Source: Chiloscyllium plagiosum
Lineage: Eukaryota
Direction: 5' to 3'
Assembly: GCF_004010195.1 (NCBI RefSeq)
Contig: NC_057743.1
Coordinates: forward strand, 7,610,352-7,674,351
Length of the DNA: 64,000 nucleotides
In this document: positions 1-64,000 of the stretch, one piece after another
Numbering within the stretch: the first letter of the stretch is position 1
Layout of the letters: each line of letters begins with the position of its first letter
Translations under genes and position numbers: made by a program
Notes under the pieces: generated by a model
Database searches by the model: none
What the model was told of the DNA's origin: nothing
The model's input: the letters and a program-made list of their open reading frames with translations, nothing else

Positions 1-186
1 CAGAGAGTTGTGAGAGCATGGAATGCGCTGCCAGCAGCAGTTGTGGAAGCAAGGTCATTGGGGACATTTAAGAGGCTGCTGGACATGCATATGGTCACAG
101 AAATTTGAGGGTGCATACATGAGAAACAATGGTCGGCACAATATCGTGGGCTGAAGGACCTGTTCTGTGCTGTACTGTTCTATGTT
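1..186 (+). mobile_element. CR1-type LINE 3' end
   Basis: Reads QRVVRAWNALPAAVVEA (CR1 ORF2 C-terminus), followed by the gggctgaaggacctgttctgtgctgtactgttctatgt tail. Confidence 0.8.
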
Positions 187-632
187 TAATATGTAAAGGG
201 AATGTCCAGCCAACTCTGAAGGCTCCACTAAGGCTATTCCAGAATACAGTGCTAGGTAACAATGCAAATAACATAGATGCTGTCTGACATTTCCTCATTG
301 TAAAGGCATGTCTGGCATCCCAATTGACATTCTATCTCTACGAGATGAAAAAAAAACAAATGGATTCTTTCTGATTATGATTCAAAACAGTGCAGACCAT
401 GCCCTTGTTGCTTTGTTATTAAACTTCTCTCTGGCACTAACCAAACTTATTACCAAATCACTCTACTAGAAACTAGAATACACATTTGAGAGTTGAACTG
501 TTAACTTTGTGAAGTTAAATGTCAATGGTGAGAATATATAAATTTATACCAGAGTCTATCAAATTACCAAAACATCTTAAACCTGAACAATGGTAAATGA
601 ACAAATGCAGTTGCAAAACATTTTGGGGCATA

Positions 633-754
633 CAATCTGACCCTATTAAGAATGGGTTGCTAATTTGGGCAAAAAATTTAAATAACTTCCAAAAATGAAT
701 GTTTATCCAACTTTTTATCCAAATTAGCAGCCCATCATTAATAAGGTCAGATTG
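633..754. mobile_element. 122-bp MITE-like inverted repeat flanked by TA
   Basis: TA|caatctgaccctattaagaatgggttgctaatttgg ... ccaaattagcagcccatcattaataaggtcagattg|TA; arms of about 43 bp with a few mismatches. Confidence 0.6.
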
Positions 755-938
755 TATATTAACATTAATTTTTGACGGAAAACATTAGCTGGCAAACTTC
801 TTGATCTGTTTAACAGTAATCTGGTGTACAGCATTAACTATAATAATTTAGACAACAAGACCTGCATTAACAAAAAGACAAACAATATAACAGGTGAAAC
901 TTTAATACTCCTGGGAATTAGTAGTATTTTGTTCTTAC

Positions 939-1051
939 CTTGGGGAACGCCAACCATTTATTGTAGGCGCATGCACCATCAGCTCATTTGAATTATACCC
1001 ATCTTCATAGCCAGAGCAGCTTATTGTAACAAATCCAATTTTATGTGGCAT
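939..1051 (-). CDS. CEP104: Centrosomal protein 104, first coding exon
   Basis: Translates to MPHKIGFVTISCSGYEDGYNSNELMVHAPTINGWRSP(R), matching the CEP104 N-terminus as recalled (human MPHKIGFVVVSSSGHEDGFSARELMIHAPTVSGWRSPR). Acceptor ttgcag sits 14 nt before the ATG (exon starts at 1065); donor AG|gtaag; 113 coding nt. Confidence 0.95.
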
Positions 1052-2205
1052 TCTGGAGTTCTATGCTGCAAGAGGTCACAGATAAATTAAACAATTGATG
1101 CACTGTCTCACAGCTACTCCATGCACAGATTGCAAGTAGTACATATATTTTAATTGAGATGTAAATGGGAAAACTTGTGTTTGGATTACTGTGTTGTAGA
1201 AATCTTTTTTGTGCAACTTGAAGGGGTTTTCTCCCATTGGTTATACAAGAACATTTAGCTTCTGGAGAAGCCAAATTTGATACTTTTATGAAGTTAAATG
1301 GCATAAAGTGTGTTTTTAGTGGAGGAAAAAGAACTGTCCAATGGTTTTAAGTTGCAGTTTGTCATACAACTGAGACAAGTGCATCAGCACTCAGACCTCC
1401 AAAGCAAACCAGACCTCTTTCTTCCCAGTACTCTGCGAATGGAAGAAAACTAGCACGAAAAGAAAAAGAACTTCGAACTCAAGCAATAGATTCAAGTCCA
1501 TATGATCAGCGACCAAATTGAAGATTACTCCAGTCAACAATGTGATATGATTGTCGAAGGCCAAGAGACCATGAGAAAGCCACCTCATTCCATTCTCATG
1601 CTATGAAATTTGTTCATTGTTGCCTAATTTTTCAACCCACTATGTTTCTGCAAAATTGCCTGTTTTTAAATTTAGAATAAATAGAACAGAGAGAACAGAA
1701 AATTTCAGATGATTTGACAAGGGAGATATGAAAAGAATGCCTCTTGAGAATGAATACAGACGAAGGAGCTTGTTTTAAAACAAATAACAGCAGGTGCTAG
1801 GGATTTGTTAGAAAAAAACAAATTGCTGGAGAACGAGTTCAGATGAATTGTCACCAGACTCAATACGATAACTCTGCTTTCTTCATGCAGGTGCTGCCAG
1901 ATCTACGTTTCTCCAGCAATTTCTGTTTTTGTATTGAATTTATACATACAGCGCACTACTTGAACATTTAAAAGTTTTTTAAAAATAAACTGCCAAGGTG
2001 TAAACTAGTCCACATTACAAAAATCAGGTTATGCTGAAATTTGCAGCAATATATATCCAATTTTAAACATAACTATTCAAAACTATTCAATTTAATTGGT
2101 CCAAACTTCAATTTACCAATAATGTACTTGAAATACTAATTAGGCATATAACTGTCAACAAGCTCAAGTTAAAAGGAATCCAACTGCTTAAGTGTTTTCA
2201 GTACT

Positions 2206-3548
2206 GAGTCATAAAGTTGTACAGCATGGAAACTGACCCTTCGGTCCAACCCGTCCATGCCGACCAGATATCCCAACCCAATCTAGTCTCACTTGCCAGC
2301 ACCCGGCCCATATTCCACGAAACCCTTCTTATTCATATATCCATCCAAAATGCCATTTAAATTTTGCAATTGACAAGCCTCCACCACTTCCTCTGGCAGC
2401 TCATTCCATACACGTACCACCCTCTGCGTGAATGAGTTGCCCCTTAGGTCCCTTTTATATCTTTTCCCCCTCACCCTAAAACTATGCTCTCTAGTTCTGG
2501 GACTCCCCCTTCCCAGGGAAAAGACTTTGCCTATTTATCCTATCCTTGCCCCTCATAATTTTGTAAACCTCTGTAAGATCACCCCCTCGACCTCCAACAC
2601 TCCAGGGAAAACAGCCCCAGTCTGTTCAGCCTCTCCCTATAGCTGAAATCCTCCAACCCTGCCAACATCCTTGTAAATCTTTTCTGAACCCTTTCAAGTT
2701 TCACAACATCTTTCCAATAGGAAGGAGACCAGAATTGCAGGCAGTATTCCAACAGTGGCCTAACCAATGTCCTGTACAGCCGCAACATGTACTCCCAACT
2801 TCTGTACCCAATCCTCTGACCAATAAAAGAAAGCATACCAAATGCCTTCTTCACTATCCTATCTACCGGCAACTCCACTTTCAATGAGCTATGAACCTGC
2901 ACTCCAACACTCTCTTGGACCTTTCCATTAACTGTATAAGTCCTGCTAAGATTTGCTTTCCCAAAATGCACACCCCGCATTTATATGAATTAAACTCCAT
3001 CTGCCACTTCTCAGCCCATTGGCACATCTGATCAAGATCCTGTTGTAATCTGAGGTAACCTTCTACGCTGTCCACTACACCTCCAATTTTGATGTCATCT
3101 GCAAACTTACCAACTGTACCTCTTATGCTCACATTCAAATCATTTATGTAAATGACAAAAAAGTAGAGGACCCAGCACTGATCCTTGTAGAACTCCACTG
3201 GTCACAGGCCTCCAGTCTGAAAAACAACCCTCCACCACCACCCTCTGTCTTCTACCTTTGAGCCAGTTCTGTCACCAAATGGCTAGTTCTCCCTTTATTC
3301 CATGAGATCTAACCTTGCTAACCAGTCTCCCATGGGGCACCTTGTCAAACGCCTTACTGAAGTCCATATAGATCACATCTACTGTTCTGCCCTAATCAAT
3401 CTTCTTTGTTACTGCTTCAAAAAACTCAATCAAGTTTGTGAGACATGATTTCTCAAGCACAAAGCCATGTTGTCGATCCCTGATCAGTCCTTGCCTTTTC
3501 AAATACATGTTCATCCCTGTTCTTCAGGATTCCCTCCAACAACTTGTC
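2206..3548 (-). mobile_element. CR1 LINE ORF2 (RT to 3' UTR), degenerate
   Basis: Frameshifted CR1 peptides YINDL..KFADDIKIGG, LYRTLVRPLLEYCLQFWSP and FTQRVVRVWNELPEEVVEA. Confidence 0.9.
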
Positions 3549-3559
3549 CAAGAGTTCTA

Positions 3560-4564
3560 GCGTACACCTGATCAGAGCCGCAGAAAATGGGGGAAGATAC
3601 TAAACGAGTATTTTGCACCAGTATTTACAGTGTAAAATGATATGGAAGATATAGAAAGGAGTGAAATAGATGGTGACACCTTGCAAAATGTCCATATTAC
3701 AGAGGAGGAAGTGCTAGATGTCTTGAAACGCATAAAGGTGGATAAAACCCCGGACCTGATCAGGTGTACCCTAGAACTTTGTGGGAAGCATGAGAAGTGA
3801 TTGCTGGGCCTCTTACTGAGATATTGTATCATCGATAGTCACAGGTGAGGTGCCGGAAGACTGGAGGTTGAATAACGTGGTTCCACTCTTTAAGAAGGAT
3901 AATAAGGACAAGCCAGGGAACTATTAACCAGTGAGCCTGATGTCGGCGGTGGGCAAGTTGTTGGAGGGAATACTGAGGGACAGGATGTACATGTGCTTGG
4001 AAAGGCAAGGACTGATTAGGGATAGTCAACATGGCTTTGTGCGTGGGAAATCATGTCTCACAAACTTGATTGAGTTTTTTGAAGAAGTGCAAAGAGAATT
4101 GATGAGGGCAGAGTGGTAAGATGTGATCTGTATGGACTTCAGTAAGGTGTTCAACAAGGTCCCCATGAGAGACTGGTTAGCAAGTTTAGATCTCACGGAA
4201 TAAAGGGAGGACTAACCATTTGGACACAGACTGACACAAAGGTGGTGGTGGAGGGTTGTTTTTCAGACTGGAGACCCGTGACCAGTGGAGTGCCACAAAG
4301 TTCGGAGCTGGGTCCACTACTTTTTGTCATTTACATAAATGATTTGGATGTGAGCATAAGAGGTACAGTTAGTAAGTCTGCAGATGACACCAAAATTGGA
4401 AATGTACTGGACAGCAAAGAAGGTTACCTCAGATTACAATAGGATCTTAATCAGATGTGCCAATGGGCCGAGAAGTGGCAGGTGGAGTTTAATTCAGATA
4501 AATGCAAGGTGCTGCATTTTAGGAAAGCAAATCTTAGCAGGACTTATACACTTAATGGTAAGGT
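3560..4564 (+). mobile_element. CR1 LINE ORF2 RT fragment, inverted relative to the preceding copy
   Basis: SQHGFVRGKSCLTNLIEFFEEV; [28 protein letters not shown]. Confidence 0.9.
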
Positions 4565-5656
4565 GTCAAATAGATCAAAGTTGACAGGGTCACATCCACA
4601 ATGTTAAATCAATTTATATAATTCATTACCATCTGCCTTCGGCAAAATAATTTCCAGGAAATTGTTTTGTGACTTCGTACTTGCAAAAAGGCACCCTAGA
4701 AAAACAAAAACAGCTTTACTCCTAAATCACCAGATTAGCTGGGCAACAGCTGCTGCTTGAACCAGTTTTCTACTTGTGAGGAAGGCACCAAATTTCAGAA
4801 TAACAAAAGGGCGTATGATGCATGACAAAACGTAATAACTAAACATAAATGATACTAATAGCCAAATAAGTTAATCAAAAACAATAAAGTCGATGGTGAT
4901 CTCATGAAAAACTCTTTCACAAACCAATACCTCTGGGCAAAATACATAATCTCTCTGTCTACATGACATGCAATCAATTCACTTACCTGCAATGCATCAT
5001 ACCACAAAACAAGTTTACAGAAAGAAAACATATCTCGTGAAGAACATGTTGCAGAGTTGATACAGCAGGCAAGATGTTGGGCCAGTGAAGATTTTCGAAT
5101 GTTCTTCCCCGATTGGAATATTAAAACGAAACTGGCAACAACAGATTATATCTGAAATTTCAAAGCTCACCAGTGGAGCCCTTCCTTATCCGAGCCTGGC
5201 CTGCACCACCCCCTTTCCCCCCATAACCTGCAATCGCTGACCCTGAACCCACCCCCAATACCTGCATTGGCTGGGCTCCCACATCGGGACAGAGCCACAG
5301 TGGCTCAAGGAATCGTTAGTTTGAGGGGGAAAGGGATCAGCATCCTCAGCAGAGGGTAAGGCAGTGAAGAGCCCTGCAGAGCCACCAAATGCTGGAACTT
5401 TCCATGAGCCTCATGGAGCGGCGCCAAACATCACGGAGGCCCCGAATCAGCCCGGGCTCCCGCCACCCGTTCTTTCAAACATTTACAAACGTGGTTATTT
5501 TAGTTCAAAAAAAAAAGAAAAGATCATGACATGCAAAACTTCACCTGGTTTGTGACACCACGGTCCAACAGGCGGCCAGCGAGGCAGCTCAAGGATCCAT
5601 ACCCCACCATCAGCCGCCACCACATCTCCATAACCACCACCATCAACAGCCAACAC

Positions 5657-5668
5657 GGCGCATGCGCC
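5657..5668. promoter_or_regulatory. NRF1 site (palindrome GGCGCATGCGCC)
   Basis: Exact GCGCATGCGC core; a second NRF1-like GCGCACGCGCA lies at about 5723-5733. Confidence 0.7.
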
Positions 5669-5684
5669 AATTTGCGATCCCATG

Positions 5685-5703
5685 GCCTTCTGGGAATTGT
5701 AGT
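5685..5703 (-). promoter_or_regulatory. ZNF143/THAP11 motif ACTACAATTCCCAGAAGGC
   Basis: Matches the ACTACAnnTCCCA consensus typical of vertebrate bidirectional CpG promoters. Confidence 0.75.
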
Positions 5704-6088
5704 TCCTGCGTAGCCTACTTTGGCGCACGCGCACCTCCTTTGATTCAGGCTCACCCAAGTCATCGCCTTCAATAAAGGTTAGTGTGTCAGCGTTTGTGCA
5801 GAGAGAAAATATTCGAGTCCTAAACGACCCTCATACTGATCAGGATACCGTTTAGCCTAATTATGCACACTTTCCCTGGAGATCAGCTTTTAGCTTAAAA
5901 AGGACAGTGTCCACTGCGCCACAGGAATGTGCTCAGACTTCATGCTCTTGTAAACAAGGGAATAAACTTGCATTTAATCAGCACTTTTCCCAGTCAATAA
6001 CCAGCATAGTCAATGAAGCATCTGATGGAATTCTCCCCATTTGCCTGGATAGGTGCAGCTCCAACAACACTCATGAAGCTTGACACAA

Positions 6089-6679
6089 GGTGAAAGTGAG
6101 GGCTGCAGGTGCTGGAGATTAGAGTTGAGAGTATGGTGCTGGAAAAGCACAGCATTAGGGCGTTTGCCTGAAACGTTGGCTCTCCTGTTCCAAGGATGCT
6201 GCCTGACCTGCTGTGCTTCTCCAGCACCACACTCCATATCCTCCACCACTAACGTGCAGTGTGCAGTATCTACAATGTGCACTGTAGAAATTCCCCAAAG
6301 CTCCTTCGACAGCACTTTCTAAATGCATGACCACTATATTTAGAAGCTTCGGGCAAAAGCCCTTCATCATTCCTGTAGAAGAGCTTTTGCCCGAAATGTC
6401 GATTTTCCTGCTCCTCAGATGCTGCCTGACCTGCTGTGTTTTTCCAGCATCACTCTAATCTGGACTCTAATTTCCAGAAGAAGGGCTTCCTGAAGAAGGG
6501 CTTCCTGAAGAAGGGCTTATGCCCGAAACGTCGATTCTCCTGTTCCCTGGATGCTGCCTGACCTGCTGCGCTTTTCCAGCAACACATTTTCAGCTCTGAT
6601 CTCCAGCATCTGCAGACCTCACTTTCTCCTCTAATTTCCAGTATCTGCAGTACTCACTTTTGCCTACTATATTTAGAAG
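6089..6679. mobile_element. Cluster of three short Penelope-derived terminal-repeat insertions (one nested) within an older LINE 3' fragment
   Basis: Repeated gatgctgcctgacctgctg..ttttccagc core. TSD actatatttagaag at 6333-6346 and 6666-6679; nested TSD ctctaatttccag at 6465-6477 and 6629-6641. Confidence 0.75.
6503..6534 (+). ncRNA. Minimal type I hammerhead ribozyme motif
   Basis: UC-CUGAAGA-A-GGGC(UUAU)GCCC-GAAA-CG-UC-GA: conserved core, 4-bp stem II, GUC triplet, very short stem I. Confidence 0.65.
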
Positions 6680-6983
6680 GACAGGCAGAGCAGATACATG
6701 GAGAAAGCACCTCCTCTGCCATCCTGATTTGGAAATGTATCACCATTCCTTCAGTGTCATTGGGTCAAAATCCGGGAATTCCTTCTCTAACAACATTGTG
6801 GATCTAACTGTGGCCCATGGACTGCAGTGATTCAAAAGAGCAGCTCACCACCACATTCTCAAGGGCATGTAGGGATGAGAAATGGACAGTTGGGGACATC
6901 TTTGAGATATTTAAAGTGATAAAAGCATTTTATAGAGAAAGTTCAAAGACCGATTTCTTCCTGTGAGGTAATCATAGCATCAC

Positions 6984-7357
6984 AAACATATAAATTAGAA
7001 GGAGCAGGCCATTCTGCCCATCTAACCTGCTTTTATATTTGAACAGATCATGGATGATCTGACTGTGATCTCAATTTTACTTTCCTGTCTACCACCCGCC
7101 CCTCCCAAATCTTTTACTCCCTTGCCAATAACAAGGATAGTCAGCAAGTCTGGCAGCATCTGTGCAGAAAAACATATAAATTAGAAGGAGCAGGCCATTC
7201 TGCCCATCTAACCTGCTTTTATATTTGAACAGATCATGGATGATCTGACTGTGATCTCAATTTGACTTTCCTGTCTACCACCCGCCCCCTCCCAAATCTT
7301 TTACTCCCTTGCCAATAAGAAGGATAGTCAGCAAGTCTGGCAGCATCTGTGCAGAAA
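6984..7357. repeat. Tandem duplication of a ~186-bp unit
   Basis: aaacatataaattagaaggagcaggcc...tgtgcagaaa starts at 6984 and again at 7170; about 2 mismatches. Confidence 0.9.
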
Positions 7358-7902
7358 AAGCAGAATCATGTTGAAACAGTGACTCTGCTTTCTCTCCACA
7401 GATGCTGCCAAGCCTGTTACGTTTCTCCAGCAATTTCTGTTTTTGTTTCAGATTTCCAGCCCCTGCACTTCTTTGCTTCTTGTCAAGGATAGTCAACATG
7501 GCTTTATCAGGGGTTGATATGTCTAACAAATTTGATTGAACATTTTGAGAATGTGACTAGATGTGCAAAGGGTAAAGCAGTGATGTCGCCTATATGGACT
7601 TCAGTAAGACATTTAACAAGGTCTTGCATAGCAAAACTGGTTAAGAAGCTAAGCGTCTAAAGATTCAGGGGAATTGGCAAATTGAATCCAAAATTAACTA
7701 GTGGCACGAAGCAGATGGTTGAAAGATTTTGTAACTGGAAGTCTGAATCCAGAGATGTACTAGGTTCAGTGCTGACTCCCTTGCTGTTTGTAGTCGAACT
7801 TATTTTTATGATCTAGATATGAACAGAGGACGTATAATCAGTAAGGTATCAGATGACATGTAAACAGAGAGGAGGAAAGCTTTAACATAAAGGACAATAC
7901 AG

Positions 7903-9835
7903 TGTTATGGAATAGACCATGCTCCCTCAAAATATTTTAAAATGTTAGCCTGGTCCCTAAATTTTTCTTATTTTAAAAGTAAATGTAAAGTTCTGTGTTC
8001 CAGATGCAACTTGACTGGTCAAACTACTTGATGTTAAGCAAAACGCAATTTGTTCAAACACTATGGTGAAATATAACAAAAGCAAGAAGAAATTAGAATA
8101 ACTTAACTCTATTGGAAAACTTAACAGAGCAATAGACATAGTAACAATTACTAAGTTACTTTCCAATATAGTAACATTCCATAAACACACCAATTGGCAA
8201 AAAGGCAAATTCAGAAATCAAATATTCTCACAATCAACCGCTCAATAAGAAGAGAAACCCCAGCTTCCAGCTGCAACTGAGAGAGGGAAAATATAGTTTC
8301 TACTTCCTCAAGACTCCAGCAGCTTTTGCTGAATCTAAAAGCTAAAGAAAACAGTATTTATGAATACTTGGAAAACCATAGTTTGATTAAAAATAGTCAG
8401 CATGACTTTGTGAAGGGCAGGTCATGCCTCACAAACCTGACTGAATTCTTTCAGGATGTGACAAAACACGTTGATGAAGCTAGAGCAGTGGATGTGGTGT
8501 GCATAGATTTTAGCAAGGTATTTCATAAGGTTTCCTAATGGTAGACTCATTCAAAAATTAAGGAGGCATGGGATACAGAGAAACCTGTCTGTCTGGATAC
8601 AGAACTGGCTGGCCTATTGAAGACAGAGGGTTGTGGTAGATGGAAAATATTCAGCCTCGAGCTCAGTGACCAGTGGTGTTCTTCAAGGATTGGATCTGGG
8701 ACCTCTGTTCTTTGTGATTTTTATAAATGACTTGGATAAGGAAGTGAAAGGGTGGGTTAGTAAGGTTGCCGATGACACAAAGGTTGGTGGAGTTGTGGAG
8801 AGTGTGGAGGACTGTTGTAAATTGCAAATTGACATTGACAGAATGCAGAGCTGAGCTGAGAAGTGGCAGATGGAGTTCAACCTGGAAAAATGTGAAGTCA
8901 TACACTTTGGAAGATCAAATTTGAATGCAGAATACAGGGTTAAAGGCAGGATTCTTGGCAATGTGGAGGAACAGAGGGATCTTGGGGTCCATGTCAATAG
9001 ATGCCTCAAAGGTGCCACCCAGGTTGATAGGGTTGTTAAGAAGGCATGTGGTGTCTTAGCTTTCATTAGCAAGGGTATTGAGTTTAAGAGCTGCAAGATT
9101 ATGCTGCAGTTCTATAGTCTTGGTTAGACCACAGTTGGAATATTGTGTTCAGTTCTAGTTGCCTCATTACAGGAAAGATATGGAAGCTTTAGAGAGGGTG
9201 CAGAAGAGGGTGCAGACCAGGATGCTGCTTGGAATGGAGGGCATGTCTTAGGAAGAAAAGTTGAGGGAGCTATGGCTTTTCTCATTGGAGAGAAGAAAGA
9301 TATGAGGTAACTTGATACAGGTGTACAAGATGTTGGGAGACATAGATAGAGTGGATAGCCAGAGACTCTTTCCCTTGGCAGAAATGTCTATCATGAAGGG
9401 GCAATTTTAAGGTAATTGGAGGAAGGTTTAGGGGAGATATCAGAAGTAGGTTCTTTACTCAGAGAGTTGTGGGTGCGTGGTATGCACTGCCAGCAATGGT
9501 AGTAGAGTCAGAGACATTAGGGCAACTCTTGGATAAGCATATGGAAGTTAGTACAATGAAGGGTATGTGGGTTAGTCTGATCTTAGAAAGGATAAAAGAC
9601 CAGCACAACATCAAGGGTTGAAGGGCCTGTACTATTCTATGTTCTTAAAACACCAGAAATCTTGGTCTGTCAGAGCTGGCCACACTCATCCAGGCTGCTG
9701 CTATTGTTCCAACTTTTAAAAAAAAGCCTCACACGCTATTTACGTTACCACAGACTACTTGGTACCTCTCATTCAATCTCTCTCTTAAAAGAAACCTGGA
9801 CAAAGTATACCTCTTAACGCCACAGCATCATCTCA
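7903..9835. mobile_element. Solo-LTR-like repeat interrupted by a CR1 and itself inserted in an older CR1 (about 7480-7900 and 9836-10620)
   Basis: Starts TGTTATGG and is homologous to the repeats at 44055-44700 and 56142-57478; CR1 RT homology resumes on both sides. Confidence 0.55.
8350..9645 (+). mobile_element. CR1 LINE, 5'-truncated
   Basis: SQHDFVKGRSCLTNLTEFF, FINDLD..ADDTKVGG, MEFNLEKCEVIHFG, EQRDLGVHV; tail aagggcctgtactattctatgttct. Confidence 0.9.
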
Positions 9836-11759
9836 ATGGATATGTTGAGATGGGTTGAACAATGACAAATGGAACTAAATCCATAAAAGTATAGGGTGAT
9901 GCATTTTGGAAAGACTAACAAGGCTAAGTACATGTTAAATGGTAGGACCCTGGGAGTACAGGGAATCAGATGGATCTTAGTGTGCATGTCCACAGATCCA
10001 TAAGGGTAGCAAGACAACATAGATAATGTGGTTAAGGAGGCATATGAGCTACTTGCCTTTTCAGTCAAGGCATTGAATATGAGCTAATGAGCAAGGAGGC
10101 TATGATGGATCTGTATATAACATTAGTTTGGCTTCAGCTGGAGTACTGTGTGCACTTCTAATCACTGCGTTACAGAAAGGATATAATTCCACTAGAGAGG
10201 GTGCAGAGGAGATTCACCAGTATGTTGCCTGAGCTGGAGTGATTCAGCCTTGGAGACGAGATTGGCTGGGATTATTTTCCTTTGAGCAGAGAAGACTGAG
10301 GGGGTCTGATTGTGGTGTACTGAGTTATGAGCGGCATAGATAGGGACAAATATCTCCTTTTAGTAGAAGGGTTAATGGGTTAACAGTTTTAAAGTGAGGA
10401 GCAGGAAAATTAGAGGGGATTTAAGGAATTAGTTTCACACAGAGGGTGGTGAGAATCTTGAGGTCACTGCCTAATAGTGTGGCAGAGGCAGGAGCTCTGA
10501 AGACATTTAATAAATACTTGAACCTCTACAGCATACAAGGCCAAATGCTGAATGGGATTAGAATAAATAGATGCTTATGTCCTGCACAGACACAAAAGGC
10601 CATTTTTTCTGTGCTGTAAAAATTCTAAGCATTATCCCATTCTTGAAATGTAAGTGAGGCCATACAACAGGAGTGAAAACAACAAACCCCCCTTTCACCC
10701 ACAGGACAGGGGAAATTTAGAATCTTATTCTCACAAATGACCCTAGATACTGGCAGAATTGAATCTTTTAAGACTGAGATGAAAAGGTTTTCATTCAATA
10801 AGGGTATCACAAAGGATATGGATCAAAAGTTGGTAAATGACCTTGATTTGCAGATCCACCGTGGATAGTGGAACAGGCTCGAAGCTCCAAAAGCCTCTTT
10901 CTGTACATCTTTATCCTTTGCATACTTCAACTGCAACATTCGTTCACGAATGCTAACCATACAAGTTTTTAGTCGCCTTATGCACAGATTAATCACACTG
11001 TAAAAATCTTTAAAAAGGACTTTGACAGAGCTACAAATGCATTATTTTGTGGACGACGTTCGTGCAGTGCGCAAGCAACGCCGCCAGTTCCCTATCCTTT
11101 GTTATTGTAATTGTCAATTTTGCTTCCGCTGTGAAGGGTTACACCCGAGACGTCAACTTCTCTAGCTCCTGGTGCTGCCTAGCTTGCTGTTTTCTTCCAG
11201 CCTCCTACTTGTCTATCCCTTTATATTTGGCCAGTTACAAATCCAATGGAAATCGAGCTGGAAGAGCGGAAGCTTATCTGTCAACTCGGCAGATTCAAAA
11301 ATTTTACATCTCCTGCTGGCATCTTTATTCCCCCACCACTGTTTCAATTTTCTTGCATTTCCTTACATTGTATTCTCTTCTGTTTTGCATTCAGTGAGGT
11401 CAGCCACTCTTCATCAGGGCCACATTTTTGTTTCTTTATCAATTTTCACAAAACCGTTCGTCATTTCATGCCTCTTACCCGATCACAAACCTTCTCTTTT
11501 GTTCATACCACATCCCTCCCTTCCACCTGCTTGAAACGTTTAACATTTCCATTATTTTTCAGGTCATACACGACTTAAAACTTCAACTTTTTTCGCACGG
11601 CATGGAACCCAAATGACACGGAATTCCCAATATTTTCGCGCGTTATTTTGTTGCAAATCATCCAACACCAGCACAAAGGGAAGAAACAATCAGCAAGCCC
11701 TTTACTGTATTCAGTTGTCCCTGCGTGTGTGTATTTGATAGTCAACAATGTCACCAAGC

Positions 11760-11867
11760 AGGACATTCAGGAACTTCCTCCCCTTATTCCGACATTTGTC
11801 AAGCTGGGGGCTCGGAGAGTGCATGCGCACTTGCGTTTCCTTGTAACAAAAAGTTCCTAGTTTTAAC
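11760..11867 (+). promoter_or_regulatory. DFFB proximal promoter / 5' UTR candidate
   Basis: NRF1-like GTGCATGCGCAC (11819-11830) and ETS-like caggaacttcc just upstream of the ATG; mild CpG enrichment. Confidence 0.45.
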
Positions 11868-11972
11868 ATGGGGACCATATTCAAAGTGAGGAGTTTGAAG
11901 ACTGACAGAACGTATGGAATCGTAGCCAGAGACTTGGAAGATCTAATGACAAAGGGATGCCAGAAACTGCAG
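11868..11972 (+). CDS. DFFB: DNA fragmentation factor subunit beta (CAD), coding exon 1, CIDE-N domain
   Basis: MGTIFKVRSLKTDRTYGIVARDLEDLMTKGCQKLQ; donor CAG|gtgaa; 105 nt, phase 0. Confidence 0.92.
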
Positions 11973-13560
11973 GTGAAATTGAATACATTCTGTAAAATTT
12001 TAAAAAAAATTATGAAAGCAAGTGCTTTGTAATGAACAGAGACGATCGGAAATCTGAAGAGACATTTATTGGTTAATTTTTGTCGACGTTCAGAAGCACT
12101 TCCGCAAATCTTTTTGTGGAGAGAGCTTGCTGGTGTTTGCACTTTCCCTCCAGCAGAATTGAAAACGTTCACCATATTTATTATTTGGGGTTCCTTTGTC
12201 TGTGAGTGGCTAAATAGTCGAGCTAGCATTTGGCGCTAAGCGCTTTCCTATTGTATAGTCTCTGTCCGTGATACCAACAGGGTGGGTTCAATTCCCATCA
12301 CCGCTTTGAGGTTACTATGAAAGACTCCCCCTCTCCCCTCCCCTGAGGTCTGGTAGACTTCAGATTAAATCACCACCAGGTGCTTATTTCTAATGCGAGA
12401 GCAGCCCCTATGGTTTGGTAAGGCTATGGCGACACAAGTCTGTGTCTAGAATCACACAGTCCCACCAAATTCAAGTGAAAGGACTGAGGGTATGGATATC
12501 TTATGTTACTTTGAGAATCAAATCCTGTAGTTTATAAATACTATAAACTGTTGTCCCCAAAACGACTTGTAATTTATAAATTACATGTAATTTAGTGAAG
12601 GCCTATCGCCCATAAATTTTAAATAATCCTAAACTAGAAAGCAGATTATAGAGACTTGAACACACAACCCTGAGTTACACTTCAGCCTTAAGGGCTTGCT
12701 GCACTGACAGCCTACCCCCTTTGAAGACATTAAACTAAGGCTCAGATTCTGCGGTATTATTTTGAGAAAGAGTGGTCTCCCCTGTGTCTTGGCCAATAAT
12801 TACTCCCCATTTGCCGCTACTACACCATTATTTTGTTTTTGTTTGTGACATCTTTCTGTCTGCATATTTGCTGCAAAAGTCCTTTGGTGCCAAAAGTTAT
12901 AAATGCAAATCTTTTATTGAACATTTATATAACTACTTACCAAGCTAAGAAGTGTCTTTTCCTATGATGGGTATTGGAAAACTTGCCACTTCTCAGGTGG
13001 GCATTCTTCCTGCACTTGGATTGGGATACATGAAATCTACTTCTAAGTGATACATTGTCACATATCACGGAAACACTTAAGATATTTACTGTTATACTTT
13101 GGCAGGGATAACGTGTTGTTACTCTGTATCTGAAATTCTGCCAGTATTTTTGGCTATGGCAAAGATATTACTTCACACAAATGCACTTTATTGAATTTTG
13201 ATTTCCTCAGTATTGTACAATTGGCATGTTACCTCTAGGTTTGGCATACCATACTATACAGAAGCATTCTTCAATAAAGCTTTCTCATTATTTGCCAACA
13301 ATTTCAACGAGTTATGAAATTCATCTTATGAATGTAGAGTAATACTACCTGTGCAGTGGTAATTTGAGTCGTCATTTGCTTAAACTCATTGGAAACCAGG
13401 TAAAAACAATGACTGCAGATGCTGGAAACCAGATTCTGGATTAGCGGTACTGGAAGAGCACAGCAGTTCAGGCAGCATCCAAGGAGCAGTAAGGTTAGTC
13501 TGCTCAGATGAAGGTTACTTACGGCTTAAAGCTATTCTATTGTACTGATCATTTTTCAAG

Positions 13561-13686
13561 GTAAAAACAATGACTGCAGATGATGGAAACCAGATTCTGG
13601 ATTAGTGGTACTGGAGAGCACAGCAGTTCAGGCAGCATCCAAGGAGCAGTAAAATCGACATTTCGGGCAACAGCCCTTCATCAGGA
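13561..13686 (-). mobile_element. Short Penelope-derived terminal repeat with hammerhead motif
   Basis: TSD atttttcaag (13551-13560 and 13687-13696). The minus strand reads UUC-CUGAUGA-A-GGGC(UGUU)GCCC-GAAA-UG-UC-GA. A near-identical partial copy lies at 13399-13492. Confidence 0.7.
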
Positions 13687-14050
13687 ATTTTTCAAGCCAA
13701 TTCTCTTGAGGTGAAAGGACCACATTGTCATTTCTTTAAAAATAGCTACAGAATAATTAAAAAAAACATAAAGTTACTGTTGTCTAATCTGCCACATGGC
13801 TGCTCTTTTATTAAAGAGGGAGAAATAACTGGTGGTGATTTAACTTGAGGGTCACCACATATCAGATGAGAGAAAAGGTTGAGAAGGAGAGTCCCTGATC
13901 CAGGAATTAAGCCCACACTGTTGATATCTCTTTGCATTGCAAACCAGCCATCCAGCCAATTGAACTCACCAACCCCCACAAAATGATTACAGGAAAACAA
14001 GAATAGTGTTTATTATATTTTACGGTAACTGCTTGTTTTATCTTGGATAG

Positions 14051-14177
14051 ATCCCACGTCAAAGATGTCGCTTATGTTTGTACAAAGATGGGACAGAAGT
14101 TCATGCTGACAATTTCTCGTGTCTGGAAGATAACTGTAAGCTTATCTTTCTGGAGCAGGGACAGCAGTGGAATGGAG
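14051..14177 (+). CDS. DFFB: DFFB coding exon 2
   Basis: IPRQRCRLCLYKDGTEVHADNFSCLEDNCKLIFLEQGQQWNG (CIDE-N LYxDGTE motif); ag|..G|gtaagt; 127 nt. Confidence 0.95.
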
Positions 14178-15361
14178 GTAAGTCCAGATTCCCATGTGGA
14201 CTGGACAGATTTTGAGAGGAGAGGGAACAGATTTTATTTGGGAAACCTGGGATTCCTGGTTTCTCGTTGACTTTCTTCAAGTTGGTTCCCCCTCTGGAAG
14301 TCAGCCAGATTGACAGGCTTGATACCCTGTGGAGTCGGGCAAAGGTTCAAAGGAGATGCAGCCCAGGAATAGCAAAGCTGCACATTATTGGGGGGGGGGG
14401 GGGGGGTGCAACAGAAGTACAGAACTGCAGTCACTCATACTCAAAAGATTGGGAAGCAAATAAATGTGGTGGATTGGAGGTTGCACTCTTGCTTTTCTTG
14501 GCTGACAAGCTGTTCTGTAAAGGTGCCCATCCTTTTCACGAAGGAGTCCTTGTCTCCCTTTAGTTGGCCAGTACATGCTAAGTAACCTCTTGGGAGTGTT
14601 CCCTACTCTCCAGATCCATCCCAGCTCCATCAAAACTGGAAGTTGGGTTTGGGATTTTAAAAAATTAACATTTTATCCAATCCGGAAAGTGCCATTTGTC
14701 TACAAGTCTTTTGCAACTGCTTTCATACAGTCATAAGGGCACAGGAGAAGGTCATTCAACCCATCAAAGCCATGATAGCTCTCTGCTTAGCAATCCATCA
14801 TGTCTTATTTTGTTACACTGTCCCTGCAGCCTTCAAATTTATTTCCCTTAAGTGCCCATTCAATTTTCTTTTGGAATCATTTCTCCCCATGCTCACAAGC
14901 AGTGGTTTATTCGTTCCACATCGAGTAGTTTCACTTGTGAAAAACCTTAAATCTGTGTAACCTAGTCCTTGTACCATCTAAATGGGAGCAGTTTTCTGGG
15001 AGATCTGTTGCAAATATACACTTTTAGTTGGTTGCTCACACAGAGCTGATGCTTATCCCTACATTTGAGGAGTACACTGTTGATGGGCACTGGGTCAAGA
15101 AGACTCAGTGTCACCAAATTAGGAGTATTTTGTGTGGTGGAGGATTTGGGGATGGATTACTTCATGTGCCAAAACAACATGCTAGACTATGTGGAATGCA
15201 GTTTGCAATATTGAAGGCTTGCTGATGAGATAGCCTATTGTGTAAGCAAAACATTGAATCTGAATAACAATGTTTCACTGTAGCTTATAATAATTTAAGA
15301 TCATAATTCCAATTCAGATTGATTTTAAAACTAAAGACTCATATCTCTGTCTCATTTACAG

Positions 15362-15547
15362 AAATTTGCTACTGTTTGAATAAAATATTTCATGACCAAA
15401 ATAATGAAGAACTAATTATGATTGCAAGGCAAATGTTATCTGATGAAACAGAACCCAGGAGAAAGATGCTGCTGCAGTACATTGTTCAAAACACTGCTGG
15501 AAATATAACAGCTGAAAATCGTAAGGATGACCAGGAGTGGTTTGAAG
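15362..15547 (+). CDS. DFFB: DFFB coding exon 3
   Basis: EICYCLNKIFHDQNNEELIMIARQMLSDETEPRRKMLL...AENRKDDQEWFE(G); 186 nt, phases match neighbouring exons. Confidence 0.93.
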
Positions 15548-16330
15548 GTGATGTGCTGCTGATGTTGATAGAAATATCAGACCGAATAACCTTGGTTATT
15601 TAGAAATAACATGCAAAATATACCAATGGTAAATTCATGCTCAAATGAAACAAGAAATTCTCATTCAGCCCATTGATAGGATTTCTTTCACAAATCATGC
15701 ACAATTTTCTCAGGCATATATCATAATCCCAACATCATCATTCTCCCTTCCCTTTGCCACACACCTTCTATCTTTTCCTGATGGTGCTTACTGCATGTCT
15801 GTGTGGATGGAACTCTTTGACTGAGTAAGGTGTCACCTTTATGTCTGTCTTCAATTTCTACACATAACCTTCCATCAAGTGAGCTGAGATGTGCTATACC
15901 ACTTGAAGAAGTCTTTGTTCCTCTGTCAAAGAAACAGGCACAACATTACATTTAAGACTTGGTTATTGAACACATTTGCAGCAGTGTGATTTAGACAGAC
16001 TCCCTCCTAAGCAGCCTAACATTTACAATGCTGCTTCACTAGAGGATGGAGAGTTAATGAGGGAAAAAGAGACACAGTAGTTGGAAATAAGGCAACATTT
16101 TGGCACAGCTGTATCAGATTTATTGCAGAAAATGTAACTTGGCATTATAGGTGACCTTGGGTAATTATTAACATGCCTGCAATAAATGTGCTACACAGTG
16201 ACCATTTTTTCCAAAAGTAGGCAATTAAATATCCTATTCAACCCCTTTGTGAGTTGATGATTCAGTTACACTAGTATATAACGGTTACTACAAATTACAA
16301 GCACTATCTATAGGATCTGTTATATTGCAG

Positions 16331-16410
16331 GTTTGGAATCGCGATTTAAAACCAAATCTGATTATATGAGATTCAGTTGTGGCAGAAGAATGAGAAATTA
16401 CCTGACAGAG
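16331..16410 (+). CDS. DFFB: DFFB coding exon 4
   Basis: GLESRFKTKSDYMRFSCGRRMRNYLTE; ttgcag|..GAG|gtatga; 80 nt. Confidence 0.96.
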
Positions 16411-17230
16411 GTATGAAATTGAAACAATTTATATTCTTTAATATAAAATTAACTATATGAAGCACAATGTTTTCTACCTTTTGAGATACTCTTTGTGCCT
16501 AATTATCACATTAACCTGATTAGGCTGTTTCCATCATGTTGTAATAACCAAAGATTGTAAATGCAATAATTTTAAAAGTCTACCCATTTCTATTTTACTC
16601 CTTCTACCATGATGTGGTAAGATTAAATTAGGCACTTTTCTCAAAGTGTACATTTGTAATAAAACAATGCCCTTCCTCTTACCAGAAGCCTAGGAACATT
16701 TGCATACTTGGAGTGGTGTTGGTTCCAAGCATTTTACTTTTAAAAGGAACACCTCCCAAGTCAGTTGCTTCAAGGTATGGCACTCTGTCAATTGGTTGTG
16801 TGGCCTGGATGTTGGATCCTCACGAGCTCATTCTTTATAGCATAATATTCTATTGTTCTGTGAAAATGCTTCCAACAACTATCATTTATCTCACACCTTT
16901 AACAAAAAAAATCCAATGATACTTTGCAGGAATTTTATCTAACAAAATTTCACACTGGAAATATTAGGGCAGGTGACCATAAGCTTTGTCAAACAGGTGG
17001 GTTTTATGGAGTGTCTTAACTGGAGAAGAGAAATTACAGAGCTTGGAACCTTGGCATCTGAAAGCACATGCTCCAATGGTGAAGTGATTCAAATAATTAC
17101 TTGCAAATATTCTCCTTCATATTTCCTCCCTTAATGCAAAATGTATACATCCACTGTGATATGGTAGCATCACCTAGCATATTGATTCAATTAGTAGAAA
17201 GACACTGTAACACATTGTTTCCATTCACAG

Positions 17231-17401
17231 GTTAAAAGCCATGCTGAAAATGTTGATAAAAAAGTGAAGGAAAAGTACTGTGCATTTGTAGCAAGAATAG
17301 AGAAACTGCTTCAACAAACTAAGTTCAATGGGTGTTACTTTGACAGGACAGCAAATGGTAATAGTCGTCTCTGCACTGATGAAGGATGGTTTACTTGTCA
17401 G
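17231..17401 (+). CDS. DFFB: DFFB coding exon 5
   Basis: VKSHAENV...FNGCYFDRTANGNSRLCTDEGWFTCQ; 171 nt; donor gtgagt. Confidence 0.96.
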
Positions 17402-18099
17402 GTGAGTTTAAGGTGATAGCTGAGCAAAATATAAGCTGAAACCTCAAGCCTGGGGGTTTTCATGTGTCATGACTGATGTATGCTAATTAATAGACATTAG
17501 TCTCTACTGGTCAATCAGTTCAACACTGTTTCAGAAGCAAAATATTGTAGATACTCAAGATGTGAAGTAAAAACAAGATGCTGGAAATATTGAACATGTC
17601 AGGCAGCATCTGTGGAGGGAGTAACAGAGCTAACAGTTCAAGCTGATAATCTTTAATCAGAATTGGGAAAAGTTACAAATGAAGTAGATTTTAAACAAGC
17701 CATAGCGTTGTCTCTCATTTAACAAAGAAGGAGAAATTCAATAGCTTTACAGAAGACAGCTGAGATTAAATGATGCACAACCAAAGGAACTGGCAAATAA
17801 AGAAAAAAAAAGTTGAGGTACTGTGGAGAAAGTGGAGAAACTCAGCATCTATAGAGAGAAACACAGTTAATGTTTGAAGTCCGGTGATCCTTTATCAGAA
17901 ATAGTGAGTGTCATTGTGGGTTGGTAGACGTTGGGTGCCAAAATATATTTCTGTGAAGAATCAAAATCATTGTGATGATATGAAATGCAGATAACAGCGA
18001 TGTAAAATCTGAATTATCAGAAGCTTCTCATTAGCTAATGACTTTGCTTCACCTTTCGTGTCACCAACTCTGTACTTGTCCGGCAAGGCTAAGTTACCA

Positions 18100-18815
18100 A
18101 ACAATGTCTATCTCCAACAAGAAATAATCTAACCATCTCTCCTTGACATTCAACTGTTATTACCATTGCTGAATCCCCCATGATCAGCATACTGGGACTT
18201 ACCATTGACCGGAAGCTGAACTGAATTAGCCATGTAAATATTACAGCTATAACTGGTCAGAGATTGGGAAATCAAGTCAAGTAACTTACAATCTATCTCC
18301 CCAAAGACTGCACACCATCTTCAAGGCACAAGTCAGGAGTGCGATAGAGTGCTCTCAACTTGCCTGGACGAGTACAGCACTCAAGAAGCTCAACACCATT
18401 TGGAACAAAGCAACCTGCTTATCAGCATCTCCTCATCACCTTCACCCTTTACTCTTTCTGTCATGAGCACAGTGTTATCTGAATGCATCATCTACATGAT
18501 GCACTGCAGAAACTTAACAAATCTCCTCCAGGAGCATTTTTCAAACCCATAACCTCTATCATCAACAAGAATAAAGGTATGAGATACATGTGAACACCAC
18601 CACATGTAAATTCCTGTCTGAGTCACACCATCATTGGAAATATGTCACTGTTACTTCAGTGTACTGAGTCAAAATCCTGGAACTCCCTCCCACATTGCAT
18701 TGTGGGTATACCTACACATACAAAGTTCTGTGAGCTGACTCCTTAAACCTTCCTGTGGGCAACTGGGGATGGGGAATAAATATTGCCTATGCTGGCAACG
18801 CCCACATCCTATGAA
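18100..18815 (+). mobile_element. Old L2/CR1-group LINE 3' fragment (same family at about 20530-20980, 27770-28170, 43345-43570, 51515-51775, 61330-61610)
   Basis: Recurrent WMSAxPTTLKxLxTIQDKAxxLIG-type segment and tail gtcaaaatcctggaactccc..gggcaataaatgctggcc. Confidence 0.6.
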
Positions 18816-19735
18816 CAACTGTTTTTTAAAGAGAAGCAGTGTAAACTGAGGAAAATTCTACATGTTGAGTGAGTCACCAAAAATGTTGCAGCTGGAGTAT
18901 GATGTGGGAAAATATGAAGTTGTACATTTTAGCAAGAAGAATAAAAAATCTGGATGTTATTTAAAAGAAGAACTATTGCTGAATTATGAGTTGCAGCTGA
19001 AATAACTCCACAGCGGCTGGTATCCCATCACCAAATAACTCCAGAGTCCTTGACACTGATTCAGTTCCCTCAGAGCCAGCTGTCAGAGTGAGCAGATCCT
19101 CTGACATGTCTGTTTACGACTGTCAGCCAGGGTTCCCTGATTGGACAAGATTAACAGCCCCAAATAGGGAACTCATATTCTTTGAGGTACACCTGACTGA
19201 CCTCATTACAATCACTATAGCAGAAGAATCAATGTTTTCTACTGTATGAATCATAAAAGGTTAATATGCACAGGAAGTGATTAAGAAGGTAAATGGGAAT
19301 CTGACCCATTATTGAACATAAAAGTACAAATGTTATTAGAAGCATTGATGAGACCACATCTTGAACACTGTGTGGTGTCTGCATATAATTTGTGATTAAG
19401 TCTCTGGAGTGGGCCCTGAATAAGCCATCTTCTGTTTCAGAGTTGAGTGTGTTTCCAACTGAGGTGCGACAAATACATGTACCCTGGTTTCTATATTCTT
19501 TTTAGAAACTACTAGCATAAACTTATGTGGAAATGCTTGGGTACCTCAGTGGTTCAAATGCTTTGTTTGGGCTGCGGTGGTTCAGGTTGCTTCCAAAGCT
19601 AACTTACACCAACGGCACAAAGTATTCATAAACTTTTCCTGTTTAAACAAGAGCTTCAGCCAAATCTCTGTTCAAGACTAAACAAATTGTCAGGTTGGAA
19701 TTAAACATTGGAATTGAACTTCTATACATTTTCAG

Positions 19736-19836
19736 GGGGCGTTTGATCAGCAGGAGTGCAGTTCTTTCCATTCCATCAATCCATATGGTAACAAAGAAAA
19801 CAGAATTGTGTTTAGCACATGGAACCTGGATCACAG
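19736..19836 (+). CDS. DFFB: DFFB coding exon 6 (active-site region)
   Basis: GAFDQQECSSFHSINPYGNKENRIVFSTWNLDH(R); 101 nt; canonical splice sites. Confidence 0.97.
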
Positions 19837-19889
19837 GTGAGTGGAGGTGTGCACTTTCAACCATCATTTCTGTATGTTTGGGAAACTGA

Positions 19890-20203
19890 GTTCATAGAAA
19901 AGTTTCTACAGTGTGGAAACAGGCCCTTCAGTCTTACAAGTCCACACTGACCTTCCAAAGAGTACCTCACCCACACCCATTCCTCTACATTTACCCCTAA
20001 CCTGCACATCCCTGAACACTATGGGCAATTTAGCACGGTCAATTCACCTAATCTGCACATCTTTGGATTGTGGGAGCAAACAGAGGAAACCCACGCAGAT
20101 ACAGGGAGAATGTGCAAACATCACATAGACAGTCACCCGAGGCTGGGCTCAAACCCAGGTCTCCAGTGCTGTGAGGCAGCAGTGCTAACCACTGAGCCAC
20201 CAT
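19890..20203 (-). mobile_element. tRNA-derived SINE (HE1-like)
   Basis: Reverse strand begins ggtggctcagtggttagcactgctgcctcacagc (A box) with a B-box-like gggtttgagccc and ends in the CR1-like tail gggcctgtttccacactgtag. Confidence 0.85.
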
Positions 20204-22008
20204 GATTCTCTGCAAATTTGAGGCTGTTACGTCTCAGTTTGAATGTTTGTAAAGTTTTCACAATAACTTTGAGATTTCATGTTCAAATTTGATGTGGGAG
20301 TTGAAAGCTAATCATCAAAATTCAGTTCTGATAAGATCCCTCTCTTTTTTAGTGTTTTTCATCTCCTTTATTATGAGCAGAGGAAAAATTAAGCCATTCC
20401 TGGTCTTACTCTCATGGTTAGTGTATTTACAGTTTGTAGATTTGGTTCTTGTTTTTTACGCTATCTCACACACGAGTGAATAATCCTACGAATAACAGAC
20501 ACTAAGCCACTAATTAATAAATTTTCCCAACTTGTGTGGATGAGTGCAACACCAACAACACTCAAGAACCTCAGCACCATCCAGGATAAAGCAAACTGCT
20601 TGATTGGCATTCCTCTCTCCTTCGTTCCACCACCTCCCCAGCCTCACCACCTTCGACTTTCGCTCTTTCTGTCACTAGCACAGTGGCATCTGAGTGTATC
20701 ATCTACACAGTGCACTTCAACAACTGAACAAACCTCTTCCAGCAGCACCTTACAAACCTACAATCTGTAGGTACGAGATACCACCTCGTGCAAATTCCCC
20801 TCCAAGTCACATCATCCTGACTTTGATATATGTTGCTGTTACTTCAGTGTTGCTGGGTCAAAATGCAGGAATTCCCTCCCCCACAGCACTGTGGGTGTAC
20901 TTATACATCATAAAGTACAACAGTTCAAGGAGACAGCTCACAGTTTCTTCTCCTCAGCAACCAGGAACAGGCAATAAATTATTCAAATTTTCACTTTTAA
21001 AGAATTGGACTTAAACATTTTGTTTAAATTGTGTTTAATGTTCTATAAATACAGAAATCTTTAGTGAATCATTTTGCAGAGCAGATGATAATATGTTGAT
21101 TTGTTTAGTTTATTTATCGAGTTATTTGTAAGTCTGTTTGTGAAACTATTTTGAAACCTCCGAAAGGCTTAAAAACAAAATGCCTGATTTAACATGTGAT
21201 CGGGGAGTGGATCGTTCCAAACTAGACAGCGAGAGATTGCAAGTCATCAGCCTGCGTTCAGCCAACTTCCTGCATGAAGTTGGTGGGAAGTAGATTCTGG
21301 TCTCCAAGAGGGAGGGTAAATTCCCATGCACAGGAGCAAGGGAACAATGCTGAGCTCCAGGGAAAATCGCACCAAAATGGCTTTCTTTTTAAAAGGCCTC
21401 TTCTTGTCACACGCCCACTCTTTGCTTGGGTGACCTGGCTGAAAAGCTACATTTATCCTATCGAGGTCTCAGATTAAAACAGCAAGTAGGTCCTAATGAC
21501 GTGATTGGAGTCTGAGCTTTACAGAAGGATCCTGTGTATGACCCTCTTTCTGCTCTGATGTGGAGACTAAAGTCACAGCTTGAGAAACCAGCAGAGTTTG
21601 TCAGTGAGTTTATTGCTGTTGCTTTTAATTATCTGGTAAAGTTATCTCTACATTTGCCAGATGTGATCTGCTTTTATGAAATATTATTTGATTGTGATGA
21701 CTACATCATCATTACAACTGAATTCCAGTTTATTCTGAGGCTGAAATCTTGCTACATGGTCTGACAGGAAGTAATGTGTGTGGTCCTGTGACTGTCTCTT
21801 CCTCACTCTGGCTAAACCCTGCCAATATTTTGAAATAAACTGATGAGAATAAATTTCAGAGATTCCCAAGTTGAAAGTGTGAATTATAATTGTTTATTTG
21901 ATTGAACAATCCTCAATAGTAATTGTGAAATTTGACTTGTTTAAATGTGTACATTTAACAAAGATTGCGTTTTATTTCAATATTCCTAATTCAACATTTT
22001 CTCCACAG

Positions 22009-22273
22009 GATTGAGAAGAAGCGGGCCATCATTCCAGCAATAGTCAATACTGTAAAGAATCAGGACACCGATGACAATCAGGTTGAATTTTTCTACAGTC
22101 ACTTGTTTACTCTGGCCAACCTGAAGCTGGTTCACATTGCCTGTCACAAGAAAACAGAGCACAATCTTACATGTGACCCACCTCCAATCAACAAGATCAA
22201 GAAAAGAAAGATGAAAATGTCTTCAGCTCCCCCAAGGTCTGCTCGGAAGTATCTTTCACAGAGTGCCATATAA
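22009..22273 (+). CDS. DFFB: DFFB terminal coding exon 7
   Basis: IEKKRAIIPAIV..FFYSHLFTLANLKLVHIACHKKTEHNLTCD..KIKKRKMK..stop. The seven exons total 1035 nt (344 aa plus stop) in one frame. Confidence 0.97.
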
Positions 22274-24733
22274 TTTGCCTGAAGAATGCCTTTAAGGATT
22301 GGAGTGGAGAGCGTAGGTGGGTGAGAGGCTTCTCCAAATTTACTGAAATGTGCAGTCATAGACGAGGTGAGCTTTGCAATTGAGCTCTGTGTGAAGCTCG
22401 TTAGTGAACTGAATGCTGTGAAATGGTGAATGCATAAATCAAGTGATACAGGTTTGTGTAGACGCTCACAAAATATTAGTTACTATTGTCAGAAAATCAG
22501 TGATGGTCAAACTCAGGCAATCAGTGACACTTATCTATGCCACGTTTCCTCAAATTTAAATGGATCCCTTTTAAAAGTGAGATTGGATTGATACAGTGGT
22601 GTTGTAGAACAGAAACATACAGGCTGGTATGTTCAAATGTTCAGGCTTCATTCATACAAAACATTTCAAGTTCAAGTTAACTTATTGAACATCTTTAACA
22701 AAAGAGCAGCTATCAAATTCAACTAAACTTATTGAATATTTTTAATAACAGTGCAAGGCTATCTGTGAAACCTCCATGTTACTTAGAAGTGAATGACAGC
22801 AAAAGTGGATAGTCCCTCCGAAGGTATGACTCAGATTGCTAAATTTAATGAGAGAAGCTTAAGATATTAAAAAGAGCTTGAACTGCTTTCTGTCCAGTAG
22901 GTAATACAAGTCAACAGTGGAACGATGGTGGCAATGGCAGCAGAATCATGTTATGCTTTATAGGTGGAAGGACACACTGTTTACCTTCTTCTCTAATAGT
23001 CTTCACTTTGCATATATACGGTTAATACAAAGTATTTCAAAGCAAAAGGAAGACATTATATTGTGCGGTTATATTTGACAAAAGCTAAGTATATCTCATA
23101 TATATAGGAGTGTCTGTTAGTGAGGGTAATCCAGATACCATCATTTGTGTTGGGTTCAACCAGAATCAAGAACCCAAGAGAAACTGAAACCTATCATTGA
23201 AGGTTGATTCAATGTTTCAGAGTTTAATCTCAAAGTATTCTCAATATTACAAGTTTCAAATAGTTTCAGTCACTGGTCTCAATAATGTCAGTGATTTGTG
23301 AAGTATTTGTTAATTATGACACCAGTGAGTTGCCCTTACAACCACTGTTTTTCATTTGGTTGTTACTGCATCCATTAATGATGTGTAATTTAAATTGGTA
23401 TAAAACTTTAAATACATTTGTTCATTTCTTTTATTCTCTATTTCATTTAAAGTTGTGAATCTGATTTCCTTTTAGATTTGTCAATGAAGGCAATCCTCTG
23501 CGTAGCTAGTGGGAATCCAAATTGAGCACAAAAAAAGGATAAATTTGATCTGAAATTATTCATGTAAAACAATTTGGTGCACTGACTCAGGCAACTTTCA
23601 TCTCGAGACCTAACAATGGATGGCAAACAATGGACTGCTCTGCAGTGAGGAATTACAGTAAAAGAATGTTTATAGGTCCCTTGGCATAAACTTTTGTCAT
23701 TCCTAAAATCTAGAGTTCTTACAGATCCAGAATTATTAGGTAGCAATCAGGAGTAAGGACCATAATTGTTTGATACTTTGCAATGTTTGTGATGATGAAA
23801 GAGTTATCATTGTCTTCTTTCACTGAGATCATTCATGACAGAGTATGGAACTGTATGACTTTGCAATAGTAGTCAATCCCAATTCTTCACTGAGCCACAG
23901 GAGTCCTGTTTAAAAAAATGTTTTGTATGTTATGTTCAAATTATAATCTATTTTTCTGTAAATGTATGAATATTTAATTGTATCAAAAGTATGAATTTTA
24001 ATGCAGAAGAAAAATGTTGCAAATTTCTCCAAATCATCCAGAAGAGGTTTTCACCCCTTCTTGTGTTTGAAGATTTGCTTCTGAAATTATTCTTATGTCT
24101 TGGTGCTTGTGATTTTTCCTCTTAAGCTCTGTCATCTTATGTTTGAGTGTAGCACATGTTTTATTATACATTTTGTAAATAATTGATGAATTACAGTCTG
24201 AGTTTAAATTTGTATACTTTGAATCATGTACATCGAATGCAGCCTCCAACTATCTCTACTTGCCTACAACAAAGATCACTTGCCTTGGTAACAATGAGTC
24301 AGAATATGATCTGTTACAACAATTATGGAAACAGGGATATATAAAAATGTGAAAAAAATGGAATCTTTAATCCAATCAATTGATTCTAACATTTTTGCTG
24401 CAGAATGGATCTGCCTTAATTTTTAGACTGTCACAAATGTATCAAGTTCAAATAAACCTGATGTATATTTTAATACTTGTTGCTCATTTGGCACCCTGAT
24501 TAATCATCATGAAAAGTATACCCTGCTGCTAAAAATAACACACTGATCCCAGACACAATGGAGATGATTCCGTAAAAAGGCAGCAGAACTCTGGTGATAT
24601 TCCTATGCTAATAATCCAGATGTCTAGAATAATGCAGGTGTATGATCAAATCCCACCAATGATGGAAAGAAAGTATGGGTCCTGGTGTTTCTTCTGCATT
24701 CCCAGCCCCTCATTTTGCCTGGACACACTCCAC

Positions 24734-25602
24734 TTCAAATCTGGTGACTCTTCATCAGAACAACCTACAAAGGTCCTCTCACAATCTAGTATGTAGGGAA
24801 TTCTTACTCCACATCTGAGTTTTCTGTCATTAACACGATGGTGCAATGCGCAGAATATGTTAATGAGGACTGAGGCCATCACTGAGAACCATTGTCATTG
24901 TGTACACAGTGTTGTAAATAACAAATGAGATATTTCCCTGTCAAATTAATAATATTGCACAATGCTTTGTACTTACTGAAATGGTAGTAGAGACAGTGGG
25001 ATCACCTGTTGGACGCACACAAACTATCTCTGCATTGTCTATATGTCTTACCTTTCAGATATTTTCTAATCAGCTTGTTCTGAGATGTTGCTCACACCCC
25101 TACAGCAGGTAGGACTTCAACCTGTTGTGAGGATGCCACCACTGCACCACAAGGACCTCAATCTATTTTTAACTCTTTCCAAATTAATGAACCAATCACA
25201 GAAAGATCCTTGTAACTTGATATTGTCAAGTTGGTTACTGATATATATGCTCAATATATATTCAGCATGGGTCATTAATATTGAGAGGAGCAACAATATA
25301 ATGCAGAGATAGTTTGTGTGCATCAAACAGGTGATCCCACTGTCTCTACTACCATTTCAGTAAGTACAAAGCATTGTGCAATATTATTAATTTGACAGGG
25401 AAATATCTCATTTGTTATTTACAACACTGTGTACACAATGACAATGGTTCTCAGTGATGGCCTCAGTCCTCATTAACATATTCTGCGCATTGCACCATCG
25501 TGTTAATGACAGAAAACTCAGATGTGGAGTAAGAATTCCCTACATACTAGATTGTGAGAGGACCTTTGTAGGTTGTTCTGATGAAGAGTCACCAGATTTG
25601 AA
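24734..25602. repeat. Long inverted repeat: 303-bp arms (24734-25036 and 25300-25602), 263-bp spacer
   Basis: Arms are reverse complements, with only 2 mismatches seen by eye. Confidence 0.93.
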
Positions 25603-26039
25603 AAGTTAATTCGCCTTTCTCCACACAGATGCTGCCGGTGCTGCAGATTTGCGAGCATTTTCTATTTTTGTTTCAGATTTACAACATCCACAATTCTTTG
25701 TTTTATTTAAACCTTTTTATGTTTTGGCTTTGGAGATGTTAACTACCTGTTCTGTATAGAAAAGGGTTCTCACCCCGCTGCAACTCACATTGTTAGGGAA
25801 AGTGGGAGGGGTGGGAGAAGGGAGAGGGTTGCAGGGAGGGAAGGAATGAGGGGGATGAGGGAGGGAATGAGAGGGAAGGAGGAAGGGATGATGATGGGGA
25901 GAGTTCTTTCACTTAATGCTATCTAAGCTCTCGCTCTGGACACACTGACACTTACTCACTTCTCTCAAGATAACCCTCGACCGCCAGCAATGAAGGTCCA
26001 TTCCCTGGGGATGGATTGCTTTGAAGATGTGGCTGACTG

Positions 26040-26430
26040 AAAGGAATTTAGAAGAACGAGGCTGGATCTCACAGAAGCCTATAAATCCTGATGGGACTAA
26101 GGATAGATGTGGGAAGAATGTTCCTGATGTTGGCTAACTCCAGTACTAGGGGTCACAGAGGGACCCCTAGTACTGGAGGGGTAAGCCATTCAGGACTGAG
26201 ATGAGGAAGAATTTCTTCACTCAGAGAGTTGTGAATCTATGGAATTCTCTGCCACAGAAAGCTGTTAGGGCCAGTTAAGATGTGGCCTTTGTGGCTAAAG
26301 GGATTAAGGGGTACAGAGAGAAAGTGGGAGTAGGATACAGAGATTGCATGATGACCCATGATCATATTGAATGGTGGTGCAGGTTTGAAGGGCCGAATGG
26401 CTGACTCTTGCACCTATTTTCTATGTTTTT
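26040..26430 (+). mobile_element. CR1 LINE 3' end
   Basis: FRTEMRKNFFTQRVVNLWNSLPQKAV; tail aagggccgaatggctgactcttgcacctattttctatgtt. Confidence 0.8.
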
Positions 26431-26438
26431 ATGAGTGT

Positions 26439-27080
26439 TGCTGTGGTTCTGTTCGCCGAGCTGGAAGTTTTTGTTGCAAACGTTTCGTCCCCTGTCTAGG
26501 TGACATCCTCAGTGCTTGGGAGCCTCCTGTGAAGCGCTTCTGTGGTGTTTCCTCCGGCATTTATAGTGGCCTGTCCCTGCCGCTTCCGGTTGTCAGTTTC
26601 AGCTGTCCGCTGTAGTGGCCGGTATATTGGGTCCAGGTCGATGTGTTTGTTGATGGAGTTTGTGGATGAGTGCCATGCTTCTCGGAATTCCCTGGCTGTT
26701 CTTTGTTTTGCTTGCCCTATAATGGTAGTGTTGTCCCAGTCGAATTCATGTTGCTTGTTGTCTGCGTGTGTGGCTACTAGGGATAGCTGGTCGTGTCGTT
26801 TCGTGGCTAGTTGATGTTCATGGATATGGATCGTTAGCTGTCTTCCTGTTTGTCCTATATAGTGTTTTGTGCAGTCCTTGCATGGGATTTTGTACACTAC
26901 ATTAGTTTTGCTCATGCTGGGTATCGGGTCCTTCGTTTTGGTGAGTTGTTGTCTGAGAGTGGCTGTTGGTTTGTGTGCTGTTATAAGTCCTAGTGGTCGC
27001 AGTAGTTTGCAACAAAAACTTCCAGCTCAGCGAACAGAACCACAGCAACAAGCACCCGAGCTACAAATCTTCTCACAAAC
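26439..27080 (-). mobile_element. Penelope-like retroelement (Poseidon-type) GIY-YIG 3' fragment with inverted tail
   Basis: ORF 26496-26915 reads NVVYKIPCKDCTKHYIGQTGR..EH..EAWH (GIY-YIG endonuclease). TSD ttttatgagtgt at 26427-26438 and 27081-27092; 27005-27080 is the element tail in the opposite orientation. Confidence 0.9.
26476..26515 (-). ncRNA. Minimal hammerhead ribozyme motif in the Penelope pseudo-LTR
   Basis: GCA-CUGAGGA-U-GUC(ACCUAGACAGGG)GAC-GAAA-CG-UU-UGC; stem I GCA/UGC, stem II GUC/GAC. Confidence 0.65.
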
Positions 27081-28219
27081 TTTTATGAGTGTAGTCCAGG
27101 CCAGTGCTGAATGACCACTCCCCGGGACCGCGACTACTCCAGCCTCATCCGTGGCATAATTTTTCTGCTGTTTCATCTTGGCCTTCTATGAGTGATCATC
27201 CCAACTTTTTCAGTGCAACTTGGAAGATTCCTGCAATGGTGAGCAGCAGCATGGGGCCACAAACAATGTCCCATCTTCTTCAATCATAGGTTCCTCCACT
27301 CTGGCCTTTGCTCTTCCAAATGAAAGATTCTGTCTATAGAGGAACAGTAAGAGCAAGACAAAGGGAACCCATGCCTAGACAATGACTAACTTGACTACTG
27401 CCTTGTCTTATTGGTTTTCCCAGTTGATTGTCCTCAGGTCTAAGCAACATCAAGGTGAAAAATAACGTGGGAACTACAAAATAAAGCCCATGACTATGCA
27501 GTCACACAGGATGATACGTTCATACTTTTTAACTTGTTCATTTTTTTTCCCCACACATAAGTGAAGTGCATTGTCCACATGACCTTTACAGAGCAGTCAG
27601 CACTAGAGAGAAATGAACAGACAGTGCCATGTCACACACACAGACTCTGGAAAACATTTTGACCAGCAACGCATTAAAAATCAAATTAAAGCCAGATGTT
27701 GGAAATCTGAAATATAAACAGAATTCCCTGAGAAACTCAGCAGGTGTGGCCTCATCTGCCTAGCATCAAAAATCTTCAAGAATCTTGACACTGTCCAGGA
27801 GAACTTAATTCACTTGACTGGCAGCCCATCCAGCACCATCATCACCAACACACTGTGTCAGCACTATGTACAATCTAAAGATGCACTACAGCAGTTCTTC
27901 ACGGTTCATCATCAGCCCCTTACATGGCAACACCACCAGCTTCTTGTGTCACATCAAGCCACACACCACCTTGATTTGGAAACATGTCCCTGTTCTTTTA
28001 CTGTTGATCGAAATTCTGGAATTCCCTTCCTAACAGCAAAGTGAGTGCCCCTGCATGCCATGAACTGTCATGGATCAAAGCAAAAAGTCACCATTACCTT
28101 CCTGAGAACAATTAGACATGGGCAATAAATACTGGCTTTGCTTGTGGTGCTCACATGCCCCGAATGAATATAATAACTAGGCATTTGCAACACTTTTCAC
28201 CATCTGGTACCCACCCATA

Positions 28220-28550
28220 AAACGACAAGATGAGGAAGGACACTACTTCGACTGGGACAACACATCCATCCTAGGACAAGCCAAACAGAGACATGCAAGG
28301 TAAGTCCTAGAAGCATGGCATTCCAACCGGAACTCTGTCAACAAACACATTGACTTGGACCCGATTTCCCACCCCCCGAGAAAAAGAATAGGAAATGACA
28401 TCACCATAGGAAATGACATCACCAACACAAGGAAACCAAACATATACATAGAAAGCATGGTGATGAATTGTCTGAAAATGAACCTTCTATCTCAGCGAGC
28501 AAACGTACATCCAGAACCTCAACCTGAGCTACAAATCTTCTCAAAACACC
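28220..28550 (+). mobile_element. Penelope-like 3' fragment, second Poseidon-type subfamily
   Basis: HYFDWDNTSILGQAKQRHA..LEAWHSNRNSVNKHIDLDPI; tail gagctacaaatcttctcaaaac. Confidence 0.8.
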
Positions 28551-31500
28551 CACTAGAATTGCAGGCTTAACACACTAGCTCTCCACAAAGTGATGGCAGG
28601 GCCACCTTTGAGCTGAAACTGTCTTTTCTGTTAAAGGCTTTCAGCACCATGATTCCTCATCTTTGGCTACCTAGAATAGTTTCATTCCAGGATCCTTGAA
28701 TAGTATTTCACTTTGACCTGATCAGGTCCTGCAAGAATTGGAATGTTCACACATTTCTAGACCAATTTCAAATTGGTTAGCGATCTGATCTGCTTTGTCA
28801 TTCTTAATGGCCCAGAAACAATTTTAAAATGATCTTCAATTTTTGGTTATCTCTAACACTTCATAGCTTTTGTCAAGATTCACCAGATCAGCCTCATCGA
28901 GTGCAACATTCACATCATCTTATGTTTCAAAGTACTTGTTGCTCACCAAACCTTAAGAACTGGGGAAGAAATCAATTACAATAGCTGGTCTCAGATTCAC
29001 TGAAATCAAATGAATGAAACAGTGCTTTGTAAATTATTTTAATACCGGGAAAGCCAGTTTAAACTGCACACAGCTGTACTTGTTTTCAGCTGTAATTCAA
29101 TGAAAGTAAAATGCTGTAAAGATGCTTTGAACAAGTTCAAATTAATTCACAAGGAGACGTTTTAAGAAAGTAACTTGTAGTTTTTGAAAACTGCAGCCTT
29201 TAATTTTAAACTTTCCGCATCGTGTTCAAATCCTTCAGTAACCTCACTCCTTTATCAGTAAACCCCTTCAATCTGACAACTGCCTGGAAATCTTTCATCC
29301 TCCAAGTGTTGTCTCTTAAGCATTGCATATTTCCTTTGTTCCATAACTGGTGGCTTTGTACTTATCCACATATGACCCATTCTCTGTAATTCCTTTCCTA
29401 ACCCTCTTTATCTCTGTATCCTTTAGGACCATGTAATCTAACTCTTTGCCCAAGCCATAGATCATCTCTCTTATTCTCTTCTTCTTTGATAATATGAACA
29501 GGAAATGGTTGAAATACTCAGTAGGTTAAACTGTGAAGACAGAACTTCCTTTTTTTTTAAACTCTGTGTTCACTTTTTGTTTTATTATCTCTCTTGAATG
29601 GTTTCTACTTCCAGAGCACCTCCTCAGTGTCAATTGTTGCTGTAGTCACAAATGAAACTCAATGACTACTTTGACACTGAAGAGTAAAGTTATTCCAGAA
29701 TTCCATGTAGGTGGCATAGCCTGAGACTGAAGGAAGAACCTGACAAATTTGTTCTTTTCTTGTACAGGATTGTTGAAGCCAGGGGCAGGGCTACAGCTCT
29801 GATGTTAGGGAATAAAGTCCTGGGATCAAATTTGGGACTTTCCTGGTTTCTCAAGACCCCATAAAGATTGTGTGGCAGTATTTCTCATGAAGGAAGTTAG
29901 GCCTTTCAGTTTCACTTAGTGTCTGCCTTGTGCATGGAATTCTGCAACAGGTTATGCTGTTATCCAAATTCCAAAGAGCATGTTTGCACATAATCTCTTA
30001 GCATTGTAAAAGGAATGGCTTGCATCATTTATCGGAAACAATTTATGGCTTCCTGTATAATTACAACAAAAAACGAAGGTTGTGATTTGGAAAATGAAAA
30101 TCCTTAGAAACCAGACATTTTTAAATTCCATGGTAACCTCAAAGCATTGAAGCATAAAAACACTGACTCATAGGTTTCTACCAGAACAGTTTATTTTTTG
30201 TTAAACCAATTTTACAAATTGACATTCAAGTGCATTATATATTTTTTGTATATCCAATACACAAAACCATTGTTTTAAGAGGTTAATTCCTTGATAAGTC
30301 ATATGGATTAAAAAAATGATCCTCCCTGACAGATTCCTGTTTCTTTAAATCAGGTGCAGCTCTTGGGGAGGCAATGCCGCTTCAAGAAGCTGCAACCAAG
30401 GAAATAAAAATCAAATTTAAAATTCATGAAACATTGATCAATGAGAACTAACACACCTTGCTCTCTGGATTTTTAAACATTTTTCTCTAAATTTCTTAGT
30501 GCAAATACCAAAAATAGCACGAATCAAAAGTATTCAAATTTTATGTTATATTTTAACAGCACAATTTGCACCAATATAGACTGAAAAGGTTCTTTATTGT
30601 TGAAAAGGCTGGGATGGTTTTGACAGTCTACTGAATACTCTTCATATGAGTCACTGCCCACCCACACCTTCAGCCTGCAAGTTTTCCCTTTTTTCCCTTC
30701 CTTGGCTAAATGTAACACATTTTTGGAGAATCATTATCCTTCAGTATTTAACCAACGTAGCAATTATTCACATGTAGGTTTTGACAGAAAGCGTTAGGCA
30801 GGTTGGTGTTGTGCCCTCACTCCATGTCAACAAATGAATGTAGTTCCAGCTGGGGACACTGTACAAACAAGGTCAACAACCAATCCAATTCATCCCTTTA
30901 ATCCAGAATGATTAAGGCTAATCATCATAGCTCAGTCACCACTCCACTTGAGATCGACAAACTCAAGGTAGAGTTAGGGGCATTGCTTGTTTGTAAGGCT
31001 TACTCCCTATTTGGGTTAATTAGCTGATTCGTCACTGTTGGAGGAAAGCATAACATATTCTTATTCTAACCTCTTCAAACAAATCAGCCAACATCTGCTG
31101 CATTAAGAAACCTATCTAATGAAAGATATTATAGGACTGACAAGAAAAATGTGCTTAGCTGAAATCCAACTTTGAACCTTTAGAAATAGACTGATTGAGT
31201 AAGTGCTTTAAAATATAAATTTCCCTAAAAGACCACCAAGGTTATTGAAGGCAAAAGGAGTCAGTTATCTGGTAAGGTGGTCTCATTTGGAAAATGGGTT
31301 TTCTGCTTTTTTTCTTGTCTTTCATTTTTGTTTCTTCATCATTTCATCCCTTTCACACTTGTTTTCAGGGGCATCAGTACATCAACCTGATAATATCACT
31401 CTCATATCAATCTTGGACATTTACATAGCTATATTTAGAAGGTCCAGAATTTGGTGCATTGCAAACAAAGCAGATTTCATTCAATTCTCCCTATCTAGAA

Positions 31501-31566
31501 TGAGTGGCATAAGGTTTACTTCTCGCACTTGAATAAAAAAAACTCCAGTTGACGCTTTTGCTGATA

Positions 31567-31779
31567 CAGAGTCAAAAAGTATGGTGCTGGAAAAGAACAC
31601 AGCCGGTCAGGCAGCATTCGAGGGCAGGGGAGTCGATGTTTCGAGCATAAGCTCTTCATCAGGATGCTCTTCATCCGTTGATTCCCCTGCTCCTTGGATG
31701 CTGCCTGACCTGCTGCGCTTTTTCAGCACCACACACTTCAACTCTGATCTCCAGCATCTGCAGTCCTCACTTTCTCCTA
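31567..31779. mobile_element. Palindromic short Penelope-derived element with hammerhead motif (31633-31664, - strand)
   Basis: TSD cttttgctgata at 31555-31566 and 31780-31791. The minus strand reads UC-CUGAUGA-A-GAGC(UUAU)GCUC-GAAA-CA-UC-GA. Confidence 0.75.
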
Positions 31780-32329
31780 CTTTTGCTGATATATCCTCAC
31801 AAGAAATATATTTGTAAATGGAAATAAAATGGTATGACTTTGTGTAGAAAGTTAGTCCAACAAGCTTAAGTTACAGAAAGTTCCTCTGATCACTCTCCTT
31901 GCTCAGTCTCAGATTTCAGTTTATAATTAGACACAGACTGGTATCCTTGCACTGTTCCACTTGGGAAAAGTTCCAGTTCTGGACTGGAACTGCACATGGA
32001 TATAAGGCAGCACACGAGTCAAACTATGGAAAATTAGGTAATGGAGAGAAAATGAGAAGTTGTGAAGGAAAGAACTTTTCAAAATGCTTTCTGCTGGGTG
32101 GAGGAGGTCTCAACAATTTGGGTCAGGATGGGGTCATAGTGCAAAGAAATCATACTCATTATATGAGGAGTGGTGAATGTAGAGTGCTATCTCCAATTAT
32201 CCCAGGTTCAGTGGTAGTACTCCTGTTTCTGAGGCACAGATATTCCATTGAAGAAATCTAGTCTGACACTTCATGTATTACTACGCAAATATTGTTGCAT
32301 AACTAAAAAAAAAGCCCTATTGCATTAAT

Positions 32330-32570
32330 CTGAAGAAAAGCAGGAGACTTCTCCCTTGGGTCCTCGGCTGATATTTATCCCTCAAACAATATCATTAGAA
32401 CAGATTATCTGGTCATTACCACATTGCTGGCTGTGGAAGTGGGCTGCATGCAAATTGGCAGCCATGTTTCATAACTGACCAGTGACCATACTTCTGAACA
32501 TAATTAATTTGCTGTAAAGTGCTTTCAGACACATCAAGGTAGTGAAGGATGCTACAGAAATGCAAGTATT
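32330..32570 (+). mobile_element. Old SINE with L2-like tail (SacSINE1/DeuSINE-like); similar copies at about 12700-12910 and 53030-53270
   Basis: atatttatccctcaaacaatatcattagaacagattatctggtcattaccacattgctg...gctgtaaagtgcttt..aaatgcaagt; family assignment from memory. Confidence 0.5.
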
Positions 32571-32579
32571 TTTGTTTTC

Positions 32580-32880
32580 AGAATCAAAGAATCCTACAGT
32601 GCAGATAGAGGCCATTTGGCCCATCGAATCTGCACCCTCCCATACAGACCTATCCCTGTAACCTTGCGTTTACCTTGGCTAATCCACCTAACCTGCACAA
32701 CACGGCGCAATTTAGCATGGCCAATTCACCTAACCCGCACATCTCTGGACTTTGGGAGGAAACTGGAGCACCTGGTGGAACCTACGCAGACAGAGGGATC
32801 ATGTGCCAACTCCAACTAGTCACCCAAGGCTGGAATCGAAATCAGGTCCCTGGTGCTGTGAGGTAACAGTGATAACCACT
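32580..32880 (-). mobile_element. tRNA-derived SINE (HE1-like)
   Basis: Same family as 19890-20203 (ccaattcacctaacccgcacatctctggac..ggtgctgtgagg..aaccact). Confidence 0.8.
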
Positions 32881-35800
32881 ATGTGTTTACCTCATCATGA
32901 AGAATGAAGACCTGATCTCAACTAGTGGAAGGTATCAGTTGGAGAAGGTATCAGTTGGAGAAGGTATCAGTGGGTTCAATGCGAATGGAATGGGGGAGAG
33001 AAGAGAAAGGATAGCTTTCAGTTACAGAATAGAATAATGACATTTCCTTTTAGTGCATTTTCAGGGTCTTTCCTTGGGAGAATATTATGAAGTAGTGGAA
33101 GGATTAACAGAATAATTGCCTGTACCTATCTTTATACCCTGATGGTAGGATGACTAGCCCCATACATTGGGAGAATCCCATAATGCAGTTCATGAAAATG
33201 GAAGAAAGGGCAAGAAAGGAACAGGCAAAGGGAACAAATAAGATAACAGATTAGTCGCGTAATAATGATTTATTTCAGGTGTAAACTAACCCCCTCAAAT
33301 TTTGTCTGTGATTTTTAATTTAAAAAAAGCCAATTTGTTGTTCAAGATACAAAACCAACTACGAAAGAGTAAAGAATAAATTCTGATGATGGAGACCAAC
33401 TTTCTCCAGATTTAACAAAAGAAATTCTAAATCTCTGAACAAATTTCGAAACAATCTGAACAAAATAATTAAATTCACCACTTAAGTCATGAATATAAAC
33501 CCGCAGAGAATCACACAACAGTCATGTAGAATGGAATATCCATTATCACTTTATATTTGTGCTTCTTCCTTCACTCAGTCCATCGACTGAAACAAGTATT
33601 TCTTATTTTCTTGTCTGCTCCTCATCTAACCAATCCAATGGATTTCAACTGGCTAACGTCCTTAAACACATTTATTTACCCAACTTTCTTTCCAAATTCC
33701 TCCTGTCTGTCATTTAACACACTCACCCATGACCAATACGATTTTGACAACCAGAATTCCTGTTCAGTTTGAAATGTAGACCAACCAGCCAATGTTTAAT
33801 ACGAGTTAAAAGCAATATTACAAACCACGATGGCCTTAGAATGCAAATATCTAACTCTATTCTTAAATTAATTAGCTTCAATAATATTTATTTTGCCAAA
33901 AGAATGCAATTAAAAATCTATACAGTTGAATGCATACACTATAATTAGAAAACATATCTGATTTTGTTGGTTTCCTGAAAAATTACCTATTTCTGAATTG
34001 AACCACATAACTACATCAATCAACTGTTACCTTTCCAGTAAGCCAGCTAACTTTTGTATGCTATGAGCAGTAAAAAAAATTATATTCAGATCTCTGTTTC
34101 AGCTTGAGGAAAGCATGATTCATAATTCTTCACCTGCTGCTAACTGCATGTGCACAACTGTCTGGTTTTTCATTTTGGTGTTTATGTAGGCTTTACAGCA
34201 TGCTTGAATACATGACTGAATCAAAATATTTAACACCAAGTTCCACAATTTAACTGTCACAAGGACATAGCTGGTTGACAAATGTGGCTAAGGACATTAA
34301 ATCATGTATGGCAGAGAGGCATTAATTCTCTAAAAGGGTGCTGCCAACATCATTAATTGTACTTCGAGGATACAGGGTTGACCAGTCACAATACCCAGAG
34401 GGAGGAAGAATCAAAGCTTACAGAACATTTCCTACTGAATAATTTCAAATGGCTTAAGCAGGAAATTGACACAGGGTAACCAAAACAAAATGACCTGCAA
34501 AAGCACTTCCATTTGATCAAATTAAGTGTTAATGAGTTGAATAATTTTCTGCATGATAACAGAATAGTAATGCCGGTAAGATACAGAAGAGTAGGATTCA
34601 ATAAAGGACTTTAATTTTACAAAAAGAAACCTTAAATGAATATAATCATAAACAATTAAATAAACACAGAGGATAACTAAAATATGTTCTTAGAATGAAG
34701 TATATCTACTGAAAAGAGAGTTGTAGGCTTCCTTTCCAAGATTAATGAACATTCTGGAAAATGCCATCCATCATCTCTATTATTTGTTACCAAATATCTA
34801 CTGCATCAATTAAGAAAAGTAACTCCATCAAAAAATTGAAGTGTTTAATTTGTTCTTTATATTAGGTTTTGAACACAGCAAAGACTGCTGGTCACAGATT
34901 CTTTTGGCTACTTTTGTTGTAATTTATCACCTTGATTCAATACGACGTAATTATTGTTTCATGTTGAACAAGTAAAAATTGCAATTCACGTCATTCACTC
35001 TGCATCATACATTTCCCTGAATTTACAAAGGTATCATAAATCATATCACTGACCTGAAGAAAAAGAATCATATGTAAGAACTTCAAACTAATTTCCATGA
35101 AAACATTATTTCAAATATGCAAAACTGTCTCCGATAAGAACGGACGGGATAAGTCTTTTTAGTACACTCGAAGAAATTGGATAAGAGCGGATTTTCCAAA
35201 CCATATCACAATTTAAAATATGACAGTAAATCAATAATTATTCTAGAAAATGAATATGTACAAAATCCATAAAACCAATGTAAGATTGTGTCTTAAGTTT
35301 TAAATTTGTAGTTGTGATTCTCTGTAGCAAAACACTCTAACCACCAATTCATACCCACACTGGCAAAGGCTCTGCACAAATGCCAAACCTATTCCAACAT
35401 TTACTTCCATTTCTAACTTTAAATAGTTGGTGTGACACAAAAGTCCTTGATATGGATTATTGCTCTAGTAAAAGCTCTAGATATAAATGTCAGGGCTATT
35501 TTGCTTTGAGTGCAAACTTAAATAAAAGAATATCATAAAAGGTAAGATATAGCATAAAATCACAGAGCATAGCTGAAATAATTTTAAGCCAAAAGTTTGA
35601 TTATAAATACCACAGATTCATGTTGTGTGATCATAGATTAGCTGAGCGATTACCAAAGCTGGTTTGCATAATAAACCAGACCACAAAAATAAGACTTGGC
35701 TATTATTAGGCATGACATCAGACATCTTTGGTTTCCATTGATTGGTTAATAGTTTCCATCTGCGCTTTCTCAGACCATCACAAACACTTTTCCACTATGT

Positions 35801-37189
35801 CCGGTGTATTTTGCTGCACAGAATTTACTTTTGTTTCCGTTCCCACAGGCACCTTTGAAGACAAAACATGTTTGTTAGTTTGTAGAAGTGTAATTTTCTC
35901 TTTCCTTAACAGATGAGCAGCTAAGGTAAATCATGAACCTGTAGCAACATGGGCTTCAAGGACCCAGATACTTTTGCTATTCTGAGGAACACCTAGACAA
36001 AGATTTATTTCTTCTCCTTGGCTCTTTTGTTGAAGACCACTTGTTTCAACAATGTGTCTCTACCCAGATTGGTAGGAGTGGGTTTAGGGTCATGATAACT
36101 TCTTTACAACAGCTGTCACTACATTCTTCAACTTACCATCTTGAATCATAATTCAAGCATAGTAGGGGAAGTGATTTCATCTTCATTGTTCACCATCTCT
36201 CCAATACATTTGAAAATGTGCATTTCTATGTAAATATTAATTCAACCAGAAGACCCTTGTCCAATTTCTCACATGAATGCAATCTCTTATTGTGTCAATA
36301 GTGGTTCACCCCATTTAATGATAATTAATAATAATAACAATAAAAAAACTCACCAAAAAAAAACCTTATAATGCTAGAACATAGAACAAAAGACTGATTT
36401 GCTAGTAGTAGTTCAAATTCCAAACCATTTTTAATGGAAACGAAAATTTTGCTAAGAAATGGATGGATGTAATGTCAACAGAAGTGCTTCTATGTCCCTG
36501 CTATTTTATTTTCTGCAGAATTTCTGTTTGGTGAGTCAATCAATTTAACAAAATTATTTGTTTCTCTCGCCACAGATCCTGCCTAACCTTCTCAGAATTT
36601 CCGGGAGTTGTTTTTTTTTTCAGATTTTCAGCATCAATTGTCTTTGTACACTAAACTGGTATCAGCCATAATGTGAGTTATGGAGTATTTGTTTCCAGAT
36701 GTTGGTTTGCTCGCTGAGCTGGAAGGTTCATTTCCAGATGTTTTGTCACAATACTAGATAACATCTTCAATGAGCCTCTGGATAAAGCACTGCTGGTGGT
36801 TCCTGCTTTCTCCAGCAATACTCAGCAAGTGTATCAGAAACTGTTGGAGAAACTCAGCAAGGCTGTCAGCACCTCTGAAGAGAGAAACAGAATTCATGTT
36901 CTGAAAAAGTCTCATTGAACTTTAAACATTACCTCTATTTTTCTATTTTCACAAATGCTGCCAGACCTGCTGAATTTATCCAGCATTTCTGTTTTCTTTT
37001 CAGGCTTTGCTTTTATTTTCATGAGATGGGACGTTGCCTTTGCTGAAGCAATTCTATGGAGTATGTTTGTGTTCTGGGTAAAACTATCCAAAATTTCTTC
37101 CCTCGTTAAATTTGAGTGCCTGAGCTTGTATTGCAGTTCAATGATTCTGAGCAGGAATGACTCAAAATTATGGACATATCCTGCAAAAC

Positions 37190-37689
37190 NNNNNNNNNNN
37201 NNNNNNNNNNNNNNNNNNNNNNNNNNNNNNNNNNNNNNNNNNNNNNNNNNNNNNNNNNNNNNNNNNNNNNNNNNNNNNNNNNNNNNNNNNNNNNNNNNNN
37301 NNNNNNNNNNNNNNNNNNNNNNNNNNNNNNNNNNNNNNNNNNNNNNNNNNNNNNNNNNNNNNNNNNNNNNNNNNNNNNNNNNNNNNNNNNNNNNNNNNNN
37401 NNNNNNNNNNNNNNNNNNNNNNNNNNNNNNNNNNNNNNNNNNNNNNNNNNNNNNNNNNNNNNNNNNNNNNNNNNNNNNNNNNNNNNNNNNNNNNNNNNNN
37501 NNNNNNNNNNNNNNNNNNNNNNNNNNNNNNNNNNNNNNNNNNNNNNNNNNNNNNNNNNNNNNNNNNNNNNNNNNNNNNNNNNNNNNNNNNNNNNNNNNNN
37601 NNNNNNNNNNNNNNNNNNNNNNNNNNNNNNNNNNNNNNNNNNNNNNNNNNNNNNNNNNNNNNNNNNNNNNNNNNNNNNNNNNNNNNNNN
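37190..37689. other. Assembly gap (500 N)
   Basis: Run of exactly 500 N, a round placeholder size. Confidence 0.98.
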
Positions 37690-38260
37690 ATCCTAGTGGC
37701 ATGCCTCCAGTCACAGGCCTCCAGTCCGAAAAGCAACTTTGTCTCCTACTTTCAAGTCAGTTATGGATTGAAATGGTTAGCTCTTCCTGGATTCCACATA
37801 ATCTAACTTGCTAAGCAGTCTACCATGCAGAGCTTTGTTGAAAACCTGACTTAAGTCCCTATAGAGTGCGTCCCTGGCTCTGCCTTCATCAGTAGAGCAA
37901 TCTTTGTACCAACCACTTGGCTGTCAGTGTTATGTTCCCCTGAGAGTCCATCACTCCCTAAATTTTCCAAAACTGCATACTTGTTTGAGATGAGGATAGC
38001 CACAGGAGACTCCTGCACCACCTGCCTTCCTCTCCTACATTTCCTCAAAGTAATCCATCTACTTGACTGTATCTGCTGTTTTTCTTCCTTCCTGAAACTT
38101 CCACCCATCAAAACAACCTGGATCCTGTAAATTCCTCATTGCCTCTAACTGTCGTTCCAACCGATCCATACGATCTTATAGCATTGTCAACCAAACACAA
38201 TTCCCGCAAACATAACCATCAATAACATTAAAATTTTTACTAATCACCCAAATTCGACAG
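37690..38260 (-). mobile_element. CR1 LINE ORF1/ORF2 fragments
   Basis: ORF 37851-38111 reads ..RGRQVVQESPVAILISNKYAVL.., typical of the CR1 ORF1 linker. Confidence 0.65.
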
Positions 38261-38796
38261 GGAAAAGCACATCATTATTGCGTTATTTATTTTTAGCAAG
38301 CCGTTGAATGCAAATTCTCTCATTTGGTTACCCAAAAGTGTTTTAGGCTGAAAGTGTTTTCAGATAATAGTGTTTCATAATCTAAGTGTTCTTCAGTGTC
38401 AATGCTCATTCATTTCTCTTTACGTTAACTTTAGATTAACTTTCCTTTGTTGACCTTGAGCATGACTTCTTGTAGTCTCTAAGCAACAGCTGTTTACTTG
38501 AAATTAACATCTTCCATCAAGTCAATTCAAATGAGTGAATGTGCTTTTGTGTTGATCTAACAGTTGTATTTGCCTGCAGATGGACAATGCTGCACAAATT
38601 AATTACTTCCTGTGCACACTGACAGTGGTACATTAGCTAGACATTGATCTGTGTTCCTGGTTAAGGAAGGAGAATACCAACTTCATTAAAAGTTACTGAT
38701 TCTCATCTTGATCAGAGACGGCCGTAAGAAATTTTATATGTACTTACATTGGGTAAATGACAGAAATGAAGTTAATATTTTTTGCGTTGATTAAAA

Positions 38797-39115
38797 GTGG
38801 CTCAGTGGTTAGCACTGCTGCCTCAAACCAGGAACTCAGGTTCAATTCCAGCCTCTAGCGACTGTGTGGAGTTTGCGCATTCTCCCCATGTCTGCGTAGG
38901 TTTTCACCAGGTGCTCCGGTTTCGTCCCACAATCCAAAGATGTGCAGGTTAGGTGAATTGGCCATGCTAAATTGCCCATAGTGTTCAGGGATGTATGGGT
39001 TGGGTGCATTAGTCGGGTGTAATGTAGGATGGGGAAATGGGTCTGGGTGGGTTACACTTCGGGGGGTCAGTGTGGACTTGTTGGGCCGAAGGGCCTGTTT
39101 CTACACTGTAGAAAT
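38797..39115 (+). mobile_element. tRNA-derived SINE (HE1-like)
   Basis: agtggctcagtggttagcactgctgcctca..ggttcaattcca (A and B boxes); tail gggccgaagggcctgtttctacactgtag. Confidence 0.88.
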
Positions 39116-41586
39116 TCTTTTAAAAAGTGTGCAGGCACAACCCATGCTACTTGCCAAGGAATGACCACTTGGCAAGGTTTGACAAGATCAGGATAAACAA
39201 AAGACAAAAAAATTATGATAATTAAAACTGGGATAAAGCAATTACATTCAGAATAATTTATTTTACAGTAGATGACACTTCCTTTTCATGTAGATCAGTG
39301 TAGAGTGTTAAGGTTGGAGCAAGAAACTGAGAGAAAATGTATGTATTGGACCAAAGGAGTGTGGAACAGTCATTAAGTAACATCTAGTGGGCTATTATGA
39401 ATTTTGGAAACAATTGTGACTTTGCTTGGCTATCATTAAGATAGACAAATAACGCACTGTATTACCTGAGAGGTAGACTATTTCAAATGAGAGTGATGCT
39501 GTTGCTGTGCGAGGTTTTCGGCTGACACTGTTTGGAATACTGTATAGAGTATGGTTAACTCATTTTAGGAAGTATGTTACTTTTTCATGGCTTCCAAAAC
39601 TGATGATGCTTCTGATTTTGGAACATTAAGAGAAATGCTTAAAAAACTGGATCATTCTTTATTATGGAAAAGGCTTCAGTGTGATTGCATTGTTGGAATT
39701 TTTTTATATTTGTGTTTGAAAGGTCTTTGGTTTAATTTAGATGGAAACGATTCTGATAAAATCATGTTGAGGCTACATACGGTTAATTCCCAGACTTGCA
39801 ATGTACTTTACTAATTTGCAGCATTATAAGGTTGTGGATTTTTTTACAGGTGATTAGGTTTTATATATATATAATGCTGAGAGGAAGTGAACTGATGATT
39901 AACTGTATTAATTCTTTCTTGTACTGTAGCCCTGAGGCACTGGCAAATCACTGAACAGTACTTAAGTACTAGAATAGATGTCATTCAGTGGCCTAGATTT
40001 TATGATCATGGTGATGATGGATTTCATCATGCATTTTACAAGAATCTAGGAAGAGATAGCAGACTTATTACACCATATAAAACAAATGTAATAATTTGTA
40101 TTGAAAAAAGTATGCTAGTAATTTTTCAATTTAGGAAGGGCTACAGAACATGCTCAATGAATTATAGATCAATCATTTTAACTTCACTGGAGGAGGAATA
40201 GAGTCGTCCTCATAAATGGAGTCAATGTCTTTTAGAGTTTAAAAGAATAACAATAGTTAGCATAATTTCAAAAGGGTAAATCTTGCTTCTGCGATCATAG
40301 TGACTTTTTAAAGGAGAAAACAAAAGGAATTTATTTTGGATTTTTGGTTTCGGTAAGGTGCCCGTAATAGACTAATGAATAAATTCCGAGGACACTAAAT
40401 TGGGGGATAAATGGCAGATTGGATTGCTGTCTGTCTTAAAGCCAAGAATGCAGAATGGGAATCAAGAATAGTTGTTCAGAGTGGTGGAATGAGGAAGTCA
40501 TTGAGAGATCACGTGCAGAGATCATGGCTGTTCATAATTTACATTAATGATTTGGACTTCGGCAGATGATATCATCATGTTAACTGTACAGGACTAGTAA
40601 TGCAAAAGTCCAGGCAAATTATTGGGGGCGTAGGGTTAAAACCCAACATAGCAGCTGGTGGAATTTAAATTTGATTCATATAAGGTTTTATAGAATGGTT
40701 CTACTGTATTTTGAACTCTCTTTAATTCATAGAGTAATATGGAGTCATTGGGGAGGTTTTATGATCTACTAGTTCTGATCAAAGGTAAGCTTATATGCCT
40801 TACTTTGCTATCAAACCTTAGGGAGAATAGCAGGCCAAGTTCTGTTGAAGTCCAGTTGCCTGCTTCCACACTTGGTTGCAATGAAAGGAACAGCTGGCAC
40901 TGTTATGAGCAGACTTCCAGAATCGTGGGTGAAGAGAGTCACAGGATTGAGTGGAAGTTCATGTCAAATTATTCATATGGTGCTCACTGCACCTTCAAAA
41001 ACTGTAACAATGTGCTACGTTGAGGAGCAGGATATCGTTGAGGAGCTGATATGACACATCAGCTAGCAGAGGTTGCTGCGAGTATCACAGTCATTACAGC
41101 AGCCAAATGCAGTCCCATTATGTCCAGTTCATTTGTTGTGGAGAAGGCTAAACAGAGTTGTTTCTTATTGAGCCTTTTACTTCAGACAATCCTTGAAGTA
41201 GAAAGTTGAAGGAAGAGTCCAAGGTGTTTTGTATTTCCTCCACTTATCTTATGCAGAATTTTGGCTGCATTATGAACGCATTTTCCTTGGCCATTAAGTC
41301 TTCACGTGGGACTTGACCCTGGAGTTTTGACTAGGAGCAGGGATGCCACTCCCTGTACAGCAGGACCTGCTGAATATGCATGTGGATAATTTTTCCCTGA
41401 AACAGAATTGGCACCGATGTGCTACCTTAGTCAGTTGAGAGAGGAAAGGATCACTCACGTGACTTCTTGAAATACCAGCATTTGTTAGTTTGCTTGTTAC
41501 TTCTATGTTTTTACACTTGGTGATAAGATTACATGGATTACAAAGCTGCTTCTTCTATTTAAGGGCAGTTATTCTTTTGCTTTCAG

Positions 41587-41755
41587 TAAATCTGACATTA
41601 TATCACCCCTGGATGACCTTGCCTTTGACATGTACCAGGATCCTGAAGTGGCTCAAATCATACGTAAAATGGATGAAGAGAAACATGAAGCAGTTAAACA
41701 TGAACGCTATGATTTTGCAAAGAAACTTAAACAAGCTATAGCTGACCTTCAGAAG
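41587..41755 (+). CDS. CEP104: CEP104 internal exon (human exon 7 equivalent)
   Basis: KSDIISPLDDLAFDMYQDPEVAQIIRKMDEEKHEAVKHERYDFAKKLKQAIADLQK; tttcag|..AAG|gtaaa; 169 nt. Confidence 0.96.
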
Positions 41756-42039
41756 GTAAAGTGTGTTAAGATCAAGCACTATTGAACAACATTTAGACCT
41801 ACTTATTACTCATTACATGAGGAGGAATTGCATTACAGATCAGGATGTTATCCGTTTTCCATTTGTATATAAAGCACAGTTGATTTTGTATATAGTTAAA
41901 CATGAAAGTCGTATGTTATTGAATGTGATTTTGATAGCTCTATTTATTTGGAATTATGTGCATTTTAGAAAACGTTGTTGGAATTAGCAATCAAGACTGA
42001 GTGGAAGTGAGTTTTAGAACAATCTATTTAATCTATTTT

Positions 42040-43055
42040 GATTTCCCCTTTCACATGGTCAACAATGCCCTCCAGCGCATCTCTTCCACTTCCCACCCCT
42101 CCACCCTTGAACCCCACCCCTCCAACCACAACAAGGATAGAACCCCCCTGGTCCTGACCTTCCATCCCACTAATCTCTAGATACAGTGTGTTATCCTCTG
42201 CCATTTCTGCCACCTACTATCAGACCTCACCACCAGACACATATTTCCGTCCACACCCCTATCAGCATTCCGCACAGATAATTCCCTTCGATACTCCCTC
42301 ATTAAGTCTACACCTCCCACCAACTTACCCTCCACTCCCAGCACTTTCCCTTGCCGCTGCACGAGGTCTAAAACCTATACTCGTACCTCCCCCCCCACCT
42401 CAATCTAGTGCCCCAAAAGATCTTTCTGCAGCTGGCAGAGATTTTCCTGCACATCCAAACACCTTATCTATTGTGTCTATTGCTCTCGATGTGGTCCCTC
42501 GACATTGGGGAGACAGGACGCCAACTCACGGAACAGTTCAGGGAACATCTCTGGGACACATGCAGCAAATAACCCTGCCGCCCTGTGGCCAATCACATCA
42601 ATTCCCCCTCCCACTCCCCCAAGGACATGCAAGTCCTGAGCTTACTCCACCACCAAATCCTAGCCACTCGACTCCTGGAGGAAGAACACTTCACCTTCAG
42701 CCCTGAGACCTTCCAGCCACACGGCATCAGGGTCAATTTTACTAGTTTCCTCATCTCCCCTACCCCAACCGCATTCCAGATCTAACCCTCCAACTCAGCA
42801 CCGCCCTCTTGAACTGTACTACCTGTCCATCTTCCTTCCCACCTATCCGCTCCACCCTCCCCTCTGACCTATCACCATTGCCCCCCCACTGGCATCTATC
42901 TATCATTTTCCCAGCCGTCTTGCCCCAAGCCCCACCCCCACCTTCCTATTTATCTATCAGAACACCCCCAGCCCCCCTTATGCCCGAAACTTTGTTTCTC
43001 CTGCTCCTTAGATGCTGCCTGACCTTCTGTGCTTTTCCAGTGCCATACTTTTCGG
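42040..43055 (+). mobile_element. Penelope-like element (Neptune-type) GIY-YIG 3' fragment, degenerate
   Basis: Frameshifted HLIYCVYCSRCG..IGETGR and ANHINSPSHS..LEEEH..QPHGI; ends in the gcccgaaac..gatgctgcctgacc terminal repeat. Confidence 0.75.
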
Positions 43056-44054
43056 AACTACTTAATGGGTCTTACTACCATAACAGTTTGATTTATCATA
43101 TTTATATGCATCATAGAACTATCGCAAATATGGCTCGAGTGGTTTAGACAATTAGAAACTATTTTTGAAAACGACACAAAAATAGGTTTCAATCTAATAC
43201 ACTGTCAACTTTGACTCAAGGTGTACATACATATGCTAATTCACAGGTTCAAGTTTAATTTCTGGCTTTCAGCACTTAGTTTATGTTGGCACTTGATGCA
43301 GAGGTTGGGTGTGTTAAGTTGTTGGAGATTGGCTTTTATTCTTTCATGGGATGTGAGCATCACTGACTAGACGAGCATTTAGTGCCCTTGAGGTAGTGTT
43401 GAGATGTATTCTTGAACTGCTGCAGTCTATTTGCTGCTCCACCCACAATGATGTTAGGAACGTCATTCCAGGAATTTGACCCACAACAGTAAAGAAATAG
43501 TGATATAATTGCAAGTCAGAATGGCGTGTGACTTGGAGGGGAGTTTGCAGTTGGTGATGTTCCCACTTGTTTTTTTGCACCTGTCCTCACATACAACTTT
43601 CCCTTTAATTTTTTTCCATTGCATGGACCTCTGAAGTCCATCTGTGGCAGTGATTTCAATCTGCTGAAATCGGTGTTCACACTCATTGCTGTATATGAGA
43701 TCTCCAAGCAGTGGCCATGCAGCTGGGAAAGGTGGCTTGTAGGTGGTTGAGAGCAGTGGGTTTGTGAGATCCCTGCTGCTAATTGCCATTTCCTAGCTAC
43801 CAATATTTCTATCACTCATAACTCATTCTGTTACCAGCACAAGTGACAGTTTGAATCCCAAGATGAACTTTCTTATTGGTGTCATCTCTAAAACTGTCAA
43901 TTTCTACTTTGAACATTTTGGCTGTCTCATTCATATTGTCTTTATCTTGAGACCTGATTATTCATATGCAGTCCAGCTGGTCTCACACATTTTAAATTCT
44001 GAAGCTCAAGGTCGTCCAAAATGTTCTGTGTATCTTAACTTTAATCATGGCCCA

Positions 44055-44700
44055 TGTGACAATACGATGGCTTTAAAAGATTATTTTGTTCTTTTTGTTG
44101 AAGATAAGTTTTAAGACAGGGTTACCTAGCTGTCTGTTTCAAAAGCCAGTAAACAGCTTGCAAGGCCTTGGGGTTTTTTCTTAAAAGTTGGAACAATGGA
44201 AGCAGCCTGAAGGGGTGGGGTCAAGCTCTCACGGAACCAGGATTTTTAGTTTCTTAGTTTTTCAGTCGCAGTTGTTGCTAGGTCTGTTGCTGCAGTACAT
44301 CTCTCCCTGATACACCCTCTCTCCATTATCTTGGTGTTTTTCCTCTTTGTCTACATGCAACTGCAGCAGCCCATCTGTTTTTGAATTTGCCTTTTTCCAA
44401 GGGTGTGTTTATGGGATGTTACTGTATTGGAATCGTTAATTCAGAATATTTAATGAATTTATTAATCTGTTAAGTTTCTCAGTAGAGTTAAGTTAAACCC
44501 ATTCTTCTTTATTCTTTGTTTTGCTGTGTTTTAACTGTGTAGTGTATGAATAAATTGCTTTTGCTTAACTGTGAGTAGTTTAACCAATTTAATTGCATCT
44601 GGAACGTCGCACCTTACATTTACCTTCAAAATAAGAAAGAAATGAGGGTCTAGCCTGCCTTCTAAATATATTTTGAGGGGGTTTGGTCTGATCCATAACA
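44055..44700. mobile_element. Solo-LTR-like repeat
   Basis: TGTGAC...ATAACA termini; reverse-complement homologue of the repeats at 7903 and 56142. No clean TSD seen. Confidence 0.55.
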
Positions 44701-45009
44701 GCTGCTCAACTATCACTCTGTTCTTACTGACTTACATTGGTTCTGTTGAATAACATTTTGATTTTAAAGTTCTTATTTTCAGATTCTCATATGCTTGCCT
44801 CTCCATGACTCTAATCTCCTCCAGTTCCATACCCTTCTGATAATTCTGCACTGAATTGAATTCTGGTGTCAAATATTCCTGATTTCAATAACTTTTCCTT
44901 TAGTGAGTGTGCTTCAGTTATGTAAATCTTAATCTGAATGCCTATTCTACCCATTTGTCCAAGTTTCTGCCCTGACATTTCCTGAAGTGCATCTGTGTCA
45001 TAGTTTGTT

Positions 45010-48000
45010 TCATAGGACATAGAACATTACAGCACAGGACAGGCCCTTTGGCCTTCGATGGTTTCACAGGTTGGCACAACAATCTAAAGCCCATCTAACC
45101 TACACTATTCCATTATCATCCATATGTTTATCCAATGACCATTTAAATGCCCTTAATGTTGACGAGTCTACTACTGTTGTAGGCAGGGTGTTCCATGCCC
45201 TTAATTTAAAACTATGTCTCCTTGTGCTAGCCATCACCTTACAAGGAAAAGGGCGCTCACTGTCCACCCTATCTAATCCTTTGTTCATATTGTATGCTTG
45301 TATGAAGTAACCTCTTAACCTTCTTCTCTGTAACAAAATCAGCCTTTCTTCATAAGACCTTCCCTTCATACAAGGCAATATCCTGGTAAATCTCCCCTGC
45401 ACCCTTTCCAAAGCTTCAACGTCCTTCCTATAATGCAGCAACCAGAACTGTATGCAAACTCCAAGTGTGGCCATGTCAGAGATTTGTACAGCTGCAACAT
45501 GACATCATCACTGCAAAACTCAGTCCCTCTACCAATAAAAGCTAACACACTGTACAACCCTCTTAATGGGGTGGCAACTTTCAGGGATCTATGCTTATCC
45601 ACATTTTCAAGAATCTTACCATTTGCCCAGTACTCTGTATTCCTGTTATTCCTTCCAAAGTGAATCAGCTCACGTTTTTTCAGCATTAAACTCCATTTAG
45701 AGTCATGGAGATGTACAGCATGGAAACAGACCCTTCGGTCCAACCCATCCATGCTGACTAGATATCCCAACTCAATAAAGTCCCACCTGCCAGCACCCGG
45801 CTCATGTCCCTCCAAACCCTTCCTATTCACATACCCATCCAAATACCTTTTAAATGTTGCAATTGTACCAGCCTCCACCACATCCTCTGGCAGTTCATTC
45901 CATACACGTACCACCCTCTGCGTGAAGGAGTTGTCCCTTAGGTCCCTTTTATATCTTTCCCCTCTCACTCTAAACCTATGCCCTCTAGTTCTGGGACTCC
46001 CCCAACCCAGGGAAAAGTCTACTTATCCTATCCATGCCCCTCAATTTTGTAAACCTCTATAAGGTCACCCCTCAATCTCCCACGCTTCAGGGAAAACAGC
46101 CCCAGCCTGTTCGGTCTCTCCCCATAGCTCAGATCCTCCAACCCTGGCAACATCCTTGTTGTTCTTTTCTGAACTCTTTCAAGTTCACATCATCTTTCCG
46201 ATCTTGCACTCCAAGGTCTCTTTGTTCAGCAACACTCTCTAGGACCTTACCGTTAAGTGTATAAGTCCTGCTAAGATTGCTTTCCCAAAATGCAGCACCA
46301 CACATTTATCTGAATTAAATTCCATCTGCCACCTCTCGGCCCACTGGCCCACCTTATCAAGATCCTGTTGTAATCTGAGGTAACCTTCTTCGCTGTCCAC
46401 TACACCTCCAATTTTGGTGTCATCTGCAAACTTACTTACTATACCTCTTATGCTTGCATCCAAATCATTTACATAAATTTGCTTCCTCTCAGCCCAGTTC
46501 CACAGCTTATCTGTGCCCCTCTGTAACTTGCAACATCCTTCCGCATTGTCCACAGCTCCACCGACCTTAGTGTCACCTGCAAACTTACTAATCCATCCTT
46601 CTACGCCCTCATCCAGATCATTAATCTGTATGGCCCCCATACAGATCCTTGCGGTGCACCACTAGTAACTGAACTGCAGAATGAACACTTTCCATCAACC
46701 ACCACCCCCTGTCTAACAGCTAGCCAATTTCTGATCTAAACTGCTAAATCGCCTTCAATCCCATGCCTCATATTTTCTACAATAATCTATCATCACCTTA
46801 TCAATATCTTATCAAACGCTTTACTGAAATCCATATACACCATATCAACTGCTTTGACCTCACTTCTTTAGTCACCTATGGTTCCCTCACTTGGCCACTT
46901 CCTCCATGCCTGGCAGGTACATTCTTATAAAGGACACACAGTAGCTGTTGTTTGAGCAAGCTGCACATTTCTATTGTGCCCATCTCTTGCAGTTTCCTTC
47001 CCCATCCTCTGCATCCTAAATCTTGCCTAATTGTATCATAATCGCCTTTCCCCCCAGCTATAACTCTTGTCCTGCGGTATATACTTATCCCTTTCTATCG
47101 CTAAAGTAAACATAACCGAATAGTGGTCACTATCACCAAAGTGCTCACTACCTTCAAATGGCCTGGTTCATTACCTAGTATCAAATCCAGCGTGGCCTCA
47201 CCTCTTGGTCTGTCTACATACTACATCAAGAAACTCTCCACACATTGGACAAAAACTGATCCATCTAAAGTACTCAAACTATAGCGTTTCCAGTTGATAT
47301 TTGGAAAGTTAAAGTTCCCCATAACAGCTGTCTGGTTACTTTCTCTCCTACCCAGAATCATCTTTGCAATCCTTTCCTCTACACTTCTGGAATGATTTGG
47401 AGGCCTGTGGAAAACTCCCCAACAGGGTGACCTCTCCTTTCCTGTTTCTAACCTCAGCCCATACTACCTCAGTATAAGTCCTCATCAAATGTCCTTTCTG
47501 CCTCTGTAATACTGTCCTTGACTAACAATGCCACACCATCTCGTCTTTTACCACCTTCCCAGATCTTACTGAAACATCTAAACCACAAAACCTGCAAAAA
47601 CCATTCTGTCCCTGCTCTAACTATGCCTCCGAATTGGCTACATCATTGAAGTCCCCAGTACCATGCTGCAAGTTCACCCACCTTATTCTGGATGCTACCT
47701 TCCTGCCTGCCAGTACAGTCCTTGAAACCTTAATCCTGACCTCACTGCTTTGAACCTCCTGTACACTGGAGCTACAAATTAGGTTCCTTTCTGCCTGCTG
47801 CATTAGTTTGAACTCTCCTGAAGAGCATTAGCAAATTCCTTACTTCCCTCCCCGGATATTGGTACTCCTCTGGTTCAGGTGTAAATCATCCTGTTTTGTA
47901 GAGATCCCACCTACCCTAGAATGAGCCCCAATTATCCAGTTATCTGAATCCCTTCCTCCTGCACTATCCTTGTAGCCACATGTTCAACTGCTCTCTCCCT

Positions 48001-48170
48001 ATTCCTTGCCTCACTAGCACATGGCACAGGTAACAAAGCAGAGGTAACAATTCTGTTTGTTCTAGCTCTATGTTTCCACTCTACCTCCTTGAATTTCTGC
48101 CTCATATTCCCCATCTTTTTTCCTACCCATATCATTTGTGCCTATGTGGACCATGACTTGAGGCTGCTTC
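45010..48170 (-). mobile_element. Long degenerate CR1 LINE (ORF1 esterase to 3' end) with a second CR1 nested at about 45698-46455
   Basis: ORF1 QPQVMVHIGTND (SGNH esterase motif); two KFAxDTKxGG RT segments; two separate 3' ends. Confidence 0.85.
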
Positions 48171-49307
48171 CACACATGCAGTGCAGAAACTTGCCAAAGG
48201 TCCTTCGTCAGCATCTCCCAAAAGCATGACCACTTCCATCTAGAAGGATAAGTGACAAAGTCTGTAGCCTTAAAACTTGTCCTTAAACATTTCGACAAAA
48301 TGTAATGCTGAATTATAAAAGACATTTGCTGCACACAGAATATAAATAGGGCAGGAAGGGATGCATCAGGCCACAAAAGGGGGAACCCAGGATGTGCAGA
48401 AGATAAAAACACCTGTTCTCAACAAGTGATAATAGGATGCTCTAAGGCAATTAAGAACATTTACCTCAACATCAATGAGTCTTTGTAAACAGGACACAGA
48501 GTGATAACATTCATGGCTGTTCACTTATGAAATTAATGACAGTGTTTGATTCTGACCTCAGAGTCTTGGTATCATCTTGTATGCATGTCAAAATCCGTGT
48601 AGTTAATGGTCAGGTCCTATCAATTATAATGGATTCTTATTACACTTGCAAGCTAGGCAGACAGAGGGAAAAACATTTTTCTGTTACAGTCCCTGATCTG
48701 GGAGTTCAAAGGACGAGAGAGAGAGAGATCATTTTAACACTGAGATTGCCGAAGCCAGTAGAAAATTAACTTTTCTTGTGGTCTGATTTGAATGCACATT
48801 TACTTGTTATGGATTGAATGTTTTGAATTCAATTGCATTTTGAGACTTTATGATGATTTTGAGTAGCCATCACTGATTATGAAATGCAAACTCTGTAAAA
48901 GGTAATATTGATGAAGCTTTAACTTACTTGCTGTTCTTACAGACTGTGACTGCCCCATTGTCAATTCAACTAGTCAGATCTTATGTCTTATTTGAATTTG
49001 AATCACAACCCTGAAAAGAAAGAATGTTTAATTTGAGACTAATAAATCATTTAAAATTCAACCTTACAGTTACATTTCAGTCTCAGGTACAGAATGATGC
49101 TGTTCTTAAGATAAAGAGCAGTAGTCTGCTCCTAACTTAAAAATTATTCTAAACCTAACATTGAAGAGATTCTGACACAATCTGTCAGGAAGCCATTTTA
49201 TGGTCAAAAGTTTGCACTCCTCTTTAAGAAGCCATTTGTAAAACAGTGATATCTGACATGCGAGCTGTGCGAGGTTACCTTATAATCTCTCCCACTTCAT
49301 TTCGACT

Positions 49308-49593
49308 GATACTACCAGCAGACAAAGGCAGAATGACGGTCATCCTGGACAAAGCAGACTACATCCAAAAAGCGCAACAACTACTTACAGATACCAACAC
49401 CAACCAAAAGAGGGAGTTTGACCCCACCCCACAGCTCACCAATAGGATAAACAACACACTGAGGAACCTACAAAACAAACGGACAGATAACCAGGTTTGA
49501 CCGACAAAGAATGAAACCTGAAAGCAACAACACCCCCAGATTCTATGGACTACCTAAAGTGCACAAACCAGACATCCCACTCAGACCCATAGT
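49308..49593 (+). mobile_element. Penelope-like RT N-terminal fragment ending at a 12-N gap (49594-49605)
   Basis: ILPADKGRMTVILDKADYIQKA and PRFYGLPKVHKPDIPLRPIV, hallmark Penelope RT motifs. Confidence 0.88.
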
Positions 49594-50384
49594 NNNNNNN
49601 NNNNNACCCTAGCAATACATCCTTCACCTTCTTTAATGCTGGTGCACATGATTTACCATGGCAACAACATTTAAAGTTGCATGTATGCTGAATACCTCCG
49701 ACTTGAACTCCTCATCACAGCTCGTAAGCTATCTGTTGTCTTTTTGTCAAATCTCCCATTTAACATGCAGTGTTGAATGAGTCAGAAATTCTTCCAGTTA
49801 TTGGTTGCAAAGAATTAGGATTTCATCTTTTGGCCATTTCATAAACCCTTGCCCATTATCTGTAGCTTCACTAGACTACCTGGTAACAGAATACACCATC
49901 CAAATTCAGCATATGCTTAGGTTATCGTGCCTAAAATTGCTCTCTAACATAAATAAATGAGCAATCTTGAAGAAGAGCAGAAATTGTAAAATCTTTGTTC
50001 CACCCAATACAGAAAATTTCACCGCATTAGTTTTTTAACTATTTACAATGAAAGAAAAATGCTAGAAAAACAGATAACGTGGTAGTTTTAATTATCCTAA
50101 TATAAGACTAGAAAATAATGTCTAAAGGAAAAGGGGTGGAGAGAATGTTTAAAACATTTACAAAGGTGGATAATTTCAAATGGCACCGGAAATGTTGGTG
50201 AGAATACACGCTCACTCCTGACACTTTTCCTGCAGCTAACTGGACAAAGGATGGACTTTAGTCCTTTCTGGACAGGAGGGTACACTTCAGAGAGTTGTTA
50301 ATCAATCAAATCGGCCAGTAGTTCTTTAGCTCAGAGGGTCCAGTGGGAACAGTGGTCACTACTGGAACTACACTGAGTACCACA

Positions 50385-50833
50385 CTAAACACTATATAGG
50401 ACAAACAGGAAGACAGCTAACGATCCACATCCATGAACACCAACTAGCCACGAAACGACACGACCAGCTATCCTTAGTAGCCACACACGCAGATGACAAG
50501 CAACATGAATTCGACTGGGACAACACTACTATTATAGGACAAGCCAAACAGAGAACAGCCAGGGAATTCCTAGAGGCATGGCACTCATCCACAGATTCAA
50601 TCAATAAGTACATCGACCTGGACCCAATATATCGACCACTGCAACGGACAGCTGGAACTGACAACCGGAAGCGGCAGATTGAAACCACTATAAATGCTGG
50701 AGGAAACATCACAGAAGCGCTTCACAGGAGGCTCCCAAGCACTGAGTATGTCACCTCGACAGGGGACGAAACGTCTGCAACACAAATTCCCAGCTCGGCG
50801 AACAGAACCACAACAATGAGCACCCGAGCTACA
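50385..50833 (+). mobile_element. Penelope-like GIY-YIG 3' end, same family as 26439-27080
   Basis: KHYIGQTGRQLTIHIHEH..; hammerhead-like motif at 50739-50778 with core change CUGAGUA and a GUC triplet. Confidence 0.88.
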
Positions 50834-51094
50834 AATCTTCACACAGACTTTGAACTGATACCTTTTTATGATAGGGACTTATCTCGCCCACAGGCACCTG
50901 ACTTTTCTTTCTTACGAATTATTGCCATTCCAATGTTGTCTGTCTAATTAAGAACATGTAGTGCTTTTGTAAAATTTTGTATAAAGTAAGCTTGCTTGAG
51001 ACAGGAGAGAGTAGCCTGCGAGGACTCTTAAAGGAAGAGCTGGTACCCTACTCAAGGTTTTGGAACCTTACTAACCTAGCTTATAGGTATCAGT

Positions 51095-51311
51095 TAGGAG
51101 AAAGTGAGGACAGCAGATGCTGGGGATCAGAGCTTAAAAATGTTTTGCTGGAAAAGCGCAGCAGGTCAGGCAGCATCAAAGGAGAAGGAGAGTTGACGTT
51201 TCGGGCATAAGCCCTTCATTCCTGAAGAAGGGCTTATGCCCAAAATGTCGATTCTCCTTCTCCTTTGATGCTGCCTGACCTGTTGCACTTTTCCAGCAAC
51301 ACATTTTTAAG
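51095..51311. mobile_element. Palindromic short Penelope-derived element
   Basis: TSD ttataggtatcagt at 51081-51094 and 51312-51325; two back-to-back hammerhead remnants at the centre. Confidence 0.78.
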
Positions 51312-52064
51312 TTATAGGTATCAGTGTTATGTTGTAACAGTGATACTATTGGCAAATAAAGGGGAAGACTAAAATTAAAATAAACTGTCTGTAAGAGGTT
51401 TTTTCATTCCAGACTACCAAAGAGTATGATCTCTGGGACGAACCAAGAGAGGCTTACAGGTCAAGTCCATTAGGGATTCCCTGGGCCGTCTCAAATCAGT
51501 ACTTTAACATAAGGGCAGGAGATACATGGGAATGCCATGGCCTGCAAGTTCTCCTCCAAGCCACTCAGCATCCTGACTTGTAAATATATCACTGTTCTTT
51601 CACTCTCACAGAGTAGAAATCCTGGAATTCCGTCCCTCGTGGTATTGTGGGTCTACCTATTGCACATGGGCTATTGCAATTGAAGAAGGCAGCTCACCAC
51701 TACCTTCCAAAGGGCAGTTAGGGACAGGCAAGTAAATGTTGGCCAGCTAGTGATGCCCATGTCCCAAATGCAAATGAGAACAAAAGGAAAAACAGCAGAG
51801 ATACCAATGCTTCAAGTCTGAAGTAAAAGCAGATTAAGCTGGAAAACATTCAGCAGATCAGGCAGCATCTGCTCAGAGAAAAAAGGAATTAACGTTTCAG
51901 GTGGATGATCTTCACCCACAAGTTGTCAAGTAATGAATATCTCTTAATCAATGTTCATGCTCATCTTGCACTTCTGTCAAGAGAATCATTTGTATATTTG
52001 TTTGACAAAGGACTTTTTGAATGTTGATAATTTGAGCTTGTAGATAACTATTTATTTTGTTCAG

Positions 52065-52220
52065 GTAGGAGAGCGTCTGGGCCGTTATGAGGTGGAAAAG
52101 CGCTGTGCAATTGAGAAGGAGGACTATGACCTGGCTAAACAGAAGAAACAGCAAATGGATGATTATAGGATGAAGGTTTATCAGCAACTTGAGCTACATA
52201 GCTTGCTGGACATGGGAATG
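52065..52220 (+). CDS. CEP104: CEP104 internal exon (exon 8 equivalent)
   Basis: VGERLGRYEVEKRCAIEKEDYDLAKQKKQQMDDYRMKVYQQLELHSLLDMGM; 156 nt; ttcag|..|gtcagt. Confidence 0.96.
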
Positions 52221-53545
52221 GTCAGTGTAGATTAGTGCTATGATCTTTTATATGAAAAATCTAATGTCTTTCAGGGAAGGGGATTTTCATCCTCGCCTGG
52301 TCTGGCCTGCATGTGACTCCAGACCCAGCAATCTGGTTGACTCCCAACTGCCAATTAGGGCTGAGCAATAAATGCTGGCTTAGTTAACGATGCCCACATT
52401 CAGTGAATGAATAAAAAATCACCTGCCTACCCTCCCTAAATAAACAGTGATTTGCCTCCGATGATGAGCCAGATGTGAGTCTCCAATTTGCTGTTGGAGA
52501 GAGTTTATTTTACATTTCACTGTAATAAAAATCACAAAGAAAATGGGTTCTGTTTAATATGTTCATGTAGCAATAGCCTGCTGGAGGTACCTTGCACCTG
52601 GGGCTGCATTGGAAATGAGCAATGTTGCTTGTTGCAATTTCCTTCTGGCCTTTTGATTGTGGAGCTCCAGTAATTGAATGTCAGCACTGCCTGTGACAAA
52701 GCTTAATCATTATTTTTAAATTTGGGAAACATACTATTCAAAAAGTACTCAACACCCATTTTTCCTCCTTCCCTGAATAGTCTTAATACATGTTGAGTGG
52801 ACAAAATTAACTTGTGCATCATCCATGTGGTAATATATCCTGACAATCCTACTCTGACTAAACTCAACACTTATCATTGTATAATTGTCAATAGATCACA
52901 CTGCATGATATTTGTAAGCTGGAGAATTGATTAATTGGGTTCAAGACTGTGAATTCAAGTTTATTCCAGAAGTTTAAGCATCTAGTTCAGGTCGACAGTG
53001 CAGTGCTGCATAATCTGTGGCCGTTCAAAGATTGCCTGTTACTATACATAAGAAAAGCATAGGAGTACTACATTGTGTTTTGGTCAATATTCATCCTTCC
53101 GCCACCATTACTGGGACTGATTTATTTGCTCAGTTCTTTTGATCTGTGCAAATTGGTTACTGTGTTTCCTAAGTGGCATGAGTAACTATTGTTCAAACTT
53201 GGCTCAATTGACCTTAAAGGTACTTGGGGCATCCTGAGATTTTAAGTAAATGCTATATAAATGCAAGTTGTTCTGTTCTTTTCTGGGTGCACACACATGG
53301 TATGTCATATCTGCTGTCCATGTTAACTGAGTGCAGATTAGGAACTGAGCCCAGAAAATTGGAATAGTTGATATTCCAAGTTATTGCCTTCTAAATTGGA
53401 AGCTAAATCTGTTGAGATTAGAGAAGGCAACTTCAAGTTGTGTTATGTAATATTTAAAGACGTGTAGTTTAGCAAGTAATATATCAGTGACTGTATGTTA
53501 AATATAATTCTTTGCTTAAAAAGGCTGACGATTTTTGCTCTCCAG

Positions 53546-53770
53546 ATCCGAAAGTTTCCTGAGATTCCTCTTGAACCAGTGGATCATCTTAATAGAATTC
53601 AACAGCAGCAAATGGTATTGGGACCTAAATCTGCACCAACTGTGAAAACCCATCTGCAGGAGTCATCTGAAGAAAGCCTCAGGCCATATCAGACCCCTGG
53701 AAAGCCACAATGGTCTCCCATATCGCAGCAGTTTTCTTCTACTCCACCTGCTCGATTACCTTCTCGAAGG
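53546..53770 (+). CDS. CEP104: CEP104 internal exon (exon 9 equivalent, P/S/Q-rich linker)
   Basis: IRKFPEIPLEP...PARLPSRR; tccag| acceptor, AGG|gtacgc donor; 225 nt, phase 0/0. Weak sequence conservation but correct position. Confidence 0.85.
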
Positions 53771-55094
53771 GTACGCATTTTCCTATAACAGCTTGGTCAC
53801 TCACTTAGGAAGGAAGGATTTAGACTAATGATAAAGATCGATGTACTGGCTCATTCTAGAAAGGAGAATCTGTACATGAGTAGAACTTCCCATTTGTACA
53901 AAAGCCATCGCCCTATATTTGGATACTAATAATATTGAAAAAGATTAATATTGAACAAGACAAGAAATATTACAATTCGATTTTAATGATAGTGGGTTTT
54001 TTCTCGACATTTTGACTTGGAAGTCAGTTGAATCAAGGAAGGGCTCAGTTTCTTCGTCTGTTGTTATTTCTGTCATCCACTATGACATGTGCAAATCAAA
54101 TGTCACAATGTAATGTCAATTGATCAATTCCGTACTTTAGTATATGTAAATGACAAAGGCTGCTTCGCAATTTTTAGTTTTTTTTTGATGAGGAGGTGAA
54201 AAGGGCCTTTGAAAATGTATTTAATAAAGGGCTACATAACAAATTAAAACACGGGGGTAACAGAGGAAATAGCAGAATGGATACCAAATTAGCTAACAGG
54301 TTTAAAAAATGGACAGGGTATTCATACACTCCAAAACCATTTCTGTTTTTAATATATTGAAGACTTGGAGTAATAGGATACAATTTTGCAACTTGCAGAT
54401 GACATGAAACTTGCTGTAGTAGTGTACGGTGATAAAAGTATGAAACTTCAAGATAATTTAGGTTGGTGGAATGGGTGAATACATTACAAATGAAATTTAA
54501 CACAGGAAAAAAATTGCCAGCTTACATCAAAACAGTGGGAAATGCGATCAACTGCTCTTTATGATACTATATTTTAAAGTGTGAGGAGGTCTGTAGGTCT
54601 AAGTGGGGGAAGTTTCTGGCAGTTATGAAGGTGATCAAGAAGATCTCACCTTCTGAACCTCTCACTTTGAGGTGTGGTGACCTTCAGGTTAAATTCAGAC
54701 CAGTCATGTTTCTTTCATGAAGAAGCACTTCATGGTTTTCTGCGACCATGCCAACTTTAGCTTCACTCGTTTACAGTAAACACCCAGCTCTGTCTGTTTT
54801 CTAACACTTAAGTTTTAATTTTTAAGCAGCTTTGAACTGAGTGTCTATTGACTGTTAACTGGTGTATTGATGACTAGTTGGAAAATTCCTCCATCTGCAG
54901 AAGCATTAACACTTTTAAAGCAGTCTCTCAAAAGATGTAGCAGAAATGCAGCAAGATATGTGGTAATCTTTGAAGCTTCACCTTTACTGCTGTGTCACAT
55001 TACATGGCCCAATCATTAGTTTGAGGAGGCAAGCCGATAACCTACTTTCTGCCTTCTCCTAGCAATGCTTTAACTGGCTCTTTGCAGTCAGCAT

Positions 55095-57950
55095 GACTTT
55101 GTGCATGGGAAATCATGTCTCTCAAATTTGATTGAGTTTTTTTGAAGAATTGACCAAGAAGTTAAATGAGGCCATTACAGTAGACATTATTTACATGAAT
55201 TTTAACAAGGCCTTCGACGATATGCCACATGATCGACTGGTTGGTTAAGTTAGATCACATGGGATCCAGTGAGGGCTAGCTAGTTGGACACAAAATTGGC
55301 TTGATGGTAGGACAGATGATGGTGGTGGTGGAGGGTTTTTTTTAAAACTGAAGGCCTGTGACTACACAGTTCAGTGCTGGATCCACTATTGTTAGTCATT
55401 TATTTGGATGAGTTTATAGGAGACATGGATAGTAAGTTTGGGAATGACACCAAAATTGGTATTGTAGTGGACAGTGAAAGAGGTTATCCAAGAATACAAC
55501 AGAGTTTTTATCAACTGGGCCAGGAATGGCAGATGGAGGTTAAAACATAAATGCAAGGTTAATGAGTTTTGAAAAAATTTGTAGCTCAGGTTGTGATTCT
55601 GGGTGTAGGCTTGCTCACTGAGCTGCAAGGTTCATTTTCAGATGTTTTGTCACCATACTAGGTAGTGTCAGCAGTGAGCCTGGGATCCCAAGGAAACCCA
55701 AATGCACACATAAAAAGAGGGCTATGCCACCAGTGCTTCATCCAGAGGCTCACTGATGATTTTACTTAGGATGGTGACGAAGTGTCTGAAAATGAACCTT
55801 GTAGCTCAGCAAGCAAACCGACATCCAGAATAAATGCAACGTGTTACATTTTGGTAAGACAAACTAGAGCAGGGCATGCACAGTAAATGGTAGGGCCATG
55901 GGGAGTTGTTGATCAGAGAGACCTGGAGTACAGTTACATAGTTCCTTGAAAGTGGCATTATAGCTAGACAGGGTATAAGGCATTTGGCATGCTTGCTTTC
56001 ATCGGTCAGAGCATTGAGTACAGGAGTTGGGACAAAATGTTCCAGCTTTACAGTACATTGTTAAAGCCACATTTGGATTACTGCATGCAATTATGATTGC
56101 CCTGCTATAAGAAGGATATGATTGAACTGGATAGATTGCAGTGTAATGGACCAGACCAAACCACCTAAAAATACATTAAGAAGGAAACACGGACCCTAAC
56201 TTTTACTTGTTTAAAATACAAACACCAGGTGTTGCATTCCAGTTGCAATTCAATTGGCCAAACTATTTGATGTCAAGTGTTATGAAGATGTGGGTGTACT
56301 CTACCTTTAGGAAAGTTAAAAACTAGCAGAACTACCTGACAGCACCAAGTGTTCTAAACAAGATACAATGTAACCTTTTAGTCTAGCAGTTAGTGTAGCT
56401 GGTTGCCTGGAGACAAAAACAAATTTGAATTAGGCCAATCAGTTTAAATTATATCCCAAAAAATACCAAGCTCCAAGCAAGTTTGAATTTAGTATATTGA
56501 CAGTATTAAAAAACAATGATACAATCCGATGCTTTGGGGGTATAAGACCAGGAAAACGTGAACAGTTGAGAACTGCTAAGCTATCAGCATGTACAATCTG
56601 TCCAAAACACAGCTCTCTTAAAGGTACCTTTATCGGTTAATGACCTGTGAAACAGAAATCCCAAAGAAGAAAAAAGTCTACAGCGGAAGATACAAAGAGA
56701 AAATTTGATAGCTGTCTGGTTTTGAATTCTGAATTTTTGGTCAATCTTACTCAGGGGTTTTATTGGATGAGTATTATAGAAGGGAAAGTAAAAGATAGGT
56801 TAGAGGAAGGAGTTGTAAATAGTTGTTAGTTAATTATTCTCTGTTATACTTTAAGAAATGAAGTTGTTAATTTTTACTTTAAATAGTTCTTGGCCTCTCT
56901 AATTTTTACAGATTATTGCACGGAATAAATCATTTCTGTCTTGCTGGTTTAAATTATTGGAGTGTTTATCCCATGTCGTAACATAAGCAAAACATTTTTT
57001 TTCATACACTATAGTTAAGGTACAACAAAAGAAATAAGAAATTGAAAAAAACTTAACTGTGTTGGAAAACGTAACAAAACAACAGCTTATTAATTAAAGG
57101 TTCCAATATAGTAACATTCCCTAAACACACGCTTGCCAAAGGCAAATTCAGAAGAACAAATTCAAAAGAACATGCAACTCCAGCAACAGGAAAAGCATCA
57201 AGATACCTCTGAGTAGTAGGTTGAGACGTACTGAGGCTTCCACCCAGCTTCAAGATCCAGCAAATGCTGCAACTGAAACTAAAAAAATCTTGGTTCTGAG
57301 GGAGCTTGCCCATTTATTCAGGCTGTTTCTATTGTCCCAGCATTTTAGGAAAAAAACCCAAGGCCTCACCAGTTGTATAATTTTTATTGGCTTTCAATAG
57401 AGAGCTCATCTCCTCTGCTTTAAAACCTCTTCAAAAACAAGGACAAAATACACCTTGTAAAGCCGTAGTAAGGTCACAGAAGACTTACAAGGATGTTACT
57501 GAAACTAGAGAGCTTGAGTTAAGGGGAGGCTGGGTAGGCTGGGACTTTGTCTCCTGGAGTGTAGAAGGCTGAGGGGTGACCTTATAAAGATTTATAAAAT
57601 CATGAGGGGCATAGATATGGTGAATAGCCAAGGTCTTTTCCCCAGAGTAGAGGAGTTCAAAACTAGAGGGCATAGGTTTCAGGTGAGGGGAAAAAGATTT
57701 CAAAGGGACCTGAGGGGAAATATTTTTATGCAGAGGGTGGCACGTATATGGAATGAGCTGCCAGAGGAAGTGGTAGAGGTGGATACAGTTAGAACATTTA
57801 AGAGTATTTGACCGTTATGTGGATTGAAAAGGTTTAGAGGGATATGGGCCAAATGCAGGTAAATGAGAATAGTTCAGTTTAGGAAACCTGGTTGGCATAG
57901 ATGAGTTGGGCTGAAGGGCTTGTTTTCATGCTGTGTACCTCTGTGATGCT
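55095..57950 (+). mobile_element. CR1 LINE interrupted by a palindromic Penelope-derived insert (55557-55829) and nested LTR-like repeats (56142-57478)
   Basis: CR1 RT and C-terminal peptides (KTRGHRFQVRGKRF..QRVARIWNELPEEVVE) resume after each insertion; TSD ataaatgcaa flanks the Penelope insert. Confidence 0.8.
56278..56983. mobile_element. Solo LTR nested inside another solo-LTR-like repeat
   Basis: Termini TGTTATGA...TCGTAACA; flanks caag/taag (4-bp TSD, one mismatch). Confidence 0.65.
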
Positions 57951-57997
57951 GTGCCTGTGAGATGTGAAAGAATTAGAGCTTGATGTTCTGCTCTCCA

Positions 57998-58139
57998 NNN
58001 NNNNNNNNNNNNNNNNNNNNNNNNNNNNNNNNNNNNNNNNNNNNNNNNNNNNNNNNNNNNNNNNNNNNNNNNNNNNNNNNNNNNNNNNNNNNNNNNNNNN
58101 NNNNNNNNNNNNNNNNNNNNNNNNNNNNNNNNNNNNNNN
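57998..58139. other. Assembly gap (142 N)
   Basis: Run of N. Confidence 0.98.
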
Positions 58140-58745
58140 CCTTCTGCCAACATATTTTAAACAGTATGACTGACATAGAGAAGTATTCTGCTGATTCAAG
58201 GCACAATAAGTTACTACGGGGGTCAACCCTGGTGTTCCCTGTAACTATTATAGTTTTTGTGTTTTGGTAAGTTGAGGTTCAATATACTGTGTCACCACTC
58301 AGTCCTTAATTCTGTTATAGCTGCTTATTCCAAGGAAATACTTCTTCCCCTCTGCAGATTACTTTATTTAGCTAAAATAGGAAAATTGCAATATTGATTC
58401 TCTGGCACCAAAGTAATACTGAAAGCAGTTAACTTAAATATATGTTCTGTTTAATTTTCAATTCTGTCATGTTAGAGAAGTTGGACTCAAATATATGGAT
58501 TGGAACATCTGCATGGGAGAACGTGTCACAAACAAAATCTAAAGCTGTGTTTTTCATGAAGTGATTGGCAAATCTCTTTAGACAATCCGCTTTATGTTTG
58601 AAACATTTTTTCTGCCAAATTAGGAATAGTGACATGTGAGCTCTGAGTGCTAAGTCCAATCCAGGATTCTGGGGCCAAATAATTAACCTGTCCCATACAT
58701 ATCCAATAAGGAAGGAGAACTGTATCCATGACCATGTTCTGTAAC

Positions 58746-58844
58746 GTGTCTGTGTGTGTGTGTCTGTGTGTATGTGCATGGGTCTGTGTGCGTGTATGTG
58801 TCTGAGTGTGTTTGTGGGGTGTGTGTTGTGTGTGTGTGTGTCTG
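58746..58844. repeat. Imperfect (TG)n microsatellite
   Basis: gtgtctgtgtgtgtgtgtctgtgtgtatgtg... Confidence 0.9.
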
Positions 58845-58911
58845 TAAGCAGGAAACCTGTCTGAAGCTGATTGCCACAATTCTAACTTTTTTCTTTGTGG
58901 TCCTCCCTCAG

Positions 58912-59133
58912 GTCGATACCAGCTCACTTCCCTATGATGAGAGGCCACTCCCAGCTCAACGCAAACCTGCAGAATTATTTGGCATACCACAGTTGGAGGT
59001 TAATGAGTCAACTGCAGTAAACCCGGACTCTTCACCTACACCAAGAAGTGGAATCACAGGAGAGCCAGAGCCACTGACTGAAAAAGCTTTCAGAGAGGCT
59101 AGTTTTGCCATTGACTTGTTTGGCGAGGCTCTG
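58912..59133 (+). CDS. CEP104: CEP104 internal exon (exon 10 equivalent)
   Basis: VDTSSLPYDERPLPAQRK...GEPEPLTEKAFREASFAIDLFGEAL; ctcag|..CTG|gtaagc; 222 nt. Confidence 0.96.
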
Positions 59134-60156
59134 GTAAGCATGGACAATTGAGCAATTCCTACTTGTTCAGCTTAGTTTTGCATATTGGCTATTATCTGCA
59201 ATTGATTTTAGACTTTGAGACTCATTCCGTTAGGAAATTCCTTTCCTGAGAGGAAACATTACCTCTCAGGAGTCTCAAGTGAGCATCAATTTTCAATTAA
59301 TCTTCATTGCTAGTAATACGCAGTAAAAAATATGTTTTCTTCTATCCATAATCTGAGCAGTTGTGCATCGTGTTAGACAAGAATAGATGGCATCAATATA
59401 GCACTTCTAAAATTTAGAGGAAAGTGATATGGTGGGTGTTCAAATGGCCAGAATAAGAGCAGCAGAGAGGTTGGGGGAGGACTTATATGCCATTGTGATA
59501 CTTCAGGGTTGATTGACAGAGAGATGAAAGATCAGTTTAATTTGGAGGTTTTAGGGTTCTCACCTATGTAACCAAAAACAATGCAATGTGGTTGTTTTAA
59601 AAGTATAAATCAATATGTCATCTCTTCATTAAAAGATATTATAGTACATTTGAAGCAGAAATTGGTGAAACACAGTCCTGAATCTCAATAGAGAATAATT
59701 AACCCAAAAATAATCTTGGATAAATATCTAGATGTAAATGAGACTAATCACATGTGCATCAAGACTATTTAAATAAAATAGTTTAATCATGCTAATTAAA
59801 TGTCATAAACGTGTAGCTGAAATGTGATCTGGATAGTTAAGGAAAGCTTGAGATGAATCTCACGTGTCAAATTGGAAGAAAAAAAATTGATATTTTTCAA
59901 GTGAAGAGAGGACTATGATGAGGTGGGGTACTGTTTCGAAACAAATATTCAGAAATATATGCTTTCTTCGATTGAAGGCAAAAGATTAATAAGTGAGCAA
60001 TATACTGATGTCATAGTGCTACTCGCAGAATCAGAAGAGGCCCTAAAAATATTGTTTCATATAAAATCTAGAAATTTACAAGATAATTGCACATGAAGAC
60101 CAAAAAAGCCACAAAACTGGAATAATTAGAAGCAATGCTAGGGTTGATCCCCTGGT

Positions 60157-60613
60157 GGAGAAAGTGAGGTCTGCAGATGCTGGAGATCAAAGTTGAAACT
60201 TTATTGCTGGAACAGCACAGCAGGTCAGGCAGCATCCAGGGAACAGGAGATTCGACGTTTCGGGCACAGGCCCTTCTTCAGGAATGAGCAGAGAGTGTTC
60301 AGCAGGAGAAGATAAAAGGTAGGGAGGAGGGACTTGGAGGAGGGGAGTTGGAAATGTGATAGGTGGAAAGAGGTCAAGGTGAGGGTGATAGGTCGGAGTA
60401 GGGTGGAGGCGGAGAGGTCAAGAAGAAGACTGCAGGTCAGGAAGGCGGTGCCGGGCTGGAAGGATCCGGCTGAGACAAGGTGGGGGGAGGGGGGATGAAG
60501 AAACTGGTGAAGTCCAAGTTCATCCCCTGCGGTTGGAGGGTTCCCAGTCGGAAGATAAGACGCTCCTCCTCCGACCGTCGGGTTGTTGTGGTTTGGCGGT
60601 GGATGAGTCCAAT
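60157..60613 (-). mobile_element. 5'-truncated Neptune-type Penelope-like element with 15-bp TSD
   Basis: RRSEEERLIFRLGTLQPQGMN (GIY-YIG C-terminus); TSD ggttgatcccctggt at 60142-60156 and 60614-60628. Confidence 0.88.
60250..60285 (-). ncRNA. Minimal hammerhead ribozyme motif (best-preserved copy)
   Basis: AUUC-CUGAAGA-A-GGGC(CUGU)GCCC-GAAA-CG-UC-GAAU: 4-bp stem I, 4-bp stem II, palindromic ACGU in place of stem III, GUC site. Confidence 0.75.
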
Positions 60614-63431
60614 GGTTGATCCCCTGGTTGATAGCAGTTGTAGAATGGGGATATGCCAGTCCATTAGGTTGCAAATTGTGCAAGAGTGCAATTTGTTTAA
60701 GTACACTTTGGCTGCTGTTGATGGCCCACAGTGTCTCATGTCTTCAGTTGCCAAAAGAAATATCTCAAACTAGCTTGAGTTAAATGGTGTCACGTTAGAA
60801 CAAGTGTATATATTTGTCAATATAAAATAAATGATAGCAGAAAATGACAGAAGGCATACAGAGTTAGAAGAGGGATAGAAGTGACCAAAAATAATTTTGT
60901 GAAAATGAAGACCATGTTATCAACAATGTAACTCAAGCTTGCAACAGGAAAAAATATTCATAAAATGCTCTTCTACTCTCTTTGTGGGGAGGCAATGATG
61001 TAATGGTATTATGAGTAGATTATTAATCCAAGAATTTGGTCATATTGTGGGTATGAGGGTTCGAATCTTGCCATGGCAGAATTTGAATTCAATAAATATT
61101 TGAAATTGAGTCTTATGATGACCATGAAACTACTGTTGATTGTCGGAAATCTACTATCTTCACCTTGGTCTGGCCGACATGTGACGCAAGACCCACAACA
61201 ATGTGGTTGACTTTGAAACTGCCCTCTGAAATGACCTAGTAAACCACTCAGTTGTAACAATCACTACAAATTCTCAAAAAAAAGAGACTGGTTACACCAC
61301 CTAGCATTGACCTTGGCATTGGAACCTCAGACAGCACCTTCCAATCTCTTCCATCTAGAAGGCTGCAGAAAAACCAATCTGCAAGCTTCCCTTCAAGCCA
61401 TGCACCATCCTGACTTGGAAATATATAACGATTCCTTCACTGCAGCTGGGTCACAAATCTGGAATTCCTTCCTTTATGGCAATGTGGGGCTACCTGCAGC
61501 ACATGAACTGCAGCGGTTCAAGAAGGCAACTTACAGCACCACCTTGAAGACAATTAGAGATAGGCGAAAAATAGTTATCCAGGAAGTGACACTCACGATC
61601 CACACATGAATTGAAAAATATTCTTGTCTTCCCAGAAACCTTGACAATATATGAAGATCTATGGAAGAAAATAGAGGACTTTGAAATGTGAGTGCTAAGA
61701 TCAATGTTCCCTCTAAGCTTTGCAGCCATACAGCGCTTGGAGGGTCTGTGCATCCTGATTGACTTGTGAACTCGTTGACTTTCAGTTCTGGAGGTTAGAA
61801 GTATGCTTGGATCTCTGAGATCCAGGAAGCGACAGCAAAAGTTAGAGGGCATGTCATCTAACATGTGTGCTAACAATTCCGTATACAGATCATAACACAA
61901 TTGAATATGCGAGAGTGCAAGGAACTCTTAAAAGTGACATCCCAGAAAACAAAATGTCAGTATTTTGTGGTTGGATCAGAGCTGAATAACGAGAGAGCTC
62001 TCTTTTAAAGGACAAAATAGAGGGCAGCAGAAAGTGAGGTCTGTCAGGGTGTGGTTGGATGATGGGTGCCAGAGTGGTTGGAAGCAAGTTACAGTGGATA
62101 TGTGAGGATGACACGAGAGATAAATGAGATGTGTTGTGATAGCTAACTTCCTGACAAAAGTAGCAAAGGGGATATAAGACCACAGTGGAGTTATGAAAGA
62201 AGTTATGTTTGTAGAGTGTGGAGTGCTGGGAGATCAGCCAGAAGATTATTAGAATAATTTAATATTTAAAAAATAACAAAAAGCATGAATGAATGTTTCA
62301 GTAACAAGCTGGCTAAGGCAGAGGATAGACAATGTTATGAACTTGGAAGCAGGAGGTCTTTGCAATATTAAATCTGTGAGGTTGGAAGCTTCAGTTGTGA
62401 TAAAATAAGGCACCAGTAGTGCTCAGTTTGATTTTCCCTGCTGGGATGACTGTAAAGCAGTATAATTGGTTCTGTTGAAGTAATTTTGCGTTTTTAGTGT
62501 GTATTTCCAATTCTTAGTAAATTTGCAATTGGTTTCCCTTTTTATATCTTATCAATAAACCATTATATTTTCACAATTCAGGTTGTAACTTTACATTTGC
62601 TCTTTCGATTCACTCCCTGAGGGAGTCTGTTGGTTAATTTGTTGAGCTTCTGTATAAAGAAAAAAGTTAGGAGCTGTTCTATCTTTTGCTGTTGTCAGAG
62701 TCTACAGTGCTTCCCAGGCAAGAGCAAATATTGGAATAAAAGCCAAAAATTGCAGATGCTGGAAATTCACAACAAATGTATAGTGCTTGAGAAACTAATG
62801 AGGCTGTCAGCATCTGTGGAGAGAAAAATTTGAGTGGAGTTAACATTTTGAGTCTGGTATGACTCAACTTCATAACTTACATTGAAAATGTAGTATTTTC
62901 ATTGACATTTTGAAAATTGACACAGTTTGAATGCTAGTGTTCTCTGACCTCTGTCTAGATCTTGGCCCAGAGCTTGGCCCTGATTTATGACTTTTTAAAT
63001 ACTTTGCCCCTTGGTGCTTGTGTGAATCTTGTTTAAAAACATGCTCCACGTTGTTGACGTTTCCTGGCTTTCGGTATTCACAGCTTACTGAGTGGAACAC
63101 CACCAGATTTGTCTTTGGAAGCACTGCTTTTTATGATAGGCGTCAGTGACTTGGATTCAGGAACATAAGATAATACGTAACTGGGCTTGAAGGATAAGCT
63201 GAGTCTGATTATAGAAATATAAATTTAGCTTAATAAAAAAAGTGAATGAAATGGTAAAAGGTGTCAGACAGTTGTAAACTTCATAATGCCGCAGGGAATG
63301 TTGAAAGTTTTAGAGTTATTGTGGTGGAGCCCACTAAGGGACAGGCAATTTGGAATTTAGTTTTGTGCAATGAGTCAGACTTGATAAGGGAGCTTGAGGT
63401 GAAGGAAGCCTTTGGAGACAGTAACCATAAC

Positions 63432-63760
63432 ACGGGGTGCACATTGACTCGGTGGTTGCAGCCTCATATCACTAGGGACTCTGGTTCGATTCCAGGCTCT
63501 GGTGACTGTCTGTGTGGAGTTTCCACATTCCCTTTGTGTCTGTGTGGGTTTCTTCCAAGTGCTCCAGTTTCCTCCCACAGTCCAAAGATGTGCAGGTTAG
63601 GTGAACTGCCCCTGCTAAAGTTGCCCATAGTGTTCAGGAATGTGTCTGGGATAAATGTAGGATATAAGGGTAGGGGAATGAGTCTTGGTGGGTTACTCTT
63701 TCGAGGGTTAGTGTGAACTTGTTGAGCCGAATGGCCTGTTTCCACACTGTAGGGATTCTG
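63432..63760 (+). mobile_element. tRNA-derived SINE (HE1-like) inserted in a CR1 ORF2 fragment (about 63290-64000)
   Basis: ggttcgattcc B box; tail gccgaatggcctgtttccacactgtagggattct; flanking CR1 endonuclease peptide VEPTKGQAIWNLVLCNE..GDSNHN. Confidence 0.82.
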
Positions 63761-64000
63761 TGACTTGTATGATATCATTATAAAATTTACTTTGCAGTTT
63801 GAGAGGGTGTAGCTGGAATCAGATATAACAGTATTACAGTTGAATGAAGGCAAATACAGAGGCATGAGGGATGAGCTGACCAGACTTGACTGAGAGAGGA
63901 GCCTAGCATGAAAGACAGTGGAACAGCAGGGGCAGAAGTTTGTAGGAGTAATTCAGGCGAACACATCAAAAATTCATCCCTAAGAAGAAGAAGCATACTG

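Follow-up and report, generated by a model that had tools for sequence, protein, structure and literature searches.

Minimal hammerhead sequences at the 3' ends of two Penelope-like element families in the carpet shark Chiloscyllium plagiosum

Minimal hammerhead ribozymes (min-HHRs) carried by Penelope-like elements (PLEs) are already known from other animals (Cervera and De la Pena 2014, PMC4209133). In the pLTRs of metazoan PLEs, as that study describes them, these belong to type I and have a full core, an extra base before helix II and a G10.1-C11.1 pair; they have no loop III, a palindromic 15.2/16.2 pair and a helix I of 2-4 bp, and they are found mostly as solo copies of truncated elements or as pairs on opposite strands. 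Such solo min-HHRs were inactive as monomers and weak as dimers (PMC4209133). Small PLE hammerheads with a very short palindromic helix III, likely to be cleaved as dimers, were described by Lunse, Weinberg and Breaker (as cited in PMC6765202). For Poseidon PAc of Anolis carolinensis, reverse transcription starts internally, the hammerhead is followed by an optional tail marked by two 3' ends, the RNA serves as template mainly in uncut form, cleavage is protein-assisted and no RNA-seq reads end at the cut (PMC11167929). PLE units with an inverted pLTR, a tail, a target duplication and an initiator-like sequence in the pLTR have also been reported (PMC3846280), and the role of PLE hammerheads is an open question in the field (PMC8557442).

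We analysed one window, a stretch of 64,000 nucleotides from C. plagiosum. Its motifs share the min-HHR features listed above, including the very short palindromic helix III, and its insertions resemble PAc in the optional tail, the preference for uncut RNA and the lack of reads ending at the cut. No shark is included in the supplement rows of PMC4209133 available to us, and a literature search combining Penelope, shark and hammerhead ribozyme returned nothing relevant; the record for this species may therefore be unpublished, while the Lunse or the chondrichthyan retrozyme sets may include sharks. The analysis extends a known PLE feature to a carpet shark, at a copy number that seems far above published vertebrate counts.

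A strict minimal-hammerhead descriptor (CUGANGA-H-stem II-GAAA-NN-UH) was applied to the window and gave five matches, compared with none in 200 dinucleotide shuffles; a loose hammerhead pattern gave 20 matches versus 7.6 ± 2.6. The search, which the preliminary description had proposed, recovered all four family A motifs listed there at 6503 (+), 13656 (-), 31633 (-) and 60250 (-). All five strict matches have a helix I of 2-4 bp that closes a type I fold, and the extra base and G10.1-C11.1 are present. The short palindromic helix III was intact in three of the five (C-G at 15.2/16.2 without loop III, at 6505, 26479 and 60254) and altered in the other two (U-G at 13656, C-A at 31633). The copies reported as decayed at 6372 and 51220 are so, with A6 and G12 changed, respectively. 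The same core in a second family was found at 26476; at 50739 the C3-G8 pair is lost because G8 is replaced. The number of intact copies had been overstated. Helix III is disrupted at 31633, as is the core at 50739.

Table 1 Hammerhead motifs and Penelope-like element copies in the window
Feature	Family	Position	Strand	Details
Strict motif	A	6505-6532	+	ACGU palindrome intact
Strict motif	A	13657-13684	-	helix III weakened, U-G wobble
Strict motif	A	31635-31662	-	helix III broken, C-A mismatch; GAGC/GCUC stem
Strict motif	A	60254-60281	-	ACGU palindrome intact
Strict motif	B	26479-26512	-	ACGU palindrome intact
Decayed head-to-head stub	A	6088..6235	.	5' core missing
Decayed stub	A	6343..6462	+	A6 changed, one-sided stem II change, short inverted arm
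Stub, intact core (6505-6532), 2-bp helix I	A	6478..6628	+	13-nt target duplication
Stub from first bases of helix I	A	13561..13688	-	core intact, helix III U-G; 10-nt target duplication
Head-to-head insertion	A	31567..31779	.	minus arm with GAGC/GCUC motif, broken helix III; 12-nt target duplication
Longer decayed family-A-type fragment	A	42040..43051 (start approximate)	+	Cys-rich linker remnant, GIY-YIG-like remnants, pLTR
Head-to-head insertion	A	51095..51311	.	plus arm G12 changed, minus arm without 5' core; 14-nt target duplication
Young 457-bp 5'-truncated PLE insertion	A	60157..60613	-	endonuclease C-terminus with 3' UTR, hammerhead and tailed pLTR end
Best-preserved minimal hammerhead	A	60250..60285	-	4-bp helix I, full core, 4-bp helix II, ACGU palindrome
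5'-truncated PLE with intact hammerhead (26476-26515)	B	26439..27080	-	endonuclease domain; 12-nt target duplication
Further copies, second subfamily	B	28193-28539; 36674-36793	+; -	
3' fragment	B	50376..50845	+	hammerhead at about 50740-50779, G8 changed, core broken
Two head-to-head decayed pLTR ends, second subfamily	B	55574..55849	.	

The loops UUAU, UGUU and CUGU were as claimed, as was the GAGC/GCUC stem of copy 31633. The change from GGGC/GCCC to GAGC/GCUC, which had been presented as compensatory, is real but confined to one copy, and covariation was not significant. Among nine rows, the pair in question is G-C in six, A-U in one and unpaired in two; copy 6372 has the same 5'-side change alone, and its own inverted arm retains GGGC. 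Between the two families the stem sequences differ, and pairing is maintained. Under neutral decay at least one such double change is expected with a probability of 0.07-0.14, and the observed number of two-sided changes over all 10 pairs was reached in 74 of 500 shuffles. For percentage paired and for the covariation score, just 7 of 500 shuffles in each case attained the observed value, in a control that ignores relatedness, and the helix I changes in this test came from rows that are not homologous at helix I. Helices I and II are both in the minimum-energy fold of 60250, the only copy with a 4-bp helix I; most family A reads have a U-U mismatch (position 60251) after 2 bp. The fold energy of this ribozyme is -7.7 kcal/mol (z -0.19). 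Core positions differed in 2 of 83 cells compared with 33 of 387 downstream (p=0.064), a slight lean to conservation among copies partly picked for intact cores. Among the differences listed in the read table (40 of 139), none fell at core or stem II positions.

A chance match within an ordinary repeat, with no ribozyme even in the source elements, would agree with the lack of significant covariation within a family and with fold energies that are unremarkable in five of six copies. It would also agree with the Rfam result, in which no match anywhere in the window reached gathering score and, over 60100-60400, hammerhead families were absent at E<=10. We consider it highly improbable, since two families of unrelated sequence share a complete core, the extra base before helix II, a G10.1-C11.1 pair and the palindrome, all placed alike within the element, in agreement with the published consensus. 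The scattered motifs are, at the level of sequence, real minimal type I hammerheads at the 3' ends of two PLE families. A pattern scan for further shark copies retrieved 2 viral, 11 metagenome and 15 prokaryote loci, none with the family's stem II or downstream sequence.

The assignment of the motifs to Penelope-like termini was confirmed in both families, in which 3' copies lie downstream of endonuclease remnants. Family A has the geometry of the Acropora Neptune row of PMC4209133. Its frames upstream of the motif match unnamed endonuclease C-termini at 33-67%, and Pfam gave no match for four of four fragments. As for Neptune features, the window holds only a decayed Cys-rich stretch near 42350-42490, and no reverse transcriptase (RT) of family A was recovered; in the pLTR of the fragment at 42040-43051 the 5' half of the hammerhead is missing. 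The hallmarks of PLE insertion are present, namely 5' truncation, inverted pLTR, optional tail and target duplication. Target duplications of 10-15 nt were found in 6 of 13 spans tested, compared with 8-10 nt in rotifer examples, and very short stubs predominate here in contrast to endonuclease-bearing PLE insertions (PMC3846280, PMC8557442). Two 3' ends of family A lie 48 nt apart and define an optional 48-nt tail, versus 30-40 nt in PAc (PMC11167929). The 64-kb window contains neither a full-length element nor a tandem pair, and the 5' pLTR is for that reason unseen. The insertion at 60157-60613 is flanked by a 15-nt target duplication (60142-60156 and 60614-60628). Run X1 shows an empty site, at which 472 nt are skipped and 15 letters fit both sides, and run X5 has the filled site. 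The insertion is thus absent from another individual's data and therefore young, and its perfect 36-nt motif is a ready assay substrate.

The data from sequence reads showed that family A is very abundant. Summed contig depth over its motif was 4.5-4.9 million, compared with 12-21 in unique flanks, which gives an order of 10^5, a rough figure and not a copy number; the largest counts seen in PMC4209133 are about 4,000 in the coelacanth and 9,000 in Xenopus. Of the two lineages described as very abundant in the genome, family A is so by depth, and the abundance of family B was seen in the window only, with 7 profile matches. In two contig runs and one RNA run, depth immediately upstream of 60285 was lower by a factor of 3.8-4.5. 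Loose read ends piled up at 60157, 60205 and either 60285 or 60266, the latter being the 60285 boundary clipped at loop II. About four in five family A copies, as counted in reads, start at the first base of helix I and not at the predicted cut, which lies between 60254 and 60253; the 5' ends of short copies cluster at position 60285. This clustering is seen here and finds no mention in the portion of PMC4209133 available to us. The base at the boundary falls within an initiator-like hexamer, with a chance per position of 1.3-1.7%. Among RNA reads, 93% continue into unlike flanks and mates occur in both directions, a pattern to be expected of passenger copies within host transcripts. One polyA single-cell library, read to about 2%, had no pile of RNA ends at the cut or at 60285.

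Since most family A copies start at helix I and not at the cut, their templates were uncut RNA molecules, which likely begin at that point; likewise, stubs that keep the whole ribozyme point to uncut templates. We propose that family A element RNA starts at the first base of helix I, within the initiator-like hexamer, as the DNA ends and the short motif suggest. Reverse transcription would be primed at the nicked target, begin at an internal site, 81 or 129 nt from the 5' end of the RNA, and run off that end, leaving short stubs with a whole ribozyme. Longer copies such as 60157-60613 may come from read-through or tandem transcripts. In source elements, cleavage after GUC or GUU would occur only in a dimer, its 4-bp helix III being formed by a pair of ACGU palindromes, or with help from the protein of the element itself, as has been shown in other PLEs; solo copies would have no partner in cis and would decay after insertion. 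Inverted arms at 27005 and 31676 fit occasional cut templates, in that the inverted pLTR end at 27005-27080 begins within a few bases of the cut site and the plus arm of 31567-31779 roughly at that site. A recently active family of this size, about 10^5 copies, and with such sharp ends makes it possible to count cut against uncut RNA as template, and the present data favour the uncut form.

The same 5' boundary could arise if reverse transcriptase stalled or switched templates at the folded ribozyme. The inversion joints lie in or at the motif, as do the repeats at 6478-6504, in which a 15-nt piece from the ribozyme's own 5' end precedes the motif of that stub. A stall is nevertheless unlikely, given the weak fold noted above and the coincidence of the boundary with an initiator-like base; moreover, helix I would already be unwound from its 3' side before the enzyme reached 60285. 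Distinctly unlikely, too, is a self-standing non-autonomous family, SINE-like or retrozyme-like, with units of 80-130 nt transcribed and copied from the stubs themselves. Stubs exceed longer copies about 4 to 1, have sharp ends and include the proposed transcription start as well as the priming region, and pLTR-derived tandem hammerhead retrozymes have been reported in one chondrichthyan (bioRxiv 10.64898/2026.07.22.740005). Like the copies here, these non-LTR retrozymes are pLTR-derived non-coding units with a type I hammerhead that also occur as monomers; however, they are defined by tandem units with a full ribozyme each (bioRxiv 10.64898/2026.07.22.740005). No retrozyme array, taken as at least two tandem units each with a full hammerhead, was found among the window's repeats and profile matches, and the stub at 6503 repeats just 15 nt. 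Stub sequence also continues into endonuclease-coding DNA at 60250 and 42977, and stub-specific variants could not be shown.

The copies lie among exons of DFFB-like and CEP104-like genes, and with the slightly better preservation of the core this could suggest that some solo copies are kept by the host to cut or regulate the pre-mRNA of these genes. Such host use is very improbable and was rejected on strand and insertion polymorphism: four of the five strict matches are on the minus strand, opposite both genes, and the best copy (60250) is the one that another individual's data lack. The fifth strict match, at 6505, is upstream of the first exon found, and all four sense-strand copies between CEP104-like exons have broken cores. 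An atlas search with a CEP104-like exon gave no usable match. In our preferred and very probable reading, two PLE families carry minimal type I hammerhead sequences in their 3' terminal repeats, and the motifs lie in copies that insertion left behind between target duplications, for the most part truncated, decaying and likely inert in place.

The second family had been described as Poseidon-type and unrelated in sequence to the first, and both points were borne out, the type through its shark relatives. The protein of family B has matches of 58-91% among shark RT-endonuclease proteins. One of these, P0001 (84-91% identical), has an RVT_1 domain at E=3e-6 and, by inspection, no linker cysteines; GIY-YIG in P0007 was weak (E=0.008), and Pfam gave no relevant match on the family B window fragments themselves. 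The predicted order, RT followed by a C-terminal GIY-YIG without a Cys-rich linker, is that of the Penelope/Poseidon clade. In 26439-27080 the ORF stop codon sits inside loop II, whereas the PAc ORF starts inside the ribozyme (PMC11167929). The family B hammerhead corresponds to the Clonorchis rows of PMC4209133, sharing 33 of 40 positions with row 2 as counted by eye.

The Clonorchis likeness and the protein matches given below raise the tentative possibility, which we hold to be somewhat doubtful, that family B is a flatworm-type (Cercyon-like) PLE that crossed, ribozyme included, between parasitic flatworms and a carpet-shark ancestor. If true, such a parasite-host transfer would be one more instance of transposons moving horizontally in cartilaginous fish; a literature search on Penelope horizontal transfer involving shark and trematode returned no papers. 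A quick tree of 54 rows chosen from 199 proteins put the sharks next to schistosome rows with a support of 87, and a careful tree of 20 named rows, from which unnamed rows, a mosquito row and six redundant or short rows were dropped, gave no resolution there. The AU test gave p=0.36 for trematodes, 0.36 for flatworms and 0.31 for shark plus goby as one side, none significant. Among the best 120 matches to the shark family B protein, the shark rows were all carpet sharks and the named non-shark rows were all trematode or cestode, bar one coral. Identity to schistosome proteins had a median of 54%, compared with 53% between trematode groups and 37% to one teleost protein.

Five places in the window matched a strict minimal-hammerhead descriptor requiring the core, one extra base, a helix II of 4 bp or more with a closing G-C pair, GAAA, two further bases and UH; 200 dinucleotide shuffles contained no match. 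The looser pattern CTGANGA..GAAA occurred 20 times, against 7.6 ± 2.6 in 100 shuffles. The strict matches included the family A motifs at 6503, 13656, 31633 and 60250, which are therefore real, as the preliminary description had proposed. That description had also assigned the same core to family B, which holds at 26476, a strict match, but not at 50739, where the core is changed; the family A copies at 6372 and 51220 are decayed as stated, with core changes in both. The ACGU palindrome, required for the 4-bp helix III of a dimer, was kept in three of the five strict matches, the palindrome position reading U-G at 13656 and C-A at 31633. Among the strict matches, helix I is longest at 60250 (4 bp), followed by 26476 (3 bp); the other three have 2 bp. 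Two of the six copies presented as motif-bearing, 31633 and 50739, are likely dead. The Rfam search returned no matching model for the window motifs, and their anatomy meets the minimal-hammerhead consensus published for Penelope-like elements (PLEs) (PMC4209133). Judged by sequence, these motifs are minimal hammerheads of a known kind. No shark is among the rows examined in the supplement of that 2014 study, and a 2026 preprint describes pLTR-derived retrozymes in one chondrichthyan (bioRxiv 10.64898/2026.07.22.740005).

Hammerhead motifs and other repeat features (window positions)
Feature	Position	Strand	Remarks
Strict match, family A	6505-6532	+
Strict match, family A	13657-13684	-
Strict match, family B	26479-26512	-
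Strict match, family A	31635-31662	-
Strict match, family A	60254-60281	-
Family B insertion	26439-27080		12-nt target duplication; inverted pLTR end on 5' side
Family B RT fragment	49306-49594	+	ends at assembly gap; 50376 endonuclease fragment ~800 nt downstream
Decayed family A relatives, other stem II	1837-1932; 7142-7433; 11133-11203; 17577-17643; 25578-25700; 36950-36986; 51834-51916
Direct duplication, 126 nt, recent	6984-7109 / 7170-7295		97%; adjoins inverted remnants of an older family A relative
Inverted duplication, 303 nt	24734-25036 / 25300-25602		99%; 263-nt spacer
Decayed LINE-type RT fragments	2206-4600; 8281-9618; 45100-46692; 55086-55523; 57518-57808		many; basis: window repeats D2, D4, D13, D15-17; RVT_1 match at 46242-46661

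The interpretation of the motifs as minimal hammerheads carried by PLEs is supported: two families, linked to endonuclease or reverse transcriptase (RT) sequence, match the known arrangement. Family A endonuclease C-terminal sequence, matching unnamed proteins at 33-67%, lies upstream of the motif at 60250 and 42977. Family A may belong to the Neptune clade, given a decayed Cys-rich stretch, but this label is tentative because Pfam matched none of the four fragments searched. The older, more decayed family A relatives differ from it in stem II and amount to one or more additional subfamilies. Family B is a Penelope/Poseidon-type element. Its frame at 26499-27026 had 13 protein matches, nine of them from carpet sharks at 58-91% (genera Chiloscyllium, Hemiscyllium, Stegostoma and Rhincodon), and its ORF stops within loop II. 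The best match, P0001 (a shark relative 84-91% identical), has an RT domain, and its look-alikes are clusters of RT plus GIY-YIG. Of 13 spans tested, 6 had flanking target duplications of 10-15 nt, and head-to-head insertions occurred several times; these forms are those of canonical PLEs (PMC3846280, PMC8557442). Family B endonuclease sequence also occurs in shark isoforms annotated as MAP3K7, NT5DC1 and CUEDC2 (P0004, P0008, P0011), either as exonised pieces or through gene-model errors.

The covariation reported for stem II was overstated. In an alignment of nine family A copies, stem II was paired in 88.9% of cells, and the sole two-sided change was that of 31633, in a pair that is G-C in six rows, A-U in one and unpaired in two; at the observed divergence, the probability of one or more double changes is 0.07-0.14. 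Copy 6372 carries the 5' half of this change alone, with the usual letters in its own inverted arm, so the change arises by decay too. Shuffle controls, which ignored relatedness and included rows non-homologous in helix I, were mixed: the observed percentage paired and covariation score were each reached in 7/500 shuffles, and the number of pairs with a two-sided change in 74/500. Differing cells numbered 2/83 in the core versus 33/387 downstream (p=0.064), among copies biased to those found by their cores. Stronger evidence for the structure comes from comparing families A and B, in which unrelated stems surround the same core.

Reads at 60000-60750 were analyzed in 4 of 24 runs. Summed contig depth at the family A motif was 4.9 and 4.5 million, versus 12-13 and 21 in unique flank; family A abundance is given only as an order, 10^5, depth being no copy number. 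Just upstream of 60285, depth fell 3.9-fold and 3.8-fold in contig runs X1 and X5, and 4.5-fold in RNA run X21 (a polyA single-cell library, ~2% read). The best-supported loose ends lay at 60156-60158, 60204-60205, 60193, 60285 and 60266. The first two piles are two 3' ends 48 nt apart, and the last is the 60285 boundary clipped at loop II, because its loose letters are the remaining motif. The predicted cut (60254/60253) had no pile among these best-supported ends, besides which there were 1110 weaker places. Among the 40 of 139 differences listed, those in the motif fell on two bases of loop II and one of helix I. An X1 contig lacks 60142-60613 and has 15 letters that fit on either side (empty site), and an X5 contig continues from the flank into the element (filled site), so the insertion at 60157-60613 is polymorphic. 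Its sequence departs from the family majority in many positions, and its helix I is better, at 4 bp; these features may mark a young subfamily. In X21, 93% of placed reads continued into unlike sequence, both directions were present, and no place at 60000-60750 had many molecule ends.

Helix I begins at position 60285, which is also the A of an initiator-like hexamer, a type of match expected by chance at 1.3-1.7% per position. The RNA would begin at helix I; copying would begin 81 or 129 nt downstream and run off the 5' end, leaving stubs that keep the whole uncut ribozyme. Rotifer PLEs are reported to have an initiator-like sequence within the pLTR (PMC3846280), and the promoter of Drosophila Penelope is internal and includes an initiator (PMC2377424). 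In an Anolis element, reverse transcription begins internally at two sites defining the tail, the template is mainly uncut RNA, and the hammerhead cuts only with protein present (PMC11167929). Jumps at the RNA 5' end would explain the inversions and the 15-nt repeats at 6478-6504, and read-through or tandem RNA would be the source of longer copies. Cut templates may account for the inverted arms at 27005 and 31676, which start near the cut. Almost no activity is expected of solo copies, because a solo Schistosoma motif showed no cleavage and dimers cleaved weakly (PMC4209133).

It is possible, if rather doubtful, that family B crossed, ribozyme included, between parasitic flatworms and the carpet-shark ancestor. 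Among named records, both its hammerhead and its protein come nearest to elements of parasitic flatworms. Compared by eye, its hammerhead (26476-26515) and the second Clonorchis row of Fig. S3 in PMC4209133 are the same at 33/40 positions, and at 22/29 outside the invariant core. Among the best 120 of 625 matches to P0001, one named non-shark protein came from a soft coral and all others from trematodes or cestodes, with no other vertebrate group. The only eukaryote row without an organism name in the shark clade belongs to whale shark. Shark rows had a median identity of 54% with schistosomes and 52% with other trematodes, against 47% with cestodes and coral and 37% with one goby, the teleost comparison being one protein and flatworm annotations possibly over-representing such proteins; schistosomes and other trematodes shared 53%. 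In a quick tree built from 54 rows, sharks grouped with schistosome rows with a support of 87; in a careful tree restricted to 20 named rows the base did not resolve, and AU tests rejected no grouping (trematode p=0.36, flatworm p=0.36, vertebrate p=0.31). A literature search at the level of titles found no report of such a flatworm-shark transfer.

The host appears to be a bamboo or carpet shark. A DFFB-like gene has plus-strand exons at 14.0-17.4 kb (14051-17413; CIDE-N, DFF40), and a CEP104-like gene has plus-strand exons at 58.9-59.1 kb; exons near 41.7 and 52.1 kb are presumably also CEP104-like. The two genes share a strand here (CEP104-like, ~41700-59140); in human, DFFB and CEP104 lie head to head. 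Four of the five strict matches are antisense to these genes, and the core is broken in each of the four sense copies that lie between CEP104-like exons, numbers too small to show selection.

The end of one arm of the 303-nt inverted duplication is the GAAA of a third-family hammerhead that has decayed (25578-25603). The remainder looks like non-repeat DNA, and the duplication could be a recent fold-back event or an assembly artefact.
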